From positions 1 to 64,000 of the forward strand of contig JAZDFD010000028.1 of NCBI GenBank assembly GCA_043808155.1: a DNA stretch of 64,000 nucleotides, given 5' to 3'. Source of the DNA: Candidatus Iainarchaeum sp. GTDB taxonomy: Archaea; Iainarchaeota; Iainarchaeia; Iainarchaeales; JAZDFD01. The notes below the pieces were generated by a model. The model worked only from the letters and a program-made list of their open reading frames with translations, was not told the DNA's origin and made no database searches. Positions 1-64,000 of this stretch are shown piece after piece. Numbering within the stretch: the first letter of the stretch is position 1; the number at the start of each line of letters is the position of its first letter. The translations under genes and the position numbers were made by a program.

Positions 1-426
1 AAATGTCCGAATACTCTCCAAAATGTCCGATAAGTGTCCGATAAAAATGTCGCGAAAGCTTTGAAAATGTCGCGATAATGTCGGGAATGATACGCTAGCC
101 TCAAAAATGGTGCGCAAATGGTACGCAAAAATAAAGGCAGAAAAAGACTTATTGACAACAAAAACAAAGCAATTGTAAAAGAGGCTCAGGAAGCCAAGCA
201 GATTATTCAGCAGCTGAATATTTATATTGCTAAATTAGAGCCGAAGAAAGAGTATAATTTTGCAGTTTATAGATAAGAAATCCATTTAAAAATATTTTGA
301 AGTTGTCATCTTTATACATAAGTTTTGTTTATGCTGGATTAATGATCAACTATATAAGAAAGAAGAGTAACAACCGTTTTTTAACCCAAGAAAATATATT
401 TAAAGAACAACAGCACTTTTAATAGC

Positions 427-1269
427 ATGAGGAAACTGTTATTTCTTTTGATACTACTTCTCCTTTTTACAACAGCGTTTGCTATATTTGCTCTAAGCCC
501 TATTGATGAAGTTACAACAATGCTGAGGCAGATGGAAGGACAGTCGGGGATATTTGCAAAAACCTCAAATATGCCCCTAAGTGCAGATTATGGCAAAGTT
601 CTTTCAAAATCACCCCTCACTGAAAAAATTAAATTAAGTGAGAAACAGTTGTGTTTGAGTTTGGGCAATTTTGAAGGCAGCGCAGATTGGAAAAAAGACA
701 AAACAGAAATAAGCTATGTTGGAACACAAGATATTTTTGTTAATTTTGGAGTATTTTGTGATAAGAGCAATACCTTTAGAGAAAATATAGAAGAGGGCAG
801 TAAAGGTGTGCTTAAGGATGAATATTTGAATGAGTGCACACTCCCAAAAACTGATGAAATATTCTGCATTGTTGCATTGATAGGTTCAGAGCAGGATTAT
901 AGTAAGGGAGTAGGGGCTTTCACTGATTTGGCTGCAATTGCACTGATAACTCTGCTTATTATTTCATTAATACTCCTAATTTTAAAAATAAGAAAAAGAC
1001 TTTCAAAGATAATTTATGTGTTGAATTTAATTTTACTATTGCTCGTTCTTTCACTAATCTTTTTTAATTTATACAAGTTCATTCCCCTCTTTGCCCAGTC
1101 TGCTGTATTTGTGGTTCTGATTCTTTTAATTGTTGGATTGGGAGTTGTGGGTTTGTTGAAGCGCAGTAAAGATGAAACAAAATTAATAAAGTGGCTTTCT
1201 TGGGCTGTTTTAATTATGGATGTAATTGTCTGGCCTGTATTGCTGCTTAGTGTTATGCAGGTAATATAG
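427..1269 (+). CDS. Hypothetical membrane protein (signal peptide, extracellular domain, about 4 C-terminal TM helices)
   Basis: Hydrophobic N-terminus and four hydrophobic C-terminal segments in the 280 aa ORF. Confidence 0.7.
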   Translation: MRKLLFLLILLLLFTTAFAIFALSPIDEVTTMLRQMEGQSGIFAKTSNMPLSADYGKVLSKSPLTEKIKLSEKQLCLSLGNFEGSADWKKDKTEISYVGTQDIFVNFGVFCDKSNTFRENIEEGSKGVLKDEYLNECTLPKTDEIFCIVALIGSEQDYSKGVGAFTDLAAIALITLLIISLILLILKIRKRLSKIIYVLNLILLLLVLSLIFFNLYKFIPLFAQSAVFVVLILLIVGLGVVGLLKRSKDETKLIKWLSWAVLIMDVIVWPVLLLSVMQVI

Positions 1270-1377
1270 TAAGTCTGTTTATCGGTAAATTCAGCACCCA
1301 AAATACTCTTCCAATGATGTACTACCATTGTTTTAATGTACCAAAAGCAGTTTAAATAAAAAAATGACAGTACATAT

Positions 1378-2790
1378 ATGACGCAAGCAATAGTTGCAAT
1401 AACATTATTTGTCTCATTACTGTTGCTTGCAGGATGCATTAACTGGAATACTGAAGTGTATCCGGCAACTTCTGCTTTTCCACAAATCGCAGTAGATTCT
1501 CAAGATAATGTTCACATAATTTGGATGGATAATAGAGGCAGGGGAGAGTATCTTTCTTCTATTTGGAGAATTTATTATAGTAAATTAGACAAAGATGGAA
1601 AAATCGTTATTGATAATAAAATACTGACAAATCCTGAATCTTCGCACATCTACAGGCATAACATCTGGGGCGGCATTGACTATCAAATCAAGTTAGGTTC
1701 ACAAGATAAAATCTATTTAACTTCTAAACTTGGTTATATGGAATTAGATAGAGAGAAGGGCATAATTGTTGGGGAAGAAAAAGATTTTGATAATTATGTA
1801 ATCATGGGACCTCTTGATGCAAAACCAGACAGATATAAAGAAATAGTTCATGGAGGATATAAGATGGAGGAATTATTCCAAATTGAGGACGCTGAAATAG
1901 ACACATATAACAATTTTCACTTAGTTTGGAGTTATTGGGCGGGAGAGGTTTACTATAAAAAATTGAATGAAGAGGGGAAACTGCTAGTTGGAGACATGAT
2001 AAAAAACGAAGGATTAAAGCTTGAAGGCCATACTGGGGAAAGTAAATGGACTGGCTTTGAGGCAATAAAATTGAAGGAAGACAGAAGTTTTGTTGAAGGT
2101 AATCCTAAAATTGCATTAGATTCTCATAATAATGCATACGTAGCTTGGCGAGATAGCAGAGATGATAAAGACCAAAAACACCCCCTGACTGCCAAAATTT
2201 ATTACACAAAATTAGATACTACTGGCAATACATTAATTGACGATACCGCCCTAAACTGCAAATATTATTATTCTGATGTATCAGAGTTTGTGATAAAAAC
2301 AGACTCTGCCAACAATCTTCATATAGCGTGGATAGCTGATAACAGCAGAATTTACTATGCAAAATTAGATAAGGACGGGCAAATCTTAAATTATTGCAAA
2401 AAATTAAATAAATATTCAGGGGATAAAGCTCATTTGGATATTTCAATGGATTCCAAAAATAATATCCACATAGTTTGGGAATCTAAAAATAACATTTATT
2501 ATATGAAGCGTGATAGTTATGGAAACACTCTAATCGAGGAAACGGTAATTAGCACTGCTGATGGTTTTATTTCATCTAACCCAAAAATAGCCATAGATTC
2601 ACACAATAACATTCATGTAGTCTGGATGGATCAGAAGGATTACCCAAATGACAAAGGCAGTGATCCCAAAATGTATAGCGAAGGGTTTTATGAGATCTAT
2701 TACAAAAAATTAGATAATCGCGGCAATACCATAATCAGCGATAAAAGATTAACTCCAATTAATGATAATGTACTTATACAGTTTGATTAA
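1378..2790 (+). CDS. Secreted lipoprotein with repeated beta-propeller-like blades
   Basis: LLAGC lipobox; repeated P-x-IA(L/V/I)DS-x-(D/N)N-(V/I)H-(I/V)-x-W ... IYYxKLD units. Confidence 0.75.
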   Translation: MTQAIVAITLFVSLLLLAGCINWNTEVYPATSAFPQIAVDSQDNVHIIWMDNRGRGEYLSSIWRIYYSKLDKDGKIVIDNKILTNPESSHIYRHNIWGGIDYQIKLGSQDKIYLTSKLGYMELDREKGIIVGEEKDFDNYVIMGPLDAKPDRYKEIVHGGYKMEELFQIEDAEIDTYNNFHLVWSYWAGEVYYKKLNEEGKLLVGDMIKNEGLKLEGHTGESKWTGFEAIKLKEDRSFVEGNPKIALDSHNNAYVAWRDSRDDKDQKHPLTAKIYYTKLDTTGNTLIDDTALNCKYYYSDVSEFVIKTDSANNLHIAWIADNSRIYYAKLDKDGQILNYCKKLNKYSGDKAHLDISMDSKNNIHIVWESKNNIYYMKRDSYGNTLIEETVISTADGFISSNPKIAIDSHNNIHVVWMDQKDYPNDKGSDPKMYSEGFYEIYYKKLDNRGNTIISDKRLTPINDNVLIQFD

Positions 2791-2878
2791 TTCCGAGTTG
2801 GGCATTTGTACAGAAGCCTAACTAAATTGAAAGCTTTAAATGGGATTCAATAGAGAATATATGTTAGAGGAGTTGATT

Positions 2879-3202
2879 ATGAGGAAAATTTTGCTGGGAA
2901 TTTTAATTTTTTTAGTTTTTTTAGTCGGATGTGTTCAATCAAACGATAACGACAAAATGTCTGAAAATTTTAAATTGTGCAGTGATAACTCTGATTGCAT
3001 AGTAGATAGGGGTAATTGCTGTGGTTGTGGTAGGGGCGGAATAGCAACTGCAATAAATAAAAATTTTTCAGAGGAATGGCACAAGATTCTTGGCAACTGT
3101 ATGTGTCCTTCTGTGGAGTCAAATGATCCAACCTGTAAAGCAGAGCCAAAATGTGTGAATGGTAAGTGTGTTCTTGTCAACGGCATCTTTATTTATGAAT
3201 AA
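2879..3202 (+). CDS. Small Cys-rich lipoprotein
   Basis: MRKILLGILIFLVFLVGC lipobox after a GGAG RBS; CxxxxDC, CCGC and CVNGKC motifs; start moved from 2840 to the ATG at 2879. Confidence 0.65.
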   Translation: MRKILLGILIFLVFLVGCVQSNDNDKMSENFKLCSDNSDCIVDRGNCCGCGRGGIATAINKNFSEEWHKILGNCMCPSVESNDPTCKAEPKCVNGKCVLVNGIFIYE

Positions 3203-3253
3203 TGCAGCAAAAAACAAAACAAATATATACACCTATAGACATTATATAGCACT

Positions 3254-3385
3254 ATGCCATACACAAAAGGTGTTACAACCATACAGATGAGCCCTCAAAC
3301 ACGGGATAAACTCAAAGAATTGGGAAAAAAGGGCGAAACCTACGAGGACATTATTCTTAAACTGCTTAAATCAGCAAAGAAATAG
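3254..3385 (+). CDS. Small ribbon-helix-helix / antitoxin-like DNA-binding protein (43 aa, not in the ORF track)
   Basis: Translates as MPYTKGVTTIQMSPQTRDKLKELGKKGETYEDIILKLLKSAKK; the TTI..TR..L..GETYEDII pattern fits archaeal RHH proteins. Confidence 0.7.
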   Translation: MPYTKGVTTIQMSPQTRDKLKELGKKGETYEDIILKLLKSAKK

Positions 3386-3438
3386 GGTCTCTTAGAGCGA
3401 TGTTTTGATATGTGGGACGTCTTACTATTTGAGATACA

Positions 3439-3533
3439 AAAGTTATCACTGAAACAATAAGGAGAACTTGTTTGAGTAACAACTACGAGTTATCACTGGG
3501 ATATATTTAAATAGGTTATGCAGTGATAACTTT
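3439..3533. promoter_or_regulatory. Operator-like repeats around the fic TATA box
   Basis: AGTTATCACTG at 3441-3451 and 3488-3498; inverted copy CAGTGATAACT at 3521-3531; TATTTAAATA lies between the last two. Confidence 0.55.
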
Positions 3534-3535
3534 CT

Positions 3536-4510
3536 ATGAGCCATTTAAGTACACGTACAGTTAAGGGGAAAAAATACAACTATTTAGAGGAGTCTTTTAA
3601 GTTCAAAGGAAAATGGGTAAAAGAAAGCATTTATTTCGGGTCTGAAAAGCCTTCGCTTAAAAAATTGTTAAATGCGGTTGAAGAATTGAAAAAAAAATGC
3701 AAGAAAAAAAACCATTTAGTTTTGGTGCCTCCTTTAACTGAGTTTATCACAAACAAAACAGCGGAAAAGCTTCAGAAAGCAGCGGAAAATAAAAAAGATT
3801 TTATAAAAAAACTTTCTAAAAAACAAAAAGAGGAATTCATTAAAAGAGAAAGAATAACTTTTATAACAGATTCAAATGCGATTGAAGGAAGCTCACTAAA
3901 CTACAAAGAAACAGAGGAAATACTTTCACATGAAAAGCAAATAAAAAAAGCTGAAAAAAAGAACATTATTATAACAGGAATTGACAGAGAAGAACAAGAG
4001 GCATTAAATCTGAAAATGTGTTTAGACAGATATGATAAATATATGAAAATAAACTCAAAAATCTCTGAAAAAATGATTCTTCAACTGCACTACATTCTGC
4101 TCGAAAAAATTTCAGGGTTTGAAAAATACCAGGGTATTTACCGACCAGTTCAGGTTTATATAAGAGGCTCAACCCACGAATTTCCTTTACCGGAAAAAGT
4201 GCCAAGCTTAATAAAAGAATTAATCAACTGGCTGGAAGAAAATGGAAAAGTTGTCCACCCCGTAGAATTGGCCGCAAAGTTTCACACAAAATTTACTTCA
4301 ATTCACCCTTTTGCAGATGGAAATGGGCGAATGGCACGATTGCTGATGAATTATGTGTTGCAGCAAAAAGAATTTCCCTTCACAAACATTCCCTTAAAAA
4401 GAAGGCAGAACTACATGAAAACGCAGGCAGCCGGAAACAAGGGAGATTACAAGCCATTCACAAAATTCCTGTCAGACGAAACAATAAAACAGCATTCAAA
4501 AAGTGAATAA
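3536..4510 (+). CDS. Fic-domain protein (class II, with N-terminal beta-rich domain)
   Basis: Canonical HPFADGNGRMAR motif; SNAIEG autoinhibitory motif. Confidence 0.92.
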   Translation: MSHLSTRTVKGKKYNYLEESFKFKGKWVKESIYFGSEKPSLKKLLNAVEELKKKCKKKNHLVLVPPLTEFITNKTAEKLQKAAENKKDFIKKLSKKQKEEFIKRERITFITDSNAIEGSSLNYKETEEILSHEKQIKKAEKKNIIITGIDREEQEALNLKMCLDRYDKYMKINSKISEKMILQLHYILLEKISGFEKYQGIYRPVQVYIRGSTHEFPLPEKVPSLIKELINWLEENGKVVHPVELAAKFHTKFTSIHPFADGNGRMARLLMNYVLQQKEFPFTNIPLKRRQNYMKTQAAGNKGDYKPFTKFLSDETIKQHSKSE

Positions 4511-4675
4511 TTCAAACGAAACACTTAAATATAAGTTTGTATATAGTAATAGTAGCAACCTATAGTAGCTATAGGGTTGCTACTTGGAGCACCTCTTCGG
4601 GAGGGGGGATTACTAATTCTTAAATAGAATAAAGACATAAATGATACTGAAAAGACTGCCGGACGGAGAACGTGA

Positions 4676-5260
4676 ATGGAAAAAAAATATAAACCAATTT
4701 GGAATCTGACACTTCCTTTTTTGAGGAAAGGAAAAATGAAAGACTTTGTTGTTCATACTGAAGGTGTCGTAAGAGCCATGGAATTACTATTAGAAAAAAA
4801 TCCAGCCGATAAAAATATTTTGATCCCTGCAGCAATTTTGCATGATGTTGGATGGTCGGAAGTGCCTAAAAAACTGCAGAAAAGTAAAGCAAAAAAAGAC
4901 AGAGAAAAGGCACTGCACGCACACCTAAAATTGGCGCCACCAATAATTGAAGAAGTATTAGCAAAAGTGAGATACGACCCGCAAAAAATCAATAAAATCA
5001 TCGAAATTGTAAACGCGCACAAATTTGAAAACCCAACAGAAATTGAAAAACAACTGTTAATAGATGCGGACACAATGTCAGATTCTTTCAAGGAACAATT
5101 CTATAGTGATGTCAAAGAATATAAAACAACACCAGAAAAACTATATCAATTTAGAAAACAGAATAGATTCTATACAAAAACAGCAAAAAAATTATTTAAA
5201 ACAGAAATAGAAAAAAGAAAAAAAGAATTCAAAAAAATGAAAAATGAAGAGGTTAACTGA
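4676..5260 (+). CDS. HD-domain phosphohydrolase
   Basis: H...AAILHDVG...H...DAD motifs. Confidence 0.85.
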   Translation: MEKKYKPIWNLTLPFLRKGKMKDFVVHTEGVVRAMELLLEKNPADKNILIPAAILHDVGWSEVPKKLQKSKAKKDREKALHAHLKLAPPIIEEVLAKVRYDPQKINKIIEIVNAHKFENPTEIEKQLLIDADTMSDSFKEQFYSDVKEYKTTPEKLYQFRKQNRFYTKTAKKLFKTEIEKRKKEFKKMKNEEVN

Positions 5261-5323
5261 AAATGAAGTCCTACAAACCACACCCTACTAACCAAGCACC
5301 AATTCCCAAATCAGGGGGGGAAC

Positions 5324-6454
5324 TTACACATACATTCTGTTAGGATCTGTGTTTCTGTAAAGTTCCTGAATCTGTGTGTTGTTGCTTCTGCCAACACTGT
5401 CAAGCATTTGCTTTTCAAGAGCATTTGTGCATAAGCTTACTGCTTTGCCTTTTCTTCCCTGCCTCGCAGTTCTGCCAATCCTGTGCAAATAAGTCTCAGT
5501 TTCCGCGGGAAAATCAAAATTAACAACAAGTTCAATATCATCAACGTGAATGCCTCTTGATACAACATCTGTTGCAATGAGCATTCCGCCTCTTGAGCTC
5601 TTAAATTTGTCAATTATTTTGGTTCTTATATTTTGTGATTTATCACCATGGATTGCCAAAGTTTTTACACCTTTTTTTGAAAGCTGTCTTTCAAGCCAGT
5701 CAACTGTTCTTTTAGTTCTGCAAAAAACAAGCGCTTTCTGATTGCCATTTGATAAGACTTTCATTAAAGAGTTGATTTTATTCCTTTGGTCAACCATTAC
5801 GCAAAACTGTTCCACTTCCTGCACGGGTGCATTGTTTTTGCTGAGGTCAAAAAACACCTTGTCTTTTTTCAAATGTCTGTCAACTAAATGTCGGACATCA
5901 CTTGGCATTGTTGCAGAAAAAAGCAGTGTCTGCCTTTCCTTTGGTAAAAGTGAAATGATTCTTGCAACATCATCTCTAAATCCCATGTCAAACATTTTAT
6001 CAGCTTCATCTAAAACCAAGAAACGTGTTTTTCTAAAATCAACCATGCGTCTTGCTGAAAGATCCAAAAGTCTGCCGGGCGTTCCGACAATAATCTCAGG
6101 CCCGTTGTCAAGAAATCTAGCCTGAATGTTAAGACTCTGACCACCGAAAACCGCAACAGCTCTTATGTGGCTTCCGATTGCAATTTCTCTTATTTCTTCT
6201 TTTACCTGTGTTGCAAGTTCTCTTGTGGGAACCACAATTAATGCAGAGAATCTTTCCCCCTGCTTGATTTTTTCAATAAGTGGTATTGCAAACGCAGCAG
6301 TTTTTCCAGTGCCTGTCTGACTTTTTCCAACAACATCCTTACCCAAAAGCGCTTCAGGTATTACCATTTCCTGCACTTTTGATACTTTTTCAAAACCCTT
6401 GTTGTATAGAGCGTTGAGTATTCTTTTGTTTATATTTAGTTCTTCAAATTTCAA
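5324..6454 (-). CDS. DEAD-box RNA helicase
   Basis: QTGTGKT, PTRELA, TPGRL, DEAD, SAT and HRIGRTAR motifs. Confidence 0.95.
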   Translation of the reverse strand: MKFEELNINKRILNALYNKGFEKVSKVQEMVIPEALLGKDVVGKSQTGTGKTAAFAIPLIEKIKQGERFSALIVVPTRELATQVKEEIREIAIGSHIRAVAVFGGQSLNIQARFLDNGPEIIVGTPGRLLDLSARRMVDFRKTRFLVLDEADKMFDMGFRDDVARIISLLPKERQTLLFSATMPSDVRHLVDRHLKKDKVFFDLSKNNAPVQEVEQFCVMVDQRNKINSLMKVLSNGNQKALVFCRTKRTVDWLERQLSKKGVKTLAIHGDKSQNIRTKIIDKFKSSRGGMLIATDVVSRGIHVDDIELVVNFDFPAETETYLHRIGRTARQGRKGKAVSLCTNALEKQMLDSVGRSNNTQIQELYRNTDPNRMYV

Positions 6455-6770
6455 TTTATCACTTACTCCAATTATAAAAAATAGAAATAGCGCTATATGC
6501 GTTAAAACATCAGTGTTTTTCAGTTAAGAAAAAATAGTGTTATTTCCATCTTATTTTTTTGTATCTAATAGTATATTTGCATTATTACCATATAAAAGCC
6601 TTCGCATTGGCAAAAATCCAAAACATGGGGCTTTTTTTCAAAAAAACACGCTGAATAAGTGACATCAAAAAACTTCAATGCATTAGAAAAATACCACTAC
6701 AACAACGCAAAAACCATTAAACTATTTATATATGTTATTAGCACAATATTGTGTAAAGGGAAGTTAATCT

Positions 6771-8462
6771 ATGATTGAGAATTTTTTTCTTGAACTCGCG
6801 GCAGTAATTATAATAGCTACTTGTCTTGCTTTTCTATTTAAAAAACTAAAGCAGCCAATCCTGCTTGCGTTTATTTTTGCAGGCATTCTTCTTGGCTCTT
6901 CTTTTTTGAATGTAATTAGCTACAAAGAACTGCTACATGTTTTTTCGGAACTGGGAGTGGCTTTTCTGCTGTTTCTTGTTGGAATCAATCTTGATTTGAG
7001 GATTTTCAGAGAAATAGGGAAAACATCAGTTATAACTGGAATCGGGCAAATCATTTTTACTACAATTATCGGATTTGGGATTGCGTCACTTTTGGGCTTC
7101 GGGTTAGTGGAATCATTGTATATAGCAATCGCACTAACATTCAGCAGCACTATCATAATTGTAAAACTATTATCCGATAAGAAAGAATTGAATTCATTGT
7201 ATGGAAAAATATCTATTGGTTTCCTATTAGTACAGGATTTTGTTGCGATTTTGGTTCTTGTTGTAATAGCATCCTTTTCTTTTTCAACTGACTTAACAAG
7301 CCAGCTTTCCTTGCTTGTTTTGAATTTGATTATACTGTTTTTGCTGTTTTTCATCGCATCCAAGTTTTTGGTTAAAATAATATTTAATGCGCTTTCCAAG
7401 AATCAGGAACTTCTTTTTCTTGGGGCTATTTCCTGGTGCTTTGCTTTTGCGTCAGTAGCCATTTTTCTTGGTTTTTCCAAAGAAATTGGAGCCTTTCTAG
7501 CGGGAGTTTCAATAGCATCTCTCCCGTATTCTTATGACATATTAGGAAAATTAAAGTATCTTAGAGATTTTTTCATTGTACTGTTCTTTGTTGTTCTGGG
7601 CTCAAATTTAGTATTTGCAGCTTCCGATATAATTTTAGTCCCGGCAATAATACTTTCAATTTTTGTTCTTGTAGGGAACCCTATAATTGTTTTTATCCTG
7701 ATGGCTAAACTTGGTTACAAGAGCAGAACATGCTTTCTTTCAGGTCTGACTGTTGCCCAGATAAGCGAATTTTCCTTAATACTCATTTTCTTGGGGGCAA
7801 AATTAGGGCATGTTTCCAATGAAGTTGTTTCAATAATAACATTGGTTGCAGTTGCAACCATCAGTGTTTCCACTTATCTTATCATCTACAATAACCAATT
7901 GTATAATCATTTGTCTGCTTTTTTGCCTTTTTGGCGAAGCAAAAAATTTTTTGAAGATTCTCTGCACATTGTTGAAGATAAAGAGTATCCTTTTGTTTGC
8001 CTTGGTTTTGGAAATACGGGCAAAAGAATTTTTATTGATGATAAAGCAGATAACAAAGATGTGCTAGTTGTTGACTTTGACCCGAGGGCATTAAAAGAGG
8101 CAGGCAAACTAAACTTTCATACTCTTTATGGTGATGTGTATGATTTGGAAACAATTGATTTTATTTTAAAAGTAAAACCCAAAGTAGTTATTTCCACTGT
8201 GATGAATGTTGATTCAAACATTGTCCTGGCTAAAAAACTATTGAAGAAAAATAATAACACAATCCTTATTGTTCTGGCTCACGACGTGTATGATGCGAAA
8301 AAACTTTCTGCAGAGGGCATAGAATTTGTGTTAGTACCTTCAATTATTACTGCTGACAAAGTAAAAACCATTCTGCAAGACATTAAAGCAGGCAAAAACT
8401 TTGAGCTGAACTGGTTAAAAAACACGCAGTTTAATTATGAGAACAAGTACTATTCGAAATAG
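6771..8462 (+). CDS. Kef-type CPA2 cation/H+ antiporter with C-terminal TrkA-N/RCK domain
   Basis: About 13 TM segments; SSTIII, QDFVAI, GAFLAG, AQISEFS; C-terminal GFGNTG Rossmann motif. Confidence 0.9.
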   Translation: MIENFFLELAAVIIIATCLAFLFKKLKQPILLAFIFAGILLGSSFLNVISYKELLHVFSELGVAFLLFLVGINLDLRIFREIGKTSVITGIGQIIFTTIIGFGIASLLGFGLVESLYIAIALTFSSTIIIVKLLSDKKELNSLYGKISIGFLLVQDFVAILVLVVIASFSFSTDLTSQLSLLVLNLIILFLLFFIASKFLVKIIFNALSKNQELLFLGAISWCFAFASVAIFLGFSKEIGAFLAGVSIASLPYSYDILGKLKYLRDFFIVLFFVVLGSNLVFAASDIILVPAIILSIFVLVGNPIIVFILMAKLGYKSRTCFLSGLTVAQISEFSLILIFLGAKLGHVSNEVVSIITLVAVATISVSTYLIIYNNQLYNHLSAFLPFWRSKKFFEDSLHIVEDKEYPFVCLGFGNTGKRIFIDDKADNKDVLVVDFDPRALKEAGKLNFHTLYGDVYDLETIDFILKVKPKVVISTVMNVDSNIVLAKKLLKKNNNTILIVLAHDVYDAKKLSAEGIEFVLVPSIITADKVKTILQDIKAGKNFELNWLKNTQFNYENKYYSK

Positions 8463-8574
8463 TTTGATTAGGAGTTTTCCTTATCACTTTTTTATTTTCT
8501 TTTTTAAGTTACTACGCATAAGTGGAATTAACAACACAGATTGGTTTTAAAAGAGAATTATTTTTCTGATATAT

Positions 8575-9342
8575 ATGGATGCAATTATTTTTGGATTACT
8601 ATTAGCATTTTTTGCAGGTCTAGCCACGACAGTCGGCGGTTTAGTGGTTTTTTTTATAAAAGAACCTAAAGACTCTTATCTGGCATTCTCACTTGCATTT
8701 TCAACAGGCGTTATGATAACAGTTTCGTTTATTGAGTTACTCCCTGAAGGAATTAAAATTCTTGGTGAAAGCCAGGGGCTTATTATCTTTTTTGCAGGAG
8801 CGGCATTTGCATTTGCAATAGATTATTTTTTGCCACATAGTTTCATTGCAGAAAAGGTTACTAAAAAACAGGTTTTTGATTCAAAACTAATGAAAACAGG
8901 TGTGTTTGTTGCAATCGGATTAGCAATTCACAATTTCCCGGAAGGCTTTGCAGTTTTTGCAAGTAATTTACATTCAACAGGCCTTGGGATTACACTCGCA
9001 ATTGCGATTGCACTTCATAACATTCCGGAAGGGATTGCAATTGCAATTCCTGTATTTTTTGCAACAAAACGCAAAAGAAAAGCATTAAGCCTTGCATTTT
9101 TTGCAGGTATGGCTGAACCAATAGGCGCATTACTCGCAATGTTAATTTTGCTTCCGTTCCTTACACCTACAGTTATTGCAATCAGTTTGGTTTTTGTTGC
9201 AGGCATAATGGTTTACATATGTATTGATGAATTGTTACCTGCGTGTTATTGTCACTGCAAAAGTGAAAATTCACATTTAATGACTACTGGTTTTCTTTTA
9301 GGCAGTATTGTAATGGGTGCAACACTTGTTTTGCTTGCATAA
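8575..9342 (+). CDS. zupT: ZIP-family zinc/divalent metal transporter
   Basis: HNFPEG and HNIPEG signature motifs. Confidence 0.9.
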   Translation: MDAIIFGLLLAFFAGLATTVGGLVVFFIKEPKDSYLAFSLAFSTGVMITVSFIELLPEGIKILGESQGLIIFFAGAAFAFAIDYFLPHSFIAEKVTKKQVFDSKLMKTGVFVAIGLAIHNFPEGFAVFASNLHSTGLGITLAIAIALHNIPEGIAIAIPVFFATKRKRKALSLAFFAGMAEPIGALLAMLILLPFLTPTVIAISLVFVAGIMVYICIDELLPACYCHCKSENSHLMTTGFLLGSIVMGATLVLLA

Positions 9343-9398
9343 AAAGTCAATATAATTTATAAAGACTTCTCCTGACTAATAATAAATTCAAACAAAGT

Positions 9399-10118
9399 GT
9401 GAATTCAATGAAAAAAATTATTTTTATTTTGGTGTTATTTTTAATTTTCAGCGGATGTGTGGAACAGCCTGTTGAAAATAATGAAATTATTAATGAGCCT
9501 GTTGGAAATGAAGGACCAGAGAACACGGTTACTGATAATTTTTTAGAATTGTTTTCACAGACTCCAAATTTTAAAGCAGTTTATGTTATGACAAATAACG
9601 GAGTTAAAGGTGACGGCGGGCAAATAGCAATTTACTACAAAGACGGAAAAATAAGAAAAGATATACTGGCAGGGGACGTTTTACAGCACACTTGGATTCT
9701 GAAAGACAAAATCGTGGTTTGTGTTAAACCCGGAATACTGCCCGAGGCATGTGAAGAACAGACAATAGAAGACGCGGAAGAATCAGATTTAGAATTATAT
9801 GCTTTGAAAGTTAATACTGATTTGATAAAAGAAACTCCTGAAAAATACACAATAACTAAACTAGGTTTAAGAAAATATTCAACTGAGTTTGGGGAATGTT
9901 ACAAATTAGAACACACAATAGATGATGAGAAATTCACTTCTGAGTATTGTGCAACTGAAGACGGTATTATCTTATACATAAAAACTTTGTCTGAAAATAC
10001 AGAAGGCTTCCTTCTTTCAGAAATTGAAGCAGTTGAAGTTTTAAGAGAGGTTACTGATGCTAATTTAGAACCGCCGGTAATAAAAAATACAGGCACAAAC
10101 GATACAAATAGTAACTAA
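9399..10118 (+). CDS. Hypothetical lipoprotein
   Basis: MKKIIFILVLFLIFSGC lipobox (start probably at 9408). Confidence 0.7.
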   Translation: MNSMKKIIFILVLFLIFSGCVEQPVENNEIINEPVGNEGPENTVTDNFLELFSQTPNFKAVYVMTNNGVKGDGGQIAIYYKDGKIRKDILAGDVLQHTWILKDKIVVCVKPGILPEACEEQTIEDAEESDLELYALKVNTDLIKETPEKYTITKLGLRKYSTEFGECYKLEHTIDDEKFTSEYCATEDGIILYIKTLSENTEGFLLSEIEAVEVLREVTDANLEPPVIKNTGTNDTNSN

Positions 10119-10127
10119 AATCTGCAA

Positions 10128-10382
10128 TTAAAATTTAGAAGTATCTAAAATTTTTGCTTTTACACCTGAAATTTTACTGAGGTGTATTTTCAAAAGAGTG
10201 TTTTCTTTTTTTGTGCCTGTAAGCTGTAAAATAATTATTCCTGCGTTTGCACACATTTTTGTTGATTCATGAAGACCTACTCTCGTTTCAATACCGCACC
10301 CATATTTTGTGAGAACTTTCTGGATTGAAATTGCAGATTTTTTCCTGTCATTTACTTTTACAATCATTACCTGAGAAAACAT
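10128..10382 (-). CDS. Small ACT/NikR-C-like protein resembling the TM1266 iron-only hydrogenase system regulator family
   Basis: QKVLTKYGCGIETRVGLHE motif; located next to the [FeFe]-hydrogenase gene. Confidence 0.6.
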   Translation of the reverse strand: MFSQVMIVKVNDRKKSAISIQKVLTKYGCGIETRVGLHESTKMCANAGIIILQLTGTKKENTLLKIHLSKISGVKAKILDTSKF

Positions 10383-10383
10383 T

Positions 10384-10944
10384 TTATCGCCTCACAAAAT
10401 AAACAAATGATGCAATGCATCCGCCTAAAATTGCTGTTGTAAACTGAAGAAGTCCCATTGCAGTAAGGAAAACTTCAGGAACTAATGAAAAGTAAAAGAG
10501 TGCTAATGTTACAGAAAATAAGAAAATTGCTTTTGCGAAGGATGCAGTTATTAATGAAACAAAGTAATTTTTCTGCATGTTTAATTTCAGTCTTTTAATT
10601 GCGTAAATGAAAATTGCGTTTGCAACCCAAATAAATGGCATGAGATACAACAAATAGAAACTTAATGGTCCGAAAATAAAGCCTGTTAAAAGAGCAGCGA
10701 TACTTGGGAGTATAATTAACGGAAGAAGTTTTTTGGTTCCAAAATACAAGGCACCTAAAACCAAAAATGCATTAACAAACGTGCCCACGATTAGCTGATT
10801 TGGGAGGGTATTTACGTGTCCCAAAAGTAATGGGAACATAAACACTGCTGACGCATAGAGCAAGAATTCAAGATTTTGAAACTTGTGTTTAAGTGTTAGT
10901 TTATTATCAAATATCGAAATAAAATTATTTGTAGCCATGCACAC
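10384..10944 (-). CDS. Membrane protein, ECF S-component-like
   Basis: About 6 TM segments; NQLIVGTFVNA and QFTTAILGG patterns. Confidence 0.55.
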   Translation of the reverse strand: MCMATNNFISIFDNKLTLKHKFQNLEFLLYASAVFMFPLLLGHVNTLPNQLIVGTFVNAFLVLGALYFGTKKLLPLIILPSIAALLTGFIFGPLSFYLLYLMPFIWVANAIFIYAIKRLKLNMQKNYFVSLITASFAKAIFLFSVTLALFYFSLVPEVFLTAMGLLQFTTAILGGCIASFVYFVRR

Positions 10945-10986
10945 AATAACATCAAGCTTTTATATAATATTTTCCTTATATTAGCC

Positions 10987-12075
10987 ATGGGATTTAATGC
11001 AATCTTAAAAGAGCAGGAAATTGGGAACAAGATATTAATCGCCCAGGTAGCGCCTTCAATAAGAGTTTCAATAGGCGAAGAATTTGGAATGGCTACAGGC
11101 ACAATAGTTACAAAGAAATTGGTCGGGGCGCTCAAAAAAGCTGGTTTTCATTATGTTTTTGATACTGCAACATCGGCAGACATTGTAACATTAGAGGAAA
11201 CACAGGAGTTTATTGAACGTAAAAAAAATGGCGGTCGCTTACCAATTTTCACATCATGCTGTCCTGGTTTTGTGAGTTATATTGAACATGCACATCCCGA
11301 ATATGTTGATAATCTTTGTTCATGCAAAAGCCCGCAGGAAGTAATGGGTGCACTGATTAAAACATACTTCGCAGAGAGAAAAAATATTGACCCAAAAAAC
11401 ATATTTGTTGTTTCAATAATGCCCTGCATGATAAAAAAAGCAGAAGCAAGACGACCTGAATTAAGATTTGACAGAATACCTCATGTTGATAAAGTTTTAA
11501 CAACAGTTGAGTGTGCAAACTTTCTGAAAGAAAAGGGAATTGATTTGAAAAAGGCAGAAGAGAAAGATTTTGATTCGTTATTGGGAAAATCAACTGGTGC
11601 GGGAAATATTTTCGGTGCAACAGGCGGAGTTATGGAATCTGTTCTGAGACTTTATTCAAGTATGAAAGACAAAAAAATGGGAAAAATTGAATTCAAAGAA
11701 GTTCGCGGAATGGATGGTGTTAAAGAAGCAACTGTTAAAATTGGAAATGAAAAAATAAAAGTTGCTGTAATAAACGGACTGAAAAATGCAGCACAGATTT
11801 TGAATGATTCTGAAAAATTAAAAGAATTTGCAATTATTGAATGTATGGCTTGTGCAGGCGGGTGTGTTGGTGGTGCTGGTCAGCCAAAAACAACTATTGA
11901 TAAAGTTGATCTGAGAAGAAAGGCACTTTACAAAGTAGATTCAGAAAAGAAGGAAAGAACATCCAGTGAAAATACTGCAGTTAAAAAATTATATTCAGAT
12001 TATCTTGAAAAACCCGGAAGCGAAAAAGCAAAGAAATTACTTCATACAAAATATCTAACATTCTATGAAAATTGA
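10987..12075 (+). CDS. hydA: Minimal [FeFe]-hydrogenase (H-cluster domain only)
   Basis: L1 TSCCPG, L2 MPCMIKKAE, L3 ECMACAGGCVGG; AQVAPSIR and FGATGGVME; no N-terminal ferredoxin domain. Confidence 0.92.
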   Translation: MGFNAILKEQEIGNKILIAQVAPSIRVSIGEEFGMATGTIVTKKLVGALKKAGFHYVFDTATSADIVTLEETQEFIERKKNGGRLPIFTSCCPGFVSYIEHAHPEYVDNLCSCKSPQEVMGALIKTYFAERKNIDPKNIFVVSIMPCMIKKAEARRPELRFDRIPHVDKVLTTVECANFLKEKGIDLKKAEEKDFDSLLGKSTGAGNIFGATGGVMESVLRLYSSMKDKKMGKIEFKEVRGMDGVKEATVKIGNEKIKVAVINGLKNAAQILNDSEKLKEFAIIECMACAGGCVGGAGQPKTTIDKVDLRRKALYKVDSEKKERTSSENTAVKKLYSDYLEKPGSEKAKKLLHTKYLTFYEN

Positions 12076-12109
12076 AATTCGGAAAAATGAAAATTACGTT
12101 TATTTCATT

Positions 12110-12985
12110 TTATTTTTTGTTCTCGTTATGATTTTTGCGTTTTTTTAGGAGTAGGTATATGTTGGTAGGAGAATAGCCTGTTTTTTCTGCGATTTCAGAA
12201 ACAGTATACATTGGCGTACCATCATTATTTTTCGTATTTGCTAATTTCGCCACATAGTTCTGTCGGTAGTCTCTTTCAATTTCTGCTTTTTTTAGGATTT
12301 GACTCACTCCTTTTTTAGTTATTTCTGTCATTCTACCTATTTCTTCCAAAGTATAGGTTGGTTTTCTTGTTTTTATATTGTGTAGTGAGCCGAGGCGGAT
12401 GATTTCTTCTGTTTTTGGATTTGGTTTTCTTCCTCTTAATGCTAGTCTTTTAATTTTTGCGTTTTTTAGGATTCGGTATATGTTGTTAGGAGAATAGCCT
12501 GTTTTTTCTGCGATTTCAGAAACAGTATACATTGGCTTACCATCATTATTTTTCGTATTTGCTAATTTCGCCACACGGTCCTGTCGGTAGTCTCTTTCAA
12601 TTTTAGCTTTTTTTAGGATTGGGACTATTTGACTAGTGGAATAGCCTGTTTCTTTTGCGATGTCTGACAGTGTATGGGTTGGTTTTCCTTTTTTTACATC
12701 GTGTAATGAGCCTAAGCGAATTACTTCTTCTTGCGGTGGGATTAATTTCATTGTAGATCGGGGTGATTTGCGTTGTCTTTTAAATCCTTCTTTAAATAGG
12801 ATTTGCCTTACTCTTTCGCGAGAGATGGGGGGGGATACCATCCTGCCTATTGTTGCATGAGAATATTTTGGTCTTTCTTTGCTTATGTTGAATATTGAAT
12901 TCAAGCGAACTATTTCTTCGTTTCTGGAAAGAAAAATTAATTCACGTATGTTAAATTTTTTATATATTTTTGGTCTTATAGGCAC
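12110..12985 (-). CDS. Basic protein with about 5 tandem helix-turn-helix units
   Basis: Repeated YT(V/L)SEIAEKTGYS...I...LK units; DNA duplication with 321 bp period (12154 vs 12475). Confidence 0.7.
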   Translation of the reverse strand: MPIRPKIYKKFNIRELIFLSRNEEIVRLNSIFNISKERPKYSHATIGRMVSPPISRERVRQILFKEGFKRQRKSPRSTMKLIPPQEEVIRLGSLHDVKKGKPTHTLSDIAKETGYSTSQIVPILKKAKIERDYRQDRVAKLANTKNNDGKPMYTVSEIAEKTGYSPNNIYRILKNAKIKRLALRGRKPNPKTEEIIRLGSLHNIKTRKPTYTLEEIGRMTEITKKGVSQILKKAEIERDYRQNYVAKLANTKNNDGTPMYTVSEIAEKTGYSPTNIYLLLKKRKNHNENKK

Positions 12986-13052
12986 ATAATATTTATGTTT
13001 TGAAATTATTTAAGACTATCTTTAAAAAAATAAAAAAAGGAATCTGGAAAAA

Positions 13053-13121
13053 TTATTCCAGAGTGTAAAGAACTAATCCTGACCAGACTTTTGGATAAAA
13101 GAAAGTTGAGTTCTGAAGCAT
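13053..13121 (-). CDS. Putative 22 aa peptide in a small stand-alone transcription unit
   Basis: MLQNSTFFYPKVWSGLVLYTLE*, preceded by a 5' hairpin and TATA-like TTTTAAA, followed by a hairpin and poly-T. Confidence 0.35.
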   Translation of the reverse strand: MLQNSTFFYPKVWSGLVLYTLE

Positions 13122-13281
13122 TTTCTCGCCTGTTCCGGAAACAGCCCCTAATTCCTGAACAGGTAACTAATAAAAATAAATGATTTAAAATTATCTCAAA
13201 TCATAAAGCAGAATTGCAAATATAAGATTTATTAATTAATCCCATAATAAATTATCTACGAAAATAGGGGGCTGTGATAAT

Positions 13282-14622
13282 ATGGATTTTGAAAAAATAG
13301 GTTTGCGAGTGCCTAAAATTTTACTTCCAAAAAACGGGATTGACATGACAAAATGGGCTGTGATTGCCTGCGATCAGTACACATCACAAAAAGAATATTG
13401 GGACGAAGTTAATAAGTTAGTAAATGATGAACCATCAACATTACATTTAATATTTCCCGAAGTTTACTTGGAATCAGAAAAAAAGAATGAAATAGTCTGT
13501 AACATAAACAAAAATATGGACGAGTATATTGAAAATGGAACTCTTATTGAACAAAAAGAAGGATTTATTATTGTTGATAGAAAAACACCATCATGCGAAT
13601 CAAGAAAAGGGATGATTGTTGCCTTAGATCTTGAAAAATACGATTACAGAGAAAATTCTCAGACTTTAATAAGGCCTACAGAAGGAACAATTGTTGAAAG
13701 ACTAAAACCAAGAATAAAAATAAGGGAAAATGCAACAATGGAATTGCCACATATTATTGTGTTGATTGATGATCCTGAAAAAACAGTTATAGAACCGCTT
13801 TTTGAAAAAAACCTTGAAAAAATTTATGATTTTGAACTGATGATGGATGGCGGGCATATTAAAGGATACAAAGTGGACGATAAAGATACAATCAATCAAA
13901 TCGCAAATAATCTTGAGAAGCTTGCGAATCCCGAAGCATTCAATAAAAAATATGGCGTTTCAGACAAACCTATTTTGCTTTATGCCATGGGTGACGGAAA
14001 CCATTCGTTTGCAACCGCAAAATCAATATGGGAAAAATTGAAAGAAGAGAAAGGTGGATTCGAAGCAGTAAAAAATCATCCTGCACGTTATGCATTGGTT
14101 GAAATTATTAACATACACGATGACGGAGTTGAAATTGAACCAATTCACAGAGTTCTTTTTAATATAAATCCCAATAATGTGCTTGAAGCAATGAAAGACT
14201 TCTATGAAAAACAAGGTTCAGAAGTCACATACAAAAAAGTCGGAACATTTGATGAAATGAAAAAAGCGACTAAGCAATTAAAAAATCAAAATACGCAGGT
14301 TATTTCATTTGTAGCAGGAAATGAATACGGCGTTATATCCGTGAACAATTCACAATACAATCTGGAAGCAGAAACAATAGAAGTATTCCTTAACAGTTAT
14401 GTTAAGGAAAACAAAAAGGCAAAAATAGATTATATTCACGGAGATGGTGTTGTAACTGATTTGGGTTCAAAACCAAATAATATTGGGTTTTATCTCCCCG
14501 ACTGGTCAAAAAGTGAAATATTCAAAACAGTGATTTTCTACGGAGTATATCCGAGAAAAACTTTTTCCATAGGACATGCAGGGGATAAAAAATACTATGT
14601 TGAATGCAGAAAAATAGTGTAA
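13282..14622 (+). CDS. DUF1015 family protein
   Basis: KWAVIACDQYTS, IRPTEGT, AMGDGNHS and PRKTFS motifs. Confidence 0.85.
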   Translation: MDFEKIGLRVPKILLPKNGIDMTKWAVIACDQYTSQKEYWDEVNKLVNDEPSTLHLIFPEVYLESEKKNEIVCNINKNMDEYIENGTLIEQKEGFIIVDRKTPSCESRKGMIVALDLEKYDYRENSQTLIRPTEGTIVERLKPRIKIRENATMELPHIIVLIDDPEKTVIEPLFEKNLEKIYDFELMMDGGHIKGYKVDDKDTINQIANNLEKLANPEAFNKKYGVSDKPILLYAMGDGNHSFATAKSIWEKLKEEKGGFEAVKNHPARYALVEIINIHDDGVEIEPIHRVLFNINPNNVLEAMKDFYEKQGSEVTYKKVGTFDEMKKATKQLKNQNTQVISFVAGNEYGVISVNNSQYNLEAETIEVFLNSYVKENKKAKIDYIHGDGVVTDLGSKPNNIGFYLPDWSKSEIFKTVIFYGVYPRKTFSIGHAGDKKYYVECRKIV

Positions 14623-14686
14623 CGTCATATTACCGAGAAATGCCATCAACGTAAATTATATTAAAAGCAACAACGTATTATGTGAC

Positions 14687-15337
14687 ATGCACAAATATGA
14701 AAAAATGGCCATAATTCTTGTGGCTTTGATGTTTTTAGGCGCATTTATAGTCTATCCTATGCTCCCTGAAAAAGTGCCGATTCACTGGAATATCAAAGGC
14801 GAAGCAAACGGATATGGCGATCCTTTAGTCGGAGCGTTTATGTTCCCACTAATCGGGATTTTCATGATTCTTCTTTTTTGGTTTATTCCAAAAATTGCAG
14901 TTTTCAAAGAGAATTTGAAAAAATTTGAAAATGAATATTATTTGTTTGAATTGTTTATGATTTTGTTTTTTATCGTAATGTTCAAACTAACTTTGCTACC
15001 GAATTTCGGATTTGAGTTTAATATGTCATGGGCGATTATGCCTTTGATTGCAATTCTGTTTATTTTCATAGGAATTATAATGCCAAAATTTAAGAGAAAT
15101 TTCTTTATGGGCATTAGAACACCATGGACAATTGCAAATGATGTTGTCTGGGAAAAAACTCACAAATTAGGCGGAAAACTTTTCATTGCATTGGGTGTGA
15201 TTTCACTTATTGGTTTGATTTTACCTGATTTATTTTTGTACATATTTGTAGCGCCAGTTCTTTTGGTAGTTGCAATTTTGTTTGTTTATTCTTATTTAGA
15301 ATTTAAAAAAATCAATGGCGGACATGTTCAGCTTTGA
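14687..15337 (+). CDS. SdpI/DUF1648 family membrane immunity-like protein
   Basis: PEKVPIHWN and NFFMGIRTPWT...VWEKTH motifs. Confidence 0.88.
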   Translation: MHKYEKMAIILVALMFLGAFIVYPMLPEKVPIHWNIKGEANGYGDPLVGAFMFPLIGIFMILLFWFIPKIAVFKENLKKFENEYYLFELFMILFFIVMFKLTLLPNFGFEFNMSWAIMPLIAILFIFIGIIMPKFKRNFFMGIRTPWTIANDVVWEKTHKLGGKLFIALGVISLIGLILPDLFLYIFVAPVLLVVAILFVYSYLEFKKINGGHVQL

Positions 15338-15353
15338 ACAGAGGGGTCTTAAC

Positions 15354-15764
15354 ATGGACTTGAAGAAATTTTTAATTTCAGGAATTTTAGCAGGAATTGC
15401 AATTTTTATAGTTAGTTTTATTTTTGATTATCTTGTCGGAATGTTTTTCCCTTATGACAGTTTCACATTGGGCGGGATGCGTGCAATGGAAGACCCGATG
15501 ATGATGTTTTTCTTTTTGAATCCGTGGGTTCTGGGATTTTCAATGTCAGCAGTATATCACTATGTGAAAGATTCATTCAAGGGAACGACTATGCAGAAAG
15601 GAAAATCATTCGGATTGTTGGTGTGGTTAGTTGCTGGTTTGCCAAGTGCATTCATAGTGTACACAAGCATGAATTATCCTGTCAGATTTACAATAAGTTC
15701 AATTTTTGGAAGTCTTTTGTACATGGTTGCAGGTGCAATAGTAATTGCAAAGTTTATGGAATAA
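15354..15764 (+). CDS. Hypothetical 4-TM membrane protein
   Basis: Four hydrophobic helices; ATG at 15354 follows a GAGGGG RBS. Confidence 0.7.
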   Translation: MDLKKFLISGILAGIAIFIVSFIFDYLVGMFFPYDSFTLGGMRAMEDPMMMFFFLNPWVLGFSMSAVYHYVKDSFKGTTMQKGKSFGLLVWLVAGLPSAFIVYTSMNYPVRFTISSIFGSLLYMVAGAIVIAKFME

Positions 15765-15816
15765 CCATTAAATAAAGAAAAAAGTATAAATAGACTTTTA
15801 CACATAGGGTTACTGT

Positions 15817-16761
15817 ATGGCTTCGAATCTATTTCCCACAATTAAATTCTCAAATGGAGAACTTGTGATTTACGGATTTGCACACGGGTTTTCAATAGAG
15901 GGTGCCACGGGACTGGAAATAATATCACGCAGAGTAAAAAATGCATTGAGGACTGCTTCCAAAAAATTCAGTCCAGACGATTATTTTATTGTGGAGGGAT
16001 TTGATCCCGAAATTTATGCAAAAGCAGCTTCAGAAACCGAAATGCGTGATATGAGAGAAGGCACAATTGATAATATGGCCCCAATTGTAAACCCACTTTT
16101 GCCAAAAGACGCAATTGTTGAATTTCCAGAACATTATATTTTTGATTTATCTGGGGGAACAGATCCTGGTGGAATAATGGAACGGAAACTACTCGATATC
16201 ATTGCTGAGGCGACAGGCAAAGAGCTCAGCTCTGGCGGTGAAGTTACAAAATTAAAAGAAGGTGATATTTTTCAGGGCAAACAAAAGGAAATTGAACTAT
16301 TGGTAAAAGCAGGGTTTGACAGAAAGGCTGCAAAGACATTTATTGAAAGCAGAACAACATTTAGAAGTCTGCTTCTCAGTGTAATTGCCAGAAACAGACA
16401 ATTGGCACTTGGAGGAACGACCAGGTTGTTTTGCGGTTTCGTTCACTCATCAGAAATTGAAGCATTTTTAAAAAATCCAAAAATGGCAGGCAAATATATG
16501 GAAAAATGGGGATCGGTAAATAATGGCTTGTTTTCTGAAATCTATGGTCATGTTAATCAATCAAACAATGTAATTGATAGATATTTTACACTGCATTCCA
16601 AAGGCCTTGAACCAAGAGAAAAAGGTAATTTGATGAAATTCTGCTCATTAGACCTTGAACAGAATTATCTCGAACATGTAAGAACGAATGCTCACAAACC
16701 AAGACCCTTTGTAGGTTTTATTGATATACCAAGATTCCGCAAAAGACCAAGATTAAAATAA
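15817..16761 (+). CDS. Hypothetical protein, possibly TIKI/TraB/EreA-like fold
   Basis: Spaced motifs IYGFAHG, FIVEG, FRSLL and LFCGFVH; basic C-terminus. Confidence 0.5.
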   Translation: MASNLFPTIKFSNGELVIYGFAHGFSIEGATGLEIISRRVKNALRTASKKFSPDDYFIVEGFDPEIYAKAASETEMRDMREGTIDNMAPIVNPLLPKDAIVEFPEHYIFDLSGGTDPGGIMERKLLDIIAEATGKELSSGGEVTKLKEGDIFQGKQKEIELLVKAGFDRKAAKTFIESRTTFRSLLLSVIARNRQLALGGTTRLFCGFVHSSEIEAFLKNPKMAGKYMEKWGSVNNGLFSEIYGHVNQSNNVIDRYFTLHSKGLEPREKGNLMKFCSLDLEQNYLEHVRTNAHKPRPFVGFIDIPRFRKRPRLK

Positions 16762-16825
16762 ACTAAAAATAGTGATGGGTTTTGATTTTTAAATCTTTCC
16801 AAACAAAATTGATTAAGATGTTTCT

Positions 16826-16890
16826 GTGCGAACACAAAGTGTGAGCACGTCCAACCTTGTGTTGGACACAAGCTCGAGGATTGAGCCTCG
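16826..16890 (+). repeat. Hairpin-module element abutting the 5' end of tRNA-Asp
   Basis: Three hairpins; CAAGCTCGAGGATTGAGCCTCG is identical to the copies at 26590 and 60116. Confidence 0.85.
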
Positions 16891-16891
16891 T

Positions 16892-16963
16892 GCCCTTGTA
16901 GTCTAGTGGTTAGGATGCTGCCCTGTCGAGGCGGCGACCCGGGTCCGAATCCCGGCGGGGGCG
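16892..16963 (+). tRNA. tRNA-Asp(GTC)
   Basis: Cloverleaf with GCCCTTG/CGGGGGC acceptor stem, CTGCC-CT GTC GA-GGCGG anticodon arm and CCGGG-TCCGAAT-CCCGG T arm (T loop has C in place of U55). Confidence 0.93.
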
Positions 16964-17082
16964 TATAGTGCTGCCGAAGGTGCACGGATTGCCAACGAAT
17001 CCTTTCGTTGCGGCGGGGGCGTATAGTGCTGCCGAAGGTGCACGGATCTCCACCGGATCTTTCCGGTGTGACGGGGGCGCCA
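16953..17082 (+). repeat. 58 bp period tandem repeat of the tRNA 3' end with variable hairpins
   Basis: Identical 37-mer at 16953-16989 and 17011-17047; third partial copy CGGGGGCGCCA at 17072-17082. Confidence 0.9.
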
Positions 17083-17156
17083 GCATGTTTGGAAGAATGA
17101 CTAAAAGGAAATATTTATTAGTAGAAAAAACATTATTTTAAGAATGAGGTGATTTT

Positions 17157-17681
17157 ATGAAAAGATTTTTGATTGTTTTGATGTTGCTGATGCTTTCAAC
17201 AACTGTGTTGGCTGCACAGCAGGGAAATCATAATGGAAATATGCTAAATGTTGGAATTGAATATAAAAATTTCAACGGATTTATGGATTATTCACATTTA
17301 GGATTGGGCAATTTGCCAATATATTATATTGGACAGAATATGAATTATAGTATTTCAATAGAAAATGGTAAGAACAACAAGTACAATCATTTAGTGATGT
17401 TAGTAACGCACAGAGAATATGAGTCTAAGGCGTTGCAGCCAAATTCTGAAATAGATGAATTTTCAGGGTTGCCTTACCACAATAGAATCTATCTTGAAGA
17501 TTTTAGAACTTCGGAGAAATTTGATTTAAGTTATTGGGTTCCATCTAATGCAACTCCTGGTGCAGGGCAGACAGATGTTATAATTTACAGAGCATATGAT
17601 TGGACTAGCGATAATGAAGGAAATGAATGGAGTTATGGACGGATTATTCTCGAGAGAACATTGGGTTATTTTTGTCCTTAA
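17157..17681 (+). CDS. Hypothetical secreted protein
   Basis: Signal peptide MKRFLIVLMLLMLSTTVLA; GAGGTGA RBS. Confidence 0.7.
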   Translation: MKRFLIVLMLLMLSTTVLAAQQGNHNGNMLNVGIEYKNFNGFMDYSHLGLGNLPIYYIGQNMNYSISIENGKNNKYNHLVMLVTHREYESKALQPNSEIDEFSGLPYHNRIYLEDFRTSEKFDLSYWVPSNATPGAGQTDVIIYRAYDWTSDNEGNEWSYGRIILERTLGYFCP

Positions 17682-17760
17682 AGGGAATTAAGCAGATTTA
17701 ATTCCGCTTTTCGATTATTTTTGAGTCTCATTCTTAAATATTTTTAAGTTTATTTAATAC

Positions 17761-18969
17761 GTGAAAAATATGAAAATCCCAGCAGCAAAAAGAACTGAGA
17801 AACTGACTCATGCAATAAGGGATGTTGTTACTTTAGCACAGGAAGAGGAAAAGAAAGGAAAGAAAATTCTCTATCTGAATATTGGGGATCCTAATGTATA
17901 TGATTATGAAACCCCTAAGCATATTGTAGATGCTATTTTTAAAAATGAAAAAACGCATGAAGGTTATTCACACGCATTAGGAGAATTAAGTGCAAGAGAA
18001 GCAGTTTTCAGAGAATGCGAAAGAAACGGAATTAAAAATCTGGAATTAGATGACATAGTTTTAACTGTCGGCGGGAGTGAAGGGATTAATTTTGTGCTTA
18101 GTGCATTGCTGAATTCAAATGATGATATTTTGATTCCGAGTCCGGGTTATTCATTATACAATGCAGTTTTGAGATTGATTGGTTGTGAGGAAAATTCATA
18201 TTATTTAGATGAAGAAAACAACTGGCAAATTGATGTTGATGAATTAAAGAAAAGAAAAACAGAAAATACAAAAGCAATTGCAATTATAAATCCAAACAAT
18301 CCAACTGGCGGGGTTTATTCAAAAAAAACACTGGAAGAAATAATTGATTTTGCAAATGATAATGATTTAGTAATTGTGAGTGATGAAACTTATGATAAAC
18401 TGATTTTTGATGGAATGAAACACAATTATTTAGGGAGTATGACAACAGATGTGCCTGTGATTACATTGGGCTCACTAAGCAAAAATTATTTGATGCCTGG
18501 TTACAGAGCAGGTTGGATTGCATTTTCTGCACCTGAAAATAGATTGAGCGAAGTAAATGAAGCAGTGAAAAAATTATGCAAATGCAGACTTTCAAATGTT
18601 AATCCAGTCCAGCCAGCGTATAAAGCAGCTTACGAGGGTCCCCAGGAACATCTGAAAGATTTGGTTGAAAAACTGCAGAAGCGAAGAGACATAGCATATA
18701 AGAGATTAAATGAAATTGAAGGACTTTCATGCATTAAACCGCAAGGCGCATTTTATGCTTTTCCAAAAATTGAAGTCCCTGTGAAATCAGATAAAGACTT
18801 TGTTTTGGATTTGTTAAGAACAAAAGGCGTGCTTACTGTTTTTGGTGCAGGTTTTGGGCAGAAAGAAGGAACAAATCATTTCAGAATTGTTTTTTTACCG
18901 AATGAAGAAATTCTTTCAAGTGCATTTGATAAAATTGAAGAATTTATTAAAGAAAAGTATTTGAAGTGA
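17761..18969 (+). CDS. PLP-dependent class I aminotransferase (alanine aminotransferase-like)
   Basis: LNIGDP, INPNNPTG, SDETYD, SLSKNYLMPGYRAGW and PQGAFY motifs. Confidence 0.9.
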   Translation: MKNMKIPAAKRTEKLTHAIRDVVTLAQEEEKKGKKILYLNIGDPNVYDYETPKHIVDAIFKNEKTHEGYSHALGELSAREAVFRECERNGIKNLELDDIVLTVGGSEGINFVLSALLNSNDDILIPSPGYSLYNAVLRLIGCEENSYYLDEENNWQIDVDELKKRKTENTKAIAIINPNNPTGGVYSKKTLEEIIDFANDNDLVIVSDETYDKLIFDGMKHNYLGSMTTDVPVITLGSLSKNYLMPGYRAGWIAFSAPENRLSEVNEAVKKLCKCRLSNVNPVQPAYKAAYEGPQEHLKDLVEKLQKRRDIAYKRLNEIEGLSCIKPQGAFYAFPKIEVPVKSDKDFVLDLLRTKGVLTVFGAGFGQKEGTNHFRIVFLPNEEILSSAFDKIEEFIKEKYLK

Positions 18970-19005
18970 GTTTTGAAAAGATAGGGGCAAAAGCCAAAAT
19001 GGATT

Positions 19006-20583
19006 TCAAAGATGAATTCCTGCATCTGAAATGTCTTTTGGAATGCATTTCATTTCAGTAAATCTTTTTTCAAAAAGTGCAGCTAATTTTTTTGCCTGTG
19101 AAATATATGCATCTTTATCTTTCCAGAGGTTTTCTGGATTGAGATAGTCGTCAGGTACGTTGGGGCAATGGGTTGGCATTTCAAGATTGAATATTTTATG
19201 GGTAGTGTATTCTGCATTATTTAGTTTTCCTGATGTTGCAGCATTAACCATTGCACGCGAGTAATCAATATCAATTCTTGAACCAACACCAGCGGGACCA
19301 TAACCCCAGCCAGTGTTAATCATAAACACAGATGTATTATGAGTGTCTAATTTCTGTTTTAATAATTCAAGATACTTTGAGTGTTTTGCAGGCATAAAAG
19401 GTTCGCCAAAGAAAACTGAAAAAGTGGGAACTGGTTCATTTATTCCTCGTTCAGTTCCTGCAAGTTTGCTTGTGTAACCAGCTGCAAAGAAATAAAGTGC
19501 CTGTTGTTTTGAAAGCTTTGAAATGAAAGGCATTACTCCAAATGCATCCGCAGTTAAAAAAATTATTGTTTTGGGATGACCTGAAACACCAGAAAGTTTC
19601 ATTGAGGGAATGTGTGTTAAAGGATAAGCTGCACGTGAGTTTTCTGTGATGGAAGCATCATCATAATCATAAGAACTGTCTTCACGCATTACTGCATTTT
19701 CAACTAATGTTCCGTGTTTTATTGCATCCCAAATTTGAGGTTCTTTTTCTTTATTTAATTTGATGCACTTTGCATAACACCCTCCTTCAAAATTAAAAAC
19801 TCCAATATCACTCCATCCGTGTTCGTCGTCCCCTACTAATACACGTGAAGGGTCATTTGAAAGTGTTGTTTTTCCTGTTCCTGAAAGACCAAAGAAAAGC
19901 GCAGAGTTTCCTTCTGAATCTTCATTTGCAGAACAATGCATTGGAAGAACATCTTTAAATGTGAGAATATAATTCATAACCGTGAAAATTGATTTTTTTA
20001 TTTCACCAATGTATTTTGTGCTTCCAATAAGAACAATTTTCTTTTCAAAATTCAAAATAATAAATGCTTCTGAATTTGTTCCGTCAAGTTCTGGAACTGC
20101 TTTCAGAGAAGGTGCACTTAAAACAGTATAATCAGGAATGTGGTTTTCTAATTCTTCTTTTGATGGACGTATGAATAAATTATTGCTTGCAAGTGCCTGC
20201 GATGCTAATTCAGAAACAACTCTCAATTTCAAAGAGTAGTTTTTATCTGCACCAACTGAACCATCAAAAATGAAAAGTTCATCTTTTTCATTTAAATGTG
20301 AAATTGTTTTTTTGTAAAGTTTATCAAAAGTTTCTGTGCTTATTGGTTTATTGGCTGAGTTCCATTCAACATATGATTTTACAGACTCTGACTCAACAAT
20401 AAATCTGTCATTCGGAGAACGGCCAGTGTAAGGTGAAGTGTTTACTGATAGAGATTTATTTTTTGCAATCACGCCTTCTTTTCTTTCAACTGCTTTTTCA
20501 ATAAGTTCTTCAACACTGAGATTTCTGTGTATTTTTCCTTTTGGGATTATTCCAATTTTTTCAAGATTAAAAGTTTCAGACAT
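19006..20583 (-). CDS. pckA: Phosphoenolpyruvate carboxykinase (ATP)
   Basis: TGRSP, GEIKKSIF, MHCSAN, FFGLSGTGKTTLS, GDDEHGW and NFEGGCYAK motifs. Confidence 0.97.
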   Translation of the reverse strand: MSETFNLEKIGIIPKGKIHRNLSVEELIEKAVERKEGVIAKNKSLSVNTSPYTGRSPNDRFIVESESVKSYVEWNSANKPISTETFDKLYKKTISHLNEKDELFIFDGSVGADKNYSLKLRVVSELASQALASNNLFIRPSKEELENHIPDYTVLSAPSLKAVPELDGTNSEAFIILNFEKKIVLIGSTKYIGEIKKSIFTVMNYILTFKDVLPMHCSANEDSEGNSALFFGLSGTGKTTLSNDPSRVLVGDDEHGWSDIGVFNFEGGCYAKCIKLNKEKEPQIWDAIKHGTLVENAVMREDSSYDYDDASITENSRAAYPLTHIPSMKLSGVSGHPKTIIFLTADAFGVMPFISKLSKQQALYFFAAGYTSKLAGTERGINEPVPTFSVFFGEPFMPAKHSKYLELLKQKLDTHNTSVFMINTGWGYGPAGVGSRIDIDYSRAMVNAATSGKLNNAEYTTHKIFNLEMPTHCPNVPDDYLNPENLWKDKDAYISQAKKLAALFEKRFTEMKCIPKDISDAGIHL

Positions 20584-20719
20584 TATATTTCACTCTAAAT
20601 ATTGATATAATGAAAATATTAAAAGCTTAAAGGGAAATGCCTTGATAATCTTTAATTGTCTAAATAGTCTCAAATCTTCTTTTGGAAATGTTTAAATATC
20701 AAAAAACCCTACTTCTGAT

Positions 20720-21502
20720 ATGAAAAAGTTATTTGTTTTAGCATCGCTCATAGCACTTCTAATTTTAGCAGGGTGTACTGAACCTTCAATTCCTAGTGAG
20801 TCTGACCCGAATTCAGATGAAAATTTAAATGCTGACTCAGATAGTGATGCAAACGAAGAAGCAGATAATTGTGCAGAAGTAACTTGTGATGATTATTGCG
20901 ATGGTAATGCACGTTATCATGATGCGTATTGTGATGATGGAGAATGTGTAATGTATGTTGCTACAGTGTGTCCTTTTGGTTGCCATCAGAATGGAAGTAC
21001 TAAATGTAAAGAACCCCCTGTAGGAGTAATTTTTATCTCAAGTGAAAAGTGGTTTGGCAATTTAGACGGACTTTCGGGAGCAGACTCAAAATGCCAGAAT
21101 GCTGCAAATAATGCTGAGCATACAGGAACATGGAAAGCCTTAATCAGCACTTCAACTGTCAATGCAAAAGACAGAATTCCCGATACTGTTTTCTATTTAA
21201 TTGATGGGACAATTATTGCAAACAGCAAAGCAGATTTGTTTGATGGTACGATTCAAAACCAACTAGAATTGGATGAATATGGGTTTAGCCAATACCCTGC
21301 GCCTGTCTTTACAGGAACTGATGATGATGGTACTGTAAAGGAAGATCAAGGAATTACAAAGACTTGTGGTGATTGGACTGTTGCCTCGGGAGATGGGGGG
21401 ATTGGTGTAGGTACTACTAATACTACTTCATGGATAGATTCGGGGTATTTTAATAGCTGCGGACATGAGCAACGAAGCTTGTACTGTGTCAGAACTGCTT
21501 AA
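20720..21502 (+). CDS. Surface lipoprotein with Cys-rich segment and DUF1554/endostatin-like (lectin-fold) domain
   Basis: LAGC lipobox; GNLDGLSGADSKCQ..WKALIS..DRI pattern; C-terminal LYCV. Confidence 0.7.
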   Translation: MKKLFVLASLIALLILAGCTEPSIPSESDPNSDENLNADSDSDANEEADNCAEVTCDDYCDGNARYHDAYCDDGECVMYVATVCPFGCHQNGSTKCKEPPVGVIFISSEKWFGNLDGLSGADSKCQNAANNAEHTGTWKALISTSTVNAKDRIPDTVFYLIDGTIIANSKADLFDGTIQNQLELDEYGFSQYPAPVFTGTDDDGTVKEDQGITKTCGDWTVASGDGGIGVGTTNTTSWIDSGYFNSCGHEQRSLYCVRTA

Positions 21503-21587
21503 TGTAAATTAGGGGATTTCCTAACTAAAAGAAACGCTTTAAAATGATTAAAAGCGTATAATTAGTATCTTGTGAGGTGAGATTTTT

Positions 21588-23705
21588 ATGAAACATGAAA
21601 AAGGATTTTCTGGGATGGATATCGCAATTATGGCTATTGCAGGTCTTTTGATTGCAGCTGGACTTATTGCAGTTGTTGCAATTCCGGGACCAATTGACAA
21701 CACATTTGAGTTTTCAGATGTTCCTAAATTTGAATCATGCAGTGCAATAAAAACTGCATTTGAGGATGCGCAAGATCAGGGCTACCGCGGTTATGGCGGA
21801 GAAATGATGCTTGATATGATGGTGCCTACAATGAGTGCAACATCTGAAAAATCTTTTGCAGAAAGTGCAGACAGTGCAGGTAGTAATGGTGCAAGTGCAA
21901 CTCCAAATTATTCTGAAACAAATGTTCAGGTTCAGGGAGTTGATGAAGCAGATATTGTGAAAACTGACGGAAAATATATTTACACAATTACAAGAAATAA
22001 ATTAACAATTTCAAAAGCATATCCTGCAGAAGATGCAGAAGTTCTTTCAGTAACTGATTTGAAAAATTTAACACCAAATGAAATGTTCATAGAAGATGAT
22101 GTTGTTCTTGTGTTTGGAAGTTACTATGACGAAGTAAGAACTTTTGAACAGGGTCAAACTGGTGTCACATCAAAGGAGTCACAGCCAGGTGTTGCAACAA
22201 GTGAAATGGCTATTGCACCGGACATGATGCCGTATCCATATTACAACAGAAATCTTACAAGATTGCAGTTGTGGGATATTTCAGACAGAGAAAATCCTAA
22301 ATTAGAAAGAACTGTTGATTTTGAAGGAAGTTATTTAACCTCAAGAAAAATAGATGACATTGCATACTTTGTAATCAATACATATCCAAGTTACTATTAT
22401 GGAATGGCAGAAACAGCAGATGATGAAACAATACTTCCTGTTTTCAGAGACACTAAACAATCAGATGAATTTACTGCAGTTTCACGATGTGTTGATGTTG
22501 GTTATTTGCAGCCAATACAACCAAACAACTTTGTAACTGTTGGTTCAATTTCAATGAAAGATTTAGATAAAGAAGTTAAGAAAGAAACTGTTGTTGCATC
22601 AGGACAGAATGTTTATGCATCAGCAAATAATCTTTACTTAGCAGAAGTTGACTATCAATATCCTGAACCAATACCACTAGTAGACGACATAATGCCAGTG
22701 CAAAGATGGGAAGTTAAACAAGTAACTAATGTTCACAAATTTGCACTAAAAAATGGTTCAATTGCATACCAGGGAATGGGTTCAGCGCCAGGAAATATTC
22801 TGAATCAGTTCTCAATGGATGAATATGATGACCATTTCAGAATTGCAACAACAATAGGAAATGTTTCAAGAGCAGGAGGGGGTTCAGCAAACAACATATA
22901 TGTGTTTGATGATGAAATGAACCGTGTAGGTGCACTGGAAGACTTAGCCCCGGGTGAAGAAATTTACTCAATGAGGTTTATGGGTAAGAAAGGATATATG
23001 GTTACATTCAAAAAAATAGATCCTTTATTTGTGATTGATTTAAGCGACCATACAAATCCCAAAGTTCTGGGAAAACTGAAGATTCCTGGTTATTCAGATT
23101 ACCTGCACCCTTTTGATGAAACACACATAATTGGAGTTGGGAAAGCCGCAGTTGAAGCAGAAGGTGAGTGGGGCGACTTTGCATGGTATCAGGGCATAAA
23201 AATAGCATTATTTGACGTAAGTGATGTTGAAAACCCGAAAGAAATGTACCAGATAGTAATTGGCGACAGAGGAACAGATTCATATGCACTAAATGACCAC
23301 AAAGCATTCCTATTTGACAGAGAAAAGGAACTTTTGGTTTTGCCAATCACATTAGCAGAAATAAACGAAGCACAATATGGCAATGAAATACCTGATAGTG
23401 CATACGGGGACTTTGTGTATCAGGGGGCATATGTGTATAAATTGTCACTTGAAGACGGATTTGAGTTAATAGGCAGAATAACACACTATGATGACGAAGA
23501 TATCTTCAAAAAATCAGGTTATTACTACTATGGCGAGGACTATTCTGTGAAAAGGTCATTGTATATCGGTGATGTGCTGTACACTGTTTCAGATGCCAAA
23601 ATCCTTGCAAACAACCTTAGTGATTTAGATTTGATTAAAGAACTGAGACTTTTAAGTGCAGATGAATTAAACACTAATGAATACAATACTGTTTACTGGG
23701 AATAA
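21588..23705 (+). CDS. Secreted protein with C-terminal beta-propeller (Beta_propel family)
   Basis: YSETNVQVQGVDEADIVKTDG, LNQFSMDE, DPLFVIDL and LKIPGYSDYLHP motifs. Confidence 0.9.
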   Translation: MKHEKGFSGMDIAIMAIAGLLIAAGLIAVVAIPGPIDNTFEFSDVPKFESCSAIKTAFEDAQDQGYRGYGGEMMLDMMVPTMSATSEKSFAESADSAGSNGASATPNYSETNVQVQGVDEADIVKTDGKYIYTITRNKLTISKAYPAEDAEVLSVTDLKNLTPNEMFIEDDVVLVFGSYYDEVRTFEQGQTGVTSKESQPGVATSEMAIAPDMMPYPYYNRNLTRLQLWDISDRENPKLERTVDFEGSYLTSRKIDDIAYFVINTYPSYYYGMAETADDETILPVFRDTKQSDEFTAVSRCVDVGYLQPIQPNNFVTVGSISMKDLDKEVKKETVVASGQNVYASANNLYLAEVDYQYPEPIPLVDDIMPVQRWEVKQVTNVHKFALKNGSIAYQGMGSAPGNILNQFSMDEYDDHFRIATTIGNVSRAGGGSANNIYVFDDEMNRVGALEDLAPGEEIYSMRFMGKKGYMVTFKKIDPLFVIDLSDHTNPKVLGKLKIPGYSDYLHPFDETHIIGVGKAAVEAEGEWGDFAWYQGIKIALFDVSDVENPKEMYQIVIGDRGTDSYALNDHKAFLFDREKELLVLPITLAEINEAQYGNEIPDSAYGDFVYQGAYVYKLSLEDGFELIGRITHYDDEDIFKKSGYYYYGEDYSVKRSLYIGDVLYTVSDAKILANNLSDLDLIKELRLLSADELNTNEYNTVYWE

Positions 23706-23818
23706 TCCCAGTACTTTTTATTTTTTAGGCTTTTTTTTCTGTTTTAAGCATAACGAATAAATAATATTTGTTACACAACATAGTATAATTTAAAAAGTAA
23801 TTATGTTATGGTGTTAAA

Positions 23819-24061
23819 ATGGGATTAAGAGATTTTGTTCGGTCAGCAGTGAAAAATACGCCTCCAAGAATTGTCAATACTACACAGGGTATGACAAAAA
23901 TGATTGGAGATGACAATCAACCAACAGGCAGTCTGGCATCAGCTAAAAATACAAGCTGGGAAGAGTGCAAACATCTGAAAAAAACAACTAATCACAGCCT
24001 CTGTACCAAGTTCTCTGCTTTTTGCGCAAAAGAAAGATGCCCAAAAAAATACATGAGATAG
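23819..24061 (+). CDS. Small hypothetical protein with 4 Cys at the C-terminus
   Basis: 80 aa ORF with GGTG RBS; possible zinc binding. Confidence 0.6.
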   Translation: MGLRDFVRSAVKNTPPRIVNTTQGMTKMIGDDNQPTGSLASAKNTSWEECKHLKKTTNHSLCTKFSAFCAKERCPKKYMR

Positions 24062-24068
24062 TGATTTT

Positions 24069-24461
24069 ATGCCTTATATTGACTCAATGATCTTCAAAAA
24101 AAAAGGTGTCAAAAGAAGCCTTAAACTTATTCTTGAGGAAAATGAAAATATTCTCACATGCATTAAGCAGGGGATGAAAGAACATAATTTGTCAGAAGTG
24201 CAAATTCTCAGTATGACTGGAAAGATAAAAGAAGGCATTATGAGTTATCTAAATGGTTCTAAATATGTGGTTTATAATTTTGATAACAATGATGTTATGC
24301 TCGCGGGGGGGCAATACAAACTTTCATTTGGGGAACTTTTTGGAAGCCTTAGAATCACTGTAAAAGAAAACAAAATACCGATAAATGGTGTTTTCTCAAA
24401 AGGCAAGGCAGCAGAAGGTTTGGAAATAAACCTGGAATTTACAGAATTTGTTGACCAATAG
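24069..24461 (+). CDS. PPC/DUF296-like domain protein (divergent)
   Basis: L..NENILTCI...ILSMTGKIKE pattern; GTGA RBS. Confidence 0.55.
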   Translation: MPYIDSMIFKKKGVKRSLKLILEENENILTCIKQGMKEHNLSEVQILSMTGKIKEGIMSYLNGSKYVVYNFDNNDVMLAGGQYKLSFGELFGSLRITVKENKIPINGVFSKGKAAEGLEINLEFTEFVDQ

Positions 24462-24501
24462 AACAGGCTCTTTTTTATATTAGAAAAGTATAATATTAGC
24501 G

Positions 24502-25155
24502 ATGATTGCTACAGGAATTCCGGAATTAGATGCGATTATAAATCAAATTTTTCCCTATATAGAAGCAAATCTTTTGACAGTGGTAACACAGACAATTGCG
24601 ATTGTAATTTACGGAGTTGCAATTTTTCATTTTTACAGATTTGTTGCAAGAAAAGATGTATTCGGGTTTGACATGACTGATTATCTGCAGGGTCAGAAAG
24701 CATTTCTTTCAAAAATAACAGATACTTTCGCTGGTGCAATTTCATATGGTTTGGTTTTTCCGTTATTTGTTTTCTTGTGGTTTATGGGATTTGCAATTTT
24801 ATTGTTTTTTCTTACAAGAACAACAGACATACCGCAGATTCTTTTGATTTCAATTGCAATTGTTTCTGCAATTAGAATTACAGCATATTATAGTGAAGAT
24901 CTTTCAAAAGATCTTGCAAAAATGCTGCCGTTTGCATTATTAGCAATTGCGATTGTTGAGCCTTCATTTTTCACAACTGCAACATCATTAGCAAATGTAA
25001 TGAATTTCCAAAATCACATTCCACAAATAATTGGATTTGCAGTAATTGTGATTCTTTTAGAATGGACACTTAGAATTTTTGTATTTGTCAAAAGAGCATT
25101 GTTTGGTGTTGAAATTAAAAAAGAAAAACTTGAAGCTGAAGGACTTGAAGCTTAA
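24502..25155 (+). CDS. Hypothetical membrane protein
   Basis: Several TM segments; RITAYYSEDLSKDLAKMLP block. Confidence 0.7.
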   Translation: MIATGIPELDAIINQIFPYIEANLLTVVTQTIAIVIYGVAIFHFYRFVARKDVFGFDMTDYLQGQKAFLSKITDTFAGAISYGLVFPLFVFLWFMGFAILLFFLTRTTDIPQILLISIAIVSAIRITAYYSEDLSKDLAKMLPFALLAIAIVEPSFFTTATSLANVMNFQNHIPQIIGFAVIVILLEWTLRIFVFVKRALFGVEIKKEKLEAEGLEA

Positions 25156-25272
25156 TTTAGTCTCTAATTATATATAATGTATATAAAAGAAATATAACTG
25201 ATGAATATAACTAATATAACTGATGAATATAACTAATAGAAAATACGCTGAAATTGAGTCCGCTACCTTAAT

Positions 25273-26358
25273 TCATTTCTTCAGTTCAATTGTCTGGGTC
25301 GGGAATGCGAAACTAATTTTTGCTTTTTCAAAGCGTTCTTTGATTTCTAAATTCACATCATTAATAGTTTGTGTTATTTTGCCCCAGTCTCTTTCTTCAA
25401 TCCAGTAAAATACATCAATGTTTAATGAAAAGTCTGCAAATTCTTTGAAATAAATGATGGGATTTTCTGTTATGTTTTTATGTGATGCAAGAATTTCTTT
25501 CAGAATCTTTAATGCTTCTTTTTGTTTTGCAACAGTAGTATCATAAGTTGTTCCAAGAGTCACTGTAACTTTTCTTGCAGGTTCTGAAGAAACATTTGTA
25601 ATTGCAGTTGATGCAACTTTTGCATTAGGAATTGTAATTAAGCGCCCATCTAAACTTCTGATTCTTGTGTTTCTTAAACCAACTTCTTCAACCACGCCGT
25701 CGAGACCGTCGAATTTCACGCGGTCACCTGTAACAAAAGGCTTTCCTGTGAAAATTGAAAAACCACCAAAGATATCAGATAATGTTTGCTGTGCTGCAAA
25801 TGCTAATGCCAAACCACCAATACCGAGACCTGCAATTATTGCAGTAATGTCCTGGCCAACGTGGCCAAGAATTGCAAGCAGTGTTAAACCAATAATAACT
25901 ATTTTCAGGACTTTTGAAATTATCGGCATTAGCTGGTCGTCAAGTTTTGAATCTGTTTTGGAAACAATTGGTTTTATTATTTGCTCAAGAAAATGGTCAA
26001 CTGCTTTTACTGCAGTGTATGCAACTGCAAGCAGTATAAGAATGTAAGTTATATTATCAAAAAGTCCGAGAATTGCAACATCCGTAATTGCAAGGAATGC
26101 GAATGCAATCTGCAAACCGACAATAATGAAAATAAAAACAATTGGTTCTTCAACAATGTCTAAAATTAAATCATCAATATTTGATTTACTTTTTGCAGTT
26201 ATTTGTCGACCCACGGTCTGAGCGAGTTTGTATATTATTTTTCCGACAATGAAAAACAAAATCATTGTTCCAATGAACAATAAATATCGGGATAGAGGAA
26301 TCCCATAGAACATCTGGGGGAACATTGGATCCACAATTGATGTAAATATATCGAACAT
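25273..26358 (-). CDS. mscS: Small-conductance mechanosensitive channel
   Basis: AGLGIGGLALAFAAQ, PFVTGD, G.VEEVGLRNTRIR, IPNA and FAFPTQT motifs. Confidence 0.93.
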   Translation of the reverse strand: MFDIFTSIVDPMFPQMFYGIPLSRYLLFIGTMILFFIVGKIIYKLAQTVGRQITAKSKSNIDDLILDIVEEPIVFIFIIVGLQIAFAFLAITDVAILGLFDNITYILILLAVAYTAVKAVDHFLEQIIKPIVSKTDSKLDDQLMPIISKVLKIVIIGLTLLAILGHVGQDITAIIAGLGIGGLALAFAAQQTLSDIFGGFSIFTGKPFVTGDRVKFDGLDGVVEEVGLRNTRIRSLDGRLITIPNAKVASTAITNVSSEPARKVTVTLGTTYDTTVAKQKEALKILKEILASHKNITENPIIYFKEFADFSLNIDVFYWIEERDWGKITQTINDVNLEIKERFEKAKISFAFPTQTIELKK

Positions 26359-26365
26359 AACTCAA

Positions 26366-26692
26366 ATATACATAAACAAAGTATTTAAAGGTAATTAATG
26401 TGTCATAGCGAACAACGTGAGCGTACCCGATTTCTGCTTTAGCAGAAATGGGCGCATTTCAGCAGAGCTGAAATAGCGTGACACCCGTACTCGCCGGACG
26501 TGACGGCGATATACATAAACAAAGTATTTAAAGCTAATCCAAAAGCGAACAAAGTGAGCAAGTACTACCGAGCCAAAGCGAAGTGTACTCAAGCTCGAGG
26601 ATTGAGCCTCGCGGGCGTTCGGCGCTGGACGTAACGGCGAGCGGAGCGAGATGTGGCACCACAGTGCCACGCGCACCAGCCTGGCGCTCGGC
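26366..26692 (+). repeat. Composite GC-rich hairpin-module element(s) with a 25 bp duplication of the mscS promoter region
   Basis: ATATACATAAACAAAGTATTTAAAG at 26366-26390 and 26509-26533; modules shared with 16869, 49214 and 60116. Confidence 0.85.
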
Positions 26693-26838
26693 TTTATAAA
26701 ACTTTCCCAATTATAATATGTAAAATAAAAGAGACACATGTGTGTCGATTTTTCCAGCTACTATGAAACCCTCGTGAATTGATGCCAAAACAAAGAATTA
26801 CGCGATTTTAGAGATGTTTCCGGAAAAATCATCAATAT

Positions 26839-27081
26839 ATGGTGAGCTTGATGGCGTTTAAGATTGGAGACCACTTTTTAGTTCCGGAGCATATTATTAT
26901 GCCTCCTGAAAAGGCAACTGAACTTCTTGAAAAACTTGGAATTACAAAAAAAGATATGCCAAAAATCCCGAAAAACGACACAGCCTTGAAAGATCTTAAA
27001 CCTGTCAAAGGCGATATTATAAAAATTATAAGAGACAGCCCTACCGCAGGAAAAAGTGTATACTATAGGGTTGTAATTTAA
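26839..27081 (+). CDS. rpoH: RNA polymerase subunit H (Rpo5)
   Basis: HFLVPEH, PKI and IIRDSPTAG..YYRVV motifs. Confidence 0.96.
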   Translation: MVSLMAFKIGDHFLVPEHIIMPPEKATELLEKLGITKKDMPKIPKNDTALKDLKPVKGDIIKIIRDSPTAGKSVYYRVVI

Positions 27082-27084
27082 CTG

Positions 27085-28560
27085 GTGATATTTTTGGATG
27101 GATGGCCGATTATAGATTCATATTTCCGTGACAGGAATCTGGCAAAAATGGAAATTGATTCATTTAATCAGTTTGTAGAAAAGAAACTTGATGAAATCAT
27201 AGATGAGAACAAGGAAATTATTCCTAAAATTGAAGAAGTTAAAATTGAGCTTTCAGAAATTAAAATTGATAAACCAAGAATTGTTGAAGCAGATGGAAGT
27301 CCCAGAACACAATTTTACCCAATGGAAGCAAGGTTGAGAAACAGAACCTATGCAGGGCCTTTATTTCTAACAATGAAACTTCTCAGAAGAGATGTTGAAC
27401 AGGATGTTAAAACTACTTATATTGGTGATCTTCCAATAATGCTTAAATCAGATATGTGCTGGTTAAACGGAAAAAACGATGAAGAACTAATGGAAATGGG
27501 CGAAGACCCAAAAGATTTCGGTGGTTACTTTATTGTAAACGGTTCTGAAAAAGCATTGATGACACAGGAAGTTCTGGCATCAGACAGAGTATTAATTTCA
27601 GAACAGGACGCAAAAGGAGTTGTATCCGAAGTAATTTCTACAAAGGGCGCATTTAAAGGAAGAATCAGAATTTCCAGAAAACCTGACGGACTTTTGCATG
27701 TTACATTCCCTGCGTCTCCAAAAAAGCTCGGATTGTTTACATTAATGAAAGCATTGGGATTGAAAACCCAGAAAGATATAAGAGGCGCATTTGGTGAAAG
27801 CAAGGAAATTGACAATGATATTTTAATCAACTGGGAAAACTGCGAAATCCGAAATGAAGAAGAAGCACTTGACAAGATTGGAAAGTTTGTTGCACCAGGA
27901 CAGGTAATTGATTACAGACTCAAAAGAGCACAGGAAGTTATTGATGCATTCTTGCTTCCGCACATTGGGCAGGAAAAAGAAGCAAGACTTGCAAAGGCAT
28001 ATTACCTGGGAATGATGGCAACAAAAGCAATTGAAAGAGCACACGGATTACGTGGGGAAGATGACAAAGATCACTACGCAAACAAAAGATTAGAGTTAAG
28101 CGGAAAATTAATGGAACACTTATTCAGATATTCATTCAAATACTTTGTAAAAGATTTGAGATTCCAAATTGACAGAACTATTACAAGAAGAAGAAAATTA
28201 AATATTGCAACAGTTGTAAGACCTGGTGCAGTAACTGAAAGAATTAAATTTGCAATGAGCACAGGAAACTGGATTGGAAGAGCAACTGGTGTTTCTAAAT
28301 TTATGGACCGTGTAAATTACTTAAGTCCATTAACGGATTTGAGAAAAGTTAAAAGTCCTTTGAATAAAAACAGAGAATTATATGAAGCACGTGATGTGCA
28401 CGGAACCCATTGGGGAAGATTAGACCCAATTGAAACTCCTGATGGTCCGCAGTGTGGTTTAGTTAAGAATTTATGTTTAATGGCAGAAGTGACAACAGAA
28501 ACAGATGAAGCGCCAATTGAAGAATTTTTGAAAAATAAGGGCGTTGCATTGAGAAAGTAG
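27085..28560 (+). CDS. rpoB2: RNA polymerase subunit B'' (Rpo2N)
   Basis: PMEARLRNRTY, GGYFIVNGSEK and ETPDGPQCGLVKN motifs. Confidence 0.95.
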   Translation: MIFLDGWPIIDSYFRDRNLAKMEIDSFNQFVEKKLDEIIDENKEIIPKIEEVKIELSEIKIDKPRIVEADGSPRTQFYPMEARLRNRTYAGPLFLTMKLLRRDVEQDVKTTYIGDLPIMLKSDMCWLNGKNDEELMEMGEDPKDFGGYFIVNGSEKALMTQEVLASDRVLISEQDAKGVVSEVISTKGAFKGRIRISRKPDGLLHVTFPASPKKLGLFTLMKALGLKTQKDIRGAFGESKEIDNDILINWENCEIRNEEEALDKIGKFVAPGQVIDYRLKRAQEVIDAFLLPHIGQEKEARLAKAYYLGMMATKAIERAHGLRGEDDKDHYANKRLELSGKLMEHLFRYSFKYFVKDLRFQIDRTITRRRKLNIATVVRPGAVTERIKFAMSTGNWIGRATGVSKFMDRVNYLSPLTDLRKVKSPLNKNRELYEARDVHGTHWGRLDPIETPDGPQCGLVKNLCLMAEVTTETDEAPIEEFLKNKGVALRK

Positions 28561-28565
28561 GTGTT

Positions 28566-30389
28566 TTGATGGCGAGCAGAGCAAAAGTGTATATTAACGG
28601 TCGATTAATTGGTTTCTATGATGATGGAATCAAATTGACTGAAGAACTTATCCGAGCAAGACGTGAGGGAAAATTGAGTCATCTTGCAAATATTGCACAT
28701 CACAAAGACACTAATGAAATTTATATTAACACAGATGCGGGAAGAGTACAAAGACCACTTATTATTGTAGAAAAAGGAAAATCAAAAATAACACAGGACC
28801 AGTTGAACAAATTAAAAGAAGGAAAATTAGGCTGGGACGATTTAATAAAAGCAGGTGCAATTGAATATTTAGATTCTGAAGAAGAAGAAAATGCATATGT
28901 TGCAATTGACGAAGACGCATTAACAAAAGATCATACACATCTGGAAATTAACCCTGCAGGAATGTTTAGTATTATTTCATCATTAATTCCGTTCTTACCG
29001 CACAACATGGCAGGTAAGGCACTGCACGGTGCAAAAATGTTTAAACAGGCAATTGGAATTCCCGGAATTAATTATAATTTGAGAACCGATACTGAAAGCT
29101 ATTTACTTTATTATCCTGAAAAAAACATTGTAAGATCAAGAACAATGGATACTATTGAAATGGATAAGCGTCCTCAGAGCCAGAACTTTGTTGTTGCAAT
29201 TATGCCTTTCGAAGGTTTCAATATGTTAGATGCACTTATTCTGAACAAAGGTGCAGTTGAACGTGGGCTTGGAAGATCATGCTATTTCAGAACATATGAA
29301 GCAGCAGAAACAAGATATCCTGGTGGACAAAAAGATACATTCGGAATCCCTGATGAAGAAACAGAAGGATACTACGAAGATGAATTCTATAAAAACTTAG
29401 GGCCTGACGGTTTGATAAGAGTTGAATCAAAAATTGATGGTAAGGAAATTATTATTGGCAGAACATCACCTCCAAGATTTTTAGAAGAAATTTCAGATTT
29501 CGGTGTTTCAAAAGAAAAAAGAAGAGAAAGCAGTATAACTGCAAGAAAAGGAACCATTGGATCTGTTGACAAAGTAATGATTACTGAAAATGAAGACGGA
29601 AACAAACTTGCAAAAGTTAAAATAAGAAGCGAAATGTGGCCTGAAATCGGAGATAAATTCTCAAGCAGACATGGTCAGAAGGGAGTTATTGGTGCAATAA
29701 TTCCTGAAGAAGACATGCCATACACAATAAATGGAATCAAACCAGATATGATTTTGAATCCACACTCAATTCCTTCAAGAATGACAATAGGGCATCTTCT
29801 TGAAATGCTTGGTGGAAAAGCAGCAAGTGTATCTGGAAAGTTTATCGATGGAACTCCATTCAATTCAGTTTCAAGAAAAGATATTGAAAAGATTCTGAAT
29901 GAACATGGTTTTAGAAGTGATGGAAAAGAAGTATTTTATAATGGTTTTACTGGTGAAAGAATTGAAGGCGATATTTTTACGGGTATTTGTGCTTACAGAA
30001 GATTATTCCACATGGTTTCACACAAAGTACAGGCACGTTCAAGAGGTCCTGTGCAAATCTTAACAAGACAGCCAACTGAAGGAAAAGAAAAAGAAGGTGG
30101 ATTAAGATTTGGTGAGATGGAAGGTGAAACATTAGTAGGACACGGTGCCGCAATGCTCCTTCAGGAAAAGTTTATTGATGACTCTGATAAAACAACTGAA
30201 TTAGTATGTGAAAAATGCGGAGTTATTGCAGTAAACGATGTCATAAGAAACAGAAAATTCTGTCCAACATGCGGCGGAAGCAAAGTTTACGCAGTTGAGA
30301 TGAGTTATGGTTTCAAATTATTACTTGATGAATTAAAAGCATTGGGTGTATTACCGCAATTAAAATTAGCGGATAAGGCGAGTGATTAA
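28566..30389 (+). CDS. rpoB1: RNA polymerase subunit B' (Rpo2C)
   Basis: GDKFSSRHGQKG and RQPTEG..GGLRFGEME motifs; C-terminal Zn ribbon. Confidence 0.96.
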   Translation: MMASRAKVYINGRLIGFYDDGIKLTEELIRARREGKLSHLANIAHHKDTNEIYINTDAGRVQRPLIIVEKGKSKITQDQLNKLKEGKLGWDDLIKAGAIEYLDSEEEENAYVAIDEDALTKDHTHLEINPAGMFSIISSLIPFLPHNMAGKALHGAKMFKQAIGIPGINYNLRTDTESYLLYYPEKNIVRSRTMDTIEMDKRPQSQNFVVAIMPFEGFNMLDALILNKGAVERGLGRSCYFRTYEAAETRYPGGQKDTFGIPDEETEGYYEDEFYKNLGPDGLIRVESKIDGKEIIIGRTSPPRFLEEISDFGVSKEKRRESSITARKGTIGSVDKVMITENEDGNKLAKVKIRSEMWPEIGDKFSSRHGQKGVIGAIIPEEDMPYTINGIKPDMILNPHSIPSRMTIGHLLEMLGGKAASVSGKFIDGTPFNSVSRKDIEKILNEHGFRSDGKEVFYNGFTGERIEGDIFTGICAYRRLFHMVSHKVQARSRGPVQILTRQPTEGKEKEGGLRFGEMEGETLVGHGAAMLLQEKFIDDSDKTTELVCEKCGVIAVNDVIRNRKFCPTCGGSKVYAVEMSYGFKLLLDELKALGVLPQLKLADKASD

Positions 30390-33027
30390 AATGCTGATGA
30401 AAAAAATTTCCGCAGTTCAATTCAGAATTCTTAGTCCACAGATTATAAGAAAAATGTCAACAATGGAAGTTAAGACACCTGATACTTATGATAAAGATGG
30501 TTATCCGATGGAAGGCGGACTTATGGATCCGCACCTAGGTGTGATTAATCCTGGTTTAAGATGTAAAACATGCGGACAAAAAATGAAAGAATGTCCAGGT
30601 CACTTCGGAAGTCTGGAATTAATAAGACCTGTTATTCATTCAGAATTTGGAAGGAAGTTAGAAATATTAATGCACGCAACATGCCAGACATGCGGAAGAA
30701 TCACTCTCCCTGCTAAAGATTTAGAAAAATTAAGAGAAGAATCAAAAGGAAAAGCAAGAGATCTTTCAAAGAAAATTGTTCTTAAAGCAAAAAAAGTCAA
30801 AAAATGCCAGCATTGTGGTGGCATCAAAGGATTAGTTATGCTTGATAAACCAACAAACTTTTTCTTAGACAAAGACAGAATTTATCCAACTCAGATAAGG
30901 GAATGGATTGAAAAAATACCTGACAGTGATTTAATGCTGTTTGGTTATAATACTGAACACATAAGACCTGAGTGGTTTATACTTACAGTTATGCCTGTTC
31001 CGCCAATTACAATAAGACCGTCCATTACACTGGAATCGGGAATAAAATCAGAAGATGATTTAACACACAAATTAGTTGATATTATCAGAATTAATATGCG
31101 ATTGAAAGACAACATTGATGCAGGTGCACCACAATTAATTATTGAGGATTTGTGGGATTTGCTCCAGTATCATGTTACAACTTATTATGATAATAACACC
31201 GCAGGTGTTCCACCTGCAAAGCACAGAAGTGGACGTGCATTAAGAACAATTATACAGAGACTGAAAGGTAAGAAAGGAAGATTCAGACACAATCTTACAG
31301 GTAAGAGAGTTAACTTTGCAGCACGTTCTACAATTACACCTGATCCTTTTATTTCAATTAATGAGGTCGGAATTCCGGAAATGGTTGCAAATGAATTAAC
31401 AGTACCGGAACACGTAAGTGAATGGAACAAAGAAGAAATTAAAAAACTGATAAAAAATACTGACAAAGTAGTTTACATCATAAGACCAAATGGTCAGAGA
31501 AGAAAACTTAATAAGGAAAACATAGCTGAAATCTTAGAAGAATTAGATGTTGGTTACAAAATTGAGAGAGTTTTAAGTAACGGAGATATTGTTCTTTTCA
31601 ACAGACAGCCATCTTTGCATAGGTTGTCCATGATGGCACATAACGTAAGAGTTTTACCAGGTAAAACATTCAGAATTAATCCTATTGTTTGTAAACCTTA
31701 CAACGCAGATTTTGATGGAGATGAAATGAACGTACATGTTCCACAGACTGAAGAGGGTAAAACAGAAGCACGTGAATTAATGTTTGTGCAAAATCATATT
31801 TTGAGCCCAAGATATGGTGCGCCTGTTATTATTTTAGATGAAGATGGTGTTTCCGGAATTTATATTTTAACACACAGAACAACAACTTTTTCCAAAAAAG
31901 AAATGATGAAATATCTGTATGAAATGGGAATTGAAGAATTGCCAAAACCAGACAGGGGAAAAAGATATTCAGGAAAATCTTTGTTTTCATTCCTTTTACC
32001 AAAAGATTTGAATTTGGAATATAAAACAAAGAGCTGTAAAATAATCCAAAAAGCAAATCCATGCAAAGAATGCACAAAAGAAAGATGCCCACATGATTGC
32101 TATGTGAAAATAAAAGATGGTCAATTAGTTAACGGGGTTATTGATGATGCAAGTCTTGGTGAAGGAATGGGTAGATTAGTTGATGCACTGGCAAGAAACT
32201 ATGAACCAGCAGTAATTACAAATTTTTATGATAAAATATCAAAAGTTGTAAGTGATTTAGTAACTGTGAAAGGAATGACAGTTGGTTTAGATGAATATGA
32301 AGTAAGTGACAAAATTAAGAGAGCAAAAGAACGCGCAGTTCAGGAAGAACTGGAAAAAGCAGAAGAATTAGTTGCACTTTACAAAAAAGGAAAGTTAGAC
32401 TTAATCCCAGGAAGAACACTGGAAGAAAGTTTTGAAATAAGAATGATGAGACTCGGTGCACAAATCAAAGATAAAATTGAAAGAGCACTTATGGAAGAGA
32501 GACTGCAGAGACTTGAAACAAACGGAAAATTAAGATTAGACAGTATGATTATGATTTTGAGTGGTTCCAGAGGAAGCAGTATTAACCTTATGAATATTGC
32601 AGGTTTCTGGGGTCAGGCATCCGTAAGAGAGGGGAGACCAAAGAGAGGATACACAAACAGATTAATAACATTGAATGAACCAAATGATGTTGGTGCAATT
32701 TCAGGTGGATTCATAAAATCAAACTTTATGGATGGAATGGAACCAAAAGAATACTTCTATCACAGTATGGGTGGAAGACAGGGTGAAGTTGACACTGGTG
32801 TTTCTACAAAGGTTTCAGGTTATCTGTACAGAAGACTTGCAAACTCACTGAAAGATTTGGTAATTTACAATGATCATACTACAAGAACAGCTGCAAAAGA
32901 AATTGTACAATATAATTATGGTGACGATGGTGTTTTCCCAATGAAAACAGTACGCGGTAAAAATATTGATATTGAAGAAGAGCTTACAAAAATGGAAACC
33001 CGTGAAAGGTTGAGTGGTAAAAAATGA
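30382..33027 (+). CDS. rpoA1: RNA polymerase subunit A' (Rpo1N)
   Basis: Catalytic [11 protein letters not shown]; CPGHFG; NRQPSLH. Confidence 0.97.
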
Positions 33028-34313
33028 CTGCAAAAAAAGAAACAATTAAGAAAGCAGCTGCAACGAAGACAGTAGTGAAGGTAACTAAAGCAATGGTAAA
33101 AACAACTGCTAAAACTGACAAAACCGAAAAGACAAAGAAAAAAACAAAAGCAGAAATAAAAGAAAATGAAATTGAATCCAGTTATAAAGAAGAACTCTGG
33201 GAAAGTTCACCAATACCAAAAATCGTGCTTGATGAAATTGCAATACTTGCAGAAAATAAAAAACTTTCAAAAGAAAAAACAGACAGACTTATTGATCAGG
33301 TTAAACACAGATGGAACTGGCTTAAGGCTGAGCCTGGTGAATGTGTTGGAATAATTGCAGCACAAAGTTTAGGTGAACCAGGAACACAGTTAACACTAAG
33401 AACAAAGCACTATGCAGGTGCTGCTGAAGTTTCCGTTGGTTCAGGAATTCAGAGAGTTGAGGAAATTGTTGATGGTAGAAGCAAAGCAAAATATCCTACA
33501 ATGACAATTTACTTAAATGATGACATCAGAGGGAATGAGGCAGCTGCAACAAAGTTTGCAAAATTATTAATTGATGTCAGAATTCAGGATGTTGTAAAAT
33601 TATACGAGGATTTTGAGAAAAATAAATTTACACTTGAACTGTTAGAAGATGAAATTAAAGACAGAAATTTTGATGAAAAAGAACTTCTTGAAATAATAAA
33701 AGAAAATGTTAAAGGCGTGAAAGGAAAGCAGAGAAAAAATACTATTGAATTTGAATTCCCTTCAAAAGAACCGCTCTTGAAAATAAGAAAAATTATTTTG
33801 AAACTTATGAAAGTGAAAGTTCACGGAATTAAAGGAATTGACAAAACAATTGTTTCTGAAAAAAACGGAGAATACAGAATTAAAACATCCGGAAGCAACC
33901 TTAAAGCAGTTCTAAAGATGAAAGAAATTGACCCCACAAGAACAATCACAAATGACATTATGGAAATATGTAAAGTTTTGGGTTTAGAAGCAGGAAGAAG
34001 AATGGTTGTGCAGGAATTAACAAGAACACTTGATGAAAATGATATTCGTGTTGATGTAAGACACCATATACTTTTAGCAGATGCCATGACATTCCAGGGA
34101 GAAATCAAAGGAATTGTCAGAACAGGAATTACAAGAGGCAAAAGCAGTCCTTTCGCAAGAGCGGCATTTGAAGAAACCACAAAACATTTGCTTGATGCGG
34201 CATTCAAAGGCGAAGTGGAATATTTACAGGGTGTTGTTGAAAACATCATAGTTGGACAGCCGATTAAAGTTGGTACTGGAATCGTGGAATTAGTTATGAG
34301 AGAACAGAAATAG
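33024..34313 (+). CDS. rpoA2: RNA polymerase subunit A'' (Rpo1C) with Lys/Thr-rich N-terminal extension
   Basis: [21 protein letters not shown] and ENIIVGQ..GTG motifs. Confidence 0.96.
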
Positions 34314-34323
34314 GTGAGTAAAG

Positions 34324-34626
34324 ATGAGCATAGATGCAAACAAGGAAATCAGAAGAGCAGTAGACACTGGAAAAACAATTATGGGTGTACGTGAAAGTGA
34401 AAAAAACATATTAAACGGGAAATCAAAACTTATTATTATGAGTGAAAATATTCCTCAAGATGTTTCTGAAAGAATTGAAAGTTTGTGCAAAACCTCAGAA
34501 ATTGCGTTATACAAATACAAAGGAACCAGCATGTCACTAGGTTCAGTATGCGGAAAACCATTTCCAATAGCAGTAATGTCAATTGAAAGCACAGGGAAAA
34601 GCAAAGTTTCAGAATTAAGTAAGTGA
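34324..34626 (+). CDS. rpl30e: Ribosomal protein eL30
   Basis: TGK..G and LGSVCGKPF motifs; conserved position. Confidence 0.93.
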   Translation: MSIDANKEIRRAVDTGKTIMGVRESEKNILNGKSKLIIMSENIPQDVSERIESLCKTSEIALYKYKGTSMSLGSVCGKPFPIAVMSIESTGKSKVSELSK

Positions 34627-34639
34627 CTATCAGTATAAC

Positions 34640-35062
34640 GTGGATAATATGAAAATTAGTAACGAAGAAATATTGTATATTAATGCGCTTTCAAATGCGT
34701 CTAATGTAACTGCAAAAGATTGTCTCATCGGAGAAGGTGTGATTTCTTTTTTGGTTAACGGGAAAGATCTTGGAAAAGCAATAGGTAAAAATGCTTCAAC
34801 AGTCAAAACTTTAAGTCAGAAACTTAAAAAAAATGTTGAAATATTTGGATATTTTAAAGAAGTCAAAGAATTCATTAAAAAGGCATTTCACAATGTTAAA
34901 ATTGATGACATAGAAATAAAAGAAAATAATGAATCAAAGGAAGTTCTGCTTTCAGTTGACTTCGAAAACAAGAGAAAACTCTTTTCAAACAGAAAAAGGA
35001 TGGACAGAATCAAACAAATCTTAGAAAGGAATTATAAGGTTACAGGGATAAGGATTAAATAA
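34640..35062 (+). CDS. nusA: Archaeal NusA-like KH protein
   Basis: [10 protein letters not shown] motif; lies between L30e and S12. Confidence 0.9.
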
Positions 35063-35099
35063 AGTATCTGTAAAGAAAATATGTTTAAATGGTGAAATT

Positions 35100-35534
35100 A
35101 TGGCAAAAGGTGAATTTTCAGCAAAACAGCTTGAGAAAAAGCGAAAGAAGTGGAAATGGAAAAAGAAAACCTATAGACAGGCAAAATTAAATCCTAAGAA
35201 AGCGAAAAAACAGGATTTGCTTGAGGGTTCACCACAGGCACGCGGAATTGTTATTGAAAAGCGTGGAGTTACAGCAAGACAGCCAAACTCAGGAATCAGA
35301 AAATGTGTAAGAGTTCAGCTTATCAAAAACAGCAGACAGTTAACTGCAATGGCACCCTTTGATGGTGCAATTAAGTATATTGATGAACACGATGAAGTTT
35401 TGGTTGAAGGTATTGGCGGTTCAAAAGGAAGTGCAAAAGGAGACCTTTGGGGTGTGAAATACAAAGTTATTAAAGTAAATAATCAAAGTTTGGAAATGCT
35501 CAGAACAGGAAAGAAAGAGAAGGTTAAGAGGTAA
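35100..35534 (+). CDS. rps12: Ribosomal protein uS12
   Basis: [17 protein letters not shown]. Confidence 0.96.
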
Positions 35535-35539
35535 TTAAA

Positions 35540-36145
35540 ATGACTACAAGGATTTTTAACAAATGGGACACTGTAGATGTGAAAGTGAATGATTTAGGAA
35601 TCGCTAATTACATTATGCTTGACACAAAAATAATTCCTCATACTTTCGGTAAAGGCACAAGAAAAAGATTTGCAAAGGGCAGTGTTAATGTTGTTGAAAG
35701 ACTTGTAAACAAACTCATGCGTTCAGGTCAGGGAAAACGAAAGATGAGTGGTAAATACATCCGAGGACGCGGTGGATGCGGAAAAAAATTACAAGCACTG
35801 AATATTGTTGAAAATGCATTTGAAATAGTTGAAAATAAAACAAAAACAAATCCTGTTCAGGTTTTAGTAGATGCAATTGCAAACGCATCTCCAAGAGAAG
35901 ACACCACAAGAATTAAGAAAGGTGGAATCAGCTATGCACAAGCAGTAGATGTTGCACCAATGAACAGAGTAGATGAAGCAATTAAAAATATTGCATTATC
36001 AGCTTTTGCTGGTTCGTTCAAAAATAAACGTTCACCTGCAGATGCATTAGCAGAAGAACTTATACTTGCATCAAAAGGCGACGTGAAGAGTTTCTCAGTA
36101 AAAAGAAGAGACGAAATTGAAAGAATTGCAAAGAGCTCTAGATAA
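35540..36145 (+). CDS. rps7: Ribosomal protein uS7
   Basis: NPVQVLVDAI..PREDTTRI and ERIAKSSR. Confidence 0.96.
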   Translation: MTTRIFNKWDTVDVKVNDLGIANYIMLDTKIIPHTFGKGTRKRFAKGSVNVVERLVNKLMRSGQGKRKMSGKYIRGRGGCGKKLQALNIVENAFEIVENKTKTNPVQVLVDAIANASPREDTTRIKKGGISYAQAVDVAPMNRVDEAIKNIALSAFAGSFKNKRSPADALAEELILASKGDVKSFSVKRRDEIERIAKSSR

Positions 36146-36173
36146 GTAGTGAAGTTTGTTATGGTGAGTTATA

Positions 36174-38366
36174 ATGGCTAAGAAAGAAGACGTTGTTGCA
36201 ATGGCAGCAAAGCTTATGGGGAACAGACAGAACATCCGAAACCTCGGTATTGTTGCACATATTGATCATGGAAAAACTACAATGACAGACTCATTAGTTG
36301 CATCTTCAGGATTAATTTCTGAAGAATTAGCAGGCAAACAGCTTTTCATGGATCACTATGAATTAGAGCAGGAAAGAGGAATAACAATTAATGCAGCAAA
36401 TATTTCAATAACTCACAATTATAACAACCAAGAATATTTGATTAATATTATTGATACACCAGGACACATTGACTTTGGTGGAGATGTTATCAGAGCAATG
36501 CGTGCTGTTGACGGTGTAATTGTTGTTGTTGATGCAGTTGAAGGTGTTATGCCTCAGACTGAAACTGTAATAAGACAGGCATTGAAAGAATATGTTAAAC
36601 CAGTTTTATTCATTAACAAAGTTGACAGATTAATTAATGAACTGCAGGTAACTCAGGAAGAAATGCAGCAGAGATTTGTAAAAACAATTGCCGGCGTAAC
36701 AAATCTGATTAAGAAAAACATTCCAAAAGAATTTGGAAATGAATGGATCCCTAATGTTGAAAACGGATCAGTTGTATTTGGATCAGGATATTACAAATGG
36801 GCAATTTCAGTTCCGCAAATGAAAAAAAAGAATATATCATTCAAAGATATTTATGATCATTTAAAACAGGAAAAACAGAAAGAACTTAGCAAGAAAATTC
36901 CTCTTGCTGAACCAATGCTTGAGATGGTTATTAATCACTTGCCTAATCCATTAACAGCACAAAAATACAGAACACAGGCAATATGGAAAGGAGACATTGA
37001 AAGTGAAGTTGGGAAAGCTATGATGACTTGTGACCCAAATGGTCCTTTTTCAATGATGGTTACAGATGTGTCTGTTGATCAGCATGCAGGAGATGTTGCA
37101 ACAGGGAGAATTTATTCAGGAACTTTAAGAAAAGGTTCAAGAGTAAAACTTATTGGTGGGCAGAAAGAAGCAGTAATTCAGCAGGTCGGTGTGTTCATGG
37201 GCCCAGAAAGAGTTCCAATGGACGAAGTATCTGCAGGAAATATTGCAGCATTAGTTGGGTTAAGAGATGTTTATACTGGTGAAACACTTTCAAGTGTTGA
37301 TATGTCTGAATTTGAAAGCTTCAAATCAACAACAGAACCAGTTATTACTATTAGTGTTGAAGCAAAACACACAAAAGATTTACCAAAACTAATTGAAGTT
37401 TTAAGACAAATTACAAAGGAAGACCCGAATGTAATAGCATCACTTAATCAGGAAACAGGCGAACATCTAATTTCAGGAATGGGTGAACTTCACCTGGAGG
37501 TTACACAGCACAGAATAAGCCACGATCACAAAGTTGAGATTAATGTTGGTAATCCAATTGTTGTTTACAGAGAAACTATAAATAATGAATCTGATATTTT
37601 AGAAGGTAAAAGTCCTAACAAACACAACAAACTGAAAATGTATGTTGAGAGATTGCCTGATGAAATTATTGAAAAATTAAAAGATACAAAGCTTGAAGGA
37701 AAACTAAAAGCAAAAGACAAAGAAGTTGTTGCAAAATTAGAAGAAGCAGGCTTTGGACGGGATGAAGCAAAGAAAGTGTGGGCAATACACAACAATTGTG
37801 TGTTGGTGGACATGACACGTGGTATTCAGGCATTGCACGAAATTAAAGAACTTGTTATTGAGGGATTTATTGATGCCATGAAACAGGGGCCACTAGCAAA
37901 AGAAAAATGCTTTGGGGTAAAAGTTATACTAGATGATGCAAAATTACACGAAGATGCAATTCACAGAGGACCTGCACAGATTCTTCCAGTAATGACAAGA
38001 ACAATTTACGCATGTATGCTTTCAGCAGACCCAGTACTTCTTGAACCTAAACAAATTCTTACTTTAAGTGTTCCGGAAGATAATTTGGGTTCTGCATCAA
38101 AAGAATTGAGTTCCAGAAGAACACAAATTAATGAGATGAGAACTGAAGGTGACTCAAATATCATTATTGCAAAAGTCCCTGTAAAAGAAATGATTGGGTT
38201 TTCACAATCAATAAGAGGTGCAACCCAAGGACGTGCACTCTGGACTGCAGAATATGCTGGTTACGAAGAATTACCAAGAGAACTTCAGCATAATGTTGTT
38301 ACGGAAGTAAGAAAGAGAAAAGGAATGGACCCAACAGTAAAACCATACCATTTCTTTTTGGAATAA
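36174..38366 (+). CDS. fusA: Elongation factor aEF-2
   Basis: AHIDHGKTT, ERGITI, DTPGH, NKVD; diphthamide loop HEDAIHRGPAQ. Confidence 0.98.
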   Translation: MAKKEDVVAMAAKLMGNRQNIRNLGIVAHIDHGKTTMTDSLVASSGLISEELAGKQLFMDHYELEQERGITINAANISITHNYNNQEYLINIIDTPGHIDFGGDVIRAMRAVDGVIVVVDAVEGVMPQTETVIRQALKEYVKPVLFINKVDRLINELQVTQEEMQQRFVKTIAGVTNLIKKNIPKEFGNEWIPNVENGSVVFGSGYYKWAISVPQMKKKNISFKDIYDHLKQEKQKELSKKIPLAEPMLEMVINHLPNPLTAQKYRTQAIWKGDIESEVGKAMMTCDPNGPFSMMVTDVSVDQHAGDVATGRIYSGTLRKGSRVKLIGGQKEAVIQQVGVFMGPERVPMDEVSAGNIAALVGLRDVYTGETLSSVDMSEFESFKSTTEPVITISVEAKHTKDLPKLIEVLRQITKEDPNVIASLNQETGEHLISGMGELHLEVTQHRISHDHKVEINVGNPIVVYRETINNESDILEGKSPNKHNKLKMYVERLPDEIIEKLKDTKLEGKLKAKDKEVVAKLEEAGFGRDEAKKVWAIHNNCVLVDMTRGIQALHEIKELVIEGFIDAMKQGPLAKEKCFGVKVILDDAKLHEDAIHRGPAQILPVMTRTIYACMLSADPVLLEPKQILTLSVPEDNLGSASKELSSRRTQINEMRTEGDSNIIIAKVPVKEMIGFSQSIRGATQGRALWTAEYAGYEELPRELQHNVVTEVRKRKGMDPTVKPYHFFLE

Positions 38367-38496
38367 AGTCGGAGGTATGCATATTTAAATATTGTGTTAT
38401 AGATTATATATTGCGGAAATGGCTAAATGGGGGGCATATTCGGCATTTAACACAAATATTTAGAAATAATTTGATATTTATTGGAGGGAGGAGATT

Positions 38497-39816
38497 ATGG
38501 CAGATAAACCACACATAAATCTTGTATTCATTGGTCACGTTGACCATGGTAAGAGTACATTAGTTGGTAGACTTTTATACGATGCAGGGTCATTAAGTGA
38601 ACAGGAATACAGAAAGCTTGAGGCAGAAGCAAAGGAAAGAGGTAAAGGAACTTTTGCTTTCGCATATGCAATGGATAACCTCAAAGAAGAAAGAGAAAGA
38701 GGTATTACCATTGATGTTGCATACAGGAAATTTATTGCAAAAAAGAATGAATTCACAATTATTGATGCACCTGGTCACAAAGATTTTGTAAAAAATATGA
38801 TTACAGGAACAAGTCAGGCAGACGCAGCTGTTTTAGTTGTTGCAGCAAAAGAAGGAATCATGGCACAGACAAAGGAACACGCATTCCTTTCACAGGTCAT
38901 GGGAATCAAAAACATGGTTGTTGCAATAAACAAAATGGATGAAGTAGGTTACGATGAATCCAAATTTAAAGGTATTAAGGCGGATTTAGAAAAATTATTA
39001 AAGGGTGTTGGATTTAAAACAGACACATTGAAGTTCATCCCTGTTTCAGCATGGGAAGGCACCAATGTTGTTAAGAAATCTGATAAATTAGGATGGTATA
39101 AGGGTGACACATTATTAGAAACTCTTGATGCATTACCTGCACCTCAGTTACCGACAGACAAACCTTTGAGAATTCCTGTTCAGGATGTTTACACCATTAA
39201 GGGTGTTGGAACAGTTCCTGTTGGAAGAGTTGAAACCGGAATTATTAAACCAGGTGATAAAATAATTATTGAGCCAACAGGTGCAACTGGTGAAGTAAAA
39301 ACAGTTGAAATGCACCACGAAGCACTTCCAATGGCAAAACCAGGTGACAACATCGGTATTAACATCAGAGGAATTGGTAAATCTGATGTTGCAAGAGGAG
39401 ACGTAATAAGTCACGCAAGTGATCCTGCAACAGTTGCAAAGGAGTTCATTGCACAGATTGTTGTATTGAACCACCCAACTGCAATACCAGTAGGTTACAC
39501 ACCAGTATTCCACATGCACACAGCACAGTTAAGCTGTACATTGACGGAATTGCAGAAAAAACTCGATCCATTAACAGGCGCAGTTAAGGAAGAAAACCCA
39601 AAGTTCCTTAAGACAGGGGACGCAGCAATTGTAAAGATTGTTCCTACAAAACCTGTTGTTTGTGAAGAGTATAAGAAATTCCCACAATTGGGAAGATTTG
39701 CAATTAGAGACATGGGTCAGACAGTTGCAGCAGGAATTATCATAAGCGTAACACCTAAAGTAAGCGTAACGCCCAAGAGCGTAACACCTAAAGTAAGCGT
39801 AACGCCCAAGAAATGA
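38497..39816 (+). CDS. tuf: Elongation factor aEF-1alpha with repeated SVTPK tail
   Basis: [18 protein letters not shown] and GRFAIRDMG motifs. Confidence 0.98.
39745..39810 (+). repeat. Perfect 33 bp tandem duplication at the 3' end of tuf
   Basis: AGCGTAACACCTAAAGTAAGCGTAACGCCCAAG twice. Confidence 0.9.
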
Positions 39817-39845
39817 GGGCGTTAATTTTCCTTTTTTATTTTTAT
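39800..39845 (+). terminator. Hairpin plus T-tract after tuf
   Basis: TAACGCCC...GGGCGTTA followed by TTTTCCTTTTTTATTTTT. Confidence 0.55.
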
Positions 39846-39853
39846 GAGACTCA

Positions 39854-40174
39854 GTGATTAATATGCAGAAAGCCAGAATTAAACTTACAAGTCCGGACTA
39901 CGACATTCTTGAAGATATCTGTTCAAAAATACTTGAAGTTGCACAAAGAACCGGTGTGAAGCATTCTGGTGCTATTCCAATGCCAACAAAGAAATTAGTT
40001 GTCCCTGCAAGAAAGAGTCCTTGTGGCGGTGGCACTGAAACTTATGAAAAGTGGCAATTGAGAATTCACAAAAGACTGATTGATATTGAAGCAGATGAAC
40101 GAACTCTGAGACGTGTCATGAGGGTTGAAATTCCTGAAAACGTACACGTTGAGATTGAATTAAAAGAAAACTAA
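39854..40174 (+). CDS. rps10: Ribosomal protein uS10
   Basis: RKSPCGGGT...RIHKRLID. Confidence 0.96.
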   Translation: MINMQKARIKLTSPDYDILEDICSKILEVAQRTGVKHSGAIPMPTKKLVVPARKSPCGGGTETYEKWQLRIHKRLIDIEADERTLRRVMRVEIPENVHVEIELKEN

Positions 40175-40227
40175 TTTTTAGACTTAGCCTCTACTTTTTT
40201 ATACTATTTTGTTCTATCTATAAGAGT

Positions 40228-40650
40228 ATGTACGAATATTTTGAACACACAGCAGATATTGGGGTAAGAGGCTTTGGTATTAATTTAGCATCTGCTTTTG
40301 AGGAAATTGCCAAAGGAATGTTCAATATCATGGTGGATATTGAAAGTGTAAATGAACGTCAGGAAGTTGAAATTACTGCAGAAGCAGATACTAAAGAAAA
40401 TTTACTTATTGAATGGCTTAATGCTTTGATTGCAGAAGCAGACCAGAAAGAAATGACTTTTGCCAGTTTTCAGATTCAGGAATTAAGAAATGTTGGAACA
40501 GGATATTATCTGAAGGCTATTGCTATTGGCGAAGCTTTAGATCCAAAAAGACATAATGTTAAAATCGAAGTTAAAGCTGCAACTTATTCTCAGTTAAAAG
40601 TTGAATTCCGCAGAGATAAAGTAATGGTTCAGTGCATTGTTGATGTTTAA
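40228..40650 (+). CDS. Archease
   Basis: YEYFEHTADIG, EVKAATY and C-terminal VDV. Confidence 0.95.
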   Translation: MYEYFEHTADIGVRGFGINLASAFEEIAKGMFNIMVDIESVNERQEVEITAEADTKENLLIEWLNALIAEADQKEMTFASFQIQELRNVGTGYYLKAIAIGEALDPKRHNVKIEVKAATYSQLKVEFRRDKVMVQCIVDV

Positions 40651-40653
40651 TCT

Positions 40654-41217
40654 GTGATTTTTGTGACGAATGTTTTTGTTTTTCACGGAACTGAGGGACA
40701 TCCCAAAGAAAACTGGTTTCCCTGGATTAAGAAAGAACTTGAAATTTTGGGTTGCGAAGTTATAGTGCCGCAGTTTCCAACACCGGAAAATCAGACATTA
40801 GAAAAATGGTTTGCTGTCTTTGAAAAATATAAAAAATCATATTCTGAAAATACTATTCTAATTGGACATAGTTTGGGTGGTGCTTTTTTGTTAAGAGTTT
40901 TGGAAAAATATGATACTAAAATCAAAGCTGTGTATATTGTATCAGCACCAATAGGTGTATTGCCGATAAAAAATTATGACGGAGATAAGCTCTTTATTGG
41001 TCATGCTTTTAATTGGGAAAGAATTAGAAATCATGCAAATAAATTTTGTATATTTCAATCGGATAATGATCCTTATGTATGTCTTGGAAACGGAGAGAAA
41101 TTAGCAAAAGAGTTAGGTGTTGATTTAAACTTTGTTGCAAACGCAGGGCATTTCAATGAAGCTGCAGGATATACTGAATTTGAATTGCTACTTGAGAAAA
41201 TTAAGAAAGAACTTTGA
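40654..41217 (+). CDS. RBBP9/YdeN-family alpha/beta hydrolase
   Basis: HG..NWFPW, GHSLGG, SDNDPYV and AGHFN (Ser-Asp-His triad). Confidence 0.9.
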   Translation: MIFVTNVFVFHGTEGHPKENWFPWIKKELEILGCEVIVPQFPTPENQTLEKWFAVFEKYKKSYSENTILIGHSLGGAFLLRVLEKYDTKIKAVYIVSAPIGVLPIKNYDGDKLFIGHAFNWERIRNHANKFCIFQSDNDPYVCLGNGEKLAKELGVDLNFVANAGHFNEAAGYTEFELLLEKIKKEL

Positions 41218-41274
41218 GTTGGTTAAACTTTTTAATAGCTTCATGCTATTAATATCTGACAATTGGTGAACTAC

Positions 41275-44229
41275 ATGACTGAAATTAATAAGATTGCTGA
41301 TTTTGTGTGGGAAATACCTAAAGAAGGAGACATGCGTGTACCTGTGAAGCTTTATGCAAGTAAAACACAAATAATTGATATGAAAGAAGAGGAAAAAACA
41401 GACTGGAGTTCAATAAAACAACTTAAGAACGTGGCAACATTGCCCGGAATTGAACAAAATGTTATTGCGCTCAGTGATGTCCACGTGGGCTACGGCGCAC
41501 CCATAGGCGGAGTTTCTGCTTTTGATCTGGAGACAGGCGTTATTGTTTTCGGAAATATTGGATTTGATATAAATTGCATTTCGGGGGAGAGTAAAGTATT
41601 GCACGAACACGGATATACAAAAAATATCAAAGATTTTGAAACCGATTGGTTTGACGAGAGTATCAAGTGTTTAAATCCGACAAACAAAGTCAAAAATACA
41701 AATATTGACGCATTCTTAAAATTTAAAACCAAGAAAAAGGTTTACAAACTTGAAACAGAATCTGGAAGAAAAATAATTGCAACAGAGGATCATCCATTTT
41801 ATACTTCAAAGGGAATGAAAGAACTTTCATTATTGAAAAATAATGAGAAAATATCGGTTTTTCCATTTGAGGGTGTCGGATACGAAGAGCCCTCGGATAA
41901 AATAATTATAGCTGAAAAAGATATCAAAAACTTAGGTTTTAAAAAAAATATGAAACAGACAATTGATGAACTGAAAAAAAGAAAACTTTTACCCCTAAAA
42001 ATGAATAATCCAAAAATGCCTTATTTGTTAAAAATATTTGGTTATGCATTGGGTGACGGGAATCTTACAATAAGAAAAAATGAAACCGTACAGTTATCTT
42101 TTTATGGAAATCCTGAAGACCTTGAGACAATAATCACTGATGTCGGAAACATAGGATTTAAAGCTTCCAAAATTTATTCAAGAGAAAGAAAACACGCAAT
42201 ACAAACGTCATATGAGTTAGTTAAATTTGAACACACTGAAACTTGGAGCAAATGCAGCTCTAAAGCACTTAGTGCACTTTTAATGGCAATGGGGTTGCCT
42301 GACGGGAACAAAGTGAAAAAGAATTATAGTATTCCCAAATGGTTATTTAAATGCCCGCTCTGGCAAAAACGATTGTTTTTAGCATCATTATTTGGTGCAG
42401 AACTTAGTACGCCATCCACAATTACAAATCACGGTTATAATTTTAATAATCAGCTCCTTTCAATGAATAAAAATGAGAAATTCGTTAAAAACGGGAGAAA
42501 ATTCCTTAGCCAAATTTCAGATTTATTGGGAGATTTTGGAATAAAAAGTAGTCAAATTAAAGAAAGAGACGAATACACGAACAAAAAAGGTGAACTTTCA
42601 ATAAGATTGCGACTTCAAATTTTCAGCAGACCTGCCAACTTAATCAAACTGTGGAGCATCATAGGATTTGAATATAATAAGAAAAGAAGTTATCTTGCAA
42701 ACGTAGCTACGCAATACCTCAAAATAAAATCCAAAATAATTAAAAGCAGAAAAAAATGCGAACAAGAAGCAAAAGAACTCAGAAAGAAAAAATTAAGTGC
42801 AAAAAAAATATATGAAAAACTTAAATCAAAGTATAACTTCATAAATTTTAGATTTATAGAAAGATCTGTTTATGGCACACGAAAAGGGATGCCGAGAATA
42901 TCATCTGCCTTCTCTTCTTTTGATGAATTTTTAGCACAAAATACTAAAGGGCTTGGTTTTACAGGGCAAGTATGGGATACGATAATATCAAAAGAAAAAA
43001 TTGATTTCAATAAACCAGTTTATGATTTTACTGTTTGTGATGAGAATCACAATTTTATCGCAAATAATTTTGTTGTTTCAAACTGTGGCGTGCGCACACT
43101 TAAAACTGATTTGAAACGAGAAGATGTTGAAAAAGTAAAAGATAAACTTGCTGATGCGCTTTTTCAGAATATACCTGCGGGTTTGGGTGTTAAAGGCGAT
43201 GTGGAATTGACACTGGCAGAAATTGATGATGTTATTGTTAATGGTGCAGAGTTTGCAGTTGCTAAAGGTTACGGAACAAAAGAAGACTTAGAGTTTTGCG
43301 AAGAGAACGGAAAAATTACAGGTGCAGAACCTTCAGCTGTGAGCATGAAAGCTAAGCAAAGACAGTTCAAACAAGTTGGTACTTTAGGGAGCGGAAATCA
43401 TTATTTAGAAGTGCAGTATGTTGATGAAATTTATAATGAAAAAATTGCAAAAGCATTTGGTTTGAGTAAGGACCAAATAATTATTTCAATTCACTGCGGT
43501 TCGCGTGCATTAGGACATCAGATTGGTTCTGATTATTTGCAATTTTTAGATAAAGCTGCAAAAAAGCACGGAATTAAAATAAAAGATAAGGAATTAGTTT
43601 GCGCGCCAATTCAGAGTGAAGAAGGTAAGCAGTATTTTTCTGCAGTTAAAGCAGGGATTAATGTTGCATTTGCAAACAGACACGTAATTGGACATCTTAC
43701 AAGAAAAACTTTTGCAGAAGTATTTGGAATTTCCGAAAGCACAATAAAAACATTTTACGATGTAGGACATAACACTGCGAAAGTTGAAGAGCATGATGTT
43801 GATGGCATGAAAAAGAAATTGCTTGTTCACAGGAAAGGTTCTACCCGTGGTTTTGGTCCGGGAAGAATTGAGGTTCCTGAAGCATACAGAAGTGTTGGTC
43901 AGCCAGTGCTTGTTGGTGGCACAATGGGAACGCATTCATATATTCTTGCAGGAACTGAAAAAGGAATGCATGAAACATTCGGTTCTACTGTGCATGGTGC
44001 AGGCAGAGTAATGTCAAGAATGAAGGCAAAAAAGCAATGGGCTGGTGAAAGTGTTTTGCAAGATTTGAAAGAGAAGGGAATCCTGGTGAAAAGCCATTCA
44101 ACACAGGGTCTTGCAGAGGAAGCACCTGACGCATACAAAGACGTTACTGAAGTTGTTGACATAATGCACAATGCTGGTGTGACTGAGAAAGTTGTGAAAT
44201 TGAAACCGCTAATTGTAATTAAAGGCTAA
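41275..44229 (+). CDS. rtcB: RNA-splicing ligase RtcB containing an intein
   Basis: DVHVGYG, GFDIN|..|CGVR, GTLGSGNHYLE, HCGSR, HGAGR and EEAPDAYK; ATG at 41275 after GGTGA. Confidence 0.96.
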   Translation: MTEINKIADFVWEIPKEGDMRVPVKLYASKTQIIDMKEEEKTDWSSIKQLKNVATLPGIEQNVIALSDVHVGYGAPIGGVSAFDLETGVIVFGNIGFDINCISGESKVLHEHGYTKNIKDFETDWFDESIKCLNPTNKVKNTNIDAFLKFKTKKKVYKLETESGRKIIATEDHPFYTSKGMKELSLLKNNEKISVFPFEGVGYEEPSDKIIIAEKDIKNLGFKKNMKQTIDELKKRKLLPLKMNNPKMPYLLKIFGYALGDGNLTIRKNETVQLSFYGNPEDLETIITDVGNIGFKASKIYSRERKHAIQTSYELVKFEHTETWSKCSSKALSALLMAMGLPDGNKVKKNYSIPKWLFKCPLWQKRLFLASLFGAELSTPSTITNHGYNFNNQLLSMNKNEKFVKNGRKFLSQISDLLGDFGIKSSQIKERDEYTNKKGELSIRLRLQIFSRPANLIKLWSIIGFEYNKKRSYLANVATQYLKIKSKIIKSRKKCEQEAKELRKKKLSAKKIYEKLKSKYNFINFRFIERSVYGTRKGMPRISSAFSSFDEFLAQNTKGLGFTGQVWDTIISKEKIDFNKPVYDFTVCDENHNFIANNFVVSNCGVRTLKTDLKREDVEKVKDKLADALFQNIPAGLGVKGDVELTLAEIDDVIVNGAEFAVAKGYGTKEDLEFCEENGKITGAEPSAVSMKAKQRQFKQVGTLGSGNHYLEVQYVDEIYNEKIAKAFGLSKDQIIISIHCGSRALGHQIGSDYLQFLDKAAKKHGIKIKDKELVCAPIQSEEGKQYFSAVKAGINVAFANRHVIGHLTRKTFAEVFGISESTIKTFYDVGHNTAKVEEHDVDGMKKKLLVHRKGSTRGFGPGRIEVPEAYRSVGQPVLVGGTMGTHSYILAGTEKGMHETFGSTVHGAGRVMSRMKAKKQWAGESVLQDLKEKGILVKSHSTQGLAEEAPDAYKDVTEVVDIMHNAGVTEKVVKLKPLIVIKG
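41575..43083 (+). mobile_element. 503 aa intein with LAGLIDADG homing endonuclease in rtcB
   Basis: Starts CISGES; block B ATEDHPF; GYALGDG and LASLFGAEL blocks; ends VYDFTV..HNFIANNFVVSN before Cys+1. Confidence 0.95.
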
Positions 44230-44461
44230 TTTTATTAAGTTTGGAAATTTAAACACGACTTACTATCTTCTACATAATAATGTAAAGACAAAGATTAAAC
44301 CTTTAGGAAACAAACTTTTTCTTTTAAGGAAATACGTACAATAGAACGTACGTATCAGACAAATTGACTTATACATAATCATTTATAAACTATCGACAAT
44401 TAACTTAGTTCCGTGAAAAAGGAACGTTTATAAAGAGCGGAAGCAGGGTTATATACAACAC

Positions 44462-45442
44462 TTGGTGAGTGTGGGGAGTGATAGTTTGATTATGAGAGCA
44501 ATCTTTATTGTACTTGGAATCTTATTGATGGCGTACAGTACACAAGCATATGAATGTTCAAATATACAAATTGATGTAACTGATTTTGAATTAGACGCAG
44601 GAACCACAGAATACAAGGTTTTTGAACTTTGGAATGTTTCCGGAAGTGATTTTTACATAGAATATGCAGAAGTTTATGATTATAGTTCTGATTTTAGAGC
44701 AGAAAATGTGAGATATGATTCTTTTATTGAAGCACATGGATTTGCGGAAATTAAAGTGAAAGTTAAGGCAAATGAAATTGCAGAGGATGCAAAAGGCACA
44801 GGATATGTGATTATTAGAGGATTTTTCGCAGATGAAAAGAGATGTTATACTGATGAGCTGAGGAATGAATTTGAAGTGAGTGTGAGCGGCAATCCAAGAT
44901 TCGCAATTCAGGAATATATTGAAAATGAAGAATTCAAAGTGAGAATTCCAGAGTATTTCTTAGGGAAACTCAATGAAGAAGTGAAAATGCCGATTGAAAT
45001 TTACAATAAAACCAATGAAAGAGTGGAAATTTCATTTATGGGACAAGATGCCAAAGTTACGCCTCAAAACATCTCAGTACCAAGAAATTCTGTGATAAAG
45101 ACAGATTTGACCGTGATTTTGTATTCGACCCAGGCAGAAATCAGCTATTCAAACACCTTTTTCGGTTCTGGAAATACAATTCTCTTTGCTGAAAGGGAAG
45201 AAATAGCTGTTCCTTCAGTTCCCGATGTGCAGATAATTGAGGAAATTGAAGAAAATGGGGCTGAAGAAGCTCAAGAAGTGCCTGCTGAAAAGAGCGAGGA
45301 TGTGGATTTAATTTCAGAAGCATTCAACACTGGATTTGCTACTTTGAGCTCAGGATATGGCATGATTTTGATTATATTGGTTGCTTTTGCAGCACTGCTT
45401 TATTTGCTGTTTTCAGACAGAAAAGAGCAGAGTTTGATTTAA
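44462..45442 (+). CDS. Secreted protein with C-terminal membrane anchor (Ig-like domains likely)
   Basis: Signal peptide from MRAIF; acidic linker; TGFA followed by a TM helix; true start probably near 44492. Confidence 0.7.
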   Translation: MVSVGSDSLIMRAIFIVLGILLMAYSTQAYECSNIQIDVTDFELDAGTTEYKVFELWNVSGSDFYIEYAEVYDYSSDFRAENVRYDSFIEAHGFAEIKVKVKANEIAEDAKGTGYVIIRGFFADEKRCYTDELRNEFEVSVSGNPRFAIQEYIENEEFKVRIPEYFLGKLNEEVKMPIEIYNKTNERVEISFMGQDAKVTPQNISVPRNSVIKTDLTVILYSTQAEISYSNTFFGSGNTILFAEREEIAVPSVPDVQIIEEIEENGAEEAQEVPAEKSEDVDLISEAFNTGFATLSSGYGMILIILVAFAALLYLLFSDRKEQSLI

Positions 45443-45603
45443 AAACCTTCGCACGGCAATATATTATACTTAAAATGTAAACTGTACTTCTCAAGAACCT
45501 TGAGGGGTGTAAGTGCTAAAATCCTGTTTTTTCGGATTTTGCACAGAATGGTGCAACATTTTGAATTGAAGACTAAATATAGCCATATATTTGGTGAGCA
45601 TTA

Positions 45604-46662
45604 ATGGCAAAAACACACAAACCAAGAAGCGGAAGTCTTGCATTTTATCCAAAAAAGCGGGCAAAAAGAGAAATGCCTAGCTTTAAGAGTGTAAGAAATC
45701 AAGGCACAGAAGTTAGACCGCAAAACTTTTTAGGTTACAAAGTCGGAATGACACATGTAACAGGAAAAAATGCTCACGAAAAAAGCAGAACATTTGGTCA
45801 GGAAATTGTTGTGCCAGTAACAATTTTGGAAACACCAACAATGAAAGTTTTTGGAATTAGGGCTTATGAAAAAATTGTTGGTGGCTTTAATCCGATTGGA
45901 GATGTTTATAATGAAAAATTCTCAAAACATCTTTTGAGACGTATTAAAAACTTTAAGAAAAAAACTTCAAAAAGAAAATCTGATTCTAAAAAAGACAATG
46001 AAAAAATTGCAGAAAAAAAAACTGAAGAAAAGAAAAAAACTATTTCTGATCTTGAAAAAGAACTTGAAAATATTTATGAAATTAGATTATTGGTTCATAC
46101 ACAGCCTGATTTAACAACAATGGGTAAAAAGAAACCAGAAGTTTCTGAAATTTTCTTAAACGGAAGCGTAGAAGCACAATTAAAATATGCAAAAGAAAAA
46201 TTAGGCAAAGAACTTTCAGTTACAGATGTTTTTGCTGAAAAAGAATTTATTGATGTTAAAGGCGTTACAATTGGAAAAGGATTTACAGGCCCAGTTAAAA
46301 GAGCAGGTGTTAAAACACACAGACCAAAAGCAAAAACAACAAGAACTGTAGGGAGTATTGGTCCTTGGCACCCTGCAACAGTAATGTGGACTGTTGCAAG
46401 ACCAGGTCAGCTTGGTTATCAGACAAGAACAGAATACAACAAAAGAATTCTTAAAATCGGAGACAATCCAGAAGATATAAACAGAAAAGGCGGTTTTCTC
46501 CAGTATGGTCTTGTAAGAAACCAATTCGTTGTTTTAAGAGGTTCAGTTCCAGGACCCAAGAAAAGATTAATTGGTTTAAGACACAACATCAGAAAAGTAA
46601 ACCTTAACAGAGAAACACTTAATAAAATTGAATTCATTGCAACAAAAGGTGAAATTAAATGA
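45604..46662 (+). CDS. rpl3: Ribosomal protein uL3
   Basis: PRSGSL..PKKRA, GYKVGMTH, GKGFTGPVKR and GQLGYQTRTE. Confidence 0.96.
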   Translation: MAKTHKPRSGSLAFYPKKRAKREMPSFKSVRNQGTEVRPQNFLGYKVGMTHVTGKNAHEKSRTFGQEIVVPVTILETPTMKVFGIRAYEKIVGGFNPIGDVYNEKFSKHLLRRIKNFKKKTSKRKSDSKKDNEKIAEKKTEEKKKTISDLEKELENIYEIRLLVHTQPDLTTMGKKKPEVSEIFLNGSVEAQLKYAKEKLGKELSVTDVFAEKEFIDVKGVTIGKGFTGPVKRAGVKTHRPKAKTTRTVGSIGPWHPATVMWTVARPGQLGYQTRTEYNKRILKIGDNPEDINRKGGFLQYGLVRNQFVVLRGSVPGPKKRLIGLRHNIRKVNLNRETLNKIEFIATKGEIK

Positions 46663-47456
46663 AAGCAGACGTATACTCAGTAGAGGGTAAAAAAGTAAAA
46701 GAAATTTCACTTCCTAAAGTATTTGATACTGAATATGATTCCGCATTAATCAAAAGATCTGTTTTAGCTTCACAGTCTGCAAGACTTCAGCCTAAGGGCG
46801 CATATCAAAACGCAGGAATGGATAATTCAGCTGTAATGAAAGGACGAAGAAGTTTCCCTGCAAGCGGAAGAAGTATTAATGTTGGACATGCAAGGCTTCC
46901 GCGTGTTAAAAGTCACAGAGCATTATTAGCAGGACACGTAGCCAGAGTCGCACAGGCACGCGGAGGTAAACGTGCACACCCTCCAAAAATTGAACAAAGG
47001 ATAGAGGAAAAAATAAACAAAAAAGAAAAAAAGAAAGCACTTGCATCAGCAATTGCAACAACTGTGAATTATGCATTAGTTTCAAAAAGACACAAAATAG
47101 CAGGAATTAAACTTCCAATTATTATGGAAGATAAATTCGCAGAACTGAAAAAAACCGCAGATGTTAAAAGTGTGTTAGAAAAATTGAATCTTTATACAGA
47201 TGTTGAAAATGCAAAAAACAAAAAACATGTACGCGCAGGCAAAGGAAAACTACGCGGAAGAAAATACAAAAGAAAGAAAAGTTTGCTTATTGTGACAGGC
47301 AAACAGGCACCTGTTTACAGAGCTGCAAGAAATTTAGAAGGTGTTGAAATTTGCACTGTAAGAAATTTAAATGCAGAATTGTTAGCACCAGGTGCAGAAG
47401 CAGGAAGATTGACAATATGGTTAGAAAGTGCAATTAGTGCATTGGAGACTAGGTGA
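46659..47456 (+). CDS. rpl4: Ribosomal protein uL4
   Basis: GGKRAHPPK, RAGKGKLRGR and LAPG..GRLTIW. Confidence 0.96.
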   Translation: MKADVYSVEGKKVKEISLPKVFDTEYDSALIKRSVLASQSARLQPKGAYQNAGMDNSAVMKGRRSFPASGRSINVGHARLPRVKSHRALLAGHVARVAQARGGKRAHPPKIEQRIEEKINKKEKKKALASAIATTVNYALVSKRHKIAGIKLPIIMEDKFAELKKTADVKSVLEKLNLYTDVENAKNKKHVRAGKGKLRGRKYKRKKSLLIVTGKQAPVYRAARNLEGVEICTVRNLNAELLAPGAEAGRLTIWLESAISALETR

Positions 47457-47460
47457 TTAA

Positions 47461-47883
47461 ATGGCTGCAGAAAAAAAAGTGAAAAAGGAAACAAAAGAAA
47501 AGAAAGCAGTCAAAGAAACAAAGAAAGCTGGAAAAACACCAGTAAAAGAAAAGAAAGACGATAAAAAAACTGAGAAAGTTAAACAGCTCTCAGCAAAAGA
47601 AACAACATCAAGTGAAGTTAAAGGTAAATTTTATTCAATTGTGAAACACCCTTTGATTTCAGAAAAAGCAGTTGGGATGATTGAAACACAAAACAAATTA
47701 ACTTTTGTTATTGAAAAAGGTTTTACTAAAAGTGAAGTTAAAAGGGCAGTAGAACAAATGTATAATGTAAAAGTTGACCGCGTCCAAGTAGTTAATGATA
47801 TGAAAGGAAGGAAAAAAGCAATTGTTAGAATAAACAAACAATACCGCGCAGATGAAATTGCAACAAAATTAGGGATATTGTAA
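47461..47883 (+). CDS. rpl23: Ribosomal protein uL23 with Lys/Glu-rich N-terminal extension
   Basis: HPLISEKA..NKLTF..KKAIV. Confidence 0.94.
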   Translation: MAAEKKVKKETKEKKAVKETKKAGKTPVKEKKDDKKTEKVKQLSAKETTSSEVKGKFYSIVKHPLISEKAVGMIETQNKLTFVIEKGFTKSEVKRAVEQMYNVKVDRVQVVNDMKGRKKAIVRINKQYRADEIATKLGIL

Positions 47884-47893
47884 GGTGTAAATT

Positions 47894-47971
47894 TTGAAAA
47901 ACCATAATTATTACTGTGGCATTGAAAATGCCACACATAAATCGGAGTACCCGTACGAAATCGGGTTGTGA
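47894..47971 (+). CDS. Bridging mini-ORF spanning element copy A
   Basis: TTG start after GGTG; MKNHNYYCGIENATHKSEYPYEIGL*; stops 4 nt before the rpl2 ATG. Confidence 0.45.
   Translation: MKNHNYYCGIENATHKSEYPYEIGL
47906..47966 (+). repeat. Intergenic hairpin element, copy A (rpl23/rpl2)
   Basis: AATTATTACT-GTGGCATT GAA AATGCCAC-ACATAAATCGGAGTACCCGTACGAAATCGGGT. Confidence 0.92.
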
Positions 47972-47975
47972 TAAC

Positions 47976-48707
47976 ATGCCTGGAAGACTAAAAACACAAA
48001 GAAGAGGTAGAGGGACTCCGAGATACCTGGCCTCAAATAAGGGGATTACATGTACATATATTAATTATACAGATGAACAAAAGAAAGATGTATTATTTGG
48101 CGAAGTTATTAGTTTGATAAAAACAACTGCAAGAAACAGTATTGTTGCAATTGAGAGATTTATAATAGACGGTAAGGAAACAGACTCACAAGTAATAGCT
48201 GCAGAAGGGTTAAGTGTTGGTCAGAAAATCCAATACGGGACTAATGCAGAACTTGCAATCGGAAATGTTTTACCACTTTCGAAGATTCCGGAGGGGTGCC
48301 CTATATTCAATATTGAAAAAGAAAGTGGGGATGGCGGAACATTTGTAAAAAGCAGCGGGATTTACGCAATATTAGTTACAAAGGACAAGAAAAATGCTTA
48401 CATTAAATTACCATCAGGAAAAACAAAACCATTCACCCTCTTGGCAAGAGCAACAATTGGATGTTCAGCATGCGGTGGAAGAACTGAAAAACCTTTCGTC
48501 AAAGCAGGAGCCAAATATTTTGCAATGAAAAGAAAAAGGAAAATGTGGCCAGTTGTAAGAGGTGTTGCAATGAACGCAGCATACCACCCACACGGTGGTG
48601 AACAGCACCATGTTGGTAAGAGTAAGTCTGTATCAAGACACGCTTCACCAGGAAGAAAGGTTGGTGCAATTGCTTCGAAGAGAACAGGAAGGAAAAAGAA
48701 AAACTAG
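47976..48707 (+). CDS. rpl2: Ribosomal protein uL2
   Basis: MPGRLKTQRRGRG and VRGVAMNA..HPHGG; the ORF-track extension from 47916 runs through the repeat element. Confidence 0.95.
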   Translation: MPGRLKTQRRGRGTPRYLASNKGITCTYINYTDEQKKDVLFGEVISLIKTTARNSIVAIERFIIDGKETDSQVIAAEGLSVGQKIQYGTNAELAIGNVLPLSKIPEGCPIFNIEKESGDGGTFVKSSGIYAILVTKDKKNAYIKLPSGKTKPFTLLARATIGCSACGGRTEKPFVKAGAKYFAMKRKRKMWPVVRGVAMNAAYHPHGGEQHHVGKSKSVSRHASPGRKVGAIASKRTGRKKKN

Positions 48708-48717
48708 GGTGTGTTAG

Positions 48718-49125
48718 ATGGCAAGAGTAGAAGAAACATGGCGCGGTAAAAAGATCGAAGATCTTAAATCAATGGATATTTCAGAATTTATGAAATTGAT
48801 AGATTCAAGAGCAAGAAGAAGTATGAAAAGAGGTTTTGATAAAAAGCTCATGAAACAGATTGACAATTATGCTGAAAAAATCAAAGATGGAAAATACCAA
48901 AAACCAATAAAAACACACCTGAGAGACACGATTGTGATTCCAAAAATGCTGGGACTTAAATTTGCAGTTTACAGAGGAAACAAGTTTGAGGATATTGACA
49001 TCGTACCAAATATGCTCGGGCATTTTTTGGGTGAATTTGCACTTACAAGAAAAAGACTTCAGCATGGAAAGGCAGGAATTGGTGCAACAAGATCAAGTAC
49101 TGCACTGAAGACAAAGAGAGTCTAA
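48718..49125 (+). CDS. rps19: Ribosomal protein uS19
   Basis: KTHLRD and MLGHFLGEFALTRK..HG..GIGATRSS. Confidence 0.96.
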   Translation: MARVEETWRGKKIEDLKSMDISEFMKLIDSRARRSMKRGFDKKLMKQIDNYAEKIKDGKYQKPIKTHLRDTIVIPKMLGLKFAVYRGNKFEDIDIVPNMLGHFLGEFALTRKRLQHGKAGIGATRSSTALKTKRV

Positions 49126-49133
49126 TGTGAAAA

Positions 49134-49262
49134 ATGATGATTAAGAAATATGAAAAAGCGGGTTATGACAGTGCCATCGCAGATGGCACGCGGAGCACCC
49201 CGTACGCAACCCTATTTCAACTCAGGGTTGAAATGGGCGCATTTCACAAAAAAGTGAAATAG
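49134..49262 (+). CDS. Bridging mini-ORF spanning element copy B
   Basis: MMIKKYEKAGYDSAIADGTRSTPYATLFQLRVEMGAFHKKVK* after GTGA. Confidence 0.4.
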   Translation: MMIKKYEKAGYDSAIADGTRSTPYATLFQLRVEMGAFHKKVK

Positions 49263-49265
49263 CGT
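49171..49265 (+). repeat. Composite hairpin element, copy B (rps19/rpl22)
   Basis: GTGCCATC GCA GATGGCAC, CGGAGCACCCCGTACG, and a double hairpin shared with 26430-26479. Confidence 0.85.
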
Positions 49266-49275
49266 CGAGTAGTGA

Positions 49276-49755
49276 TTGAAAATGGCTAAAAGAGAATATC
49301 AGAAAAAAGTGAAAAATGAAGCAAAGATTGCAAAAGCGATAGCTGCGAATAAGCCAATTTCAGTTAAATATGCGACAGAAATGTGCAGAGAAATTAAGGG
49401 AAGACCTGTAAACAAAGTTGAGAAATTTTTAAACAGAATAATGAACAAAGAGGATTTCTTACCTCTTAAAAGATATGTGAAGAAAGTAGCACACAGAAAA
49501 GGTGACTCAAAATCAGGAACTAAAACAGGAAAATATCCAATAAGAGTTGCAAATGCATTTCTTGAACTTATTCAAACTGCAAAAGCAAATGCAGATTTCA
49601 AAGGCATTGATACAGAATCGCTTTTGGTTTATCATGCATTTGCATCAACAGGTTTCAGAAGACACAGTGCACAGGCAAAAGGTCACATCGGCGGAAAGCG
49701 CAGAAGAAGTAAATCAACACATATTGAAATCATGCTTATAGAGGGAAAAAAATGA
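49276..49755 (+). CDS. rpl22: Ribosomal protein uL22
   Basis: GKYP..A..NA.. and THIEI; start probably at ATG 49282. Confidence 0.94.
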   Translation: MKMAKREYQKKVKNEAKIAKAIAANKPISVKYATEMCREIKGRPVNKVEKFLNRIMNKEDFLPLKRYVKKVAHRKGDSKSGTKTGKYPIRVANAFLELIQTAKANADFKGIDTESLLVYHAFASTGFRRHSAQAKGHIGGKRRRSKSTHIEIMLIEGKK

Positions 49756-50714
49756 TTGAAAGAACATTTATCAAACAGGCAATGAAAAAAATAGAGCTTG
49801 AGAAGTACATGAGAACCAATCTTGACAAAGCAGGGTTTACACACTTAGACATTGTGAAAACACCGTTGGTTACAAGAATCGTGCTTAATGTTACAAAACC
49901 AGGTCTGGCAATTGGAAAAGGCGGACAGACAATAAGACAACTTACAGAAGATATTGAAACAAAATTTGGAATTAACAATCCTCAGATAGAAATTAAGGAA
50001 ATTGAAAATCCAACATTAGATGCACAGGCAACAGTTGACAAAATGGTTGCATTACTTGAAAGAGGTTTCAGCTGGAGAAGTATTGCATTCAGAACTGTAA
50101 AAGACATTATGGCTGCAGGTGCGCAGGGTTGTGAACTTGTGCTTAGCGGAAAATTAACAGGAAAAGGCGGAAGAAAAAGAAAGCAGAGAATTGCAGAAGG
50201 ATATATGAAAAAAGTTGGACACCAAACAGAGTTAGTTGATTATGCAAAAAAATCCGCATACCCAAAAGCAGGTGCAATTGGAATTAAATTGAGAATAATT
50301 AAACCAGGAGTACAGTTCCCAGATAAAATAAAAATCAATGACATAATCACAAAGAAAAAAGCTCCTATCGTAGAAAAAGAAAATGCAGATGCTGGAAAAA
50401 CAGAAGTTACTGGTATCAAAGAAGAAGTGAAAATCGAAGTTAAAGAAAAAACTGAAAAGAAAGCAGAAGTTAAAGTTGAGAAGAAAGATAAGAAACCAGT
50501 AGCATATAAAAAAGATGCTAAAAAAGAAGTGACGAACGAAAAGAAAACAGATAAAAAGGAAGCAAAGAAATTTGATAAACCAAAAGAAGAAAAGAAAAAA
50601 TCAGATGACAAGAAAGAAACCAAAGTGAAAGAAGAAAAAGTTGACGACAAAAAAACTGAAAAGAAAGAAGTGAAAAAAGAAGATAAAAAATCAGATGAGA
50701 AAAAAGATAAGTGA
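49752..50714 (+). CDS. rps3: Ribosomal protein uS3 with about 115 aa Lys/Glu-rich C-terminal tail
   Basis: KPGLAIGKGG KH motif; GAQGCE..SGKL. Confidence 0.95.
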   Translation: MIERTFIKQAMKKIELEKYMRTNLDKAGFTHLDIVKTPLVTRIVLNVTKPGLAIGKGGQTIRQLTEDIETKFGINNPQIEIKEIENPTLDAQATVDKMVALLERGFSWRSIAFRTVKDIMAAGAQGCELVLSGKLTGKGGRKRKQRIAEGYMKKVGHQTELVDYAKKSAYPKAGAIGIKLRIIKPGVQFPDKIKINDIITKKKAPIVEKENADAGKTEVTGIKEEVKIEVKEKTEKKAEVKVEKKDKKPVAYKKDAKKEVTNEKKTDKKEAKKFDKPKEEKKKSDDKKETKVKEEKVDDKKTEKKEVKKEDKKSDEKKDK

Positions 50715-50719
50715 TATTT

Positions 50720-50806
50720 ATGAATACGGGAAAAAATTATTACCGCAGTATCGAACGAAGTGAAGATACTGCACATAAATCGGAGCACCCGTACGAAATC
50801 GGGTAG
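50720..50806 (+). CDS. Bridging mini-ORF spanning element copy C
   Basis: MNTGKNYYRSIERSEDTAHKSEHPYEIG*. Confidence 0.45.
   Translation: MNTGKNYYRSIERSEDTAHKSEHPYEIG
50735..50804 (+). repeat. Intergenic hairpin element, copy C (rps3/rpl29)
   Basis: AATTATTACC-GCAGTATC GAACGAAGTGAA GATACTGC-ACATAAATCGGAGCACCCGTACGAAATCGGGT. Confidence 0.92.
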
Positions 50807-50814
50807 TGATAGTT

Positions 50815-51024
50815 ATGACAAATAAAGAAGCTAAATCATTCAGGGAGCTTCCAAAAGAAGAACTGAATGAAAAATTAGTGGATTTGCAAACAGAGCTTGC
50901 AAAAGAAAGAGCAACAGTTGCGTCTGGTACGCGACCTGAAAATCCTGGGAACATCAGGAAGCTCAGAAGAAATATTGCAAGACTTAAAACAATAATTAAT
51001 GAAAAAAATGAGGTGACTAAGTAG
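50815..51024 (+). CDS. rpl29: Ribosomal protein uL29
   Basis: ENPGNIRKLRRNIARLKT. Confidence 0.94.
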   Translation: MTNKEAKSFRELPKEELNEKLVDLQTELAKERATVASGTRPENPGNIRKLRRNIARLKTIINEKNEVTK

Positions 51025-51026
51025 CA

Positions 51027-51329
51027 ATGGAAGATATTTGTCCTAAATGCGGTCTCCCGCAAAACCTTTGTGTTTGCCAGGAGATTGCGAAGGAAAGCCA
51101 AAAAATAAAAATAAGAACTGACAAAAGAAGATTTGGTAAATTAGTGACAATTGTTTCGGGTTTGGATGAATCAAAAAGTGCAGATCAATTATGCAAGGAA
51201 CTAAAAAGAAAACTTGCGTGTGGTGGCACTGTGAGAAACTCGGAAATTTTATTGCAAGGAAACCATAGTAAAAAAGTGAAAGCCTTTCTGCTAAAGCAGG
51301 GATATAAAGAGGAATTAATTGATGATTAA
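51027..51329 (+). CDS. Translation initiation factor aIF1/SUI1
   Basis: CPKCGLP..LCVC, LACGGT and LQGNH. Confidence 0.95.
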   Translation: MEDICPKCGLPQNLCVCQEIAKESQKIKIRTDKRRFGKLVTIVSGLDESKSADQLCKELKRKLACGGTVRNSEILLQGNHSKKVKAFLLKQGYKEELIDD

Positions 51330-51633
51330 GGGAAAACATTATGAAATAACACAAAAAAATCTGCCTGCACATGAGCTTATCGGGCTTAATGCAAAGGTTG
51401 TGAAAAGTGTTGATTCAAAAAAAACCGGAGTTAAGGGAAAAGTTGTAAATGAAACAAAAAATATTCTGGAATTGGAGAACAACAGCGTTATAAAAAAAAT
51501 CCCGAAAAAAGAAGTTGTGTTTGAATTTGAAATTGGAAATGAAAAAATTATAATTGACGGAAAAATGTTAAATGAAAAACCAGAGAATCGTGTAAAGGAG
51601 TTTTGGAGGAAATACCATGGAAAACTGCAATGA
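51319..51633 (+). CDS. rnp1: RNase P protein component 1 (Rpp29)
   Basis: HELIGL..G..GKVVNETKN..IPK..PENR. Confidence 0.92.
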   Translation: MMIKGKHYEITQKNLPAHELIGLNAKVVKSVDSKKTGVKGKVVNETKNILELENNSVIKKIPKKEVVFEFEIGNEKIIIDGKMLNEKPENRVKEFWRKYHGKLQ

Positions 51634-51952
51634 CCCAAAGTGCCCAAAATGCGGCAATATCAAAGTAAGGGGCAATATTTTCACAGGTATTGTAACATCT
51701 GCAAAAGCAGATAAGACAGTCACTGTTGAAAGACAGTTAGTTAAAAAAGTTAGAAAATATGAAAGATACAAAAAAATAAGATCCAAAATCCATGCACACA
51801 ATTCAAAATGTGTTTCAGCAAAAGAAGGCGACACAGTAAGAATTGGAGAAACAAGAAAATTAAGCAAAACAAAAAGTTTTGTTGTGATGGACATTCTTAA
51901 CAAAGGGTCAGATGAAAAGCCAAAAACAGATAAGAAAAAGGTGAAAAAATGA
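51617..51952 (+). CDS. rps17: Ribosomal protein uS17
   Basis: CNDPKCP, KYERY and ETRKLSKTK. Confidence 0.95.
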   Translation: MENCNDPKCPKCGNIKVRGNIFTGIVTSAKADKTVTVERQLVKKVRKYERYKKIRSKIHAHNSKCVSAKEGDTVRIGETRKLSKTKSFVVMDILNKGSDEKPKTDKKKVKK

Positions 51953-52347
51953 AAGCAATCAGCGCCAGAAGGACCATGGGTTTAACACAAAAAAGCAGAT
52001 GCGTTTGCGCAGACAACTCAGGCGCAAAAGAGGTTGAAATCATCACAGTTTTTGGTCACAAATCAAGAAAAAAGATGAGTCCAAAAGGCGGAATCGCAGA
52101 TATGGTTAATGTTGTTGTAAAAAAAGGAAAACCCGAAATCAGAAAAAAAGTTGAGCGTGCAGTTATTGTAAGAGTGAAACAAGAATACAGAAGAGCAAAT
52201 GGCATGAGAGTAAAATTCGAAGACAATGCAGTTGTTCTTGTGGATAATAAGGGAATTCCTAAAGGAAGTGAAATTAAAGGTGCAGTTGCAAAAGAAGCTG
52301 CAGAAAGATGGGTAAAAATCGGGGGCATTGCCTCAGTAGTAGTATAG
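51949..52347 (+). CDS. rpl14: Ribosomal protein uL14
   Basis: ADNSGAK, FEDNAVV and KGSEIKG. Confidence 0.96.
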   Translation: MKAISARRTMGLTQKSRCVCADNSGAKEVEIITVFGHKSRKKMSPKGGIADMVNVVVKKGKPEIRKKVERAVIVRVKQEYRRANGMRVKFEDNAVVLVDNKGIPKGSEIKGAVAKEAAERWVKIGGIASVVV

Positions 52348-52356
52348 GTGGATTAA

Positions 52357-52833
52357 ATGAAAAGCTCAAAACCAAGAAAACAAAGAAAAGCGCTTTACAC
52401 AAGAACTGTTCATAAAAAACAGAATGACTTAGCAGGGCATCTGAGTAAAGAACTCAGAAAAGAGCTGAAACAAAGATCAATTCCTCTGAGAAAAGAAGAC
52501 AAAGTTAAGATTATGAGAGGGTCACACAAGGCAAGAGAAGGAAAAATAATTGATGTTAATTACACCAAGGGATTTGTGTATATTGAAAAAGTTATCAGAA
52601 AAAAGGCAGACGGAACTGAAGTGCCGGTGCCGGTAAGAGCGTCAAATGTAATGGTTGTTGGCCTTTACAGAGATGATGACAGAAGAATTAAAAGAAAAAC
52701 TCTGAAAAAAGTCACAAAATCCGAAAAAAAAGACAAGAAAGAAAAAGCTTATGACAAAAAAGCATATACAAAAGTGAAAGAAGAGAAATCTGAAAAAAAG
52801 GAAGATAATAAAGCTAAGGCGAAGGTGAAATAA
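52357..52833 (+). CDS. rpl24: Ribosomal protein uL24 with charged C-terminal tail
   Basis: SSKPRKQRK, LSKELR and KOW motif. Confidence 0.95.
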   Translation: MKSSKPRKQRKALYTRTVHKKQNDLAGHLSKELRKELKQRSIPLRKEDKVKIMRGSHKAREGKIIDVNYTKGFVYIEKVIRKKADGTEVPVPVRASNVMVVGLYRDDDRRIKRKTLKKVTKSEKKDKKEKAYDKKAYTKVKEEKSEKKEDNKAKAKVK

Positions 52834-53552
52834 TGGCTAAAAAAGGAAGCAAAAAATCAGAAAAAAGAATAAGCACTGATAAAGTCAGAAACATAAAGAA
52901 AAAAGAAAAAACATGGACAATAAAGGCAGAGCCAGGACCTCACAAAAAATCAACTTCCGTACCTTTAGGTTTTATTTTGAGAGACCTTCTTGAAGTAGCA
53001 CAAAATTTGAGAGAAGTTAAACAGATACTTAACAGTAAAAGCGTCAAAGTAGACGGAACTTTAAGAACAAGTTACAGATTCCCTGTAGGTCTTTTCGATG
53101 TTGTTTCATTCAACAAAGATAAAAAAGGCTACAGATTAGTTTATGATTTTAAAGGCAGATTAATGGTCAAGGAAATTGAAGGCAAAGAACTTAACAAAAA
53201 AATATGTAAAATTACTAATAAAAAAACAGGGAAAACAGGAATTACTGAACTTGTAACAAATGATGGAAGAATATTCAAAGAAAAAAATGCGAAATACAAA
53301 GTTGGTGATTCATTAGAAATTGAACTTCCCGGCCAGAAAATTTCAAAGTCACTTGAATTCGCAAAAGGGAACACAGCATATGTTTCAGGCGGAACGCACA
53401 TTTCAGCAATGGGAAAAATAACAGAAATTGTTGCAGGAACAATGAAAAGAAAAACACTTGTTACATTGAAGACTGCAGACAAAGAAGAGTTCAGTACAAC
53501 TGAAAATAACATAATTGTTATTGGTAAAGAGAAAGGGGAAATAGATATTTAA
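52833..53552 (+). CDS. rps4e: Ribosomal protein eS4
   Basis: PGPH, VKVDG..FPVGLFDV and GGTH. Confidence 0.95.
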   Translation: MAKKGSKKSEKRISTDKVRNIKKKEKTWTIKAEPGPHKKSTSVPLGFILRDLLEVAQNLREVKQILNSKSVKVDGTLRTSYRFPVGLFDVVSFNKDKKGYRLVYDFKGRLMVKEIEGKELNKKICKITNKKTGKTGITELVTNDGRIFKEKNAKYKVGDSLEIELPGQKISKSLEFAKGNTAYVSGGTHISAMGKITEIVAGTMKRKTLVTLKTADKEEFSTTENNIIVIGKEKGEIDI

Positions 53553-53559
53553 AATTAGA

Positions 53560-54081
53560 GTGAGTTTTATGACAGAAAATACAATGCGCACAATCATTGT
53601 CGAGAAAGTTACTGTAAATATGGGTGTAGGCCAAGCTGGCGACGAACTCAAAAAATCAAAAACAGTAATTGAGACAATTACAGGTGCAAAAGCAATTGAA
53701 ACAAAGTGTAAAGTTAAACAACCAAAATGGGACATCAGACCAGGTTTACCTATTGGAATTAAAGTTACACTTAGAAAAAAACAGGCAACTGACTTTTTGA
53801 AACGTGCGATTAATGCAAAGCAAAACATAATCAAAAAAAAGAGTTTTGATATGCAGGGTAACTTCGGATTTGGAATCAAAGAACATATTGATCTTCCAGG
53901 AGTTAAATATGACCCTAAATTAGGAATACGGGGTCTTGATGTTTTAGTAACACTTAAAAGAAACGGACAGCGTGTTAAGAAAAGAAAAATTGCAAAAACA
54001 AAAATTGGCAAAAAGCACATAATAACAAAAAAAGACGCAATGCAATTCATGAAAGAACAATTTGGAGTTGAAGTTGAATGA
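53560..54081 (+). CDS. rpl5: Ribosomal protein uL5
   Basis: IGIKVTLR and [20 protein letters not shown]. Confidence 0.96.
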
Positions 54082-54248
54082 GTTCCAAAACAAAAGGTCC
54101 AAAAAAAGATCTAAAAAAAGAAAAACAAGCAAGAGTATGCACAAATTGCGGGACTAGAAATGCAATCATAAGAAAATACAATCTCAATGTCTGCAGAAGA
54201 TGCTTTAAAGAATTAGCAGAAAAATTAGGCTTTAGGAAATATGGTTAA
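54078..54248 (+). CDS. rps14: Ribosomal protein uS14 (56 aa, not in the ORF track)
   Basis: CTNCG...[25 protein letters not shown]; lies between L5 and S8. Confidence 0.94.
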
Positions 54249-54255
54249 ATGAGGG

Positions 54256-54657
54256 GTGGTAAAAATGACATTAGTAGATCCAATAGCAAACGCAATGATA
54301 AGCATTAAGAATAGCGACATTGCCTCAAAAAAAGAATGTATATTTCGACCTGCATCAAAACTTCTGGGAAAAATCTTAGAAGTTATGCAAAAAAAAGGAT
54401 ACATCGGAATTTATGAATTCATAGATGACGGACAAGAAGGTATTTACAAAATAGAACTTAAAGGAAAAATTAATGATTGTAAAGCAATAAAGCCAAGATA
54501 TGCAGTTAAGAAAGATGGATTTGAAAAATTTGAAAAAAGATATTTACCTTCAAAGGATGTTGGAATTTTGATTGTTTCAACACCAGAGGGTGTATTAACA
54601 CATAAAGAAGCAAAGGAATCCAATGTCGGGGGCAGATTATTAGCTTATATTTATTAA
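54256..54657 (+). CDS. rps8: Ribosomal protein uS8
   Basis: DPIANA, IKPRY and STPEG..GGRLLAY. Confidence 0.96.
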
Positions 54658-54668
54658 TGGTGTTTTGA

Positions 54669-55211
54669 ATGAAAACAGGATTTGTGGAAGAAATAATTGA
54701 AGTGCCGGAAGGCATTGAATGTGAAATTCAGAAAAAGACAGTTACTGTTAAGAAAGGAGATAAAACAATCACAAAAACATTTGATATGATTGGAGTAGTT
54801 TTCAAAAAAGAAGGGAACAGAGTTCAGATTTCCACAAAATATCCTAAGAAAAAAACTGCAGCAATGCTGAAAACAGCAGCGGCTCATTTGAAAAATATGA
54901 TTAACGGACTTCAGGAAGAATATGTGTATAAGCTCGCAATTATTTATTCACACTTTCCAATGACTGTTACAGTTAAAGATGGATTTTTAGAAATAAACAA
55001 CTTTGCAGGTGAGAAAAAAACCAGAAAAGCAAAGATTATGGCTAATACAAAAGTTGAAGTTAAGGGGAAAGAAGTTACAGTTAGATCACATAACAAGGAA
55101 AATGCAGGTCAGACTACGGCAAATATTGAATCTGCAACAAAAGTAAAAGGAAAAGATAAAAGAATTTTTCAAGATGGCATTTGGATTACTGAAAAACCAA
55201 AGAAAAGATAA
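54669..55211 (+). CDS. rpl6: Ribosomal protein uL6
   Basis: YSHFPM, NFAGEK, GQTTANIE and DKRIFQDGI. Confidence 0.96.
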   Translation: MKTGFVEEIIEVPEGIECEIQKKTVTVKKGDKTITKTFDMIGVVFKKEGNRVQISTKYPKKKTAAMLKTAAAHLKNMINGLQEEYVYKLAIIYSHFPMTVTVKDGFLEINNFAGEKKTRKAKIMANTKVEVKGKEVTVRSHNKENAGQTTANIESATKVKGKDKRIFQDGIWITEKPKKR

Positions 55212-55774
55212 TGGGTGAAAACATGGCAACTGCAGAAAAACACAAAACTGATAAAAAAGAAGTGACGAAAGCAAAGAAAACATCAGTTACAACAAAAAAA
55301 GCAGATACTAAAACAAAAACTGCAGAAAAAAAAGAAACAACTGCAAAGAAAAAAACTGCAGAAAAAAAACCAGGTGCTAAAAAAACAATTAAAAAAAGCA
55401 GTGCTGCAAAAAAAGCACAGGCATTAATTAAAAAGAAAGTTAAGAAACCAAGTTTCAGAGGAAGATTTGGTTCGAGAAAATTCAGAAGAAAAAGTAACGC
55501 AAAATGGGACAAATGGAGAAAACCGCGTGGTATTGATATCAAAGACACCCAGGAAAACGGAACTAGTCCAAGAACAGGTTATGGTACTTGCAAACTCATA
55601 AAGACTATGCACCCTTCAGGATATTATGAAAAAATGATATTTAATCCAAGAGATTTGGACGGTATTGATGCAGAAAGATTTGCATTGAGAATTTCAGCAG
55701 GTGTAGGAAAGAAAAAAAGGTCTGAAATTGCAAAAAAAGCAAGGGAAATGGGACTACGTATTTTAAACAGGTGA
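55211..55774 (+). CDS. rpl32e: Ribosomal protein eL32 with Lys/Thr/Ala-rich N-terminal extension
   Basis: WRKPRGID, GYG and HPSG. Confidence 0.94.
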   Translation: MGENMATAEKHKTDKKEVTKAKKTSVTTKKADTKTKTAEKKETTAKKKTAEKKPGAKKTIKKSSAAKKAQALIKKKVKKPSFRGRFGSRKFRRKSNAKWDKWRKPRGIDIKDTQENGTSPRTGYGTCKLIKTMHPSGYYEKMIFNPRDLDGIDAERFALRISAGVGKKKRSEIAKKAREMGLRILNR

Positions 55775-55778
55775 AAAA

Positions 55779-55856
55779 ATGATTTACAAAAAAAATTATT
55801 ACCGTGGGATTGTAAATCCCACACATAAATCGGAGCACCCGTACGAAATCGGGTAG
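55779..55856 (+). CDS. Bridging mini-ORF spanning element copy D
   Basis: MIYKKNYYRGIVNPTHKSEHPYEIG* after AGGTGA. Confidence 0.45.
   Translation: MIYKKNYYRGIVNPTHKSEHPYEIG
55794..55854 (+). repeat. Intergenic hairpin element, copy D (rpl32e/rpl19e)
   Basis: AATTATTACC-GTGGGATT GTA AATCCCAC-ACATAAATCGGAGCACCCGTACGAAATCGGGT. Confidence 0.92.
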
Positions 55857-55865
55857 GTGAAATGA

Positions 55866-56306
55866 ATGAAACTAGACCAAGTAAAGAGATTAGCCGCAGA
55901 TGTTCTTAACGTGGGCGTAACCAGAATATGGATTGACCCTAAAGAAGTTGGGAATGTTGCAGAAGTTATTACAAAAGATGATGTAAGAGCTTTAGTTGCA
56001 GACGGAGTAATCAAGAAAAGAAGAGTGCAGGCACAAAGCCACGGCCATGCACGTTTATTAGCTGAAAAGAAAAGTAAAGGTCTGAAAAAAGGAAAAGGTA
56101 AAAGAAAAGGAAAAGTTAATGCAAGAACACATAGAAAGAAAAAGTGGATTAAAACAGTCCGTGCACAAAGAGATGAACTTAAAAAACTTAAAACAGAAAA
56201 CCCTGAAGCAGTTGCAGAAGCAAATTACCATTCTATTTACAGAAGAATAAAAGGCGGATATTACAAAGGTAGAAAATACGTGAGAAGCGCAGTACTTAAG
56301 AAGTGA
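55866..56306 (+). CDS. rpl19e: Ribosomal protein eL19
   Basis: KRLAADVL.VG..RIWIDP, W...R.QR and Y...KGG. Confidence 0.95.
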   Translation: MKLDQVKRLAADVLNVGVTRIWIDPKEVGNVAEVITKDDVRALVADGVIKKRRVQAQSHGHARLLAEKKSKGLKKGKGKRKGKVNARTHRKKKWIKTVRAQRDELKKLKTENPEAVAEANYHSIYRRIKGGYYKGRKYVRSAVLKK

Positions 56307-56311
56307 TGATT

Positions 56312-56416
56312 ATGAATTTAGAAGAAAATTATTACCGTGGTTTTGAGCAAAACGAAAAACCACACATAACTCGGAGCACCCGTACGAAATCGGGTAGTGC
56401 AATACTTAAGAAGTGA
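56312..56416 (+). CDS. Bridging mini-ORF spanning element copy E
   Basis: MNLEENYYRGFEQNEKPHITRSTRTKSGSAILKK*; ends in a duplicate of the rpl19e C-terminus; an in-frame ATG also overlaps the rpl19e stop at 56306. Confidence 0.45.
   Translation: MNLEENYYRGFEQNEKPHITRSTRTKSGSAILKK
56327..56395 (+). repeat. Intergenic hairpin element, copy E (rpl19e/rpl18)
   Basis: AATTATTACC-GTGGTTTT GAGCAAAACGA AAAACCAC-ACATAACTCGGAGCACCCGTACGAAATCGGGT; flanked by a 22 bp near-duplicate. Confidence 0.92.
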
Positions 56417-56422
56417 TAAATT

Positions 56423-57010
56423 ATGGCAAACAAAGCAACATACGATGTTCAATTCAAAAGAAGAAGCAATGGTAAAACCAATTACAAAAAAAGACTGGCA
56501 TTAGTTAAATCAGGAAAGCCAAGATTAGTTGTAAGGAAAACCAACAGCAGAATAATTGTACAGATTATTGCATATGAGAGACCCGGTGACAAGGTTATTG
56601 TAAGTGCAACATCAGTACAGCTTAAAAAATATGGCTGGGCAGGAAACAAAAATATACCTTCAGCATATTTAACAGGATTACTTTGCGGAATGCGCGCAAA
56701 AGAAGCAAAAATTAATCAAGCAGTTTTAGATATTGGATTTAGAACACCTGTTCACATGTCAGTTCCATTCGCAGCACTAAAAGGTGCACTGGATGCAGGG
56801 CTTGACATTCCATTTGATGAAACCGCACTTCCAAAAGAAGACAGAATCACAGGAAAACATATTGAAAACTATGCAAATTCATTGGATAGCGAAGAAATTA
56901 ACAAAAAGTTTTCAAAAATGATTAAAAATAATGTAAATCCAAAAGAAATTACAAAAATATTCCAAAATACTAAAGAGAAAATTGTGGGAAACAGTAATGT
57001 AAAAGAGTGA
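56423..57010 (+). CDS. rpl18: Ribosomal protein uL18
   Basis: GKTNYKKRL, RLVVRKTN, SAYLTG and LKGALDAG. Confidence 0.96.
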   Translation: MANKATYDVQFKRRSNGKTNYKKRLALVKSGKPRLVVRKTNSRIIVQIIAYERPGDKVIVSATSVQLKKYGWAGNKNIPSAYLTGLLCGMRAKEAKINQAVLDIGFRTPVHMSVPFAALKGALDAGLDIPFDETALPKEDRITGKHIENYANSLDSEEINKKFSKMIKNNVNPKEITKIFQNTKEKIVGNSNVKE

Positions 57011-57014
57011 TGAT

Positions 57015-57707
57015 ATGGCAGTTAGAAGAAGACAAACCGCAGAAGAGAGAGAATCCAAAAGGCTGAAAGATAAAGAGCAGGAACTGATTAAATGGGTGGC
57101 TAAAACAAAATTAGGCAAAATGGTACAGAATGAAGAAATCAAATCATTAGACGAAGTCTTTGCTAAAAATATGAAAATACTTGAACCGGAAATTGTTGAT
57201 ACACTTTTGAGCCTTGAAGAAGAAATGGTTGACTTTAAGAAAACTTCCAGAGTTGTAAGAGCAGGAAGAAAATTTTCATTCCGTGTTACAATGCTTGTTG
57301 GTGATAAAAACAAGTATGTGGGATACGGAACTGCAAAAGATGTTGAAAGATTCCCTGCAATGAGAAAGGCAGTCAGAAAAGCAAAACTTAATCTTGTAGA
57401 AGTTAAGAAAGGCTGCGGAAGCTGGGAATGCACCTGCGGTGCCGAGCATTCAGTACCTTTTGAAGTTGAAGGGAAATGTGCATCAGTACATGTGCGATTA
57501 ATACCTGCACCAAAAGGAGTTGGATTAGTTGCAGGTGACAATATTAAAAAAGTGCTTGAAATGGCAGGTCTGAAAGATGTATGGACAAAAACATCAGGCA
57601 ACACAAGAACAAAATTGAATTTTGTTATTGCTGCAGTTGACGCACTTTCAAAAACAGGGAAAATGAGAATGTCAGATGACATTGCAAAAAAGTTTGAACA
57701 CAAGTGA
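57015..57707 (+). CDS. rps5: Ribosomal protein uS5
   Basis: W..KTKLG, GCGSWEC and PAPKGVGLV. Confidence 0.96.
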   Translation: MAVRRRQTAEERESKRLKDKEQELIKWVAKTKLGKMVQNEEIKSLDEVFAKNMKILEPEIVDTLLSLEEEMVDFKKTSRVVRAGRKFSFRVTMLVGDKNKYVGYGTAKDVERFPAMRKAVRKAKLNLVEVKKGCGSWECTCGAEHSVPFEVEGKCASVHVRLIPAPKGVGLVAGDNIKKVLEMAGLKDVWTKTSGNTRTKLNFVIAAVDALSKTGKMRMSDDIAKKFEHK

Positions 57708-58174
57708 TGATTATGTATGTGGTTATAAGAATAAGAGGAAATGTCAGAGTAAGAGATAAATTAGAGGATACTCTTGGAATGCTAAGACTTAACAGAGTTA
57801 ATCATGCAGTTCTTGTTCCTGAGGGAAAACAATACAAAAACATGGTGCGAAAAGTTGAGCCATTTATAACATACGGTGAAATCAATGTAGAAATGCTTGA
57901 AAAGATGCTTGCAAAACGCGGTAAAACAGAAACAGGAAAGAAATTAACAAGTGAATTTTTGAAGGAAATTAAATTTGCATCAATGAAGGACTTAGCAGAC
58001 GCAGTTATTTCAGGAAAAACTACACTGAAAAAACTCGGAATTAAACCTGTGTTCAGATTACACCCTCCAAAAAAAGGTCACATGAGACAGGGGATAAAGA
58101 AAAATTATAGTTTAGGCGGAGCTGCAGGTTACAGAGCCTCAGATATAAATGTTTTAGTTAAGAAAATGATTTAG
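57704..58174 (+). CDS. rpl30: Ribosomal protein uL30
   Basis: IRIRG, ITYGEI and FRLHPPKKG. Confidence 0.95.
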   Translation: MMIMYVVIRIRGNVRVRDKLEDTLGMLRLNRVNHAVLVPEGKQYKNMVRKVEPFITYGEINVEMLEKMLAKRGKTETGKKLTSEFLKEIKFASMKDLADAVISGKTTLKKLGIKPVFRLHPPKKGHMRQGIKKNYSLGGAAGYRASDINVLVKKMI

Positions 58175-58182
58175 GTGTCTTT

Positions 58183-58692
58183 ATGGTTGTAAGAAAACGT
58201 AGAAAGAAAAATACTCTCAGAGGAAACAGAGTTCACGGAAAAGGTGATACCAAAAACAAGAGAGGTGCAGGTTGCAGAGGCGGCAGAGGACGCGCTGGTT
58301 CACACAAACATAAATTCACAAAATACTGGAAAACATTTGGGAAATTTGGAAAATTGAAAGTTAAGAAAACACTTATTGGAATTAACCTTTCAGATCTTGT
58401 TGAGAAACTTCCAAAACTTGTTTTGACAAAGAAAGTTGAACAGGAAAAAGGAGCATACATTATTGACGGAAAGAAATTGAAATTTGACAAGATTTTGGGC
58501 AGAGGTAAACTCAATGAACAATTAATAGTAAAAAATCTTGAAGTAACTAAAAAGGCTGCAGAGATAATTAAAAAGGCAGGCGGAAAAATAGAGAAATTAA
58601 AAGAAGAAATAACAGACAAAGACGTTGAAGAACAAGATGAAGAATTAGCAGACGATGACTTTGAAGAAACATCAGACATGGACGAGAAGTGA
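58183..58692 (+). CDS. rpl15: Ribosomal protein uL15 with acidic tail
   Basis: RGAGCRGGRGRAG, KILGRG and IKKAGG. Confidence 0.95.
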   Translation: MVVRKRRKKNTLRGNRVHGKGDTKNKRGAGCRGGRGRAGSHKHKFTKYWKTFGKFGKLKVKKTLIGINLSDLVEKLPKLVLTKKVEQEKGAYIIDGKKLKFDKILGRGKLNEQLIVKNLEVTKKAAEIIKKAGGKIEKLKEEITDKDVEEQDEELADDDFEETSDMDEK

Positions 58693-58696
58693 TTTT

Positions 58697-60073
58697 GTGG
58701 GAATACTGGATATTTTTGAACCAATTTACAATGCGTTGCCTGAAATAAAGCAGCCTGTGAAGGAAGTTCCACTTAAGAAAAAACTTATCTGGACAGGTCT
58801 TGTTTTACTTTTGTTTTATATAATGGGAAATATTACACTTATTGGTTTAGCAGGTGTGAGAGGAGATGAACTTACAAATCTCCAGATTATTCTTGCAAGT
58901 AATATCGGAACATTAATTACTGCAGGAATCAGCCCTATTGTTTTGTCATCAATTATTTTGCAGTTACTTGTTGGTGGAAAAATCATTGACATTGATTTGT
59001 CACAGCCAAAAGATAAAGCAAGATTTCAGGGTCTGCAAAAATTATTTGCAGTTGCACTTTGTTTATTTGAAGGTGTGATTTACGTTGCATCAGGTATGCT
59101 TGAACCATCTGAAGGGATGTTTTTAATTGTGGTTGCGCAGGTTGCACTTGGTTCAATAATTTTACTTTACTTAGATGAATTAGTTTCAAAATACGGTATT
59201 GGTTCAGGAGTTGGATTGTTTATTGCAGGTGGAGTTACAGGCAGCTTCTTGTGGTTGGTTTTGAGACCTCCGCTTATTGCAGGAGATCCTGGCGGGGCAA
59301 TTTCACAATTCATTGGAAGTCTTGCAACAGGAGTTAATTTTGTTATTTTAATTCCAATCTTGATTGCAATTGCAATTTTCTTAATAATTGTATTTGCAGA
59401 AGGAATGCATGTGAATATTCCGATAACAATGGGCAGAAAAGGAACTGGCGGAAGATTCCCTGTTAAGCTGCTTTATGTTTCAAATATTCCTGTTATTTTA
59501 GCAGTTGCATTATTTGCAAATTTCCAGTGGTGGTCATTAATGAGTGCAGAACTTGATCTTCCACTGATTGGTAAAGGAATCGGATGGGTAATGGGTGGTT
59601 TAGCTTATTATACAACAGCACCATATGGTTTGTTCGCAGATATAATTGACAGAGTTGGTGCAGAAGGCATGCAGGGATTGTTCTTCATGTCAGGTGATTT
59701 ATTCCATGCACTCATTTACATGGTTATTTTGATTGCATCATGTATTATTTTCGGTAAATTTTGGGTTGAAATGGGCGGTCAGGGTGCAGAAGCAGTTTCA
59801 AAGCAGTTAAGCGGAAGCGGAATGTACATCCCGGGATTCAGAAGAGACAGCAGAATCATAAGGCAGGTTCTTGACAGATATATTCCACCGATTGTGATTA
59901 TTGGTTCAATATTTGTTGCATTATTAGCAGGCTTCGGAGATATGACACTGAATAATTTGTCATCAGGAACAGGAATTTTGCTGACAGTTGGTATTGTTTA
60001 CAGACTTTATGAAGAGCTTGCTAAGGAGCAGCTAATGGAAACAAATCCCTTATTCAAGAGGTTTTTTGGATGA
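58697..60073 (+). CDS. secY: Preprotein translocase SecY/Sec61alpha
   Basis: GISPIV, SKYGIGSG, YVSNIPVIL, IPGFR and GTGILLTV; GTG start at 58697 after GTGA. Confidence 0.96.
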   Translation: MGILDIFEPIYNALPEIKQPVKEVPLKKKLIWTGLVLLLFYIMGNITLIGLAGVRGDELTNLQIILASNIGTLITAGISPIVLSSIILQLLVGGKIIDIDLSQPKDKARFQGLQKLFAVALCLFEGVIYVASGMLEPSEGMFLIVVAQVALGSIILLYLDELVSKYGIGSGVGLFIAGGVTGSFLWLVLRPPLIAGDPGGAISQFIGSLATGVNFVILIPILIAIAIFLIIVFAEGMHVNIPITMGRKGTGGRFPVKLLYVSNIPVILAVALFANFQWWSLMSAELDLPLIGKGIGWVMGGLAYYTTAPYGLFADIIDRVGAEGMQGLFFMSGDLFHALIYMVILIASCIIFGKFWVEMGGQGAEAVSKQLSGSGMYIPGFRRDSRIIRQVLDRYIPPIVIIGSIFVALLAGFGDMTLNNLSSGTGILLTVGIVYRLYEELAKEQLMETNPLFKRFFG

Positions 60074-60243
60074 AATACGTAAGTGATGGGAAAAACAGTG
60101 CTACCGAAAGACACACAAGCTCGAGGATTGAGCCTCGCGGGCGTTCGGCTATGGACAATATTAATAAAACTATGGTAACCCTAAATAATACGCAAATATA
60201 CCGATTTTTAACCAAATTTGGGATTTTTGGGAGTGTGTTTTAA
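60070..60243 (+). CDS. 57 aa bridging ORF spanning element copy F
   Basis: ATG overlaps the secY stop (ATGA); TAA overlaps the next start (TAATG); open throughout. Confidence 0.45.
   Translation: MKYVSDGKNSATERHTSSRIEPRGRSAMDNINKTMVTLNNTQIYRFLTKFGIFGSVF
60096..60156 (+). repeat. Hairpin module, copy F (after secY)
   Basis: CAAGCTCGAGGATTGAGCCTCGCGGGCGTTCGGC (60116-60149) is identical to 26590-26623. Confidence 0.88.
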
Positions 60244-60725
60244 TGGTGTTTTTTGATGTTATGCTAGAGATTGCCTTGGTTGCAATGTGCTTAGCAGTAG
60301 TATCGCAGATAGTAAGGAGAAAGTTTGTTGATCCAAAGAAAATGAAGGAACAGCAAAAAGTTATGAAAGAAAAACAGGCAAAAATTAAGGAGTTAGTGAG
60401 CAAAGAAGACGCGAAATCAAAAGCAGAACTGCAAAGAATCCAGACAGAAATGCTTGAAGTAACAAACGAAATGATGCAGGGTTCAATGAGAATGATGATG
60501 TTTACATTTCCTGTTTACATTGTTGCATTTTGGGGTCTTGGGTATTTGTATAGTACTGCAGTAATTGATCTTCCGATTCAGATTCCCTGGTTTGGAGAAA
60601 ATTGGTCAATAAAATTTTATGAGCAAACAAACTGGATTGGATGGTATGTTTTAATTTCGCTTATAACCGGACTGGCATTAGGATTTATATTTAATGCATT
60701 GGAAAAAATAAAAGGTGAACAATAA
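60243..60725 (+). CDS. DUF106 / EMC3-TMCO1 (Oxa1 superfamily) membrane protein
   Basis: TM, coiled coil, TM, and WIGWY motif; conserved position after secY. Confidence 0.88.
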   Translation: MVFFDVMLEIALVAMCLAVVSQIVRRKFVDPKKMKEQQKVMKEKQAKIKELVSKEDAKSKAELQRIQTEMLEVTNEMMQGSMRMMMFTFPVYIVAFWGLGYLYSTAVIDLPIQIPWFGENWSIKFYEQTNWIGWYVLISLITGLALGFIFNALEKIKGEQ

Positions 60726-61063
60726 TGACAAAACCACATGAAATGACAATGAAAAAAAAGTTCACAAGAACAATCAGAGGCAAAGTTAAAATTTCATATT
60801 GCAGAGAGAAATCTTCAAAACACCACTGTGCAATATGCAGGGGAATATTACACGGAACTGCACACAGCAAAGGTGTTGCAGAAGTTTCTAAATTAAGTAA
60901 AACTCAGAAAAGGCCTTCGGTTATTTTCGGTGGTGTGCTTTGCACAAAATGCAGAAAAGCAGTTATGGAAGATTCAGCAAAAGTAATTTCTGAAGTTAAG
61001 GATATTAATGATGTTAATTTAAAAAGAAAAAAATATGTGGATGTTATAGTTAATAGAAAGTGA
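60725..61063 (+). CDS. rpl34e: Ribosomal protein eL34
   Basis: CAIC..L.G and SKTQKRP...GGVLCTKC. Confidence 0.92.
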   Translation: MTKPHEMTMKKKFTRTIRGKVKISYCREKSSKHHCAICRGILHGTAHSKGVAEVSKLSKTQKRPSVIFGGVLCTKCRKAVMEDSAKVISEVKDINDVNLKRKKYVDVIVNRK

Positions 61064-61067
61064 TAAT

Positions 61068-61292
61068 ATGGCGGGAATTGAAATAGGAAGAATTTGTTTG
61101 AAAACCCGCGGAAGAGAAGCAGGTAAACAAGCAGTAATTGTAAGTATTGATGAAAAAACAGGATTTGCAATTATTGACGGTACAGACATAAAAAGGAAAC
61201 AATGTAATTTAAGACATCTTTTTCCAACAAATAAAAAATTAGATATTAAAAAAGATGCTAAACATGATGAAATTATTAAACTTATGAAGTGA
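61068..61292 (+). CDS. rpl14e: Ribosomal protein eL14
   Basis: IEIGRICLKTRGREAGK and KRKQCNLRHL.PT. Confidence 0.94.
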   Translation: MAGIEIGRICLKTRGREAGKQAVIVSIDEKTGFAIIDGTDIKRKQCNLRHLFPTNKKLDIKKDAKHDEIIKLMK

Positions 61293-61296
61293 TAAC

Positions 61297-61845
61297 ATGG
61301 GCGATAAGAAAGGCAAACCAGAGAAACCAACAGGGAAAGAAAAGAAACCTGCAGAAGACAGAAAAGCTGTTGAAGACACAAGAGAAGACATCAGATATAT
61401 TGTCAGAATTGCAAATAAAGATCTGAACGGCAGATTAAAAATTGCAAGAGCATTAATAGGACTTAAGGGAATTAATCACAGATATGCAAAAATTGTGACT
61501 GAAATTTTCTTAAAAGAAGCAGGACTTAGCAATGATACAAGATTAGGAGATCTTCCTGAAGAGATGGATTCTAAATTGGAGGACATTGTACTTAATCCTG
61601 TGAAATATAAGTTACCAGAATGGACACTTAACAGGAGAAAAGATTTTGACGACGGAATTACCAAACAGTTGGTAATGAATGAATTAGATTTTGCAAAAAG
61701 AAAAGATTTGCAGAGATTAAGCGGAATCAAATCATACCGTGGACTAAGACATGTTTGGAGACTGCCTGTAAGAGGACAGAAAACAAAATCAACACACAGA
61801 GGAAAAGGCGGAACAGTCGGAGTTCATAAAAAAGATAGAAAGTAA
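61297..61845 (+). CDS. rps13: Ribosomal protein uS13
   Basis: [14 protein letters not shown] and SYRGLRH...LPVRGQKTK. Confidence 0.96.
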
Positions 61846-61850
61846 AAAGA

Positions 61851-62603
61851 GTGATTAACATGGGCGACCCAAAGAAAACACACAAACACTATGATACACC
61901 AGCAAAACCTTGGGACAAAACCAGGTTGGATGAAGAAAGAATAATTAAAGCTAAGTACGCTCTGAAAAACAAGCGTGAGCTTTGGAAATCTGAAACAACT
62001 CTCAGACGAAAAAGAAAAAACGCAAGAAATTTACTTGCATTACCTCTTGAAGAAAGATTAAAGAGGGAAAAGGAACTACTTGGAAGTTTAAATAAATTAG
62101 GACTTTTGAGCAGAGAAGCCGCATTAGATGATATTTTATCATTAAAAAGTGACAGTCTTCTTGAAAGAAGATTACAAACAATAGTCTGGAGAAAAGGACT
62201 GGCAGCTACACCAACGCAGGCACGTCAGTTCATTGTTCATGGACATATTTCAGTGGATGGAAAAAAACTTGACAGGCCCTCATACTTAGTAAAGAAAGAT
62301 GAAGAAGGAAAAATTGCATATCACAAAAAAGAATTATTCTTTGATGATAAAAAGAAAGTAAAAACACAGGCAGAAAAGAAAATGGAATTCGGGGATGTTG
62401 CAAAAAAGATGGAAGAATCACTCCCTAAAACAAAAGAAGGCGTTGAAAAGAAAGAAGCAACTGCAAAAGGCACAGCAACAAAAGAAACTAAAGAAGGGAA
62501 AACAAAGGTAAAAGTAAAAGACGATATTGAAGAAAAGTTAGAATTAGATATTGAAGTTAAGGAAGAAAATGAATCAGATGAAGAAACTGAGGAAGTGAAA
62601 TAA
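61851..62603 (+). CDS. rps4: Ribosomal protein uS4 with charged C-terminal tail
   Basis: [13 protein letters not shown] and [20 protein letters not shown]. Confidence 0.96.
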
Positions 62604-62983
62604 TGGCTTTCGGAATAATACACATTTATGCATCACACAACAATACAATTATGTTGCTGACAGATGTAACAGGTTCAGAAACAATTGCAAAATGTACCGG
62701 CGGGCAAGTTGTAAAAGCACAGCACAAAGAAGGAAGTCCTTATGCTGCAATGAAAATTGCAGAAATACTTGCAGAAAAAGCAAGAGAAAAAGGCATAACA
62801 GAAGTAGATGTTAAAGTGCGTGGTGCTGGAGGAAACAAACCTCAAAGTCCTGGACAGGGTTCGGAAGCTGCAATAAGAAGTCTTACACGAAACGGAATCA
62901 GAATAAGAAATATTGAAAATGTAACACCATCACCGCATGACGGATGCAGAAAGAAGAAAAGATACAGAGGAAAGAAAAAGTAG
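62603..62983 (+). CDS. rps11: Ribosomal protein uS11
   Basis: HIYAS.NNTI, SPYAAM and IENVTP.PHDG. Confidence 0.96.
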   Translation: MAFGIIHIYASHNNTIMLLTDVTGSETIAKCTGGQVVKAQHKEGSPYAAMKIAEILAEKAREKGITEVDVKVRGAGGNKPQSPGQGSEAAIRSLTRNGIRIRNIENVTPSPHDGCRKKKRYRGKKK

Positions 62984-62993
62984 GGGAATTTTT

Positions 62994-63737
62994 ATGAATA
63001 TAAAAAAGCTTGAAGAAAAAAAAGGAGTAATAAAGTTACTTGTTAAAGGAACAAATGCTGCATTTATGAATAGCATTCGAAGAACAATAATGAAAGATGT
63101 TCCGACTTTGGCAATTGAGAAAGTTTCGATTTATGATAATTCTTCAGTAGTGTTTGATGAATATCTTGCACACAGACTGGGACTTTTACCAATTAAAACA
63201 GACCTTAAGATGTATAAAAAAGGTGACTCAGTAAAACTTATGCTTGATAAAGAAGGTCCGGGAATTGTTTACAGCAGAGACATAGAATCTACAGACCCAG
63301 CAATAGAAGTAGTTGCAAAAAAAGTTCCTTTGCTTAAGCTTAACAAAGGACAATCAATAAAACTTGAAATGGACGCAGTAATGGGAACTGGTGAAGAGCA
63401 TGTTAAATGGCAGCCTGCAATTGTAAGTTTTTACAATGTCCCAAAAATTGAAAACACAAAAGCTTCAGATTATGCAGACGAAGCAGCAAAAATATGCCCA
63501 AAAAATGTTCTTGAAGTTAAATCAAAAAAAGTTATACTTAAGGATCCGTACAATTGCATATTATGCGGTGAATGCAGAGATGTCTCAAAAGACGATACAT
63601 TAGTTCTGGATTATGATGATAGTTCATTCATAATGATGATAGAACCAACAGGTTCATTATCCGCAGCAGAAATAATGGATGAAGCAGCAAATATTTTATT
63701 AGAAAAAATAACGGAGTTAAAAAAAGCTGTTAAATAA
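62994..63737 (+). CDS. rpoD: RNA polymerase subunit D (Rpo3) with ferredoxin-like Fe-S domain
   Basis: NSIRR, NSSV.FDE.LAHRLGLLP, H.KWQP and CP...CILCGEC; ATG at 62994. Confidence 0.95.
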   Translation: MNIKKLEEKKGVIKLLVKGTNAAFMNSIRRTIMKDVPTLAIEKVSIYDNSSVVFDEYLAHRLGLLPIKTDLKMYKKGDSVKLMLDKEGPGIVYSRDIESTDPAIEVVAKKVPLLKLNKGQSIKLEMDAVMGTGEEHVKWQPAIVSFYNVPKIENTKASDYADEAAKICPKNVLEVKSKKVILKDPYNCILCGECRDVSKDDTLVLDYDDSSFIMMIEPTGSLSAAEIMDEAANILLEKITELKKAVK

Positions 63738-63740
63738 TAT

Positions 63741-63856
63741 GCAGGAGTACCAAAGTGGTTAAATGGGCGGGACTTAAGATGTTATTATGAAGTCATTAAA
63801 ATCATGGGAAATCCCGTGGCTTAGTGCCTCCGCAGGTTCGAATCCTGCCTCCTGCA
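63741..63856 (+). tRNA. tRNA-Leu(TAA) with 32 nt intron at position 37/38 (63779-63810)
   Basis: GCAGGAG/CTCCTGC acceptor stem; CGGGA-CTTAAG^A-TCCCG anticodon arm; long variable arm; GGTTCGAATCC. Confidence 0.93.
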
Positions 63857-63887
63857 CTAGATGATGAAAATTAATTGGTGACGAACA

Positions 63888-64000
63888 ATGGGACGCGGAA
63901 CAACAAAAATAAGCACAAAAATAATAATTGCAGAACTTGAAAAAGCTTCAAGAAAAAGGAAGCAGAAGATTTGGTTAGAGATTGCTAAAATCATTTCAAA
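63888..64000 (+). CDS. rpl18e: Ribosomal protein eL18 (5' part, truncated by the window end)
   Basis: MGRGTTK...ELEKASRK...IW.EIAK after GGTGA; conserved position after rpoD and tRNA-Leu. Confidence 0.8.
   Translation, partial: MGRGTTKISTKIIIAELEKASRKRKQKIWLEIAKIIS

Follow-up and report, generated by a model that had tools for sequence, protein, structure and literature searches.

Recurring GC-rich hairpin modules, possibly acting as RNA, in tRNA-Asp, RNA polymerase, and ribosomal-protein units of an Iainarchaeum genome

Results

GC-rich modules recur at eight or nine loci

The DNA analyzed here is a 64,000-nt stretch, called the window throughout, from the small, AT-rich genome of an archaeon most closely related, among named groups, to Candidatus Iainarchaeum and Diapherotrites, in agreement with its earlier placement among the DPANN archaea. 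Short GC-rich hairpin modules are mixed in shuffled combinations along it, and at least six of them recur at eight or nine loci (Table 1). Eight module loci lie in 16826..60156, namely the tRNA-Asp unit, two units 5′ of rpoH (RNA polymerase operon), the elements E1 to E5 at five junctions of a ribosomal-protein operon, and the 3′ junction of secY. A possible ninth, at 4551–4675, is outside the range that had been described before and is graded probable. The module-bearing stretches have 42 to 57% GC versus about 34% in their surroundings, and no Rfam family matched them, neither at the gathering score nor at E values up to 10.

Table 1. Coordinates of the modules, units, and elements in the window
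Feature	Position	Strand	Content or context
Probable further member	4551..4675	+	upstream of HD-domain gene
M1 hairpin GCGAAC..GTGAGC	16828..16846	+	tandem G.A pair; start of tRNA-Asp leader
Leader hairpin GTCCAAC/GTTGGAC	16849..16867	+
M3, CAAGCTCGAGGATTGAGCCTCG, hairpin CGAGG/CCTCG	16869..16890	+	ends one base before mature tRNA 5′ end
tRNA-Asp (GTC)	16892..16963	+	57.4 bits
u1, 58-nt tandem unit	16964..17021	+
u2, second tandem unit	17022..17082	+	hairpin CACCGGA/TCCGGTG; ends CGGGGGCG then CCA
AT-rich promoter-like repeat, copy 1	26366..26390	+	ATATACATAAACAAAGTATTTAAAG
UA	26408..26510	+	M1, GTACCCG, M4 (26426–26479), CACCCGTAC (26482–26490), hairpin CGCCGGACGTGACGGCG
AT-rich promoter-like repeat, copy 2	26509..26533	+	TTTAAA 18 nt before M1 of UB
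UB	26545..26693	+	M1, M2 hairpin, M3 (26590–26611), 81-nt GC-rich hairpin region starting CGGGCGTTCGGC
E1	47903..47966	+	between L23 and L2; bridging small ORF 47894–47971
E2, long form	49160..49268	+	between S19 and L22; bridging small ORF 49134–49262
E3	50731..50806	+	between S3 and L29; bridging small ORF stops at TAG 50804–50806
E4, GTA-loop hairpin	55790..55856	+	between L32e and L19e; bridging small ORF 55779–55856
E5	56323..56397	+	between L19e and L18
U60, truncated decayed UB copy	60097..60156	+	M2 remnant, M3, first 19 nt of next UB region

Every motif named in the original prediction was found where it had been placed, with matches confined to the + strand, and the observed copy numbers were not reached in any shuffle. 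M3 has three exact copies (16869, 26590, and 60116; 0/100 shuffles with any copy), M1 in the form GCGAAC-N3-9-GTGAGC is at 16828, 26408, and 26545 (0.03 expected), M2 (AGTRCTRCCG) is at 16967, 17025, 26561, and 60097 (0.07 expected), and CACCCGTAC is at 26482, 50786, 55836, and 56377 (0.03 expected). The double-hairpin core GAAATGGGCGCATTTCA is present twice (26445 and 49230), and the two surrounding M4 copies (26426–26479 and 49211–49264) have in common the flanks ATTTC...GAAAT and TGAAATAGCGT, whereas their tops differ yet remain paired, with two compensatory pairs. Compensatory changes keep the stems of the family paired, and certain unpaired blocks are base-identical. The modules do recur in differing combinations, as had been claimed, and they constitute a real, lineage-specific mosaic repeat family.

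The tRNA-Asp unit, the units upstream of rpoH, and two outlying loci

A TATA-like TTTAAA lies 40 nt 5′ of M1 in the tRNA-Asp unit, and the leader hairpin occupies a position equivalent to that of a different hairpin (26561–26589) in UB. In unit u1, the M2 motif occurs as AGTGCTGCCG, with GAA as its triloop; the unit also holds a 7-bp hairpin, CAACGAA/TTCGTTG, and repeats the 3′ acceptor strand of the tRNA (CGGCGGGGGCG). Two compensatory pairs between u1 and u2 keep the hairpin. Taken alone, this region might be explained by u1 and u2 having decayed from partial copies of the 3′ half of the tRNA, unlinked to the other modules and left as attachment-site footprints of an integrating element or by simple tandem duplication. 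The 11-nt tRNA 3′ end indeed recurs with a period of 58 nt, CCA follows the third copy, and the folds of u1 and u2 have an acceptor-like closing stem. However, tRNA similarity beyond the terminal repeat is not significant (such scores are reached in 686 and 1138 of 2000 shuffles), the tRNA model has no match over u1/u2 at E values up to 10, no integrase gene was found nearby, and both units hold M2, which recurs at 26561 and 60097. We therefore regard a purely tRNA-derived origin as very doubtful.

Upstream of rpoH, copy 1 of the AT-rich repeat has a TATA-like TTTAAA 24 nt before M1 of UA, and this copy could also serve the divergent MscS gene. Similar hexamers are found at −24 to −32 in 12 of the 24 window genes that have an upstream spacer. 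The M2 hairpin of UB (AGTAC../..GTACT) carries the tip GAGC-CAAA-GCGA. The decayed UB copy U60 has 34 bases identical to 26561–26630, shows no excess folding energy (z about 0), and sits within a 57-codon ORF (60070–60243) that overlaps the secY stop with its start and the start of the following gene with its stop. At 4551..4675, a 14-bp hairpin (GTAGCAACC...GGTTGCTAC) is followed by GGAGCACC, which is common to E2 through E5, and by CTGCCGGACG, which is common to UA and M2.

Five related elements interrupt the ribosomal-protein operon

The copies in the operon belong to one family of five; the covariance model gives E-values below 1e-19 to four of them and 0.0078 to E2. In E1, a 9-bp hairpin capped by a GAA loop stands between the 5′ block AATTATTACTG and the 3′ block CACATAAATCGGAGTACCCGTACGAAATCGGGT. 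E2 comprises a GCA-loop hairpin, GGAGCACCCCGTAC, and the double hairpin M4, and the tip of the E3 hairpin is again the M1 core, GAAC-GAA-GTGA. A 35-nt block is identical in E3 and E4, though their hairpins differ, and the 3′ block directly adjoins the downstream Shine-Dalgarno site in E1 through E4. Within the E hairpin, three of seven pairs are changed on both sides and 100% of cells pair, a covariation score reached by 2/500 shuffles.

The elements look inserted, and this is supported by relatives without them, by one truncated copy, and by flanking direct repeats around some copies. In the compared Iainarchaeota/Diapherotrites, whose S4e is 47 to 49% identical, genes abut or overlap at these junctions, and therefore the operon elements are read as insertions. 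Spacers of 91 to 169 nt at the E junctions of the window correspond to −10 to 11 nt at L23|L2, S3|L29, L32e|L19e, and L19e|L18 in the four nearest loci (L002 to L005), and L002 and L003 each have 4 nt at S19|L22. The E covariance model (R1) found five matches in the window and none at E<9 in 15 loci of the relatives (257,724 bases), and the insertions are therefore lineage-specific. Note that this polarity rests on relatives at 47 to 49% S4e identity; the closest relatives, with proteins 82 to 88% identical on contigs of 992 to 3249 bases, stand outside the comparison.

The flanking direct repeat of E5 measures 30 nt (56286–56314 and 56396–56425; 0/500 shuffles) and duplicates the L19e 3′ end, Shine-Dalgarno site, and ATG. 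Those of E3 (14 nt, AGTGATAKTTATGA) and E4 (15 nt, AGGTGAAA..ATGA) were matched in 4/500 and 20/500 shuffles, respectively, and those of E1 and E2 are not significant (330 and 92 of 500). The E3 and E4 repeats consist of the Shine-Dalgarno site plus ATG, and functional need alone could account for both.

Small ORFs bridge the insertions

Each of the six insertions inside the operon is spanned by a small ORF that runs between the stop codon upstream and the Shine-Dalgarno site of the next gene. In shuffles, the probability of such an ORF at a single junction is 0.06 to 0.48, and these values multiply to 6e-5, under a criterion set after the data had been seen. The bridging ORFs begin next to the stop of the upstream gene, at a Shine-Dalgarno/start pair that in part duplicates the pair of the downstream gene.

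These ORFs could themselves be functional, such that the E elements would be genes for peptides of 25 to 42 residues (NYYR...HKSEHPYEIG); one frame is common to E1, E3, and E4 and has a Shine-Dalgarno site, a start codon, and a stop codon of its own. However, the fully conserved 3′ block is read in another frame in E5, and the E2 block in a further frame. Because E5 departs in this way, what is conserved in E is its nucleotide sequence. No synonymous position varies, while the hairpin region alters residues yet keeps its base pairs. Moreover, none of eight ORF versions was present in the protein collection, and a Pfam search with the 57-residue ORF over U60 gave no match. A family of peptide genes is thus highly improbable.

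Discussion

RNA-level action versus mobilization as single-stranded DNA

The original prediction held that the modules are strand-specific ssDNA hairpins, moved in trans by a Y1/HUH enzyme (RAYT or TnpA) encoded elsewhere, as REP/BIME-like elements or IS200/IS605-derived MITEs. Several features are in keeping with it. All copies use a single strand, and tandem G.A/A.G pairs, which the − strand is unable to form, can be read in the three GCGAAC/GTGAGC hairpins, the E3 tip, the tip of the 26561 hairpin, and the 26491–26509 hairpin. The reported prevalence of GNA triloops is true of four of the five E hairpins (GAA, GCA, GAA at an inner tip, and GTA) and of both post-tRNA units but not of the roughly 15 remaining hairpin loops, and only three of the GNA triloop types are closed by the C-G pair that characterizes the very stable DNA mini-hairpin. 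TTAC, which is the IS608 target, stands in the 5′ block immediately before the E hairpin, CGGGTAG ends three of the five E copies, and a GTAG...CTAC hairpin lies at 4551–4583. Archaea do have IS200-type TnpA, according to the cited survey (PMC6006769).

Against this model, the z-scores are equal for DNA and RNA energy models and for + and − strands, so that an ssDNA signature is not borne out. Scanning of 74 window ORFs gave no match to transposase, Y1/HUH, TnpB, reverse transcriptase, or integrase families. The alternating orientation that defines BIMEs was never seen among the modules, which speaks against membership in that class, and RAYT/REP subclasses are reported only from bacteria in the portion of the literature cited (PMC6006769). 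Such enzymes read specific hairpins, whereas the hairpin sequences vary between copies, and IS200/IS605 insertion proceeds without target duplication, yet E3 through E5 have flanking repeats. Strict agreement of orientation with transcription had been named beforehand as the outcome favoring an RNA-level function, and orientation follows transcription at all nine loci, although the window genes are almost all on the + strand, so transcription and replication direction coincide as explanations here. Transcription accounts equally well for the uniform orientation. Action at the RNA level is more likely than ssDNA/HUH mobilization, and we consider the latter improbable.

A mobile-type repeat family or a host regulon

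We tentatively favor a lineage-specific, mobile-type repeat family of GC-rich hairpin modules that acts as RNA in an AT-rich Diapherotrites/Iainarchaeota genome. All elements lie on the sense strand of their units, which are probably highly expressed (the tRNA-Asp unit, the two units before the RNA polymerase operon, and six ribosomal-protein/secY junctions). Spread would be by copy and paste, through insertion with target duplication, recombination, or some enzyme, and modules would be exchanged between elements; service as ssDNA substrates of an HUH transposase is probably not involved. The persistence of elements in operons may be due to ribosomes that, while translating the bridging ORF, would traverse the hairpins and restore termination-reinitiation coupling. 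As RNA, the elements might fold into stem-loops, in leaders or between cistrons, that determine how transcripts are processed, how stable they are, or how fast they are translated.

Two observations count against a repeat reading. All five E copies fall in a 9-kb part of one operon, while the remaining 55 kb of the window have none, and base-perfect blocks stand on either side of the diverged hairpin. Both the clustering and the blocks agree better with a regulatory role in the host than with a repeat that is simply tolerated. E elements would then be cis-acting intercistronic regulators 5′ of the L2, L22, L29, L19e, and L18 Shine-Dalgarno sites, and UA and UB would each have a promoter of its own and act as small RNAs or leaders. 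A common binding module, consisting of a hairpin and GGAGCACCCGTAC, in which G.A pairs cap the tips, would recruit one factor, possibly a ribosomal protein or an L7Ae/L30e family protein, and thereby coordinate ribosome and RNA polymerase synthesis. Confinement of all five E matches to the ribosomal-protein operon, a 3′ block adjoining the Shine-Dalgarno site, covarying stems, the sense orientation, and the TATA-like hexamers upstream of UA and UB are consistent with such a regulon, as are an L30e-family gene in the neighboring operon and the 35-nt block, which fits purifying selection at each site.

However, all compared relatives are without the elements, and therefore the regulon would be young. 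The G.A pairs, as read from the sequences, are not true K-turns because the 3-nt bulge is missing. U60 is truncated and lacks excess folding energy, the spacing from TATA-like hexamer to M1 varies (18, 24, and 40 nt), and the module shuffling, flanking repeats, and 58-nt tandem duplication resemble repeat dynamics rather than a designed regulon. A host regulon is therefore possible but somewhat unlikely.

Comparison with known systems

Ribosomal-protein autoregulatory leaders and L7Ae/L30e K-turn sites are likewise structured RNAs 5′ of Shine-Dalgarno sites in such operons, with tandem G.A pairs; the E elements differ in matching no Rfam leader family, in being five paralogous copies in one operon, and in their absence from relatives. 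Integron attC sites lie between array genes, have conserved end blocks and a variable hairpin center, and act strand-specifically. The E elements resemble them in their intergenic position, conserved end blocks, and a center kept only as a hairpin. However, the conserved ends of E lack complementarity to one another, and the elements are flanked not by cassettes but by core ribosomal-protein genes that keep their ancestral order, with no integrase gene in the window.

IS200/IS605-derived MITEs (PATEs) of archaea and cyanobacteria have strand-specific hairpins close to their ends, and the TTAC ahead of the E hairpin is a further point in common; the family is present in archaea (PMC6006769). 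The modules differ from them in their unconserved hairpin sequences, the flanking repeats of E3 through E5, and the lack of a TnpA or TnpB gene in the window. Rickettsia palindromic elements (RPE) and ORF-carrying MITEs are, in the account cited, palindromic repeats that survive in translated sequence by keeping the frame open (PMC10969869). RPE insert in frame in existing genes and add a peptide segment, whereas the archaeal elements are intergenic, are read as separate small ORFs, and, unlike RPE, do not conserve their reading frame (E5 and E2).

The REP/BIME of Proteobacteria with RAYT (TnpA-REP) are likewise extragenic palindromes in mosaics; the cited descriptions place them often between operon genes, where they affect mRNA stability, and propose movement in trans by a single-copy Y1 enzyme (PMC2817692; PMC3733652). 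BIME REPs alternate in orientation, whereas the archaeal modules all have one, show no consistent GTAG or CGTC tag, and have no RAYT gene in the window.

Allomyces mitochondria are grouped with those of yeast and sponges as carriers of GC clusters, double-hairpin elements, and related repetitive hairpin-forming elements. The mitochondrial elements are organellar and number tens to hundreds of copies in the reports cited below, whereas the archaeal modules have two to five copies each in 64 kb of chromosome. The yeast target duplication is given there as a fixed dinucleotide, as against archaeal flanking repeats of 0 to 30 nt, and bridging small ORFs, a trait of the archaeal elements, are not described in the same sections. 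In the yeast and sponge elements, as in the archaeal ones, short GC-rich units are scattered in a small AT-rich genome at intergenic sites and at times inside ORFs, the hairpin is constrained, units shuffle, target duplications are putative, and the mobilizing enzyme is not known, so far as these reports describe (PMC4478555; PMC2800124). For yeast GC clusters, hairpin constraint, putative target duplications, and the merging and shuffling of units are all covered in the cited part of one study (PMC4478555). In behavior, the archaeal modules appear most closely to resemble these mitochondrial GC clusters and double-hairpin elements, together with the bacterial REP/BIME and RPE elements.

Recurrence and mosaic arrangement of the hairpin modules

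All five motif sets of the original prediction, short GC-rich hairpin modules designated here M1 to M5, were recovered at every position that had been assigned to them, on the plus strand and at copy numbers far above chance. The three exact copies claimed for the 22-mer M3 (CAAGCTCGAGGATTGAGCCTCG) were found, with none in 100 shuffles, and M5 (CACCCGTAC) occurs four times in the window where 0.03 copies are expected. M1 (GCGAAC-loop-GTGAGC) is present three times and M2 (AGTRCTRCCG) four times, and the double-hairpin core of M4 was confirmed at both of its locations. Each module has just 2–5 copies within the window, searches of both strands placed every module on the plus strand only, and the element-bearing stretches have a GC content of 42–57% in an archaeal window of ~34%.

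An all-against-all comparison of nine regions upheld the proposal that the modules recur in differing combinations, and hence that the family is a mosaic. M1 is common to the tRNA leader and to UA and UB, the multi-module units upstream of rpoH; M3 is common to the tRNA locus, UB, and the secY junction; and M4 and M5 connect UA with the operon elements. U60, at the secY junction, is a truncated copy of UB with which it shares 34 identical bases. Near-inverted copies occur only within M4, between its two hairpins. Because the hairpin tip of E3 repeats the M1 core GAAC-NNN-GTGA and that of E5 resembles the UB hairpin tip, modules are nested as well as strung together.

Pfam annotation of 74 ORFs of the window identified three gene groups: an rpoH-B-A operon, an L30e-NusA-S12-S7-EF2-EF1a-S10 group, and an L3-to-secY ribosomal-protein operon. 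The elements occupy four kinds of site, namely the tRNA-Asp unit, UA/UB, the ribosomal-protein operon junctions that carry the paralogous elements E1–E5, and the secY/EMC3 junction.

Positions and settings of the elements and other features (spacers in nt; L002–L005 are relatives' loci)
Feature	Position	Setting or content	Spacer in window	Spacer in L002–L005
tRNA-Asp unit	16892–16963 (tRNA); 16964–17082 (u1, u2)	M1, hairpin, M3, tRNA-Asp(GTC), two 58-nt tandem units		
UA	26408–26510	Between divergent MscS gene and rpoH; preceded by 25-nt AT-rich TTTAAA-bearing repeat		
TACCCGATTTC in UA	26424–26434			
UB	26545–26693	Between divergent MscS gene and rpoH; preceded by the same 25-nt repeat		
M4 core	26445; 49230			
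E1		L23/L2 junction	92	−1 to 11
E2		S19/L22 junction	about 156	4 (L002 and L003 only)
E3	50795–50805 (GAAATCGGGTA)	S3/L29 junction	100	−4 to 4
E4	55845–55855 (GAAATCGGGTA)	L32e/L19e junction	91	8 to 11
E5	56386–56396 (GAAATCGGGTA)	L19e/L18 junction	116	−10 to 0
U60	60097–60156	secY/EMC3 junction	169	10 to 99
Candidate member	4551–4675	GC-rich, intergenic; 14-bp hairpin GTAGCAACC...GGTTGCTAC, GTAG start, CTAC end, TAG loop		
Motif cluster	1–117	Window edge		
Repeat-built ORF	12110–12985 (−)	291 residues		
AT-rich direct repeat	25156–25272	Downstream of gene 24502–25155		
Archease gene	40228–40650	Just upstream of RtcB gene		
RtcB gene	41263–44229	988 residues		
RNase P protein (p29) gene	51319–51633	Inside operon		
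tRNA with insertion	63741–63856	116 nt		

One further GC-rich stretch carries, after its hairpin, GGAGCACC, a motif that occurs five times in the window and whose other four copies are in E2–E5. This is followed by CTGCCGGACG, and the only other copy of GCCGGACG lies in UA. The stretch is probably a further family member.

Searches of databases yielded no relatives of the elements. Rfam 15 returned only two tRNAs at gathering score and matched no element, and at E values up to 10 no match overlapped any element. A blastn comparison of UA and UB with phage records gave no match, and the tRNA locus matched plasmid records only through a tRNA-like segment of a single Sinorhizobium entry.

Of the 24 window genes with an upstream spacer of at least 50 nt, 12 have TTTAAA or a similar TATA-like hexamer that begins 24–32 nt ahead of the start codon, a spacing that suggests that first genes are mostly leaderless, and operon-internal genes have a Shine-Dalgarno site (AGTGAT or GGTGA) instead. 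The idea that M1 is a fixed 5′-terminal hairpin was dropped, as its distance from the hexamer is 18, 24, or 40 nt.

Several additional features were recorded. At the window edge, the short motif AAATGTCCGA / ATGTCGCGA / ATGTCGGGA recurs at least six times within 117 bases, perhaps as an array of protein-binding sites. An intein (Pfam Intein_splicing, residues 112–607) splits the RtcB tRNA-splicing ligase. A tRNA missed by ARAGORN has an ~45-nt insertion after the anticodon region (Rfam, 48.8 bits). Tandem DNA repeats of families D2, D4, and D5, spaced 321 nt apart, make up one minus-strand ORF, which has many weak helix-turn-helix matches, and the AT-rich direct repeat ATATAACTGATGAATATAACTAAT occurs in two copies with a period of ~23 nt. 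With a gene for the RNase P protein subunit present, an RNase P RNA is to be expected in this organism; none was found within the 64-kb window.

A covarying hairpin in the operon elements

The four short copies of E have a common 5′ block (AAAATTATTACCG), a perfectly paired 8–9 bp hairpin that varies in sequence and length, and a 3′ block (CACATAAATCGGAGCACCCGTACGAAATCGGGT) that includes a 5-bp hairpin and adjoins the Shine-Dalgarno site of the next gene (AGTGAT or GGTGA). E2 joins the same 5′ part to the full double hairpin M4, and was recovered at E = 0.0078 by a covariance model built without it. Three of seven pairs in the variable hairpin are changed on both sides, all 47 of 47 cells are paired, and the covariation score was reached by only 2 of 500 shuffles; moving the 3′ partners by 1–3 columns gave far lower scores. 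The variable hairpin is maintained through compensatory change. Likewise, the hairpins of the tandem units u1 and u2 differ at nine positions that include two compensatory pairs, and the tops of the two M4 copies show two such pairs.

An alternative closing stem for E (AUUACCG/CGGGUAGU), which would mask the Shine-Dalgarno site, was dropped because E1 differs there without compensation. The sequence TACCCGATTTC in UA is the exact reverse complement of GAAATCGGGTA, found at the 3′ ends of E3, E4, and E5 next to Shine-Dalgarno sites. This complementarity would allow UA to pair with E, and is probably due to homologous hairpin arms. We rejected the match as evidence that UA acts on E in antisense, since it probably arises from this homology and the stretch is already paired within UA.

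Both tandem units end with the tRNA 3′ acceptor strand, CCA stands after the last one (as G-CCA following u2), and their closing stem GCTGCCG/CGGGGGC forms six of seven pairs. These features could be read as footprints of tRNA fragments, an explanation that would cover the tRNA part only; u1 and u2 neither matched the tRNA model nor resembled the tRNA body significantly, and we regard it as very unlikely. A tRNA-like element has an acceptor-like stem bearing a discriminator base and CCA, together with a T-arm, and u1 and u2 are at most candidates for this class. We also rejected tRNA-Asp as the ancestor of u1, u2, and E, as the similarity is not significant.

Comparison with relatives

We compared the junctions with 15 loci (257,724 bases) of relatives' DNA drawn from a 7-sequence alignment, the nearest having S4e proteins 47–49% identical. 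One of the nearest bears the label Candidatus Iainarchaeum, homologues of L2 bear that of Diapherotrites, and Pfam confirmed the gene assignments in L002 and L003. The covariance model of E found no match in these loci, and plain motif searches of them returned only two CCCGTACG matches, both attributable to chance. The distant archaea L008, L009, and L013 have longer spacers (42–55 nt at L23/L2 and L19e/L18, 448–595 nt at S3/L29), in which no E-like sequence was found. Given the short spacers of the relatives and the lack of any E match, parsimony indicates that the elements entered this lineage. The putative polarity of insertion rests on the relatives with 47–49% S4e identity, the closer ones (66–88% identical) being known here as proteins alone.

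A spurious 114-residue antisense ORF over UA/UB, used to search for homologous DNA, matched nothing, not even itself. In a search for L2 proteins of close relatives that begin within E1, the top homologues (243 residues, 92% query cover) fit the ATG start of L2 and are uninformative on E1.

Bridging reading frames and flanking repeats

Each of the six operon elements is spanned by a small ORF (6/6), which starts −3 to +11 nt from the upstream stop codon and stops 0–21 nt before the next start codon; that of U60 overlaps the neighbor on one side through ATGA and that on the opposite side through TAATG. With shuffled spacers, the probability of such an ORF is 0.06–0.48 per junction, with a product of 6e-5 for a criterion that was set after the pattern was seen.

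A bridging ORF at every junction might be taken to mean that the elements are peptide genes. E1, E3, and E4 do use one common frame (…NYYR…HKSEHPYEIG), but the fully conserved 3′ block falls in a second frame in E5 and in yet another in E2, synonymous sites are invariant, and an exact look-up of eight versions in a protein collection found none of them (0/8). The bridging ORFs therefore encode no conserved peptide and do not qualify as a small protein gene, and we find the peptide-gene explanation scarcely credible.

E5 lies between 30-nt direct repeats that duplicate the last L19e codons, the Shine-Dalgarno site, and the ATG, a match equaled in none of 500 shuffles. E3 and E4 have flanking repeats of 14 nt (4/500 shuffles) and 15 nt (20/500), each consisting of a Shine-Dalgarno site and ATGA, and the same test found no flanking direct repeat for E1 or E2. 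The flanking repeats are thus mixed evidence. We infer that the downstream gene could have had its start region doubled on insertion, in which case the left copy would now initiate the small ORF, with the right one serving the gene itself. Translation of the small ORF would then carry ribosomes through the hairpins to reinitiation. According to two studies, archaeal coupling of this kind requires overlaps or very short spacers (PMC10666635, PMC6728339).

RNA versus single-stranded DNA

The original prediction saw single-stranded DNA signatures in the hairpins and proposed that a HUH enzyme encoded elsewhere mobilizes them. Some of its structural grounds hold. Tandem G·A pairs are present in the stems, and they show the plus strand to be the structured strand, which is equally true of the sense transcript. 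Hairpins with a GNA triloop and a C-G closing pair are very stable DNA mini-hairpins. GNA triloops are real but form a minority of the loops, not the frequent class that had been described, and the C-G closing pair accompanies them only in E2 (GCA), the tip of E3 (GAA), and u1 and u2 (GAA). Folding energies do not discriminate between RNA and DNA: z-scores hardly change with the choice of RNA or DNA parameters or of strand, and neither U60 (z about 0) nor UB (z about −0.8) has excess structure.

The orientation check proposed at the time returned sense orientation at all nine loci, but transcription and replication are not separable in the window because nearly all of its genes are on the plus strand and base skews follow gene direction. 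None of the 74 window ORFs scanned matches the Y1, TnpB, reverse transcriptase, or integrase families. A survey of Y1 proteins assigns to archaea the IS200 type only and to bacteria alone the subclasses associated with REP sequences (PMC6006769). We judge the HUH model quite improbable.

Interpretation

The reading that we tentatively favor, at somewhat less than even confidence, is that the hairpin repeats form a mosaic family specific to this lineage, which has spread in copy-and-paste fashion and is read, tolerated, and perhaps used as RNA. Repeat dynamics are indicated by absence from relatives, module shuffling, the truncated copy, the tandem duplication, and the flanking repeats. Other observations point to more than passive tolerance: every E copy that the covariance model detected in the window belongs to the ribosomal-protein operon, and beyond their differing hairpins E3 and E4 match base for base over 35 nt, an identity that gene conversion explains poorly. 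These same observations would suit a dedicated regulatory regulon, which the signs of repeat dynamics weigh against and which we consider possible but doubtful. If the elements are regulatory, they would represent a new archaeal class of cis-acting RNA in the ribosomal-protein operon, with a module common to small RNAs beside the RNA polymerase operon.

DPANN archaea have small, streamlined genomes with operons reliant on overlapping stop and start codons. The mosaic of hairpin repeats sits at exactly such junctions and is always bridged by an ORF, which suggests how a compact genome could tolerate, or even exploit, insertions without losing translational coupling. If mobile, it would extend REP/BIME-like or GC-cluster-like behavior to Archaea. 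A more ambitious version, which we deem unlikely, is that of a living, trans-mobilized hairpin system native to a DPANN archaeon and the first archaeal counterpart of REP/BIME or GC clusters. Its insertion would duplicate the target's Shine-Dalgarno and start region and so build its own bridging ORF, and the block GGAGCACCCGTAC plus hairpin would since have been co-opted as a recognition site linking ribosomal proteins, RNA polymerase, and tRNA. Our literature search found no paper joining DPANN with repetitive extragenic palindromic elements.

Comparison with known systems

REP sequences are imperfect palindromes of 20–40 nt, often with more than 100 copies per genome. The earlier description of the family as BIME-like holds for its mosaic make-up and its position inside operons, but not for its orientation or the gene content of the window. 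REPs within BIMEs alternate in orientation, whereas the modules here are all on the plus strand. REPs carry a conserved GTAG or CGTC tag at one palindrome end, and on this point the picture here is mixed: CGGGTAG ends three of five E copies, CTAC precedes two of four M2 hairpins, and M1, M3, and M4 are without one. A RAYT system is expected to include a Y1 gene flanked by repeats, and none is present among the 74 window ORFs. RAYT-type systems are not reported from Archaea in the Y1 survey (PMC6006769).

MITEs derived from IS200/IS605 (PATE) should have conserved subterminal hairpins and insert 3′ of a fixed tetra- or pentanucleotide without target duplication, whereas hairpin 1 of E differs in sequence between copies and E3–E5 have flanking repeats of 14–30 nt. 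Classical MITEs have terminal inverted repeats and a fixed-length target duplication; the only inverted match between the E ends is an imperfect one of 6–7 nt (TTACCG versus CGGGTAG), and the flanking repeats of E1–E5 measure 0, 0, 14, 15, and 30 nt. The K-turn and K-loop bound by L7Ae combine tandem sheared G·A pairs with a 3-nt bulge and a canonical stem, whereas the tandem pairs here have Watson-Crick pairs on both sides and no bulge. C/D-box families likewise gave no Rfam match to the elements at E up to 10. The family falls outside REP/BIME-RAYT in orientation and in the gene content of the window, and outside PATE, classical MITEs, K-turns, and any Rfam family.

Survival within translated sequence is a likeness to RPEs, as described in one report (PMC10969869). 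We claim membership in none of the GC-cluster, REP/BIME, or RPE families; GC clusters are organellar and sequence-defined, so membership among them is inapplicable. As an analogy only, the nearest behavioral match is found in AT-rich mitochondrial genomes: their GC clusters and double-hairpin elements are reported to have constrained hairpins and putative target duplications, and to merge and shuffle their units (PMC4478555; PMC2800124). The elements of this archaeon share with them a GC-rich composition in an AT-rich genome, a constrained hairpin, and units that merge and shuffle.

Follow-up and report, generated by a model that had tools for sequence, protein, structure and literature searches.

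In the window, by which we mean the whole 64,000-nucleotide stretch of DNA analyzed here, a tightly packed ribosomal-protein operon of a Candidatus Iainarchaeum genome is widened at six junctions by structured inserts, each of them spanned by a short ORF that leads from the stop of one gene to the start of the next. What are these inserts, and how did they come to be bridged?

Widened junctions and their short ORFs

The six mini-ORFs claimed in a sequence-only reading of this DNA were all found in the window, at the same places and in the same frames, all on the forward strand: A at 47894-47971 (25 aa, TTG start, its TGA stop lying inside the L2 RBS), B at 49134-49262 (42 aa, ATG start), C at 50711-50806 (counted from an upstream GTG in the same frame as the ATG at 50720 taken earlier), D at 55779-55856 (25 aa, ATG start), E at 56303-56416 (again from an upstream GTG, in frame with the earlier ATG at 56312) and F at 60070-60243 (57 aa, ATG start). 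They start 5-11 nt past the upstream stop, or overlap it in the case of F, and stop 0-20 nt ahead of the downstream ATG. The common peptide ..NYY..HKSE(H/Y)PYEIG is carried by A, C and D, while E has the same entry frame and is shifted out of it because its hairpin 1 measures 27 nt and not 19 or 28 nt. In all these respects the earlier description was accurate, and the tight boundaries of relatives bear out the widening itself: the L23|L2 gap is 92 nt in the window, versus 3-44 nt between the tblastn boundaries of 7/7 species-level relatives, and the S19|L22 gap is 156 nt versus 8-17 nt in 7/7. When each gap was shuffled 2000 times with its dinucleotides preserved, a bridging ORF arose in 275 (A), 139 (B), 360 (C), 598 (D), 121 (E) and 65 (F) of the shuffles. 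Bridging in 6/6 gaps is thus far above this naive null, with A, C, D and E not counting as independent trials because they are copies of one sequence.

The R1 element and its copies

That sequence is a small structured two-hairpin repeat of roughly 70-130 nt, here named R1. From 5' to 3' it comprises an A-rich extension of variable length, a conserved ATATTAC-like box, hairpin 1, CACATA, CGG and hairpin 2. The stem of hairpin 1 is hypervariable yet still paired, and its loop has the motif TTGA..GAAA; hairpin 2 is GC-rich and forms the sharp 3' end of the element, whereas the 5' end is ragged. Compensatory changes were seen in 8/12 predicted pairs across 16 copies. In an alignment of 40 copies from 12 genomes, which favors structure as it was fitted to the R1 model, 97.8% of the cells were paired versus 65.6% in shuffles, with slid controls at most 51% paired, and two-sided changes occupied 139 cells versus 36.6 in shuffles, a level reached by 0/500 of them.

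Of the six inserts, A, C, D and E are members of the R1 family, as is B in degenerate form, whereas F is not. Insert A (L23|L2; core at 47907-47966, 87.1 bits with R1, a member of repeat family D1) reads, in order, ATTATTAC, a 19-nt hairpin, CACATAAAT, CGGAGT and hairpin 2, with the covariance-model match spanning 47895-47972. Insert B (S19|L22; 49163-49270) is a diverged R1 of an ATGAC subtype (26.5 bits, E=0.005), in which a twin-hairpin module of ~56 nt is nested within the hairpin 2 loop; its predicted fold has -47.1 kcal/mol (z=-4.3). In insert C (S3|L29; 50724-50804, 87.8 bits) and insert D (L32e|L19e; 55783-55854, 86.5 bits), 12 A-rich nt extend the R1 core at its 5' end, and hairpin 1 of C measures 28 nt; insert E (L19e|L18; 56315-56395, 88.6 bits) has a 13-nt 5' extension and then a core with the 27-nt hairpin 1. 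Spacer F (60074-60242), leading from SecY to an EMC3-like gene that matches PF01956, holds the different repeat D8 at 60095-60156, made up of a hairpin and a pseudoknot-like stretch. Copies of D8 lie at 16866, 26587 and 60113, and its motif occurs elsewhere directly 5' of genes for tRNA-Asp, tRNA-Arg(gcg) and tRNA-Val(tac); from this sequence context, the repeat in spacer F is judged to be tRNA-leader-like and separate from R1. The 57-aa ORF of F, used as a query, had no match at E≤0.01 among 40 relatives.

The genome, a DPANN (Iainarchaeum-like) one of 1.08 Mb, has about 42 copies of R1: the model yields 45 matches at E≤1 and 28 at E≤1e-5, with eight at the latter threshold in the runner-up genome, and an exact R1 24-mer recurs in 11 places at ≤3 mismatches versus 0 for the reversed control. 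Beyond it, the model matches 15/40 other genomes at E≤0.001 and 21/150 related genomes at E≤1e-5. R1 lies in either orientation outside the ribosomal-protein operon too: at CarA|CarB, at DNA ligase|AlaX, at ferredoxin|PorA, by an epimerase gene, next to tRNAs and within tRNA introns. Nine of 41 copies lie within 1-2 nt of a tRNA gene that converges on them with its 3' end, and there the antisense strand of the element finishes in a T-run; by eye, related elements adjoin the 5' end of 14/32 tRNA genes in sense orientation, and C/D-box-like sRNA genes (boxes likewise read by eye) have in some cases received R1 at their 3' end. Two copies serve in frame as N-terminal extensions, of a PorA-like gene (POR_N domain from residue 42) and of an epimerase-like gene (domain from residue 31).

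Target-site duplications and the origin of the bridging ORFs

We consider it likely that the junctions were widened recently, through the insertion of mobile elements that are small, non-coding and structured and that duplicate the RBS and start at their target. Evidence comes from the flanks of inserts C, D and E. At C, a 14-nt direct repeat with one mismatch is formed by an upstream copy, AGTGATATTTATGA (50710-50723), which takes in the S3 stop together with an RBS and the mini-ORF C start, and a downstream copy, AGTGATAGTTATGA (50805-50818), which holds the working L29 RBS and ATG (50815). The upstream copy at D, AGGTGAAAAAATGA (55769-55782), comprises the L32e stop, an RBS and the start of mini-ORF D, and the slightly diverged downstream copy (55855-55869) includes the L19e ATG at 55866. 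At E, the upstream copy (56286-56314) takes in the last L19e codons, the stop, an RBS and the ATG of mini-ORF E; the downstream copy (56396-56425) bears the working L18 RBS and ATG (56423), preceded by the C-terminal L19e codons and stop in a second, non-functional copy, where mini-ORF E ends. This duplication is a 22-nt repeat with two mismatches, or by eye ~30 nt with one further mismatch and one 1-nt indel.

The search for empty junctions in relatives, suggested in the sequence-only reading, was successful: the D and E sites are both empty in 4/4 close metagenome contigs (L026-L029; 80-92% L19e identity), which have a single copy of the duplicated stretch, the empty D site of L026 reading AACAGGTGAAAAAATGAAACT. 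A further empty E site is seen in a contig from run X2, which joins 56313 to 56423 with 16 other letters between them, and insert D is present in a contig from run X1 (record 7). At A, B and C, family membership and comparison with distant relatives point to insertion; R1 had no match at E≤0.1 in the 7/7 species-level relatives with tight L23|L2 and S19|L22 junctions.

Across the genome, flanking direct repeats scoring at least 11 were found at 10/42 R1 copies, where 1000 random controls had a 99th percentile of 10 and a maximum of 14; the repeat at C scores 11. The remaining 32/42 showed no duplication above control level, among them insert A (weak at best, with a score of 6) and the copy after DNA ligase (C1:17923). 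The search interval for the downstream repeat opened 8 nt before the match end, and in most of the 10 that repeat starts 1-4 nt inside it; at C1:15020 and C23:50815 the best repeat match is far from the element end. In copies whose downstream repeat opens at the element end, 6-39 nt lie between the end of the upstream repeat and the conserved box. The duplications are long and of variable length (7-33 nt), and those at R1 copies in relatives are, by eye, about 17, 29, 17, 19, 18 and 9 nt.

At operon junctions, the duplicated 14-30 nt hold the RBS and start of the downstream gene, and it is because the insertion duplicates such a target that an RBS and start lie right after the upstream stop. 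The mini-ORF start is the duplicated start at C, D, E, C31:6393 and C11:908 (CarA|CarB). We propose that R1 would land just past the start codon of an in-operon gene, with the duplication taking in its RBS and ATG; the downstream duplicate would keep serving the gene, and the upstream one, a few nt past the prior stop, would open a short ORF reading into the element. This ORF would usually run to the R1 3' end, because two of the three entry frames are stop-free, the third meeting the TGA of the loop motif TTGA. It ends at a junction-formed TAG in C and D, at the TGA in the RBS in A, and at the duplicated upstream-gene stop in E. Thus, insertion by itself produces most of the short bridging ORFs, and the placement of their starts is a mechanical by-product and not design, as is directly seen at the empty D and E sites.

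Parallels with known mobile elements

The genome, which is 88% complete, contains no match to RVT_1, Y1_Tnp, Cas1 or DDE_Tnp_1, and the search for a transposase or reverse transcriptase that could mobilize R1 yielded none, which counts against our reading. It has only two TnpB-like genes, neither of which adjoins any R1 copy, and two tyrosine-recombinase matches. The insertion signature of R1 resembles that of a retroposon. SINEs and processed retro-copies arise by target-primed reverse transcription, with long and variable duplications, a precise 3' end and a variable 5' end; R1 shares these features along with the small structured RNA-like unit, but differs in being without poly(A) or a 3' repeat and in that no reverse transcriptase was found in its genome. 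Reverse transcriptases do not track R1 either, being found in 3/15 genomes with the element versus 4/25 without it, and to our knowledge no such retroposon is known in prokaryotes. The yeast Ty3 and the Dictyostelium TRE elements target tRNA genes, and like them R1 inserts beside tRNA genes, a safe haven in a compact genome. A DNA transposase can also yield variable duplications of tens of bases, as in IS1634/IS1549-type elements, which generate long direct repeats of variable length. These are, however, autonomous insertion sequences that exceed 1 kb, have inverted repeats and encode a DDE transposase, whereas R1 is ~80 nt long and its two ends behave differently. IS200/IS605-derived PATEs and REP/RAYT elements use a fixed tetra- or pentanucleotide as insertion site and duplicate no target; R1 is comparable in having hairpins near its ends, possibly read single-stranded, and TTAC within the box before hairpin 1, but it has target duplications.

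Rickettsia palindromic elements (RPEs) are translated or ORF-bearing small mobile repeats in bacteria. The enterobacterial RU-1, RU-2 and RU-3 (PMC2759123, PMC2229807) are likewise small mobile repeats carrying ORFs, so the assertion that no described system is like this one was too strong. RPEs and RU elements share with R1 their nature as short non-coding structured repeats of small genomes, lying between and inside genes, where in-frame translation spares the host protein (in R1, the PorA-like and epimerase-like genes). R1 differs in being archaeal, in its long variable duplications, in its sharp 3' and ragged 5' ends, in its strong preference for tRNA/sRNA gene ends and RBS/start sites, and in that terminal inverted repeats were not found in it. 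Among archaea, 15 copies of MITE-like elements that resemble C/D box sRNAs have been described in Pyrobaculum calidifontis and proposed to spread like transposons; their C/D boxes and the inverted repeats that flank them are conserved, and their mean distance from genes is 322 nt (PMC6009581). Both are multicopy archaeal families of small-RNA-like repeats, but R1 is without C/D boxes or inverted repeats and sits inside operons and at RNA-gene ends.

Function, selection and ribosome transit

The persistence of the element across the whole order at low copy number, which also fits an occasionally copied functional RNA gene, speaks against our reading of R1 as a mobile element and invites the alternative that it is or became a functional module and not a parasite only. 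As such, it might be a small stable RNA gene, a portable promoter in sense or, with its hairpins and T-run, a terminator in antisense. The presence of the strongly conserved structure in 21/150 related genomes and the placements of R1 and related elements at the ends of tRNA genes, including the antisense T-run, are on its side. For a promoter, the A-rich ATATTA box would be a TATA element and CACATA an initiator ~24 nt downstream in the short form, a distance that would fit archaeal TATA-to-start spacing. We nonetheless regard a functional module, in any of these forms, as unlikely: hairpin 1 ranges from 19 to >80 nt, ruining any fixed spacing, close relatives thrive without inserts D and E, and no Rfam family matches R1. 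Far less probable still is that the mini-ORFs are regulatory leader peptides, the alternative offered in the sequence-only reading, or that the inserts are autoregulatory sites bound by ribosomal proteins to tune their stoichiometry. The location in a ribosomal-protein operon and the HKSEHPYEIG tail common to 3/6 ORFs would suit this, but R1 also occurs, in either orientation, in operons that are not ribosomal, next to tRNAs and within tRNA introns; the peptide changes with the frame among copies, two different frames being used, and is partly encoded by a stem whose bases vary in a compensatory manner; D and E are missing in relatives as close as 80-92% in L19e; and the F ORF matched 0/40 relatives.

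Insertion with duplication thus remains our preferred account, and the question is whether selection for ribosome transit acts on its products. Of this earlier proposal, the structured elements inserted in a packed operon held good and the argument from ORF placement did not, that being a by-product of duplication; selection itself is plausible. It may be, though we are rather doubtful, that operon insertions persist only where ribosomes can translate through the insert, so that translation melts hairpin 2 beside the downstream RBS and prevents polarity from untranslated mRNA, with selection keeping the frame open; such an effect may add to the account preferred here. An ORF starting just past the upstream stop crosses the whole core in 10/12 sense co-directional copies, where 6.3/12 is expected from the open-frame counts per copy (P=0.0195 for at least 10 of 12; over the ten bridged copies the product is 8e-4), and by eye the third entry frame is used in 0/10. 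Independent bridging ORFs were seen by eye in genomes L046 and L041, the PorA-like and epimerase-like copies share the frame of the gene downstream, and 12 sense versus one antisense copies lie in tRNA-free co-directional gaps between protein ORFs, as classed by crude ORF calls. However, with the operonic class assigned from equally crude ORF calls, the predicted excess of bridging in operons was not significant, non-operonic copies being bridged nearly as often (18/29 versus 10/12; Fisher p=0.28). Sense frames of R1 cores are open at a mean of 1.71/3 versus 1.00 in mononucleotide shuffles, but antisense frames reach 1.54 and the antisense strand is spanned by an ORF in 22/41 copies; as the antisense is nearly as stop-poor, composition largely accounts for the open frames. 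Moreover, the operonic copies C1:17923 and C11:18747 have no bridging ORF, and in predicted folds of five junctions the RBS is sequestered only in C.

Among insertions into essential operons, those with an open frame and in sense orientation, which presents no T-run terminator, may then have been the ones to survive. Whatever the share of such filtering, ribosomes very probably cross the operon inserts by translation.

A two-hairpin repeat at ribosomal-protein gene junctions

The contig belongs to a genome of 1.08 Mb (35 contigs, 88% complete, 34% G+C) and carries a ribosomal-protein superoperon at 45.6-61 kb (L3, L4, L23, L2, S19, L22, S3, L29 ... L32e, L19e, L18, S5, L30, L15, SecY), in which six junctions are widened by inserts: L23|L2 (A), S19|L22 (B), S3|L29 (C), L32e|L19e (D), L19e|L18 (E) and SecY|EMC3-like (F). 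A sequence-only reading had noted that each insert is spanned by a short ORF, and all six of these mini-ORFs (47894-47971, 49134-49262, 50720-50806, 55779-55856, 56312-56416 and 60070-60243, in the order A to F) are present in the ORF listing of the window; the frames of C and E also reach upstream GTGs. Their placement is likewise as described: they start 5-11 nt past the upstream stop or overlap it, and their stops lie 0-20 nt ahead of the downstream ATG.

Inserts A, C, D and E have in common a unit of ~70 nt (repeat D1), which we call R1. It consists of an A-rich lead-in, the box ATTATTAC, hairpin 1, CACATAAAT, CGGAGC and hairpin 2 (ACCCG-loop-CGGGT). Hairpin 1 measures 19-28 nt in these four inserts, and its stem varies in sequence among copies while the pairing is kept. 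A 24-mer from the 3' part recurs at 11 places in the genome with at most 3 mismatches (reversed control, 0), and a covariance model built from 16 copies gives 45 matches in the same genome at E<=1, with insert B as a weak member at 26.5 bits. Both hairpins are backed by compensatory changes, affecting 8 of 12 pairs in the 16 copies. Across 40 copies from 12 genomes, in an alignment that was fitted to the model and is hence biased toward the structure, paired cells reach 97.8% versus 65.6% in shuffles (slid controls, 51% at most), and double-change cells number 139 versus 36.6, a value attained by 0 of 500 shuffles. G-T pairs outnumber A-C pairs by 8 to 4, counts too small to tell which strand folds. 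Rfam covariance models gave no match at the inserts, either over the whole window at the gathering threshold, where two tRNAs alone were recovered, or over 47000-61000 at E<=10, where the matches were weak, unrelated and away from the inserts.

Elsewhere in the order, R1 is found in 15 of 40 genomes at E<=0.001 and in 21 of 150 at E<=1e-5, usually with 1-3 matches per genome; the 28 matches at E<=1e-5 in the present genome thus point to an expansion here. Several R1 copies contain a second module of ~55 nt, a twin hairpin (ATTTCxx..xxGAAAT, twice), nested at differing positions: in the hairpin 1 loop, between CGGAGC and hairpin 2, or in the hairpin 2 loop (window about 49208-49264; C1:about 100-160, C14:about 53240-53300, C13:about 16430-16500 and C35:about 18430-18490 on other contigs of the genome). 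By its sequence this module looks like a mobile element within a mobile element; no flanking duplication was seen at it. Insert F differs from R1, being a copy of repeat D8, a hairpin followed by a pseudoknot-like stretch, which elsewhere lies directly 5' of tRNA-Asp, tRNA-Arg and tRNA-Val; its 57-aa ORF as a query found no match in 40 relatives.

Apart from the inserts, L23, S3 and L32e bear long lysine/glutamate-rich extensions (window 47461-47640, 50300-50714 and 55211-55480; that of S3 is C-terminal and about 100 residues long), and these account for many low-complexity DNA repeats in the window. A block of direct repeats at 12125-12920 (families D2, D4 and D5; spacings of 321, 147 and 189 nt; 75-94% identity) is unrelated to R1.

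The empty sites that the sequence-only reading had proposed to look for in close relatives do exist: four metagenome contigs encode L19e at 80-92% identity, and junctions D and E are insert-free in all four. The empty junction D in locus L026 reads AACAGGTGAAAAAATGAAACT, while the filled site in the window consists of the 14 nt AGGTGAAAAAATGA, 72 inserted bases and a slightly diverged second copy of the same 14 nt. On a contig from metagenome run X2, L19e is joined to L18 with only 16 other letters between them. The duplication at E comprises 22 nt with 2 mismatches, extending by eye to about 30 nt, and reaches from the end of the L19e coding sequence, stop codon included, over the RBS to the L18 ATG. 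Compared with L026 the junction underwent a lineage-specific shortening, which both copies carry; the shortening hence came before the duplication. Insert C is flanked by a 14-nt repeat with 1 mismatch. In seven species-level relatives L23|L2 (3-44 nt) and S19|L22 (8-17 nt) have tight alignment boundaries, and R1 had no match in them at E<=0.1. A run X2 contig of a related groundwater organism has the 3' end of an R1-like element joined to the start of S19 (window 48718, 55855), which suggests that an R1-like element inserted independently between L2 and S19 in that organism.

Genome-wide, flanking direct repeats with a score of at least 11 accompany 10 of 42 R1 copies, against a 99th percentile of 10 and a maximum of 14 in 1000 random controls. 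Duplication lengths vary from 7 to 33 nt in this single family and genome, and the duplicated targets include the last 20 nt of a tRNA-Arg and, at a C/D-box-like sRNA gene (boxes assigned by eye), its final 18 nt. A 7-nt duplication at C1:17923 was set aside as chance, the upstream stretch being a normal DNA ligase C-terminus. In most of the ten scoring copies the element's 3' end is directly followed by the downstream repeat; in C1:15020 and C23:50815, by contrast, the best repeat match lies far from that end. Where the repeat does follow directly, the upstream copy is 6-39 nt from the conserved box, across an unconserved and mostly A-rich stretch. The same signature is seen in relatives, including arrays of the form repeat-element-repeat-element-repeat.

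Origin of the bridging mini-ORFs

The sequence-only reading had noted that the mini-ORFs start near the upstream stop with a GTGA/GGTG RBS or an ATGA overlap, and had inferred selection that keeps ribosomes running across the insert. The pattern holds; its origin is simpler. At C, D, E, C31:6393 and C11:908 (the CarA|CarB junction), the RBS and start of the mini-ORF derive from those of the downstream gene: they are the upstream one of the two copies left by the duplication, so the insertion itself places them and selection is not required. Stops arise by three routes: in C and D the final T of the element and an AG from the duplicated RBS make up a TAG, in A a TGA lies within the RBS, and in E, as in the S15|S3Ae copy on contig C7, the stop of the upstream gene has been duplicated. 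Copy E is indeed open up to its duplicated stop, as had been observed. We conclude that the bridging mini-ORFs are mostly a by-product of the way in which R1 inserts.

Some copies have become part of a downstream reading frame. The copy at C24:19582-19667 (382-467 of locus L059) lies in frame at the 5' end of a pyruvate:ferredoxin oxidoreductase alpha-like (PorA-like) ORF (382-1599 of the same locus), where it codes residues 1 to about 28, with POR_N starting at residue 42; the copy at C4:15966-16052 is similarly in frame at the 5' end of an NAD-dependent epimerase-like gene, whose domain begins at residue 31. The PorA-like gene offers no other start codon ahead of its conserved domain once the element is passed, so R1 is probably translated there as an N-terminal extension of ~27 residues. 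In insert A the third frame is open and in frame with L2, whose ORF reaches a GTG at 47916 inside the element (window 47916-48707); automatic annotation could call an overlong L2 from this GTG.

Whether frame openness is in addition selected, keeping ribosomes running across the insert, receives a divided answer. R1 cores have on average 1.71 of three sense frames open (1.54 on the antisense strand, 1.00 in mononucleotide shuffles). By eye, 6 copies are entered in the frame TAT TAC C and 4 in ATT ACC; no copy uses the third frame, which meets a TGA in the loop motif TTGA. On crude ORF calls we counted 12 sense copies with co-directional genes on either side: 8 are spanned by a bridging ORF of their own, 2 share the reading frame of the downstream gene and 2 show neither. 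Given the open frames of each copy, 10 bridged copies compare with 6.3 expected (P(10 or more)=0.0195), an excess that favours selection. Against it, the proposed comparison of bridging in operonic and other copies gives no significant difference (10/12 versus 18/29 sense copies; Fisher p=0.28); ORFs also run across 22 of 41 copies in antisense. Bridging does exceed chance in naive dinucleotide shuffles, which yield it at 3-30% per junction, but the copies are not independent of one another. More striking than the frame evidence is the orientation bias: co-directional gaps lacking a tRNA hold 12 sense copies versus 1 antisense copy, again by crude ORF calls. The antisense strand of R1 carries a T-run, and such runs are expected to terminate archaeal transcription. 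It is plausible that insertions are filtered by both orientation and frame. The other explanation offered for the mini-ORFs, that they are leader peptides tuning ribosomal-protein stoichiometry, would call for a peptide or regulatory codons conserved across orthologous loci and is contradicted by orthologous loci that lack the ORF and by frames that differ among copies.

Element ends at tRNA and sRNA genes

Nine of 41 R1 copies abut a convergent tRNA gene, with 1-2 nt between them and its 3' end; ARAGORN identified four of these tRNAs, and the Rfam tRNA model the other five, at 40-76 bits. Four copies lie within tRNA introns or intron-like insertions. An SD-like motif is found no more than 2 nt from the R1 3' end in 9/41 copies, as opposed to a background of 1.6%. 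Thus, the sharp 3' end of R1 faces tRNA boundaries and RBS sites, a positioning that could stem from a preference for such targets or from the survival of copies where insertion is safe.

About half of the tRNA genes in the genome are flanked by small structured repeats (in the window, around tRNA-Asp at 16866-17075 and at 63741-63857). The sense elements, which form several related families with a hairpin and a pseudoknot-like stretch, end 0-3 nt before the tRNA 5' end, and these sister families adjoin, by eye, the 5' end of about 14 of 32 tRNA genes; the antisense elements begin 1-2 nt past the discriminator base. The sharp 3' end of the element therefore faces the tRNA from both sides. The tRNA-Asp gene (16891-16964) is followed by two tandem, differing sister-family copies (window 16965-17075), behind each of which the 3'-terminal part of the tRNA (11 or 8 nt) is repeated; this indicates two separate insertions at one point. 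Both copies have a hairpin GTGC..GCAC followed by an apparent H-type pseudoknot, both stems of which covary between them.

ARAGORN missed several tRNA genes that are interrupted by insertions or introns (50-100 nt or longer) and that the Rfam tRNA model found at 38.8-54.7 bits (C26:73759-73929, C20:3957-4107, C26:56259-56428 and C6:27735-27856); in the first of these, whose anticodon loop is Glu-like by eye, an antisense R1 copy directly follows that loop. C/D-box-sRNA-like genes (ATGATGA ... CTGA, by eye) also have R1 at their 3' end, with a duplication that takes in the D box, both in the present genome (G000, C2:about 2400-2570) and in the relatives G015 (L042), G018 (L039) and G032 (L050). 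G000 and G015, although of different families, have insertions at one and the same point of what is apparently the same sRNA gene.

Element class, candidate mechanism and biological meaning

R1 fails the defining tests for MITEs, IS200/605 derivatives, C/D sRNAs and every Rfam family. Its 5' box (ATATTAC..) and 3' end (..CGGGT) are not reverse complements and so form no MITE-like terminal inverted repeats (a 5' flank resembling the complement of hairpin 2 in three copies derives from neighbouring elements), its duplications of 7-33 nt are not of one fixed short length, and no cognate transposase was detected with DDE_Tnp_1 in the 88%-complete genome. An IS200/IS605-derived hairpin element (PATE), which would lie beside a fixed short target that is not duplicated, is contradicted by the duplications and by the lack of a Y1_Tnp match. 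A C/D box sRNA, which would have terminal C (RUGAUGA) and D (CUGA) boxes and unpaired guides, is countered by the lack of a D box and by 'guide' positions that are base-paired and covarying; a C-like box occurs in the ATGATGA subtype only. K-turn, H/ACA and C/D readings of hairpin 1 were rejected by eye, as the GA motifs adjoin positions with Watson-Crick covariation, and the ACA and D-box positions are not conserved. A stem ATTACC/GGTGAT that would hide the RBS is part of the predicted fold of C alone among five junctions and is impossible at tRNA-flanking copies. A 3-bp pseudoknot of CGN with NCG in the hairpin 2 loop was likewise discarded by eye for a G-A mismatch at the third pair in the commonest subfamily, although this pair covaries in some subfamilies.

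We rate R1 as a small non-autonomous mobile repeat, a known kind of element. A literature search, supplementary files excepted, returned no description of it. RPEs are small mobile repeats that are translated or bear ORFs, and R1 shares with them, judging from its sequence, in-frame and stop-free insertion inside a conserved protein gene. The enterobacterial RU elements are also ORF-bearing small mobile repeats, as far as the accessible text of the reports goes (PMC2759123, PMC2229807), and together with RPEs they are the nearest to R1 by function. By signature the nearest are SINE-like retro-copies and IS1634-type elements. The nearest archaeal system is the Pyrobaculum MITE-like sRNA family, which differs, in the accessible part of its description, in having inverted repeats and lying far from genes (PMC6009581).

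R1 displays the retroposon-type combination of long, variable duplications, a precise 3' end, located at the base of a stable stem, and a variable, ragged 5' end, and this is the signature of target-primed copying of RNA. We nevertheless consider it rather unlikely that R1 and its sister families constitute an RNA-templated, SINE-like mobile class in archaea. RVT_1 found no match in the 88%-complete genome, and neither did Y1_Tnp, Cas1 or DDE_Tnp_1. Among 40 relatives reverse transcriptases show no association with the element (3/15 element-bearing genomes versus 4/25 without it); one may be encoded by a host, a virus or DNA missing from the assembly. Two TnpB-like genes and two tyrosine recombinases are present, none adjacent to an R1 copy, and two pattern scans of viral contigs for R1 returned 0 stretches. 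Under RNA-templated copying, the template would be a small structured RNA, delimited on its 3' side by the base of hairpin 2 or by the pseudoknot of that hairpin, and it might originally have come from pre-tRNA 5' leaders via RNase P. Shine-Dalgarno sites and the edges of highly expressed stable-RNA genes would be where this RNA is turned into DNA, at nicks or free ends, and long, variable duplications would result. The polymerase would be a host enzyme or one supplied in trans, e.g. by the host of the DPANN cell or by a virus, and duplication of the RBS and start would provide a built-in route for harmless insertion into essential operons.

R1 shows a reduced, 1-Mb symbiont-type archaeal genome tolerating active mobile DNA in its most essential operon, where the downstream gene is not cut off because the insertion regenerates the translation signals of that gene. 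It also gives a simple mechanical origin to bridging mini-ORFs that could otherwise be mistaken for regulatory peptides or annotation noise. The tRNA-flanking elements, and the intron-bearing tRNAs missed by ARAGORN, matter for the annotation of DPANN genomes. With its signature, its targeting of tRNA/sRNA ends and RBS sites and the lack of a recognisable transposase, R1 could be matched to none of the prokaryotic element classes with which we compared it. If it is RNA-templated, small-RNA retroposition would extend to archaea.

Follow-up and report, generated by a model that had tools for sequence, protein, structure and literature searches.

The reverse transcriptase of the Mauriceville retroplasmid initiates at a tRNA-like 3′ end and captures tRNAs. 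Chimeric U6/LINE-1 retrocopies are made after ligation by RtcB, according to PMC6789731. SINEs and other non-autonomous retroposons are moved by target-primed reverse transcription (PMC3747384 and PMC5135761). For Thermoproteales tRNA introns, 'transposition' has been described (Fujishima et al. 2010, as related in passages of the preprint 10.64898/2026.10.13.758758); there, related intervening sequences in different tRNA genes of one genome imply intron spread. Prokaryotic MITEs and REP/REPIN elements, as treated in PMC10969869 and PMC3116915, are short, multi-copy, hairpin-forming, mostly intergenic and non-autonomous, properties that they share with the hairpin family described here.

The window analysed is a 64,000-nt stretch of a Candidatus Iainarchaeum sp. 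contig (JAZDFD010000028.1, positions 1 to 64,000). The first-pass annotation had placed four copies of a hairpin element in its ribosomal protein operon, all on the same strand; these coordinates were borne out, and the strand is the forward one (Table 1). Each copy starts with a AATTATTAC(C/T) box, and the arms of the P2 stem that follows pair perfectly, as had been claimed: GTGGCATT/AATGCCAC in copy 1, GCAGTATC/GATACTGC in copy 2, GTGGGATT/AATCCCAC in copy 3 and GTGGTTTT/AAAACCAC in copy 4. The near-invariant 3′ 32-mer was matched four times with 0–1 mismatch and never in 100 dinucleotide shuffles, and all four copies are closed by the hairpin ACCCG-TACGAAAT-CGGGT. The SD-like GTGAT and then the ATG (47976) of the L2 gene lie directly 3′ of copy 1. 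A fifth copy in the window, a variant missed by the first-pass annotation, lacks the P1 helix and consists of the hairpin GTGCCATC..GATGGCAC followed by GCGGAGC, with a two-hairpin module nested at the expected P3 closure (about 49211-49263). Its fold has a z of -3.8, and the covariance model scores the hairpin alone, at 8.7 bits. The window copies are intergenic, and folding of the variant, the one copy so examined, gave no bulge-helix-bulge (BHB) of the kind that marks archaeal introns.

Table 1 Features of the hairpin family in the window.
Feature	Position	Strand	Parts or sequence	Context and scores
Element copy 1	47906..47966	+	5′ box/P1 47906-47915; P2 hairpin 47916-47934; linker and P3 47935-47966	between L23 and L2 genes; covariance model 83.1 bits
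Variant copy ('type B')	49161..49273	+		between S19 and L22 genes
Copy 2 duplication, left	50710..50723	+	AGTGATATTTATGA	SD, start codon and one further base
Element copy 2	50735..50804	+	box 50735-50744; P2 50745-50772 (28 nt); 32-mer 50773-50804	between S3 and L29 genes; covariance model 91.9 bits
Copy 2 duplication, right	50805-50818		AGTGATAGTTATGA	13/14 identical; p 0.02 against 100 shuffles
Copy 3 duplication, left	55769..55782	+	AGGTGAAAAAATGA	
Element copy 3	55794..55854	+	box 55794-55803; P2 55804-55822; 32-mer 55823-55854	between L32e and L19e genes; covariance model 85.4 bits
Copy 3 duplication, right	55855-55869		AGGTGAAATGAATGA	diverged
Copy 4 duplication, left	56286..56307	+	AGCGCAGTACTTAAGAAGTGAT	L19e gene end with stop, plus SD
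Element copy 4	56327..56395	+	box 56327-56336; P2 56337-56363 (27 nt, GA..GAA extended loop); 32-mer 56364-56395	between L19e and L18 genes; covariance model 97 bits
Copy 4 duplication, right	56396-56417		AGTGCAATACTTAAGAAGTGAT	score 17; 0/100 shuffles

The family unit is 62–80 nt in length and folds into three helices, all of which covary: the 4-bp P1, the variable P2 hairpin and, at the 3′ end, the P3 hairpin. P1, a short third helix in the register ATTA/TAAT that the first-pass annotation had missed, is followed on the sense strand by an invariant UAC(C/U)/AC internal loop and by P2, whose 8 bp can be of any sequence and whose loop is either GAAA-type or of the extended GA..GAA type. A linker (CACAUA..UCGG..) then leads to the terminal P3 with its NCGAAA loop. 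Invariant unpaired nucleotides (UAC(C/U)/AC, CACAUA, CGG, CGAAA) are found beside freely varying helices, and the 3′ module is exchangeable, with four types observed. The compensatory change noticed earlier in the stems is real; RNAalifold recovers both hairpins from a MAFFT alignment of 13 copies, with double changes at 9/13 pairs. In copies from other genomes, 97.1% (40 distinct copies) and 97.6% (48 copies) of the pairing cells pair in alignments fitted to the covariance model, against 63–65% in shuffles, of which 0/500 reach the observed values. The helices contain G-U and A-C combinations at 47:8 in total (sets of 4:0, 14:7 and 29:1, the last also fitted to the covariance model), and this excess identifies the sense strand as the folding strand. 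Watson-Crick pairs account for ~97% of all pairs, with few wobbles in P2 and P3, a level of pairing that is also compatible with a single-stranded DNA intermediate. In the alignments, the ends ATATTA(C/T)C.. and ..CGGGT, the latter being the P3 stem, show no inverted-repeat relation to each other; inverted arms occur only in the rarer symmetric 'type B' form (C2:2455-2549). Selection for a role as promoter or terminator may be the reason for the A-rich stretch with its TATA-like 5′ box. No conserved reading frame was found across the copies, whose P2 hairpins of 19, 27 or 28 nt put them out of frame with one another; as read from the sequences, three window copies have a common frame and the others do not.

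Contigs from related groundwater strains lack copy 3, copy 4 and the variant, with weaker evidence for copy 2. At copy 3, the joint 55777->55865 in runs X2 (record 12, 734 nt) and X4 (record 29) skips 87 nt, and the empty site reads CAGGTGAAAA|AATGAAACTAG, which is one copy of the 14-nt duplicated sequence. This copy is not an assembly artefact, since an independent contig (X1, record 7) spans it and the X2 and X4 contigs are without it. The variant is absent from the X2 and X4 contigs, where the joint 49160->49274 skips 113 nt with sides of 31 and 55 nt. The joint at copy 4 (56313->56423) skips 109 nt with 16 other letters in between and has sides of 201 nt in X2 and 70 nt in X4, and that at copy 2 (50718->50812, X2/X4) skips 93 nt with sides of merely 24–31 nt. 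A differently built copy occupies the copy 1 site in X2/X4, and copy 1 has no significant flanking duplication (p 0.95). An A-rich 11-nt filler (55783-55793) separates copy 3 from its left duplication, and the similarity between the copy 4 duplications extends to an ATG on both sides. The duplications re-create the SD and start of the L29, L19e and L18 genes, keeping all three genes whole; short spurious reading frames, left behind by the upstream duplicate, continue into the element.

Across three sets of copies, significant duplications (p<=0.02, 100 shuffles) flank 11/36, 13/42 and 14/49, and in this genome 25/36 copies, including those abutting tRNA 3′ ends, have no detectable duplication. 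The combination expected of a SINE-like element, variable duplications with a defined 3′ end, is observed: the duplications range from 11 to 46 nt, and their right copy begins at the P3 end to within -1 to +2. Perfect duplications mark the youngest cases, and there the left copy ends exactly at P1 (L060, 23 nt; L067, 23 nt; L084, 39 nt; L114, 46 nt). Tandem arrays of the form [duplication-element]n are also present, and two different copies lie at the 3′ end of one small RNA (L049); both arrangements are independent insertions at one target. The window copies are insertions that are polymorphic among close relatives, the four repeats being recent ones, and the family is very probably a mobile insertion element.

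A covariance model search of the 1.08 Mb genome gave 47 matches at E<=1, 41 of them at E<=1.7e-4, and the family is present in 56/151 sampled genomes and in 32/66 genera of the same order. A match to Rfam, which would have cancelled its novelty, was looked for and not found, the families covered including the hammerhead, twister, pistol, hatchet, HDV-like and hairpin ribozymes and the ribosomal protein leaders: at gathering thresholds the whole window yields two tRNAs only, and at E<=10 with permissive filters positions 55700-56460 yield two weak matches, neither on an element. Judged by the Rfam covariance models, the family appears to be previously undescribed. Most copies are located at tRNA genes or other loci and not in the ribosomal protein operon. 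This distribution, together with the relatives that lack the window copies, speaks against the earlier proposal that the element is primarily a cis-regulatory or processing motif of the ribosomal protein mRNA; an acquired side effect on expression is possible.

The relation to tRNA genes is strictly polar. Among 52 element–tRNA neighbour pairs, the P3 end lies <=6 nt from a tRNA or exon terminus in 37, and the element 5′ end does so in 0/52. Of these junctions, 20 are at a tRNA 3′ end and eight at the end of exon 1, all with the element on the opposite strand, and eight are at a tRNA 5′ end and one at the start of exon 2, with the element on the same strand. One further junction, at tRNA-Tyr, was found by eye. 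The orientation rule, antisense at 3′ termini and sense at 5′ termini, has no exceptions. About 10 copies form the bulk of canonical-position tRNA introns and begin 0–6 nt from the splice site. The junction positions are set by RNA processing only (RNase P, tRNase Z and the splicing endonuclease), and RNase P RNA was found in the genome. The family occurs in three states, namely as a duplication-flanked polymorphic insertion, as the body of a tRNA intron starting from the splice site, and as a leader or trailer at mature tRNA ends, and its polarity is strict in all three.

A reverse transcriptase in the same cell, also expected of a SINE-like element, was looked for as Pfam RVT_1 and not found in the genome, which is 88% complete. 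Within the order, a reverse transcriptase occurs in 20/151 genomes and in seven of the 56 that carry the element, and it does not track the element. Genome families f30 (element 13/15, reverse transcriptase 0/15) and f16 (6/6 and 0/6) have the element without the enzyme, and f3 has the enzyme without the element (0/16 and 8/16). The Y1 transposase domain Y1_Tnp (PF01797) had no match at E<=0.01 in the 88%-complete genome, a control search being positive in 6/14 known genomes. The distribution of TnpB-type genes in the order does not follow that of the element either (f30 0/15, f16 0/6).

The best reading of these data, to which we assign a probability of roughly 0.45, is a non-autonomous mobile element that is copied from its 3′ hairpin end in a retroposition-like manner. 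Copying probably starts from the 3′ end. An RNA intermediate is a more tentative proposal, for which the junctions at RNA-processing sites and the sense-strand G-U excess give indirect support. Weighing against the reading are the reverse transcriptase results, the many copies with no detectable duplication, the ~97% of Watson-Crick pairs and the possible promoter or terminator selection at the A-rich stretch and 5′ box. We infer that a new copy would arise when the sense-strand RNA is copied, starting from the hairpin at its 3′ end, with a free 3′-OH as primer. Dispersed copies with variable duplications would be primed by a nick in the target DNA, and antisense junctions by the 3′ terminus of a tRNA or exon 1; sense junctions would form when copying reaches the 5′ terminus of a tRNA or exon 2 and jumps to the element 3′ end as a new template. 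The whole process would amount to retroposition of the kind known from SINEs and target-primed reverse transcription. Copies located 1–2 nt upstream of a tRNA could be the source copies, because cleavage by RNase P would free an RNA that ends at P3.

Movement at the DNA level, with the sense single strand folding before it is inserted, is a somewhat unlikely alternative. Insertion could be the work of a transposase or nuclease with widely staggered cuts. It could also need no enzyme of its own and result from FoSTeS/MMBIR-type events at replication forks, in which a polymerase switches templates or is primed by the 3′-OH hairpin end. The predominance of Watson-Crick pairs, the long and variable duplications, the occasional filler at the 5′ junction and the lack of a reverse transcriptase in most element-bearing genomes all agree with it, and a flap could be shielded by the hairpin at either terminus. 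IS1634-type elements likewise have long, variable duplications. However, a DNA-level element has no obvious way to find mature tRNA ends or splice sites within 0–2 nt, it would have to move without terminal inverted repeats, a Y1 transposase or tracking TnpB-type genes, and the one-strand G-U excess requires a single-stranded intermediate of fixed polarity. The more specific version, a palindromic element (PATE or MITE) derived from REP/REPIN or IS200/IS605 and moved by a Y1 (HUH) transposase, is extremely improbable and is largely ruled out by the duplications of 11–46 nt, since such elements insert without any. Its hairpin has a conserved 5′ flank containing TTAC, the target of IS608, and its positions are mostly extragenic; the common form, however, has no inverted-repeat partner, Y1_Tnp has no match in this genome, and the TnpB-type genes do not follow the family. 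In passages of a preprint on 256 Nanobdellota proteomes, the sole strict transposase KO match is the REP-associated tyrosine transposase KO, which counts in favour of this version.

That the unit is primarily a functional cassette and not a parasite is improbable. Sense copies would contribute a structured leader together with a promoter of BRE/TATA-like type (purine-rich run plus ATATTA), antisense copies a trailer hairpin and an oligo-T terminator, and a hairpin beside the cleavage site would aid RNase P, tRNase Z or the splicing endonuclease; copies within the ribosomal protein operon would function as internal promoters or, in line with the second option of the first-pass annotation, as elements of mRNA processing or stability. 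The 5′ box resembles an archaeal BRE/TATA, runs of A5+ precede it in 13/40 copies against a background of 8.3%, ~12 genome copies lie in sense orientation immediately 5′ of the SD of a protein gene, several tRNA-trailer copies have T-runs behind them when read along the tRNA strand, and many tRNA leaders bear related two-hairpin modules. Nonetheless, close relatives live without the window copies, which are thus dispensable, and the target duplications are marks of insertion and not of a sequence conserved where it stands. As the P2 loop differs in length, the spacing between the TATA-like box and the conserved CACATA shifts by 9 nt, and promoter or terminator logic does not explain why the P3 end alone abuts exons within introns (9–10 cases against 0 for the other end). 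A new self-cleaving or self-inserting ribozyme, with its active site in the conserved internal loop and linker, is very improbable. It would free itself from co-transcripts, or its 3′-OH would attack pre-tRNA processing sites, which would fit the same-strand junctions seen where a tRNA or exon 2 begins; the compact three-helix fold with its invariant unpaired nucleotides also suits such an RNA, and ribozymes are frequent in mobile elements (HDV-like in R2 and L1Tc). However, no Rfam ribozyme matches in positions 55700-56460 even at E<=10, the antisense junctions (28/37) cannot come from attack by a sense RNA, and an exchangeable 3′ module is unusual for an active site.

Like SINEs, the element is small and non-coding, with a structured 3′ end as a possible entry site for copying, variable-length target duplications, one defined junction and another sometimes with filler, a link to tRNA genes and many lineages within one genome. 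In contrast to SINEs, it resides in an archaeon with a 1 Mb genome, most of its carriers have no detected partner reverse transcriptase, it has no poly-A or simple-repeat tail, its duplications reach 46 nt, and it forms direct junctions with functional tRNA genes and sits within their introns. With the U6/LINE-1 and Mauriceville products it shares junctions exactly at natural small-RNA termini that are then fixed in DNA, for which RNA ligation, end-to-end template switching or promiscuous priming are the available routes; those systems have a known reverse transcriptase, and the present element differs from them also in forming both sense and antisense junctions. Unlike the Thermoproteales introns, the family is not confined to tRNAs and also occurs, duplication-flanked, within protein operons; it borders both the 5′ and the 3′ ends of tRNAs and keeps a strict polarity in which the P3 end lies against the exon terminus. 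As far as the preprint passages show, a donor element of this kind was not reported in the Thermoproteales work. The first-pass label of a REP/MITE-like non-autonomous element holds in its second half, given presence and absence in relatives and the target duplications. Its first half is not supported in detail: terminal inverted repeats are lacking in the common form, the duplications are long and variable and not short and of fixed length, no cognate transposase, Y1 or RAYT, was found in the genome, TnpB-type genes do not track the family, and RNA termini are joined in a polar fashion. A group II intron was rejected as well, a unit of 62–80 nt with three helices, no reverse transcriptase and no Rfam intron match standing against a six-domain ribozyme with an intron-encoded reverse transcriptase.

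The arrival of tRNA introns in archaea is an open question, and the joining of the element to tRNA and exon ends may show how such introns arise. The three states of one family make intron gain testable through the element RNA, its ends and the copying enzyme. Because the hairpin family is present, tRNA finders miss or mis-split genes in these genomes, for whose annotation the covariance model (R1) is now available. Very small archaeal genomes are usually thought to be poor in mobile DNA; the family would add a type of mobile element with long, variable duplications and no recognisable transposase or reverse transcriptase in exactly such genomes. It is possible, if rather doubtful, that it is an archaeal counterpart of SINEs, a structured 65-nt RNA back-copied from its 3′ hairpin by a polymerase other than a canonical reverse transcriptase, be it a housekeeping, novel or host- or virus-supplied one, with any free 3′-OH, including tRNA and cleaved exon ends, as primer. 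If so, archaeal tRNA introns, leaders and trailers, together with insertions in protein operons, would stem directly from it, and it would be generating them still.

All four copies of the hairpin element that the first-pass annotation had placed on the + strand of the window were recovered at its positions, with the stem sequences as it gave them and perfect pairing in each; the feature is real and non-random. The shared 32-mer ACATAAATCGGAGCACCCGTACGAAATCGGGT has four matches with 0–1 mismatch and none in 100 dinucleotide shuffles. The copies lie between genes of the archaeal ribosomal-protein cluster, as assigned with Pfam, and a fifth, variant copy lies between two further ribosomal-protein genes. 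The genome, archaeal as judged by its L19e, L32e and archaeal-type RNase P RNA, measures 1.08 Mb, with a G+C content of 35%, and groundwater metagenomes hold its near relatives.

Coordinates of element copies, related modules and other features (contigs of this genome are numbered C; G018 is another genome).
Feature	Location	Setting
Copy 1	window 47906 (+)	between L23 and L2
Copy 2	window 50735 (+)	between S3 and L29
Copy 3	window 55794 (+)	between L32e and L19e
Copy 4	window 56327 (+)	between L19e and L18
Fifth, variant copy	window 49161-49273	between S19 and L22
Short frame	window 50720-50806	upstream start, copy 2
Short frame	window 55780-55857	upstream start, copy 3
Short frame	window 56308-56417	upstream start, copy 4
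Two-hairpin module	window 49211-49263	
Two-hairpin module	C14:53219-53345	
Two-hairpin module	C35:18403-18531	
Two-hairpin module	C13:16408-16531	
Two-hairpin module	C1:155-196	
Two-hairpin module	C6:39333	leader of tRNA-Thr(tgt)
Two-hairpin module	C1:86991	trailer of tRNA-Val(gac)
Symmetric form	C2:2430-2570	
Other element near the symmetric form	C2:5357-5448	
Small-RNA target, locus L047	G018:C4 ~39100-39400	
Structured leader (example)	C1:10370	tRNA-Trp
Structured leader (example)	C1:15099	tRNA-Pro
Structured leader (example)	C6:22252	tRNA-Arg
Structured leader (example)	C34:12214	tRNA-Val
Structured leader (example)	C35	tRNA
Structured leader (example)	C26	tRNA
16S rRNA 3' end and spacer	C26 ~83380-83711	tRNA-Ala(TGC)
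TnpB/Cas12f-type gene (PF07282)	C23:25545-25742	open frame of 429 aa
TnpB/Cas12f-type gene (PF07282)	C7:9042-9236	open frame of 414 aa

RNAalifold analysis of a MAFFT alignment of 13 copies recovered both hairpins, the variable P2 and the 3' hairpin P3, with two-sided changes in 9 of 13 pairs. A third helix, P1, is formed by four bases of the 5' box that pair with AUA(A/U) just after P2. A covariance model, R1, was used to gather copies from other genomes into alignments A2 (40 distinct rows) and A3 (48). These alignments were fitted to R1, which favours the model, the MAFFT result being independent of it; double changes occur in all 17 pairs of the three helices in A2 and in 16 of 17 in A3, and pairing cells amount to 97.1% and 97.6%, respectively, versus 63–65% after shuffling, values reached by none of 500 shuffles. 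Sliding the partners by 1–3 columns lowers the pairing to 36–49% in both. The conserved unpaired positions comprise the UAC(C/U)/AC internal loop between P1 and P2, the linker CACAUA..(U)CGG and the P3 loop NCG(A/C/G)AA, and the P2 loop is either GAAA-like or of the form GA-R...Y-GAA with a covarying inner R-Y pair. A pseudoknot pairing the UACC loop with the linker CGG was rejected after a reading of the alignment revealed no covariation, and P2 as a target guide was rejected on inspection by eye, its arms not being alike to the duplications or flanks. The Rfam match that the first-pass annotation wished to exclude was absent even at E ≤ 10.

The ratios of G-U to A-C mismatches in the three alignments are 4:0, 14:7 and 29:1 (47:8 in total), and thus the folding strand is the strand as written, the one that carries the r-protein genes in sense. 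On the complementary strand the element is followed by T-runs, and a tRNA followed by an antisense element resembles a gene with a co-transcribed trailer; an antisense RNA as the folding strand was rejected on the 47:8 ratio and because GNRA-type and GA..GAA loops are motifs of the sense strand.

R1 has 47 matches in this genome at E ≤ 1, 41 of these at E ≤ 1.7e-4. The family is modular: 3' hairpin modules of at least four kinds are combined with the 5' module (box, P2 and CACATA), an extra two-hairpin module is nested within P2 or replaces P3 in some copies, and a variant form, type B, is devoid of P1. Matches occur in 56 of 151 sampled genomes and in 32 of 66 genera of the same order, usually several per genome; the "phylum" sample (151 genomes) is almost wholly of this order and carries little weight for other orders. 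In families f33–f37 of this sample the element is present in 0 of 11 genomes. A scan of genome contigs with a 20-base gapped pattern, the records of this genome excluded, returned only two loci. The first is on an archaeal MAG contig, where two matches are separated by ~100 nt; the second (L076, 7260-7290, a Candidatus Uhrbacteria MAG contig) was dismissed as a chance match because neither a hairpin nor a 5' box surrounds it.

The two-hairpin module (..CTATTTCA-loop-TGAAATGGGC(G/A)CATTTC-loop-GAAAT(A/C)G.., instances found by eye) is nested in P2 loops, replaces P3 or resides in tRNA leaders and trailers, and appears to be a second small mobile unit, inserting into the first. A symmetric form of the element, with a central hairpin and inverted linker-plus-P3 arms on each side, has an 18-nt direct repeat, CAACTCAACGCTGAGCCT, on its two sides. 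The motif, which resembles tRNA leader ends, recurs a third time, abutting another element 2.8 kb off on the opposite strand.

Contigs of four groundwater runs were placed on window positions 47000–57500; the relatives they represent are mostly ~5–10% or more divergent. In contigs of runs X2 and X4, 55777 is followed directly by 55865, so that 87 nt are missing; the sides measure 255 and 175 nt. The empty site reads CAGGTGAAAA joined directly to AATGAAACTAG, a single 14-mer, which in the window flanks the 55794 element twice. In both runs 56313 is also joined to 56423 (109 nt skipped, with 16 other letters in between) and 49160 to 49274 (113 nt skipped); the joint of 50718 to 50812 is a weak case with short sides (24–31 nt), and stretches that the contigs leave uncovered are weak as well. 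The first-pass annotation had allowed for an assembly artefact, and in run X1 the 55794 copy is bridged by a contig. Together with the empty sites, this contig indicates that the copies are strain-polymorphic and dispensable rather than artefacts of assembly. At L23/L2 the X2/X4 contig matches up to 47940, continues with 24 other letters and resumes at 47869, and therefore these strains appear to have a differently built or differently placed copy there. The 24 letters resemble a type B 3' module (GCGGATCACCCGTACGCAATCGGG).

Target duplications were scored as the best ungapped match of the left flank to the sequence from the P3 end onward, with 100 shuffles as control. Repeats at p ≤ 0.02 were found in 11 of 36 copies of this genome, two of which do not represent simple duplication (at C26:56426 the repeat is distant, and at C1:15026 it reflects paralogous tRNA-Pro genes), and in 13 of 42 and 14 of 49 copies from other genomes. 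The duplications are 11–46 nt long, and the right duplicate starts at −1 to +2 relative to the last base of P3. In the youngest cases, L060, L067, L084 and L114 (perfect repeats of 23, 23, 39 and 46 nt), the left duplicate stops exactly at the first base of P1; the mobile unit therefore extends from P1 to P3 and no further. Older copies, including those of the window, have 3–25 nt of A-rich filler at the 5' junction, and tandem arrays of duplication-plus-element units exist. No target-site consensus was evident in a by-eye listing of duplication starts from this and other genomes.

The duplicated segments in the window run from the SD to ATG+1 for L29 and L19e, and, for L18, from the stop of L19e across the SD to the ATG, such that the downstream genes have an intact ribosome-binding site. 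The upstream duplicate would start a short frame running into the element. Upstream of copies 2–4 the duplicated SD and start open frames of 25–35 codons that cross the element and end in or beside the SD of the real gene (TAG TGA TAG at 50804-50812); these frames may be translated, with coupling to the gene downstream. In three window copies the duplicated SD and start give rise to similar short peptides (..NYY..HKSE(H/Y)PYEIG*). A coding role for the element was rejected, as the frame is lost in copy 4, at C1:17929 and on C31 owing to differing P2 lengths. The 3' end of 16S rRNA (..GGATCACCTCCT) as a primer at SD sites was likewise rejected because the junctions start at AGGTGA/AGTGAT without GGAG and the duplications reach well past the SD.

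A conserved C/D-box-like small RNA has elements at the same 3'-end site in four genomes, and two different copies occupy the site at L049, which indicates independent insertions. This recurrent target (TGATGA .. CTGA .. ATGATGA .. GATGGGCGGACTGA) is present in several genomes of two families (loci L047, L049 in G073, L050 in G099, L055 in G032 and L113 in G062). The elements directly follow its D box and terminal stem, with a 12–15 nt duplication of the sRNA 3' end.

Aragorn was run on every sequence with R1 matches, and an element and a tRNA within 120 nt were taken as a neighbour pair. The P3 end lies ≤6 nt from a tRNA terminus in 37 of 52 pairs, the 5' end of the element in none of the 52. 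Elements opposite to the tRNA place P3 at the tRNA 3' end (20 cases) or at the end of exon 1, the 5' splice site (8 cases), and those on the same strand place it at the tRNA 5' end (8 cases) or at the start of exon 2 (1 case); tRNA-Tyr provides a further same-strand exon-2-start case after by-eye correction of the Aragorn intron borders. None of the abutting pairs has the "wrong" orientation, and the remaining 15 pairs are simply farther apart. In the introns inspected, the antisense P3 begins 0–4 nt past the 5' splice site. Three copies are similarly placed 3 nt from the stop codon of a protein gene that converges on them. It is RNA processing alone, through RNase P, tRNase Z and the splicing endonuclease, that fixes where a mature tRNA ends and where it is spliced; this genome has an RNase P RNA of the archaeal type. 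The joining of one specific element end to tRNA termini and splice sites, in the orientation that an end-on union of nucleic acids would give, points to RNA termini as partners. Leader-trailer pairing around tRNAs, as in rRNA processing stems, was rejected because the flanking copies at tRNA-Ile, tRNA-Ala(TGC) and the C35 tRNA are not mutually complementary.

Aragorn identified only 31 tRNAs in the whole genome; several beside elements or with element-bearing introns were missed or mislabelled, as with tRNA-Glu(UUC) at C26 ~73750-73950 and a tRNA at C20 ~3960-4130 called "Pyl(cta)". The longest intron, that of tRNA-Trp, measures 169 nt. GC-rich structured leaders extending to the mature 5' end are present in at least ten tRNAs (70 nt upstream examined). 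They combine a GTGC..GCAC hairpin with (A/C)CGCAC and a TCGCCGG..CGGCGA hairpin, and often continue with a CTC(G/A)AGG(A/T)T...GCCT motif. These leaders look like P1-less type B relatives of the element that R1 does not score. No TATA-like box is located at −25 of these tRNAs, and thus the leaders must be transcribed and then cut off by RNase P. On C26 the 16S rRNA 3' end is followed by a spacer with tRNA-Ala(TGC), in which a two-hairpin leader extends into the first bases of the tRNA and an antisense element borders the tRNA 3' end; these modules are therefore present in the rRNA operon as well.

The probability that the element is mobile is put at about 0.9, and copying that starts at its 3' end is somewhat more likely than not. 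Copying primed by a 3' end predicts the folding of the sense strand, the defined 3' hairpin end, the variable duplications that start there, the filler opposite and the polarity rule. A 3'-OH at a nick in target DNA would prime an element copy from P3, yielding duplication-flanked copies at dispersed sites; a tRNA or exon 1 would prime in like manner through its own 3'-OH, giving antisense junctions; and a polymerase arriving at a tRNA or exon-2 5' end would jump onto the element 3' end, giving sense junctions. RNase P cleavage of copies situated 1–2 nt upstream of tRNAs would free an RNA with the correct 3' end. An RNA intermediate is a tentative proposal, at slightly less than even odds, and a route via single-stranded DNA is a serious rival. 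The model is weakest as regards the enzyme. A search of this genome for a Y1 transposase (Y1_Tnp) found none, and the distribution of TnpB-type genes across the 151 genomes, like that of RVT_1, does not track the element. RVT_1 was not found in this genome and is present in only 7 of 56 element-bearing genomes; the two element-richest families are devoid of it (f30, element 13/15 versus RT 0/15; f16, 6/6 versus 0/6), and it is common in f3, a family without the element. For an RNA route, the polymerase would therefore have to be non-canonical or come from outside. This genome has two TnpB/Cas12f-type genes despite the negative Y1 search.

In its way of working the element is nearest to SINEs and other target-primed retroposons, and it recalls U6/L1 chimeric retrocopies, which reportedly form at small-RNA termini. 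The nearest archaeal precedent is intron "transposition" in Thermoproteales, which, as far as is reported, did not involve a dispersed donor element. A bolder reading, less likely than not, makes the element an archaeal retroposon that generates tRNA introns. The element falls outside the MITEs, REP/RAYT elements, IS200/IS605 derivatives, group II introns and all Rfam families, so that of the "REP/MITE-like non-autonomous element" in the first-pass annotation the term non-autonomous stands and membership of MITEs or REP/RAYT does not. No published description of the family was found in the literature searched, and the element is rated a non-autonomous mobile element of a family new to that literature. 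It is larger and stranger than its first account: a family spread across a single order and still mobile, with duplications both long and variable, no mobilising gene recognised in the searches for RVT_1, Y1_Tnp and TnpB-type genes, and a strict end-on tie to tRNA termini and splice sites.
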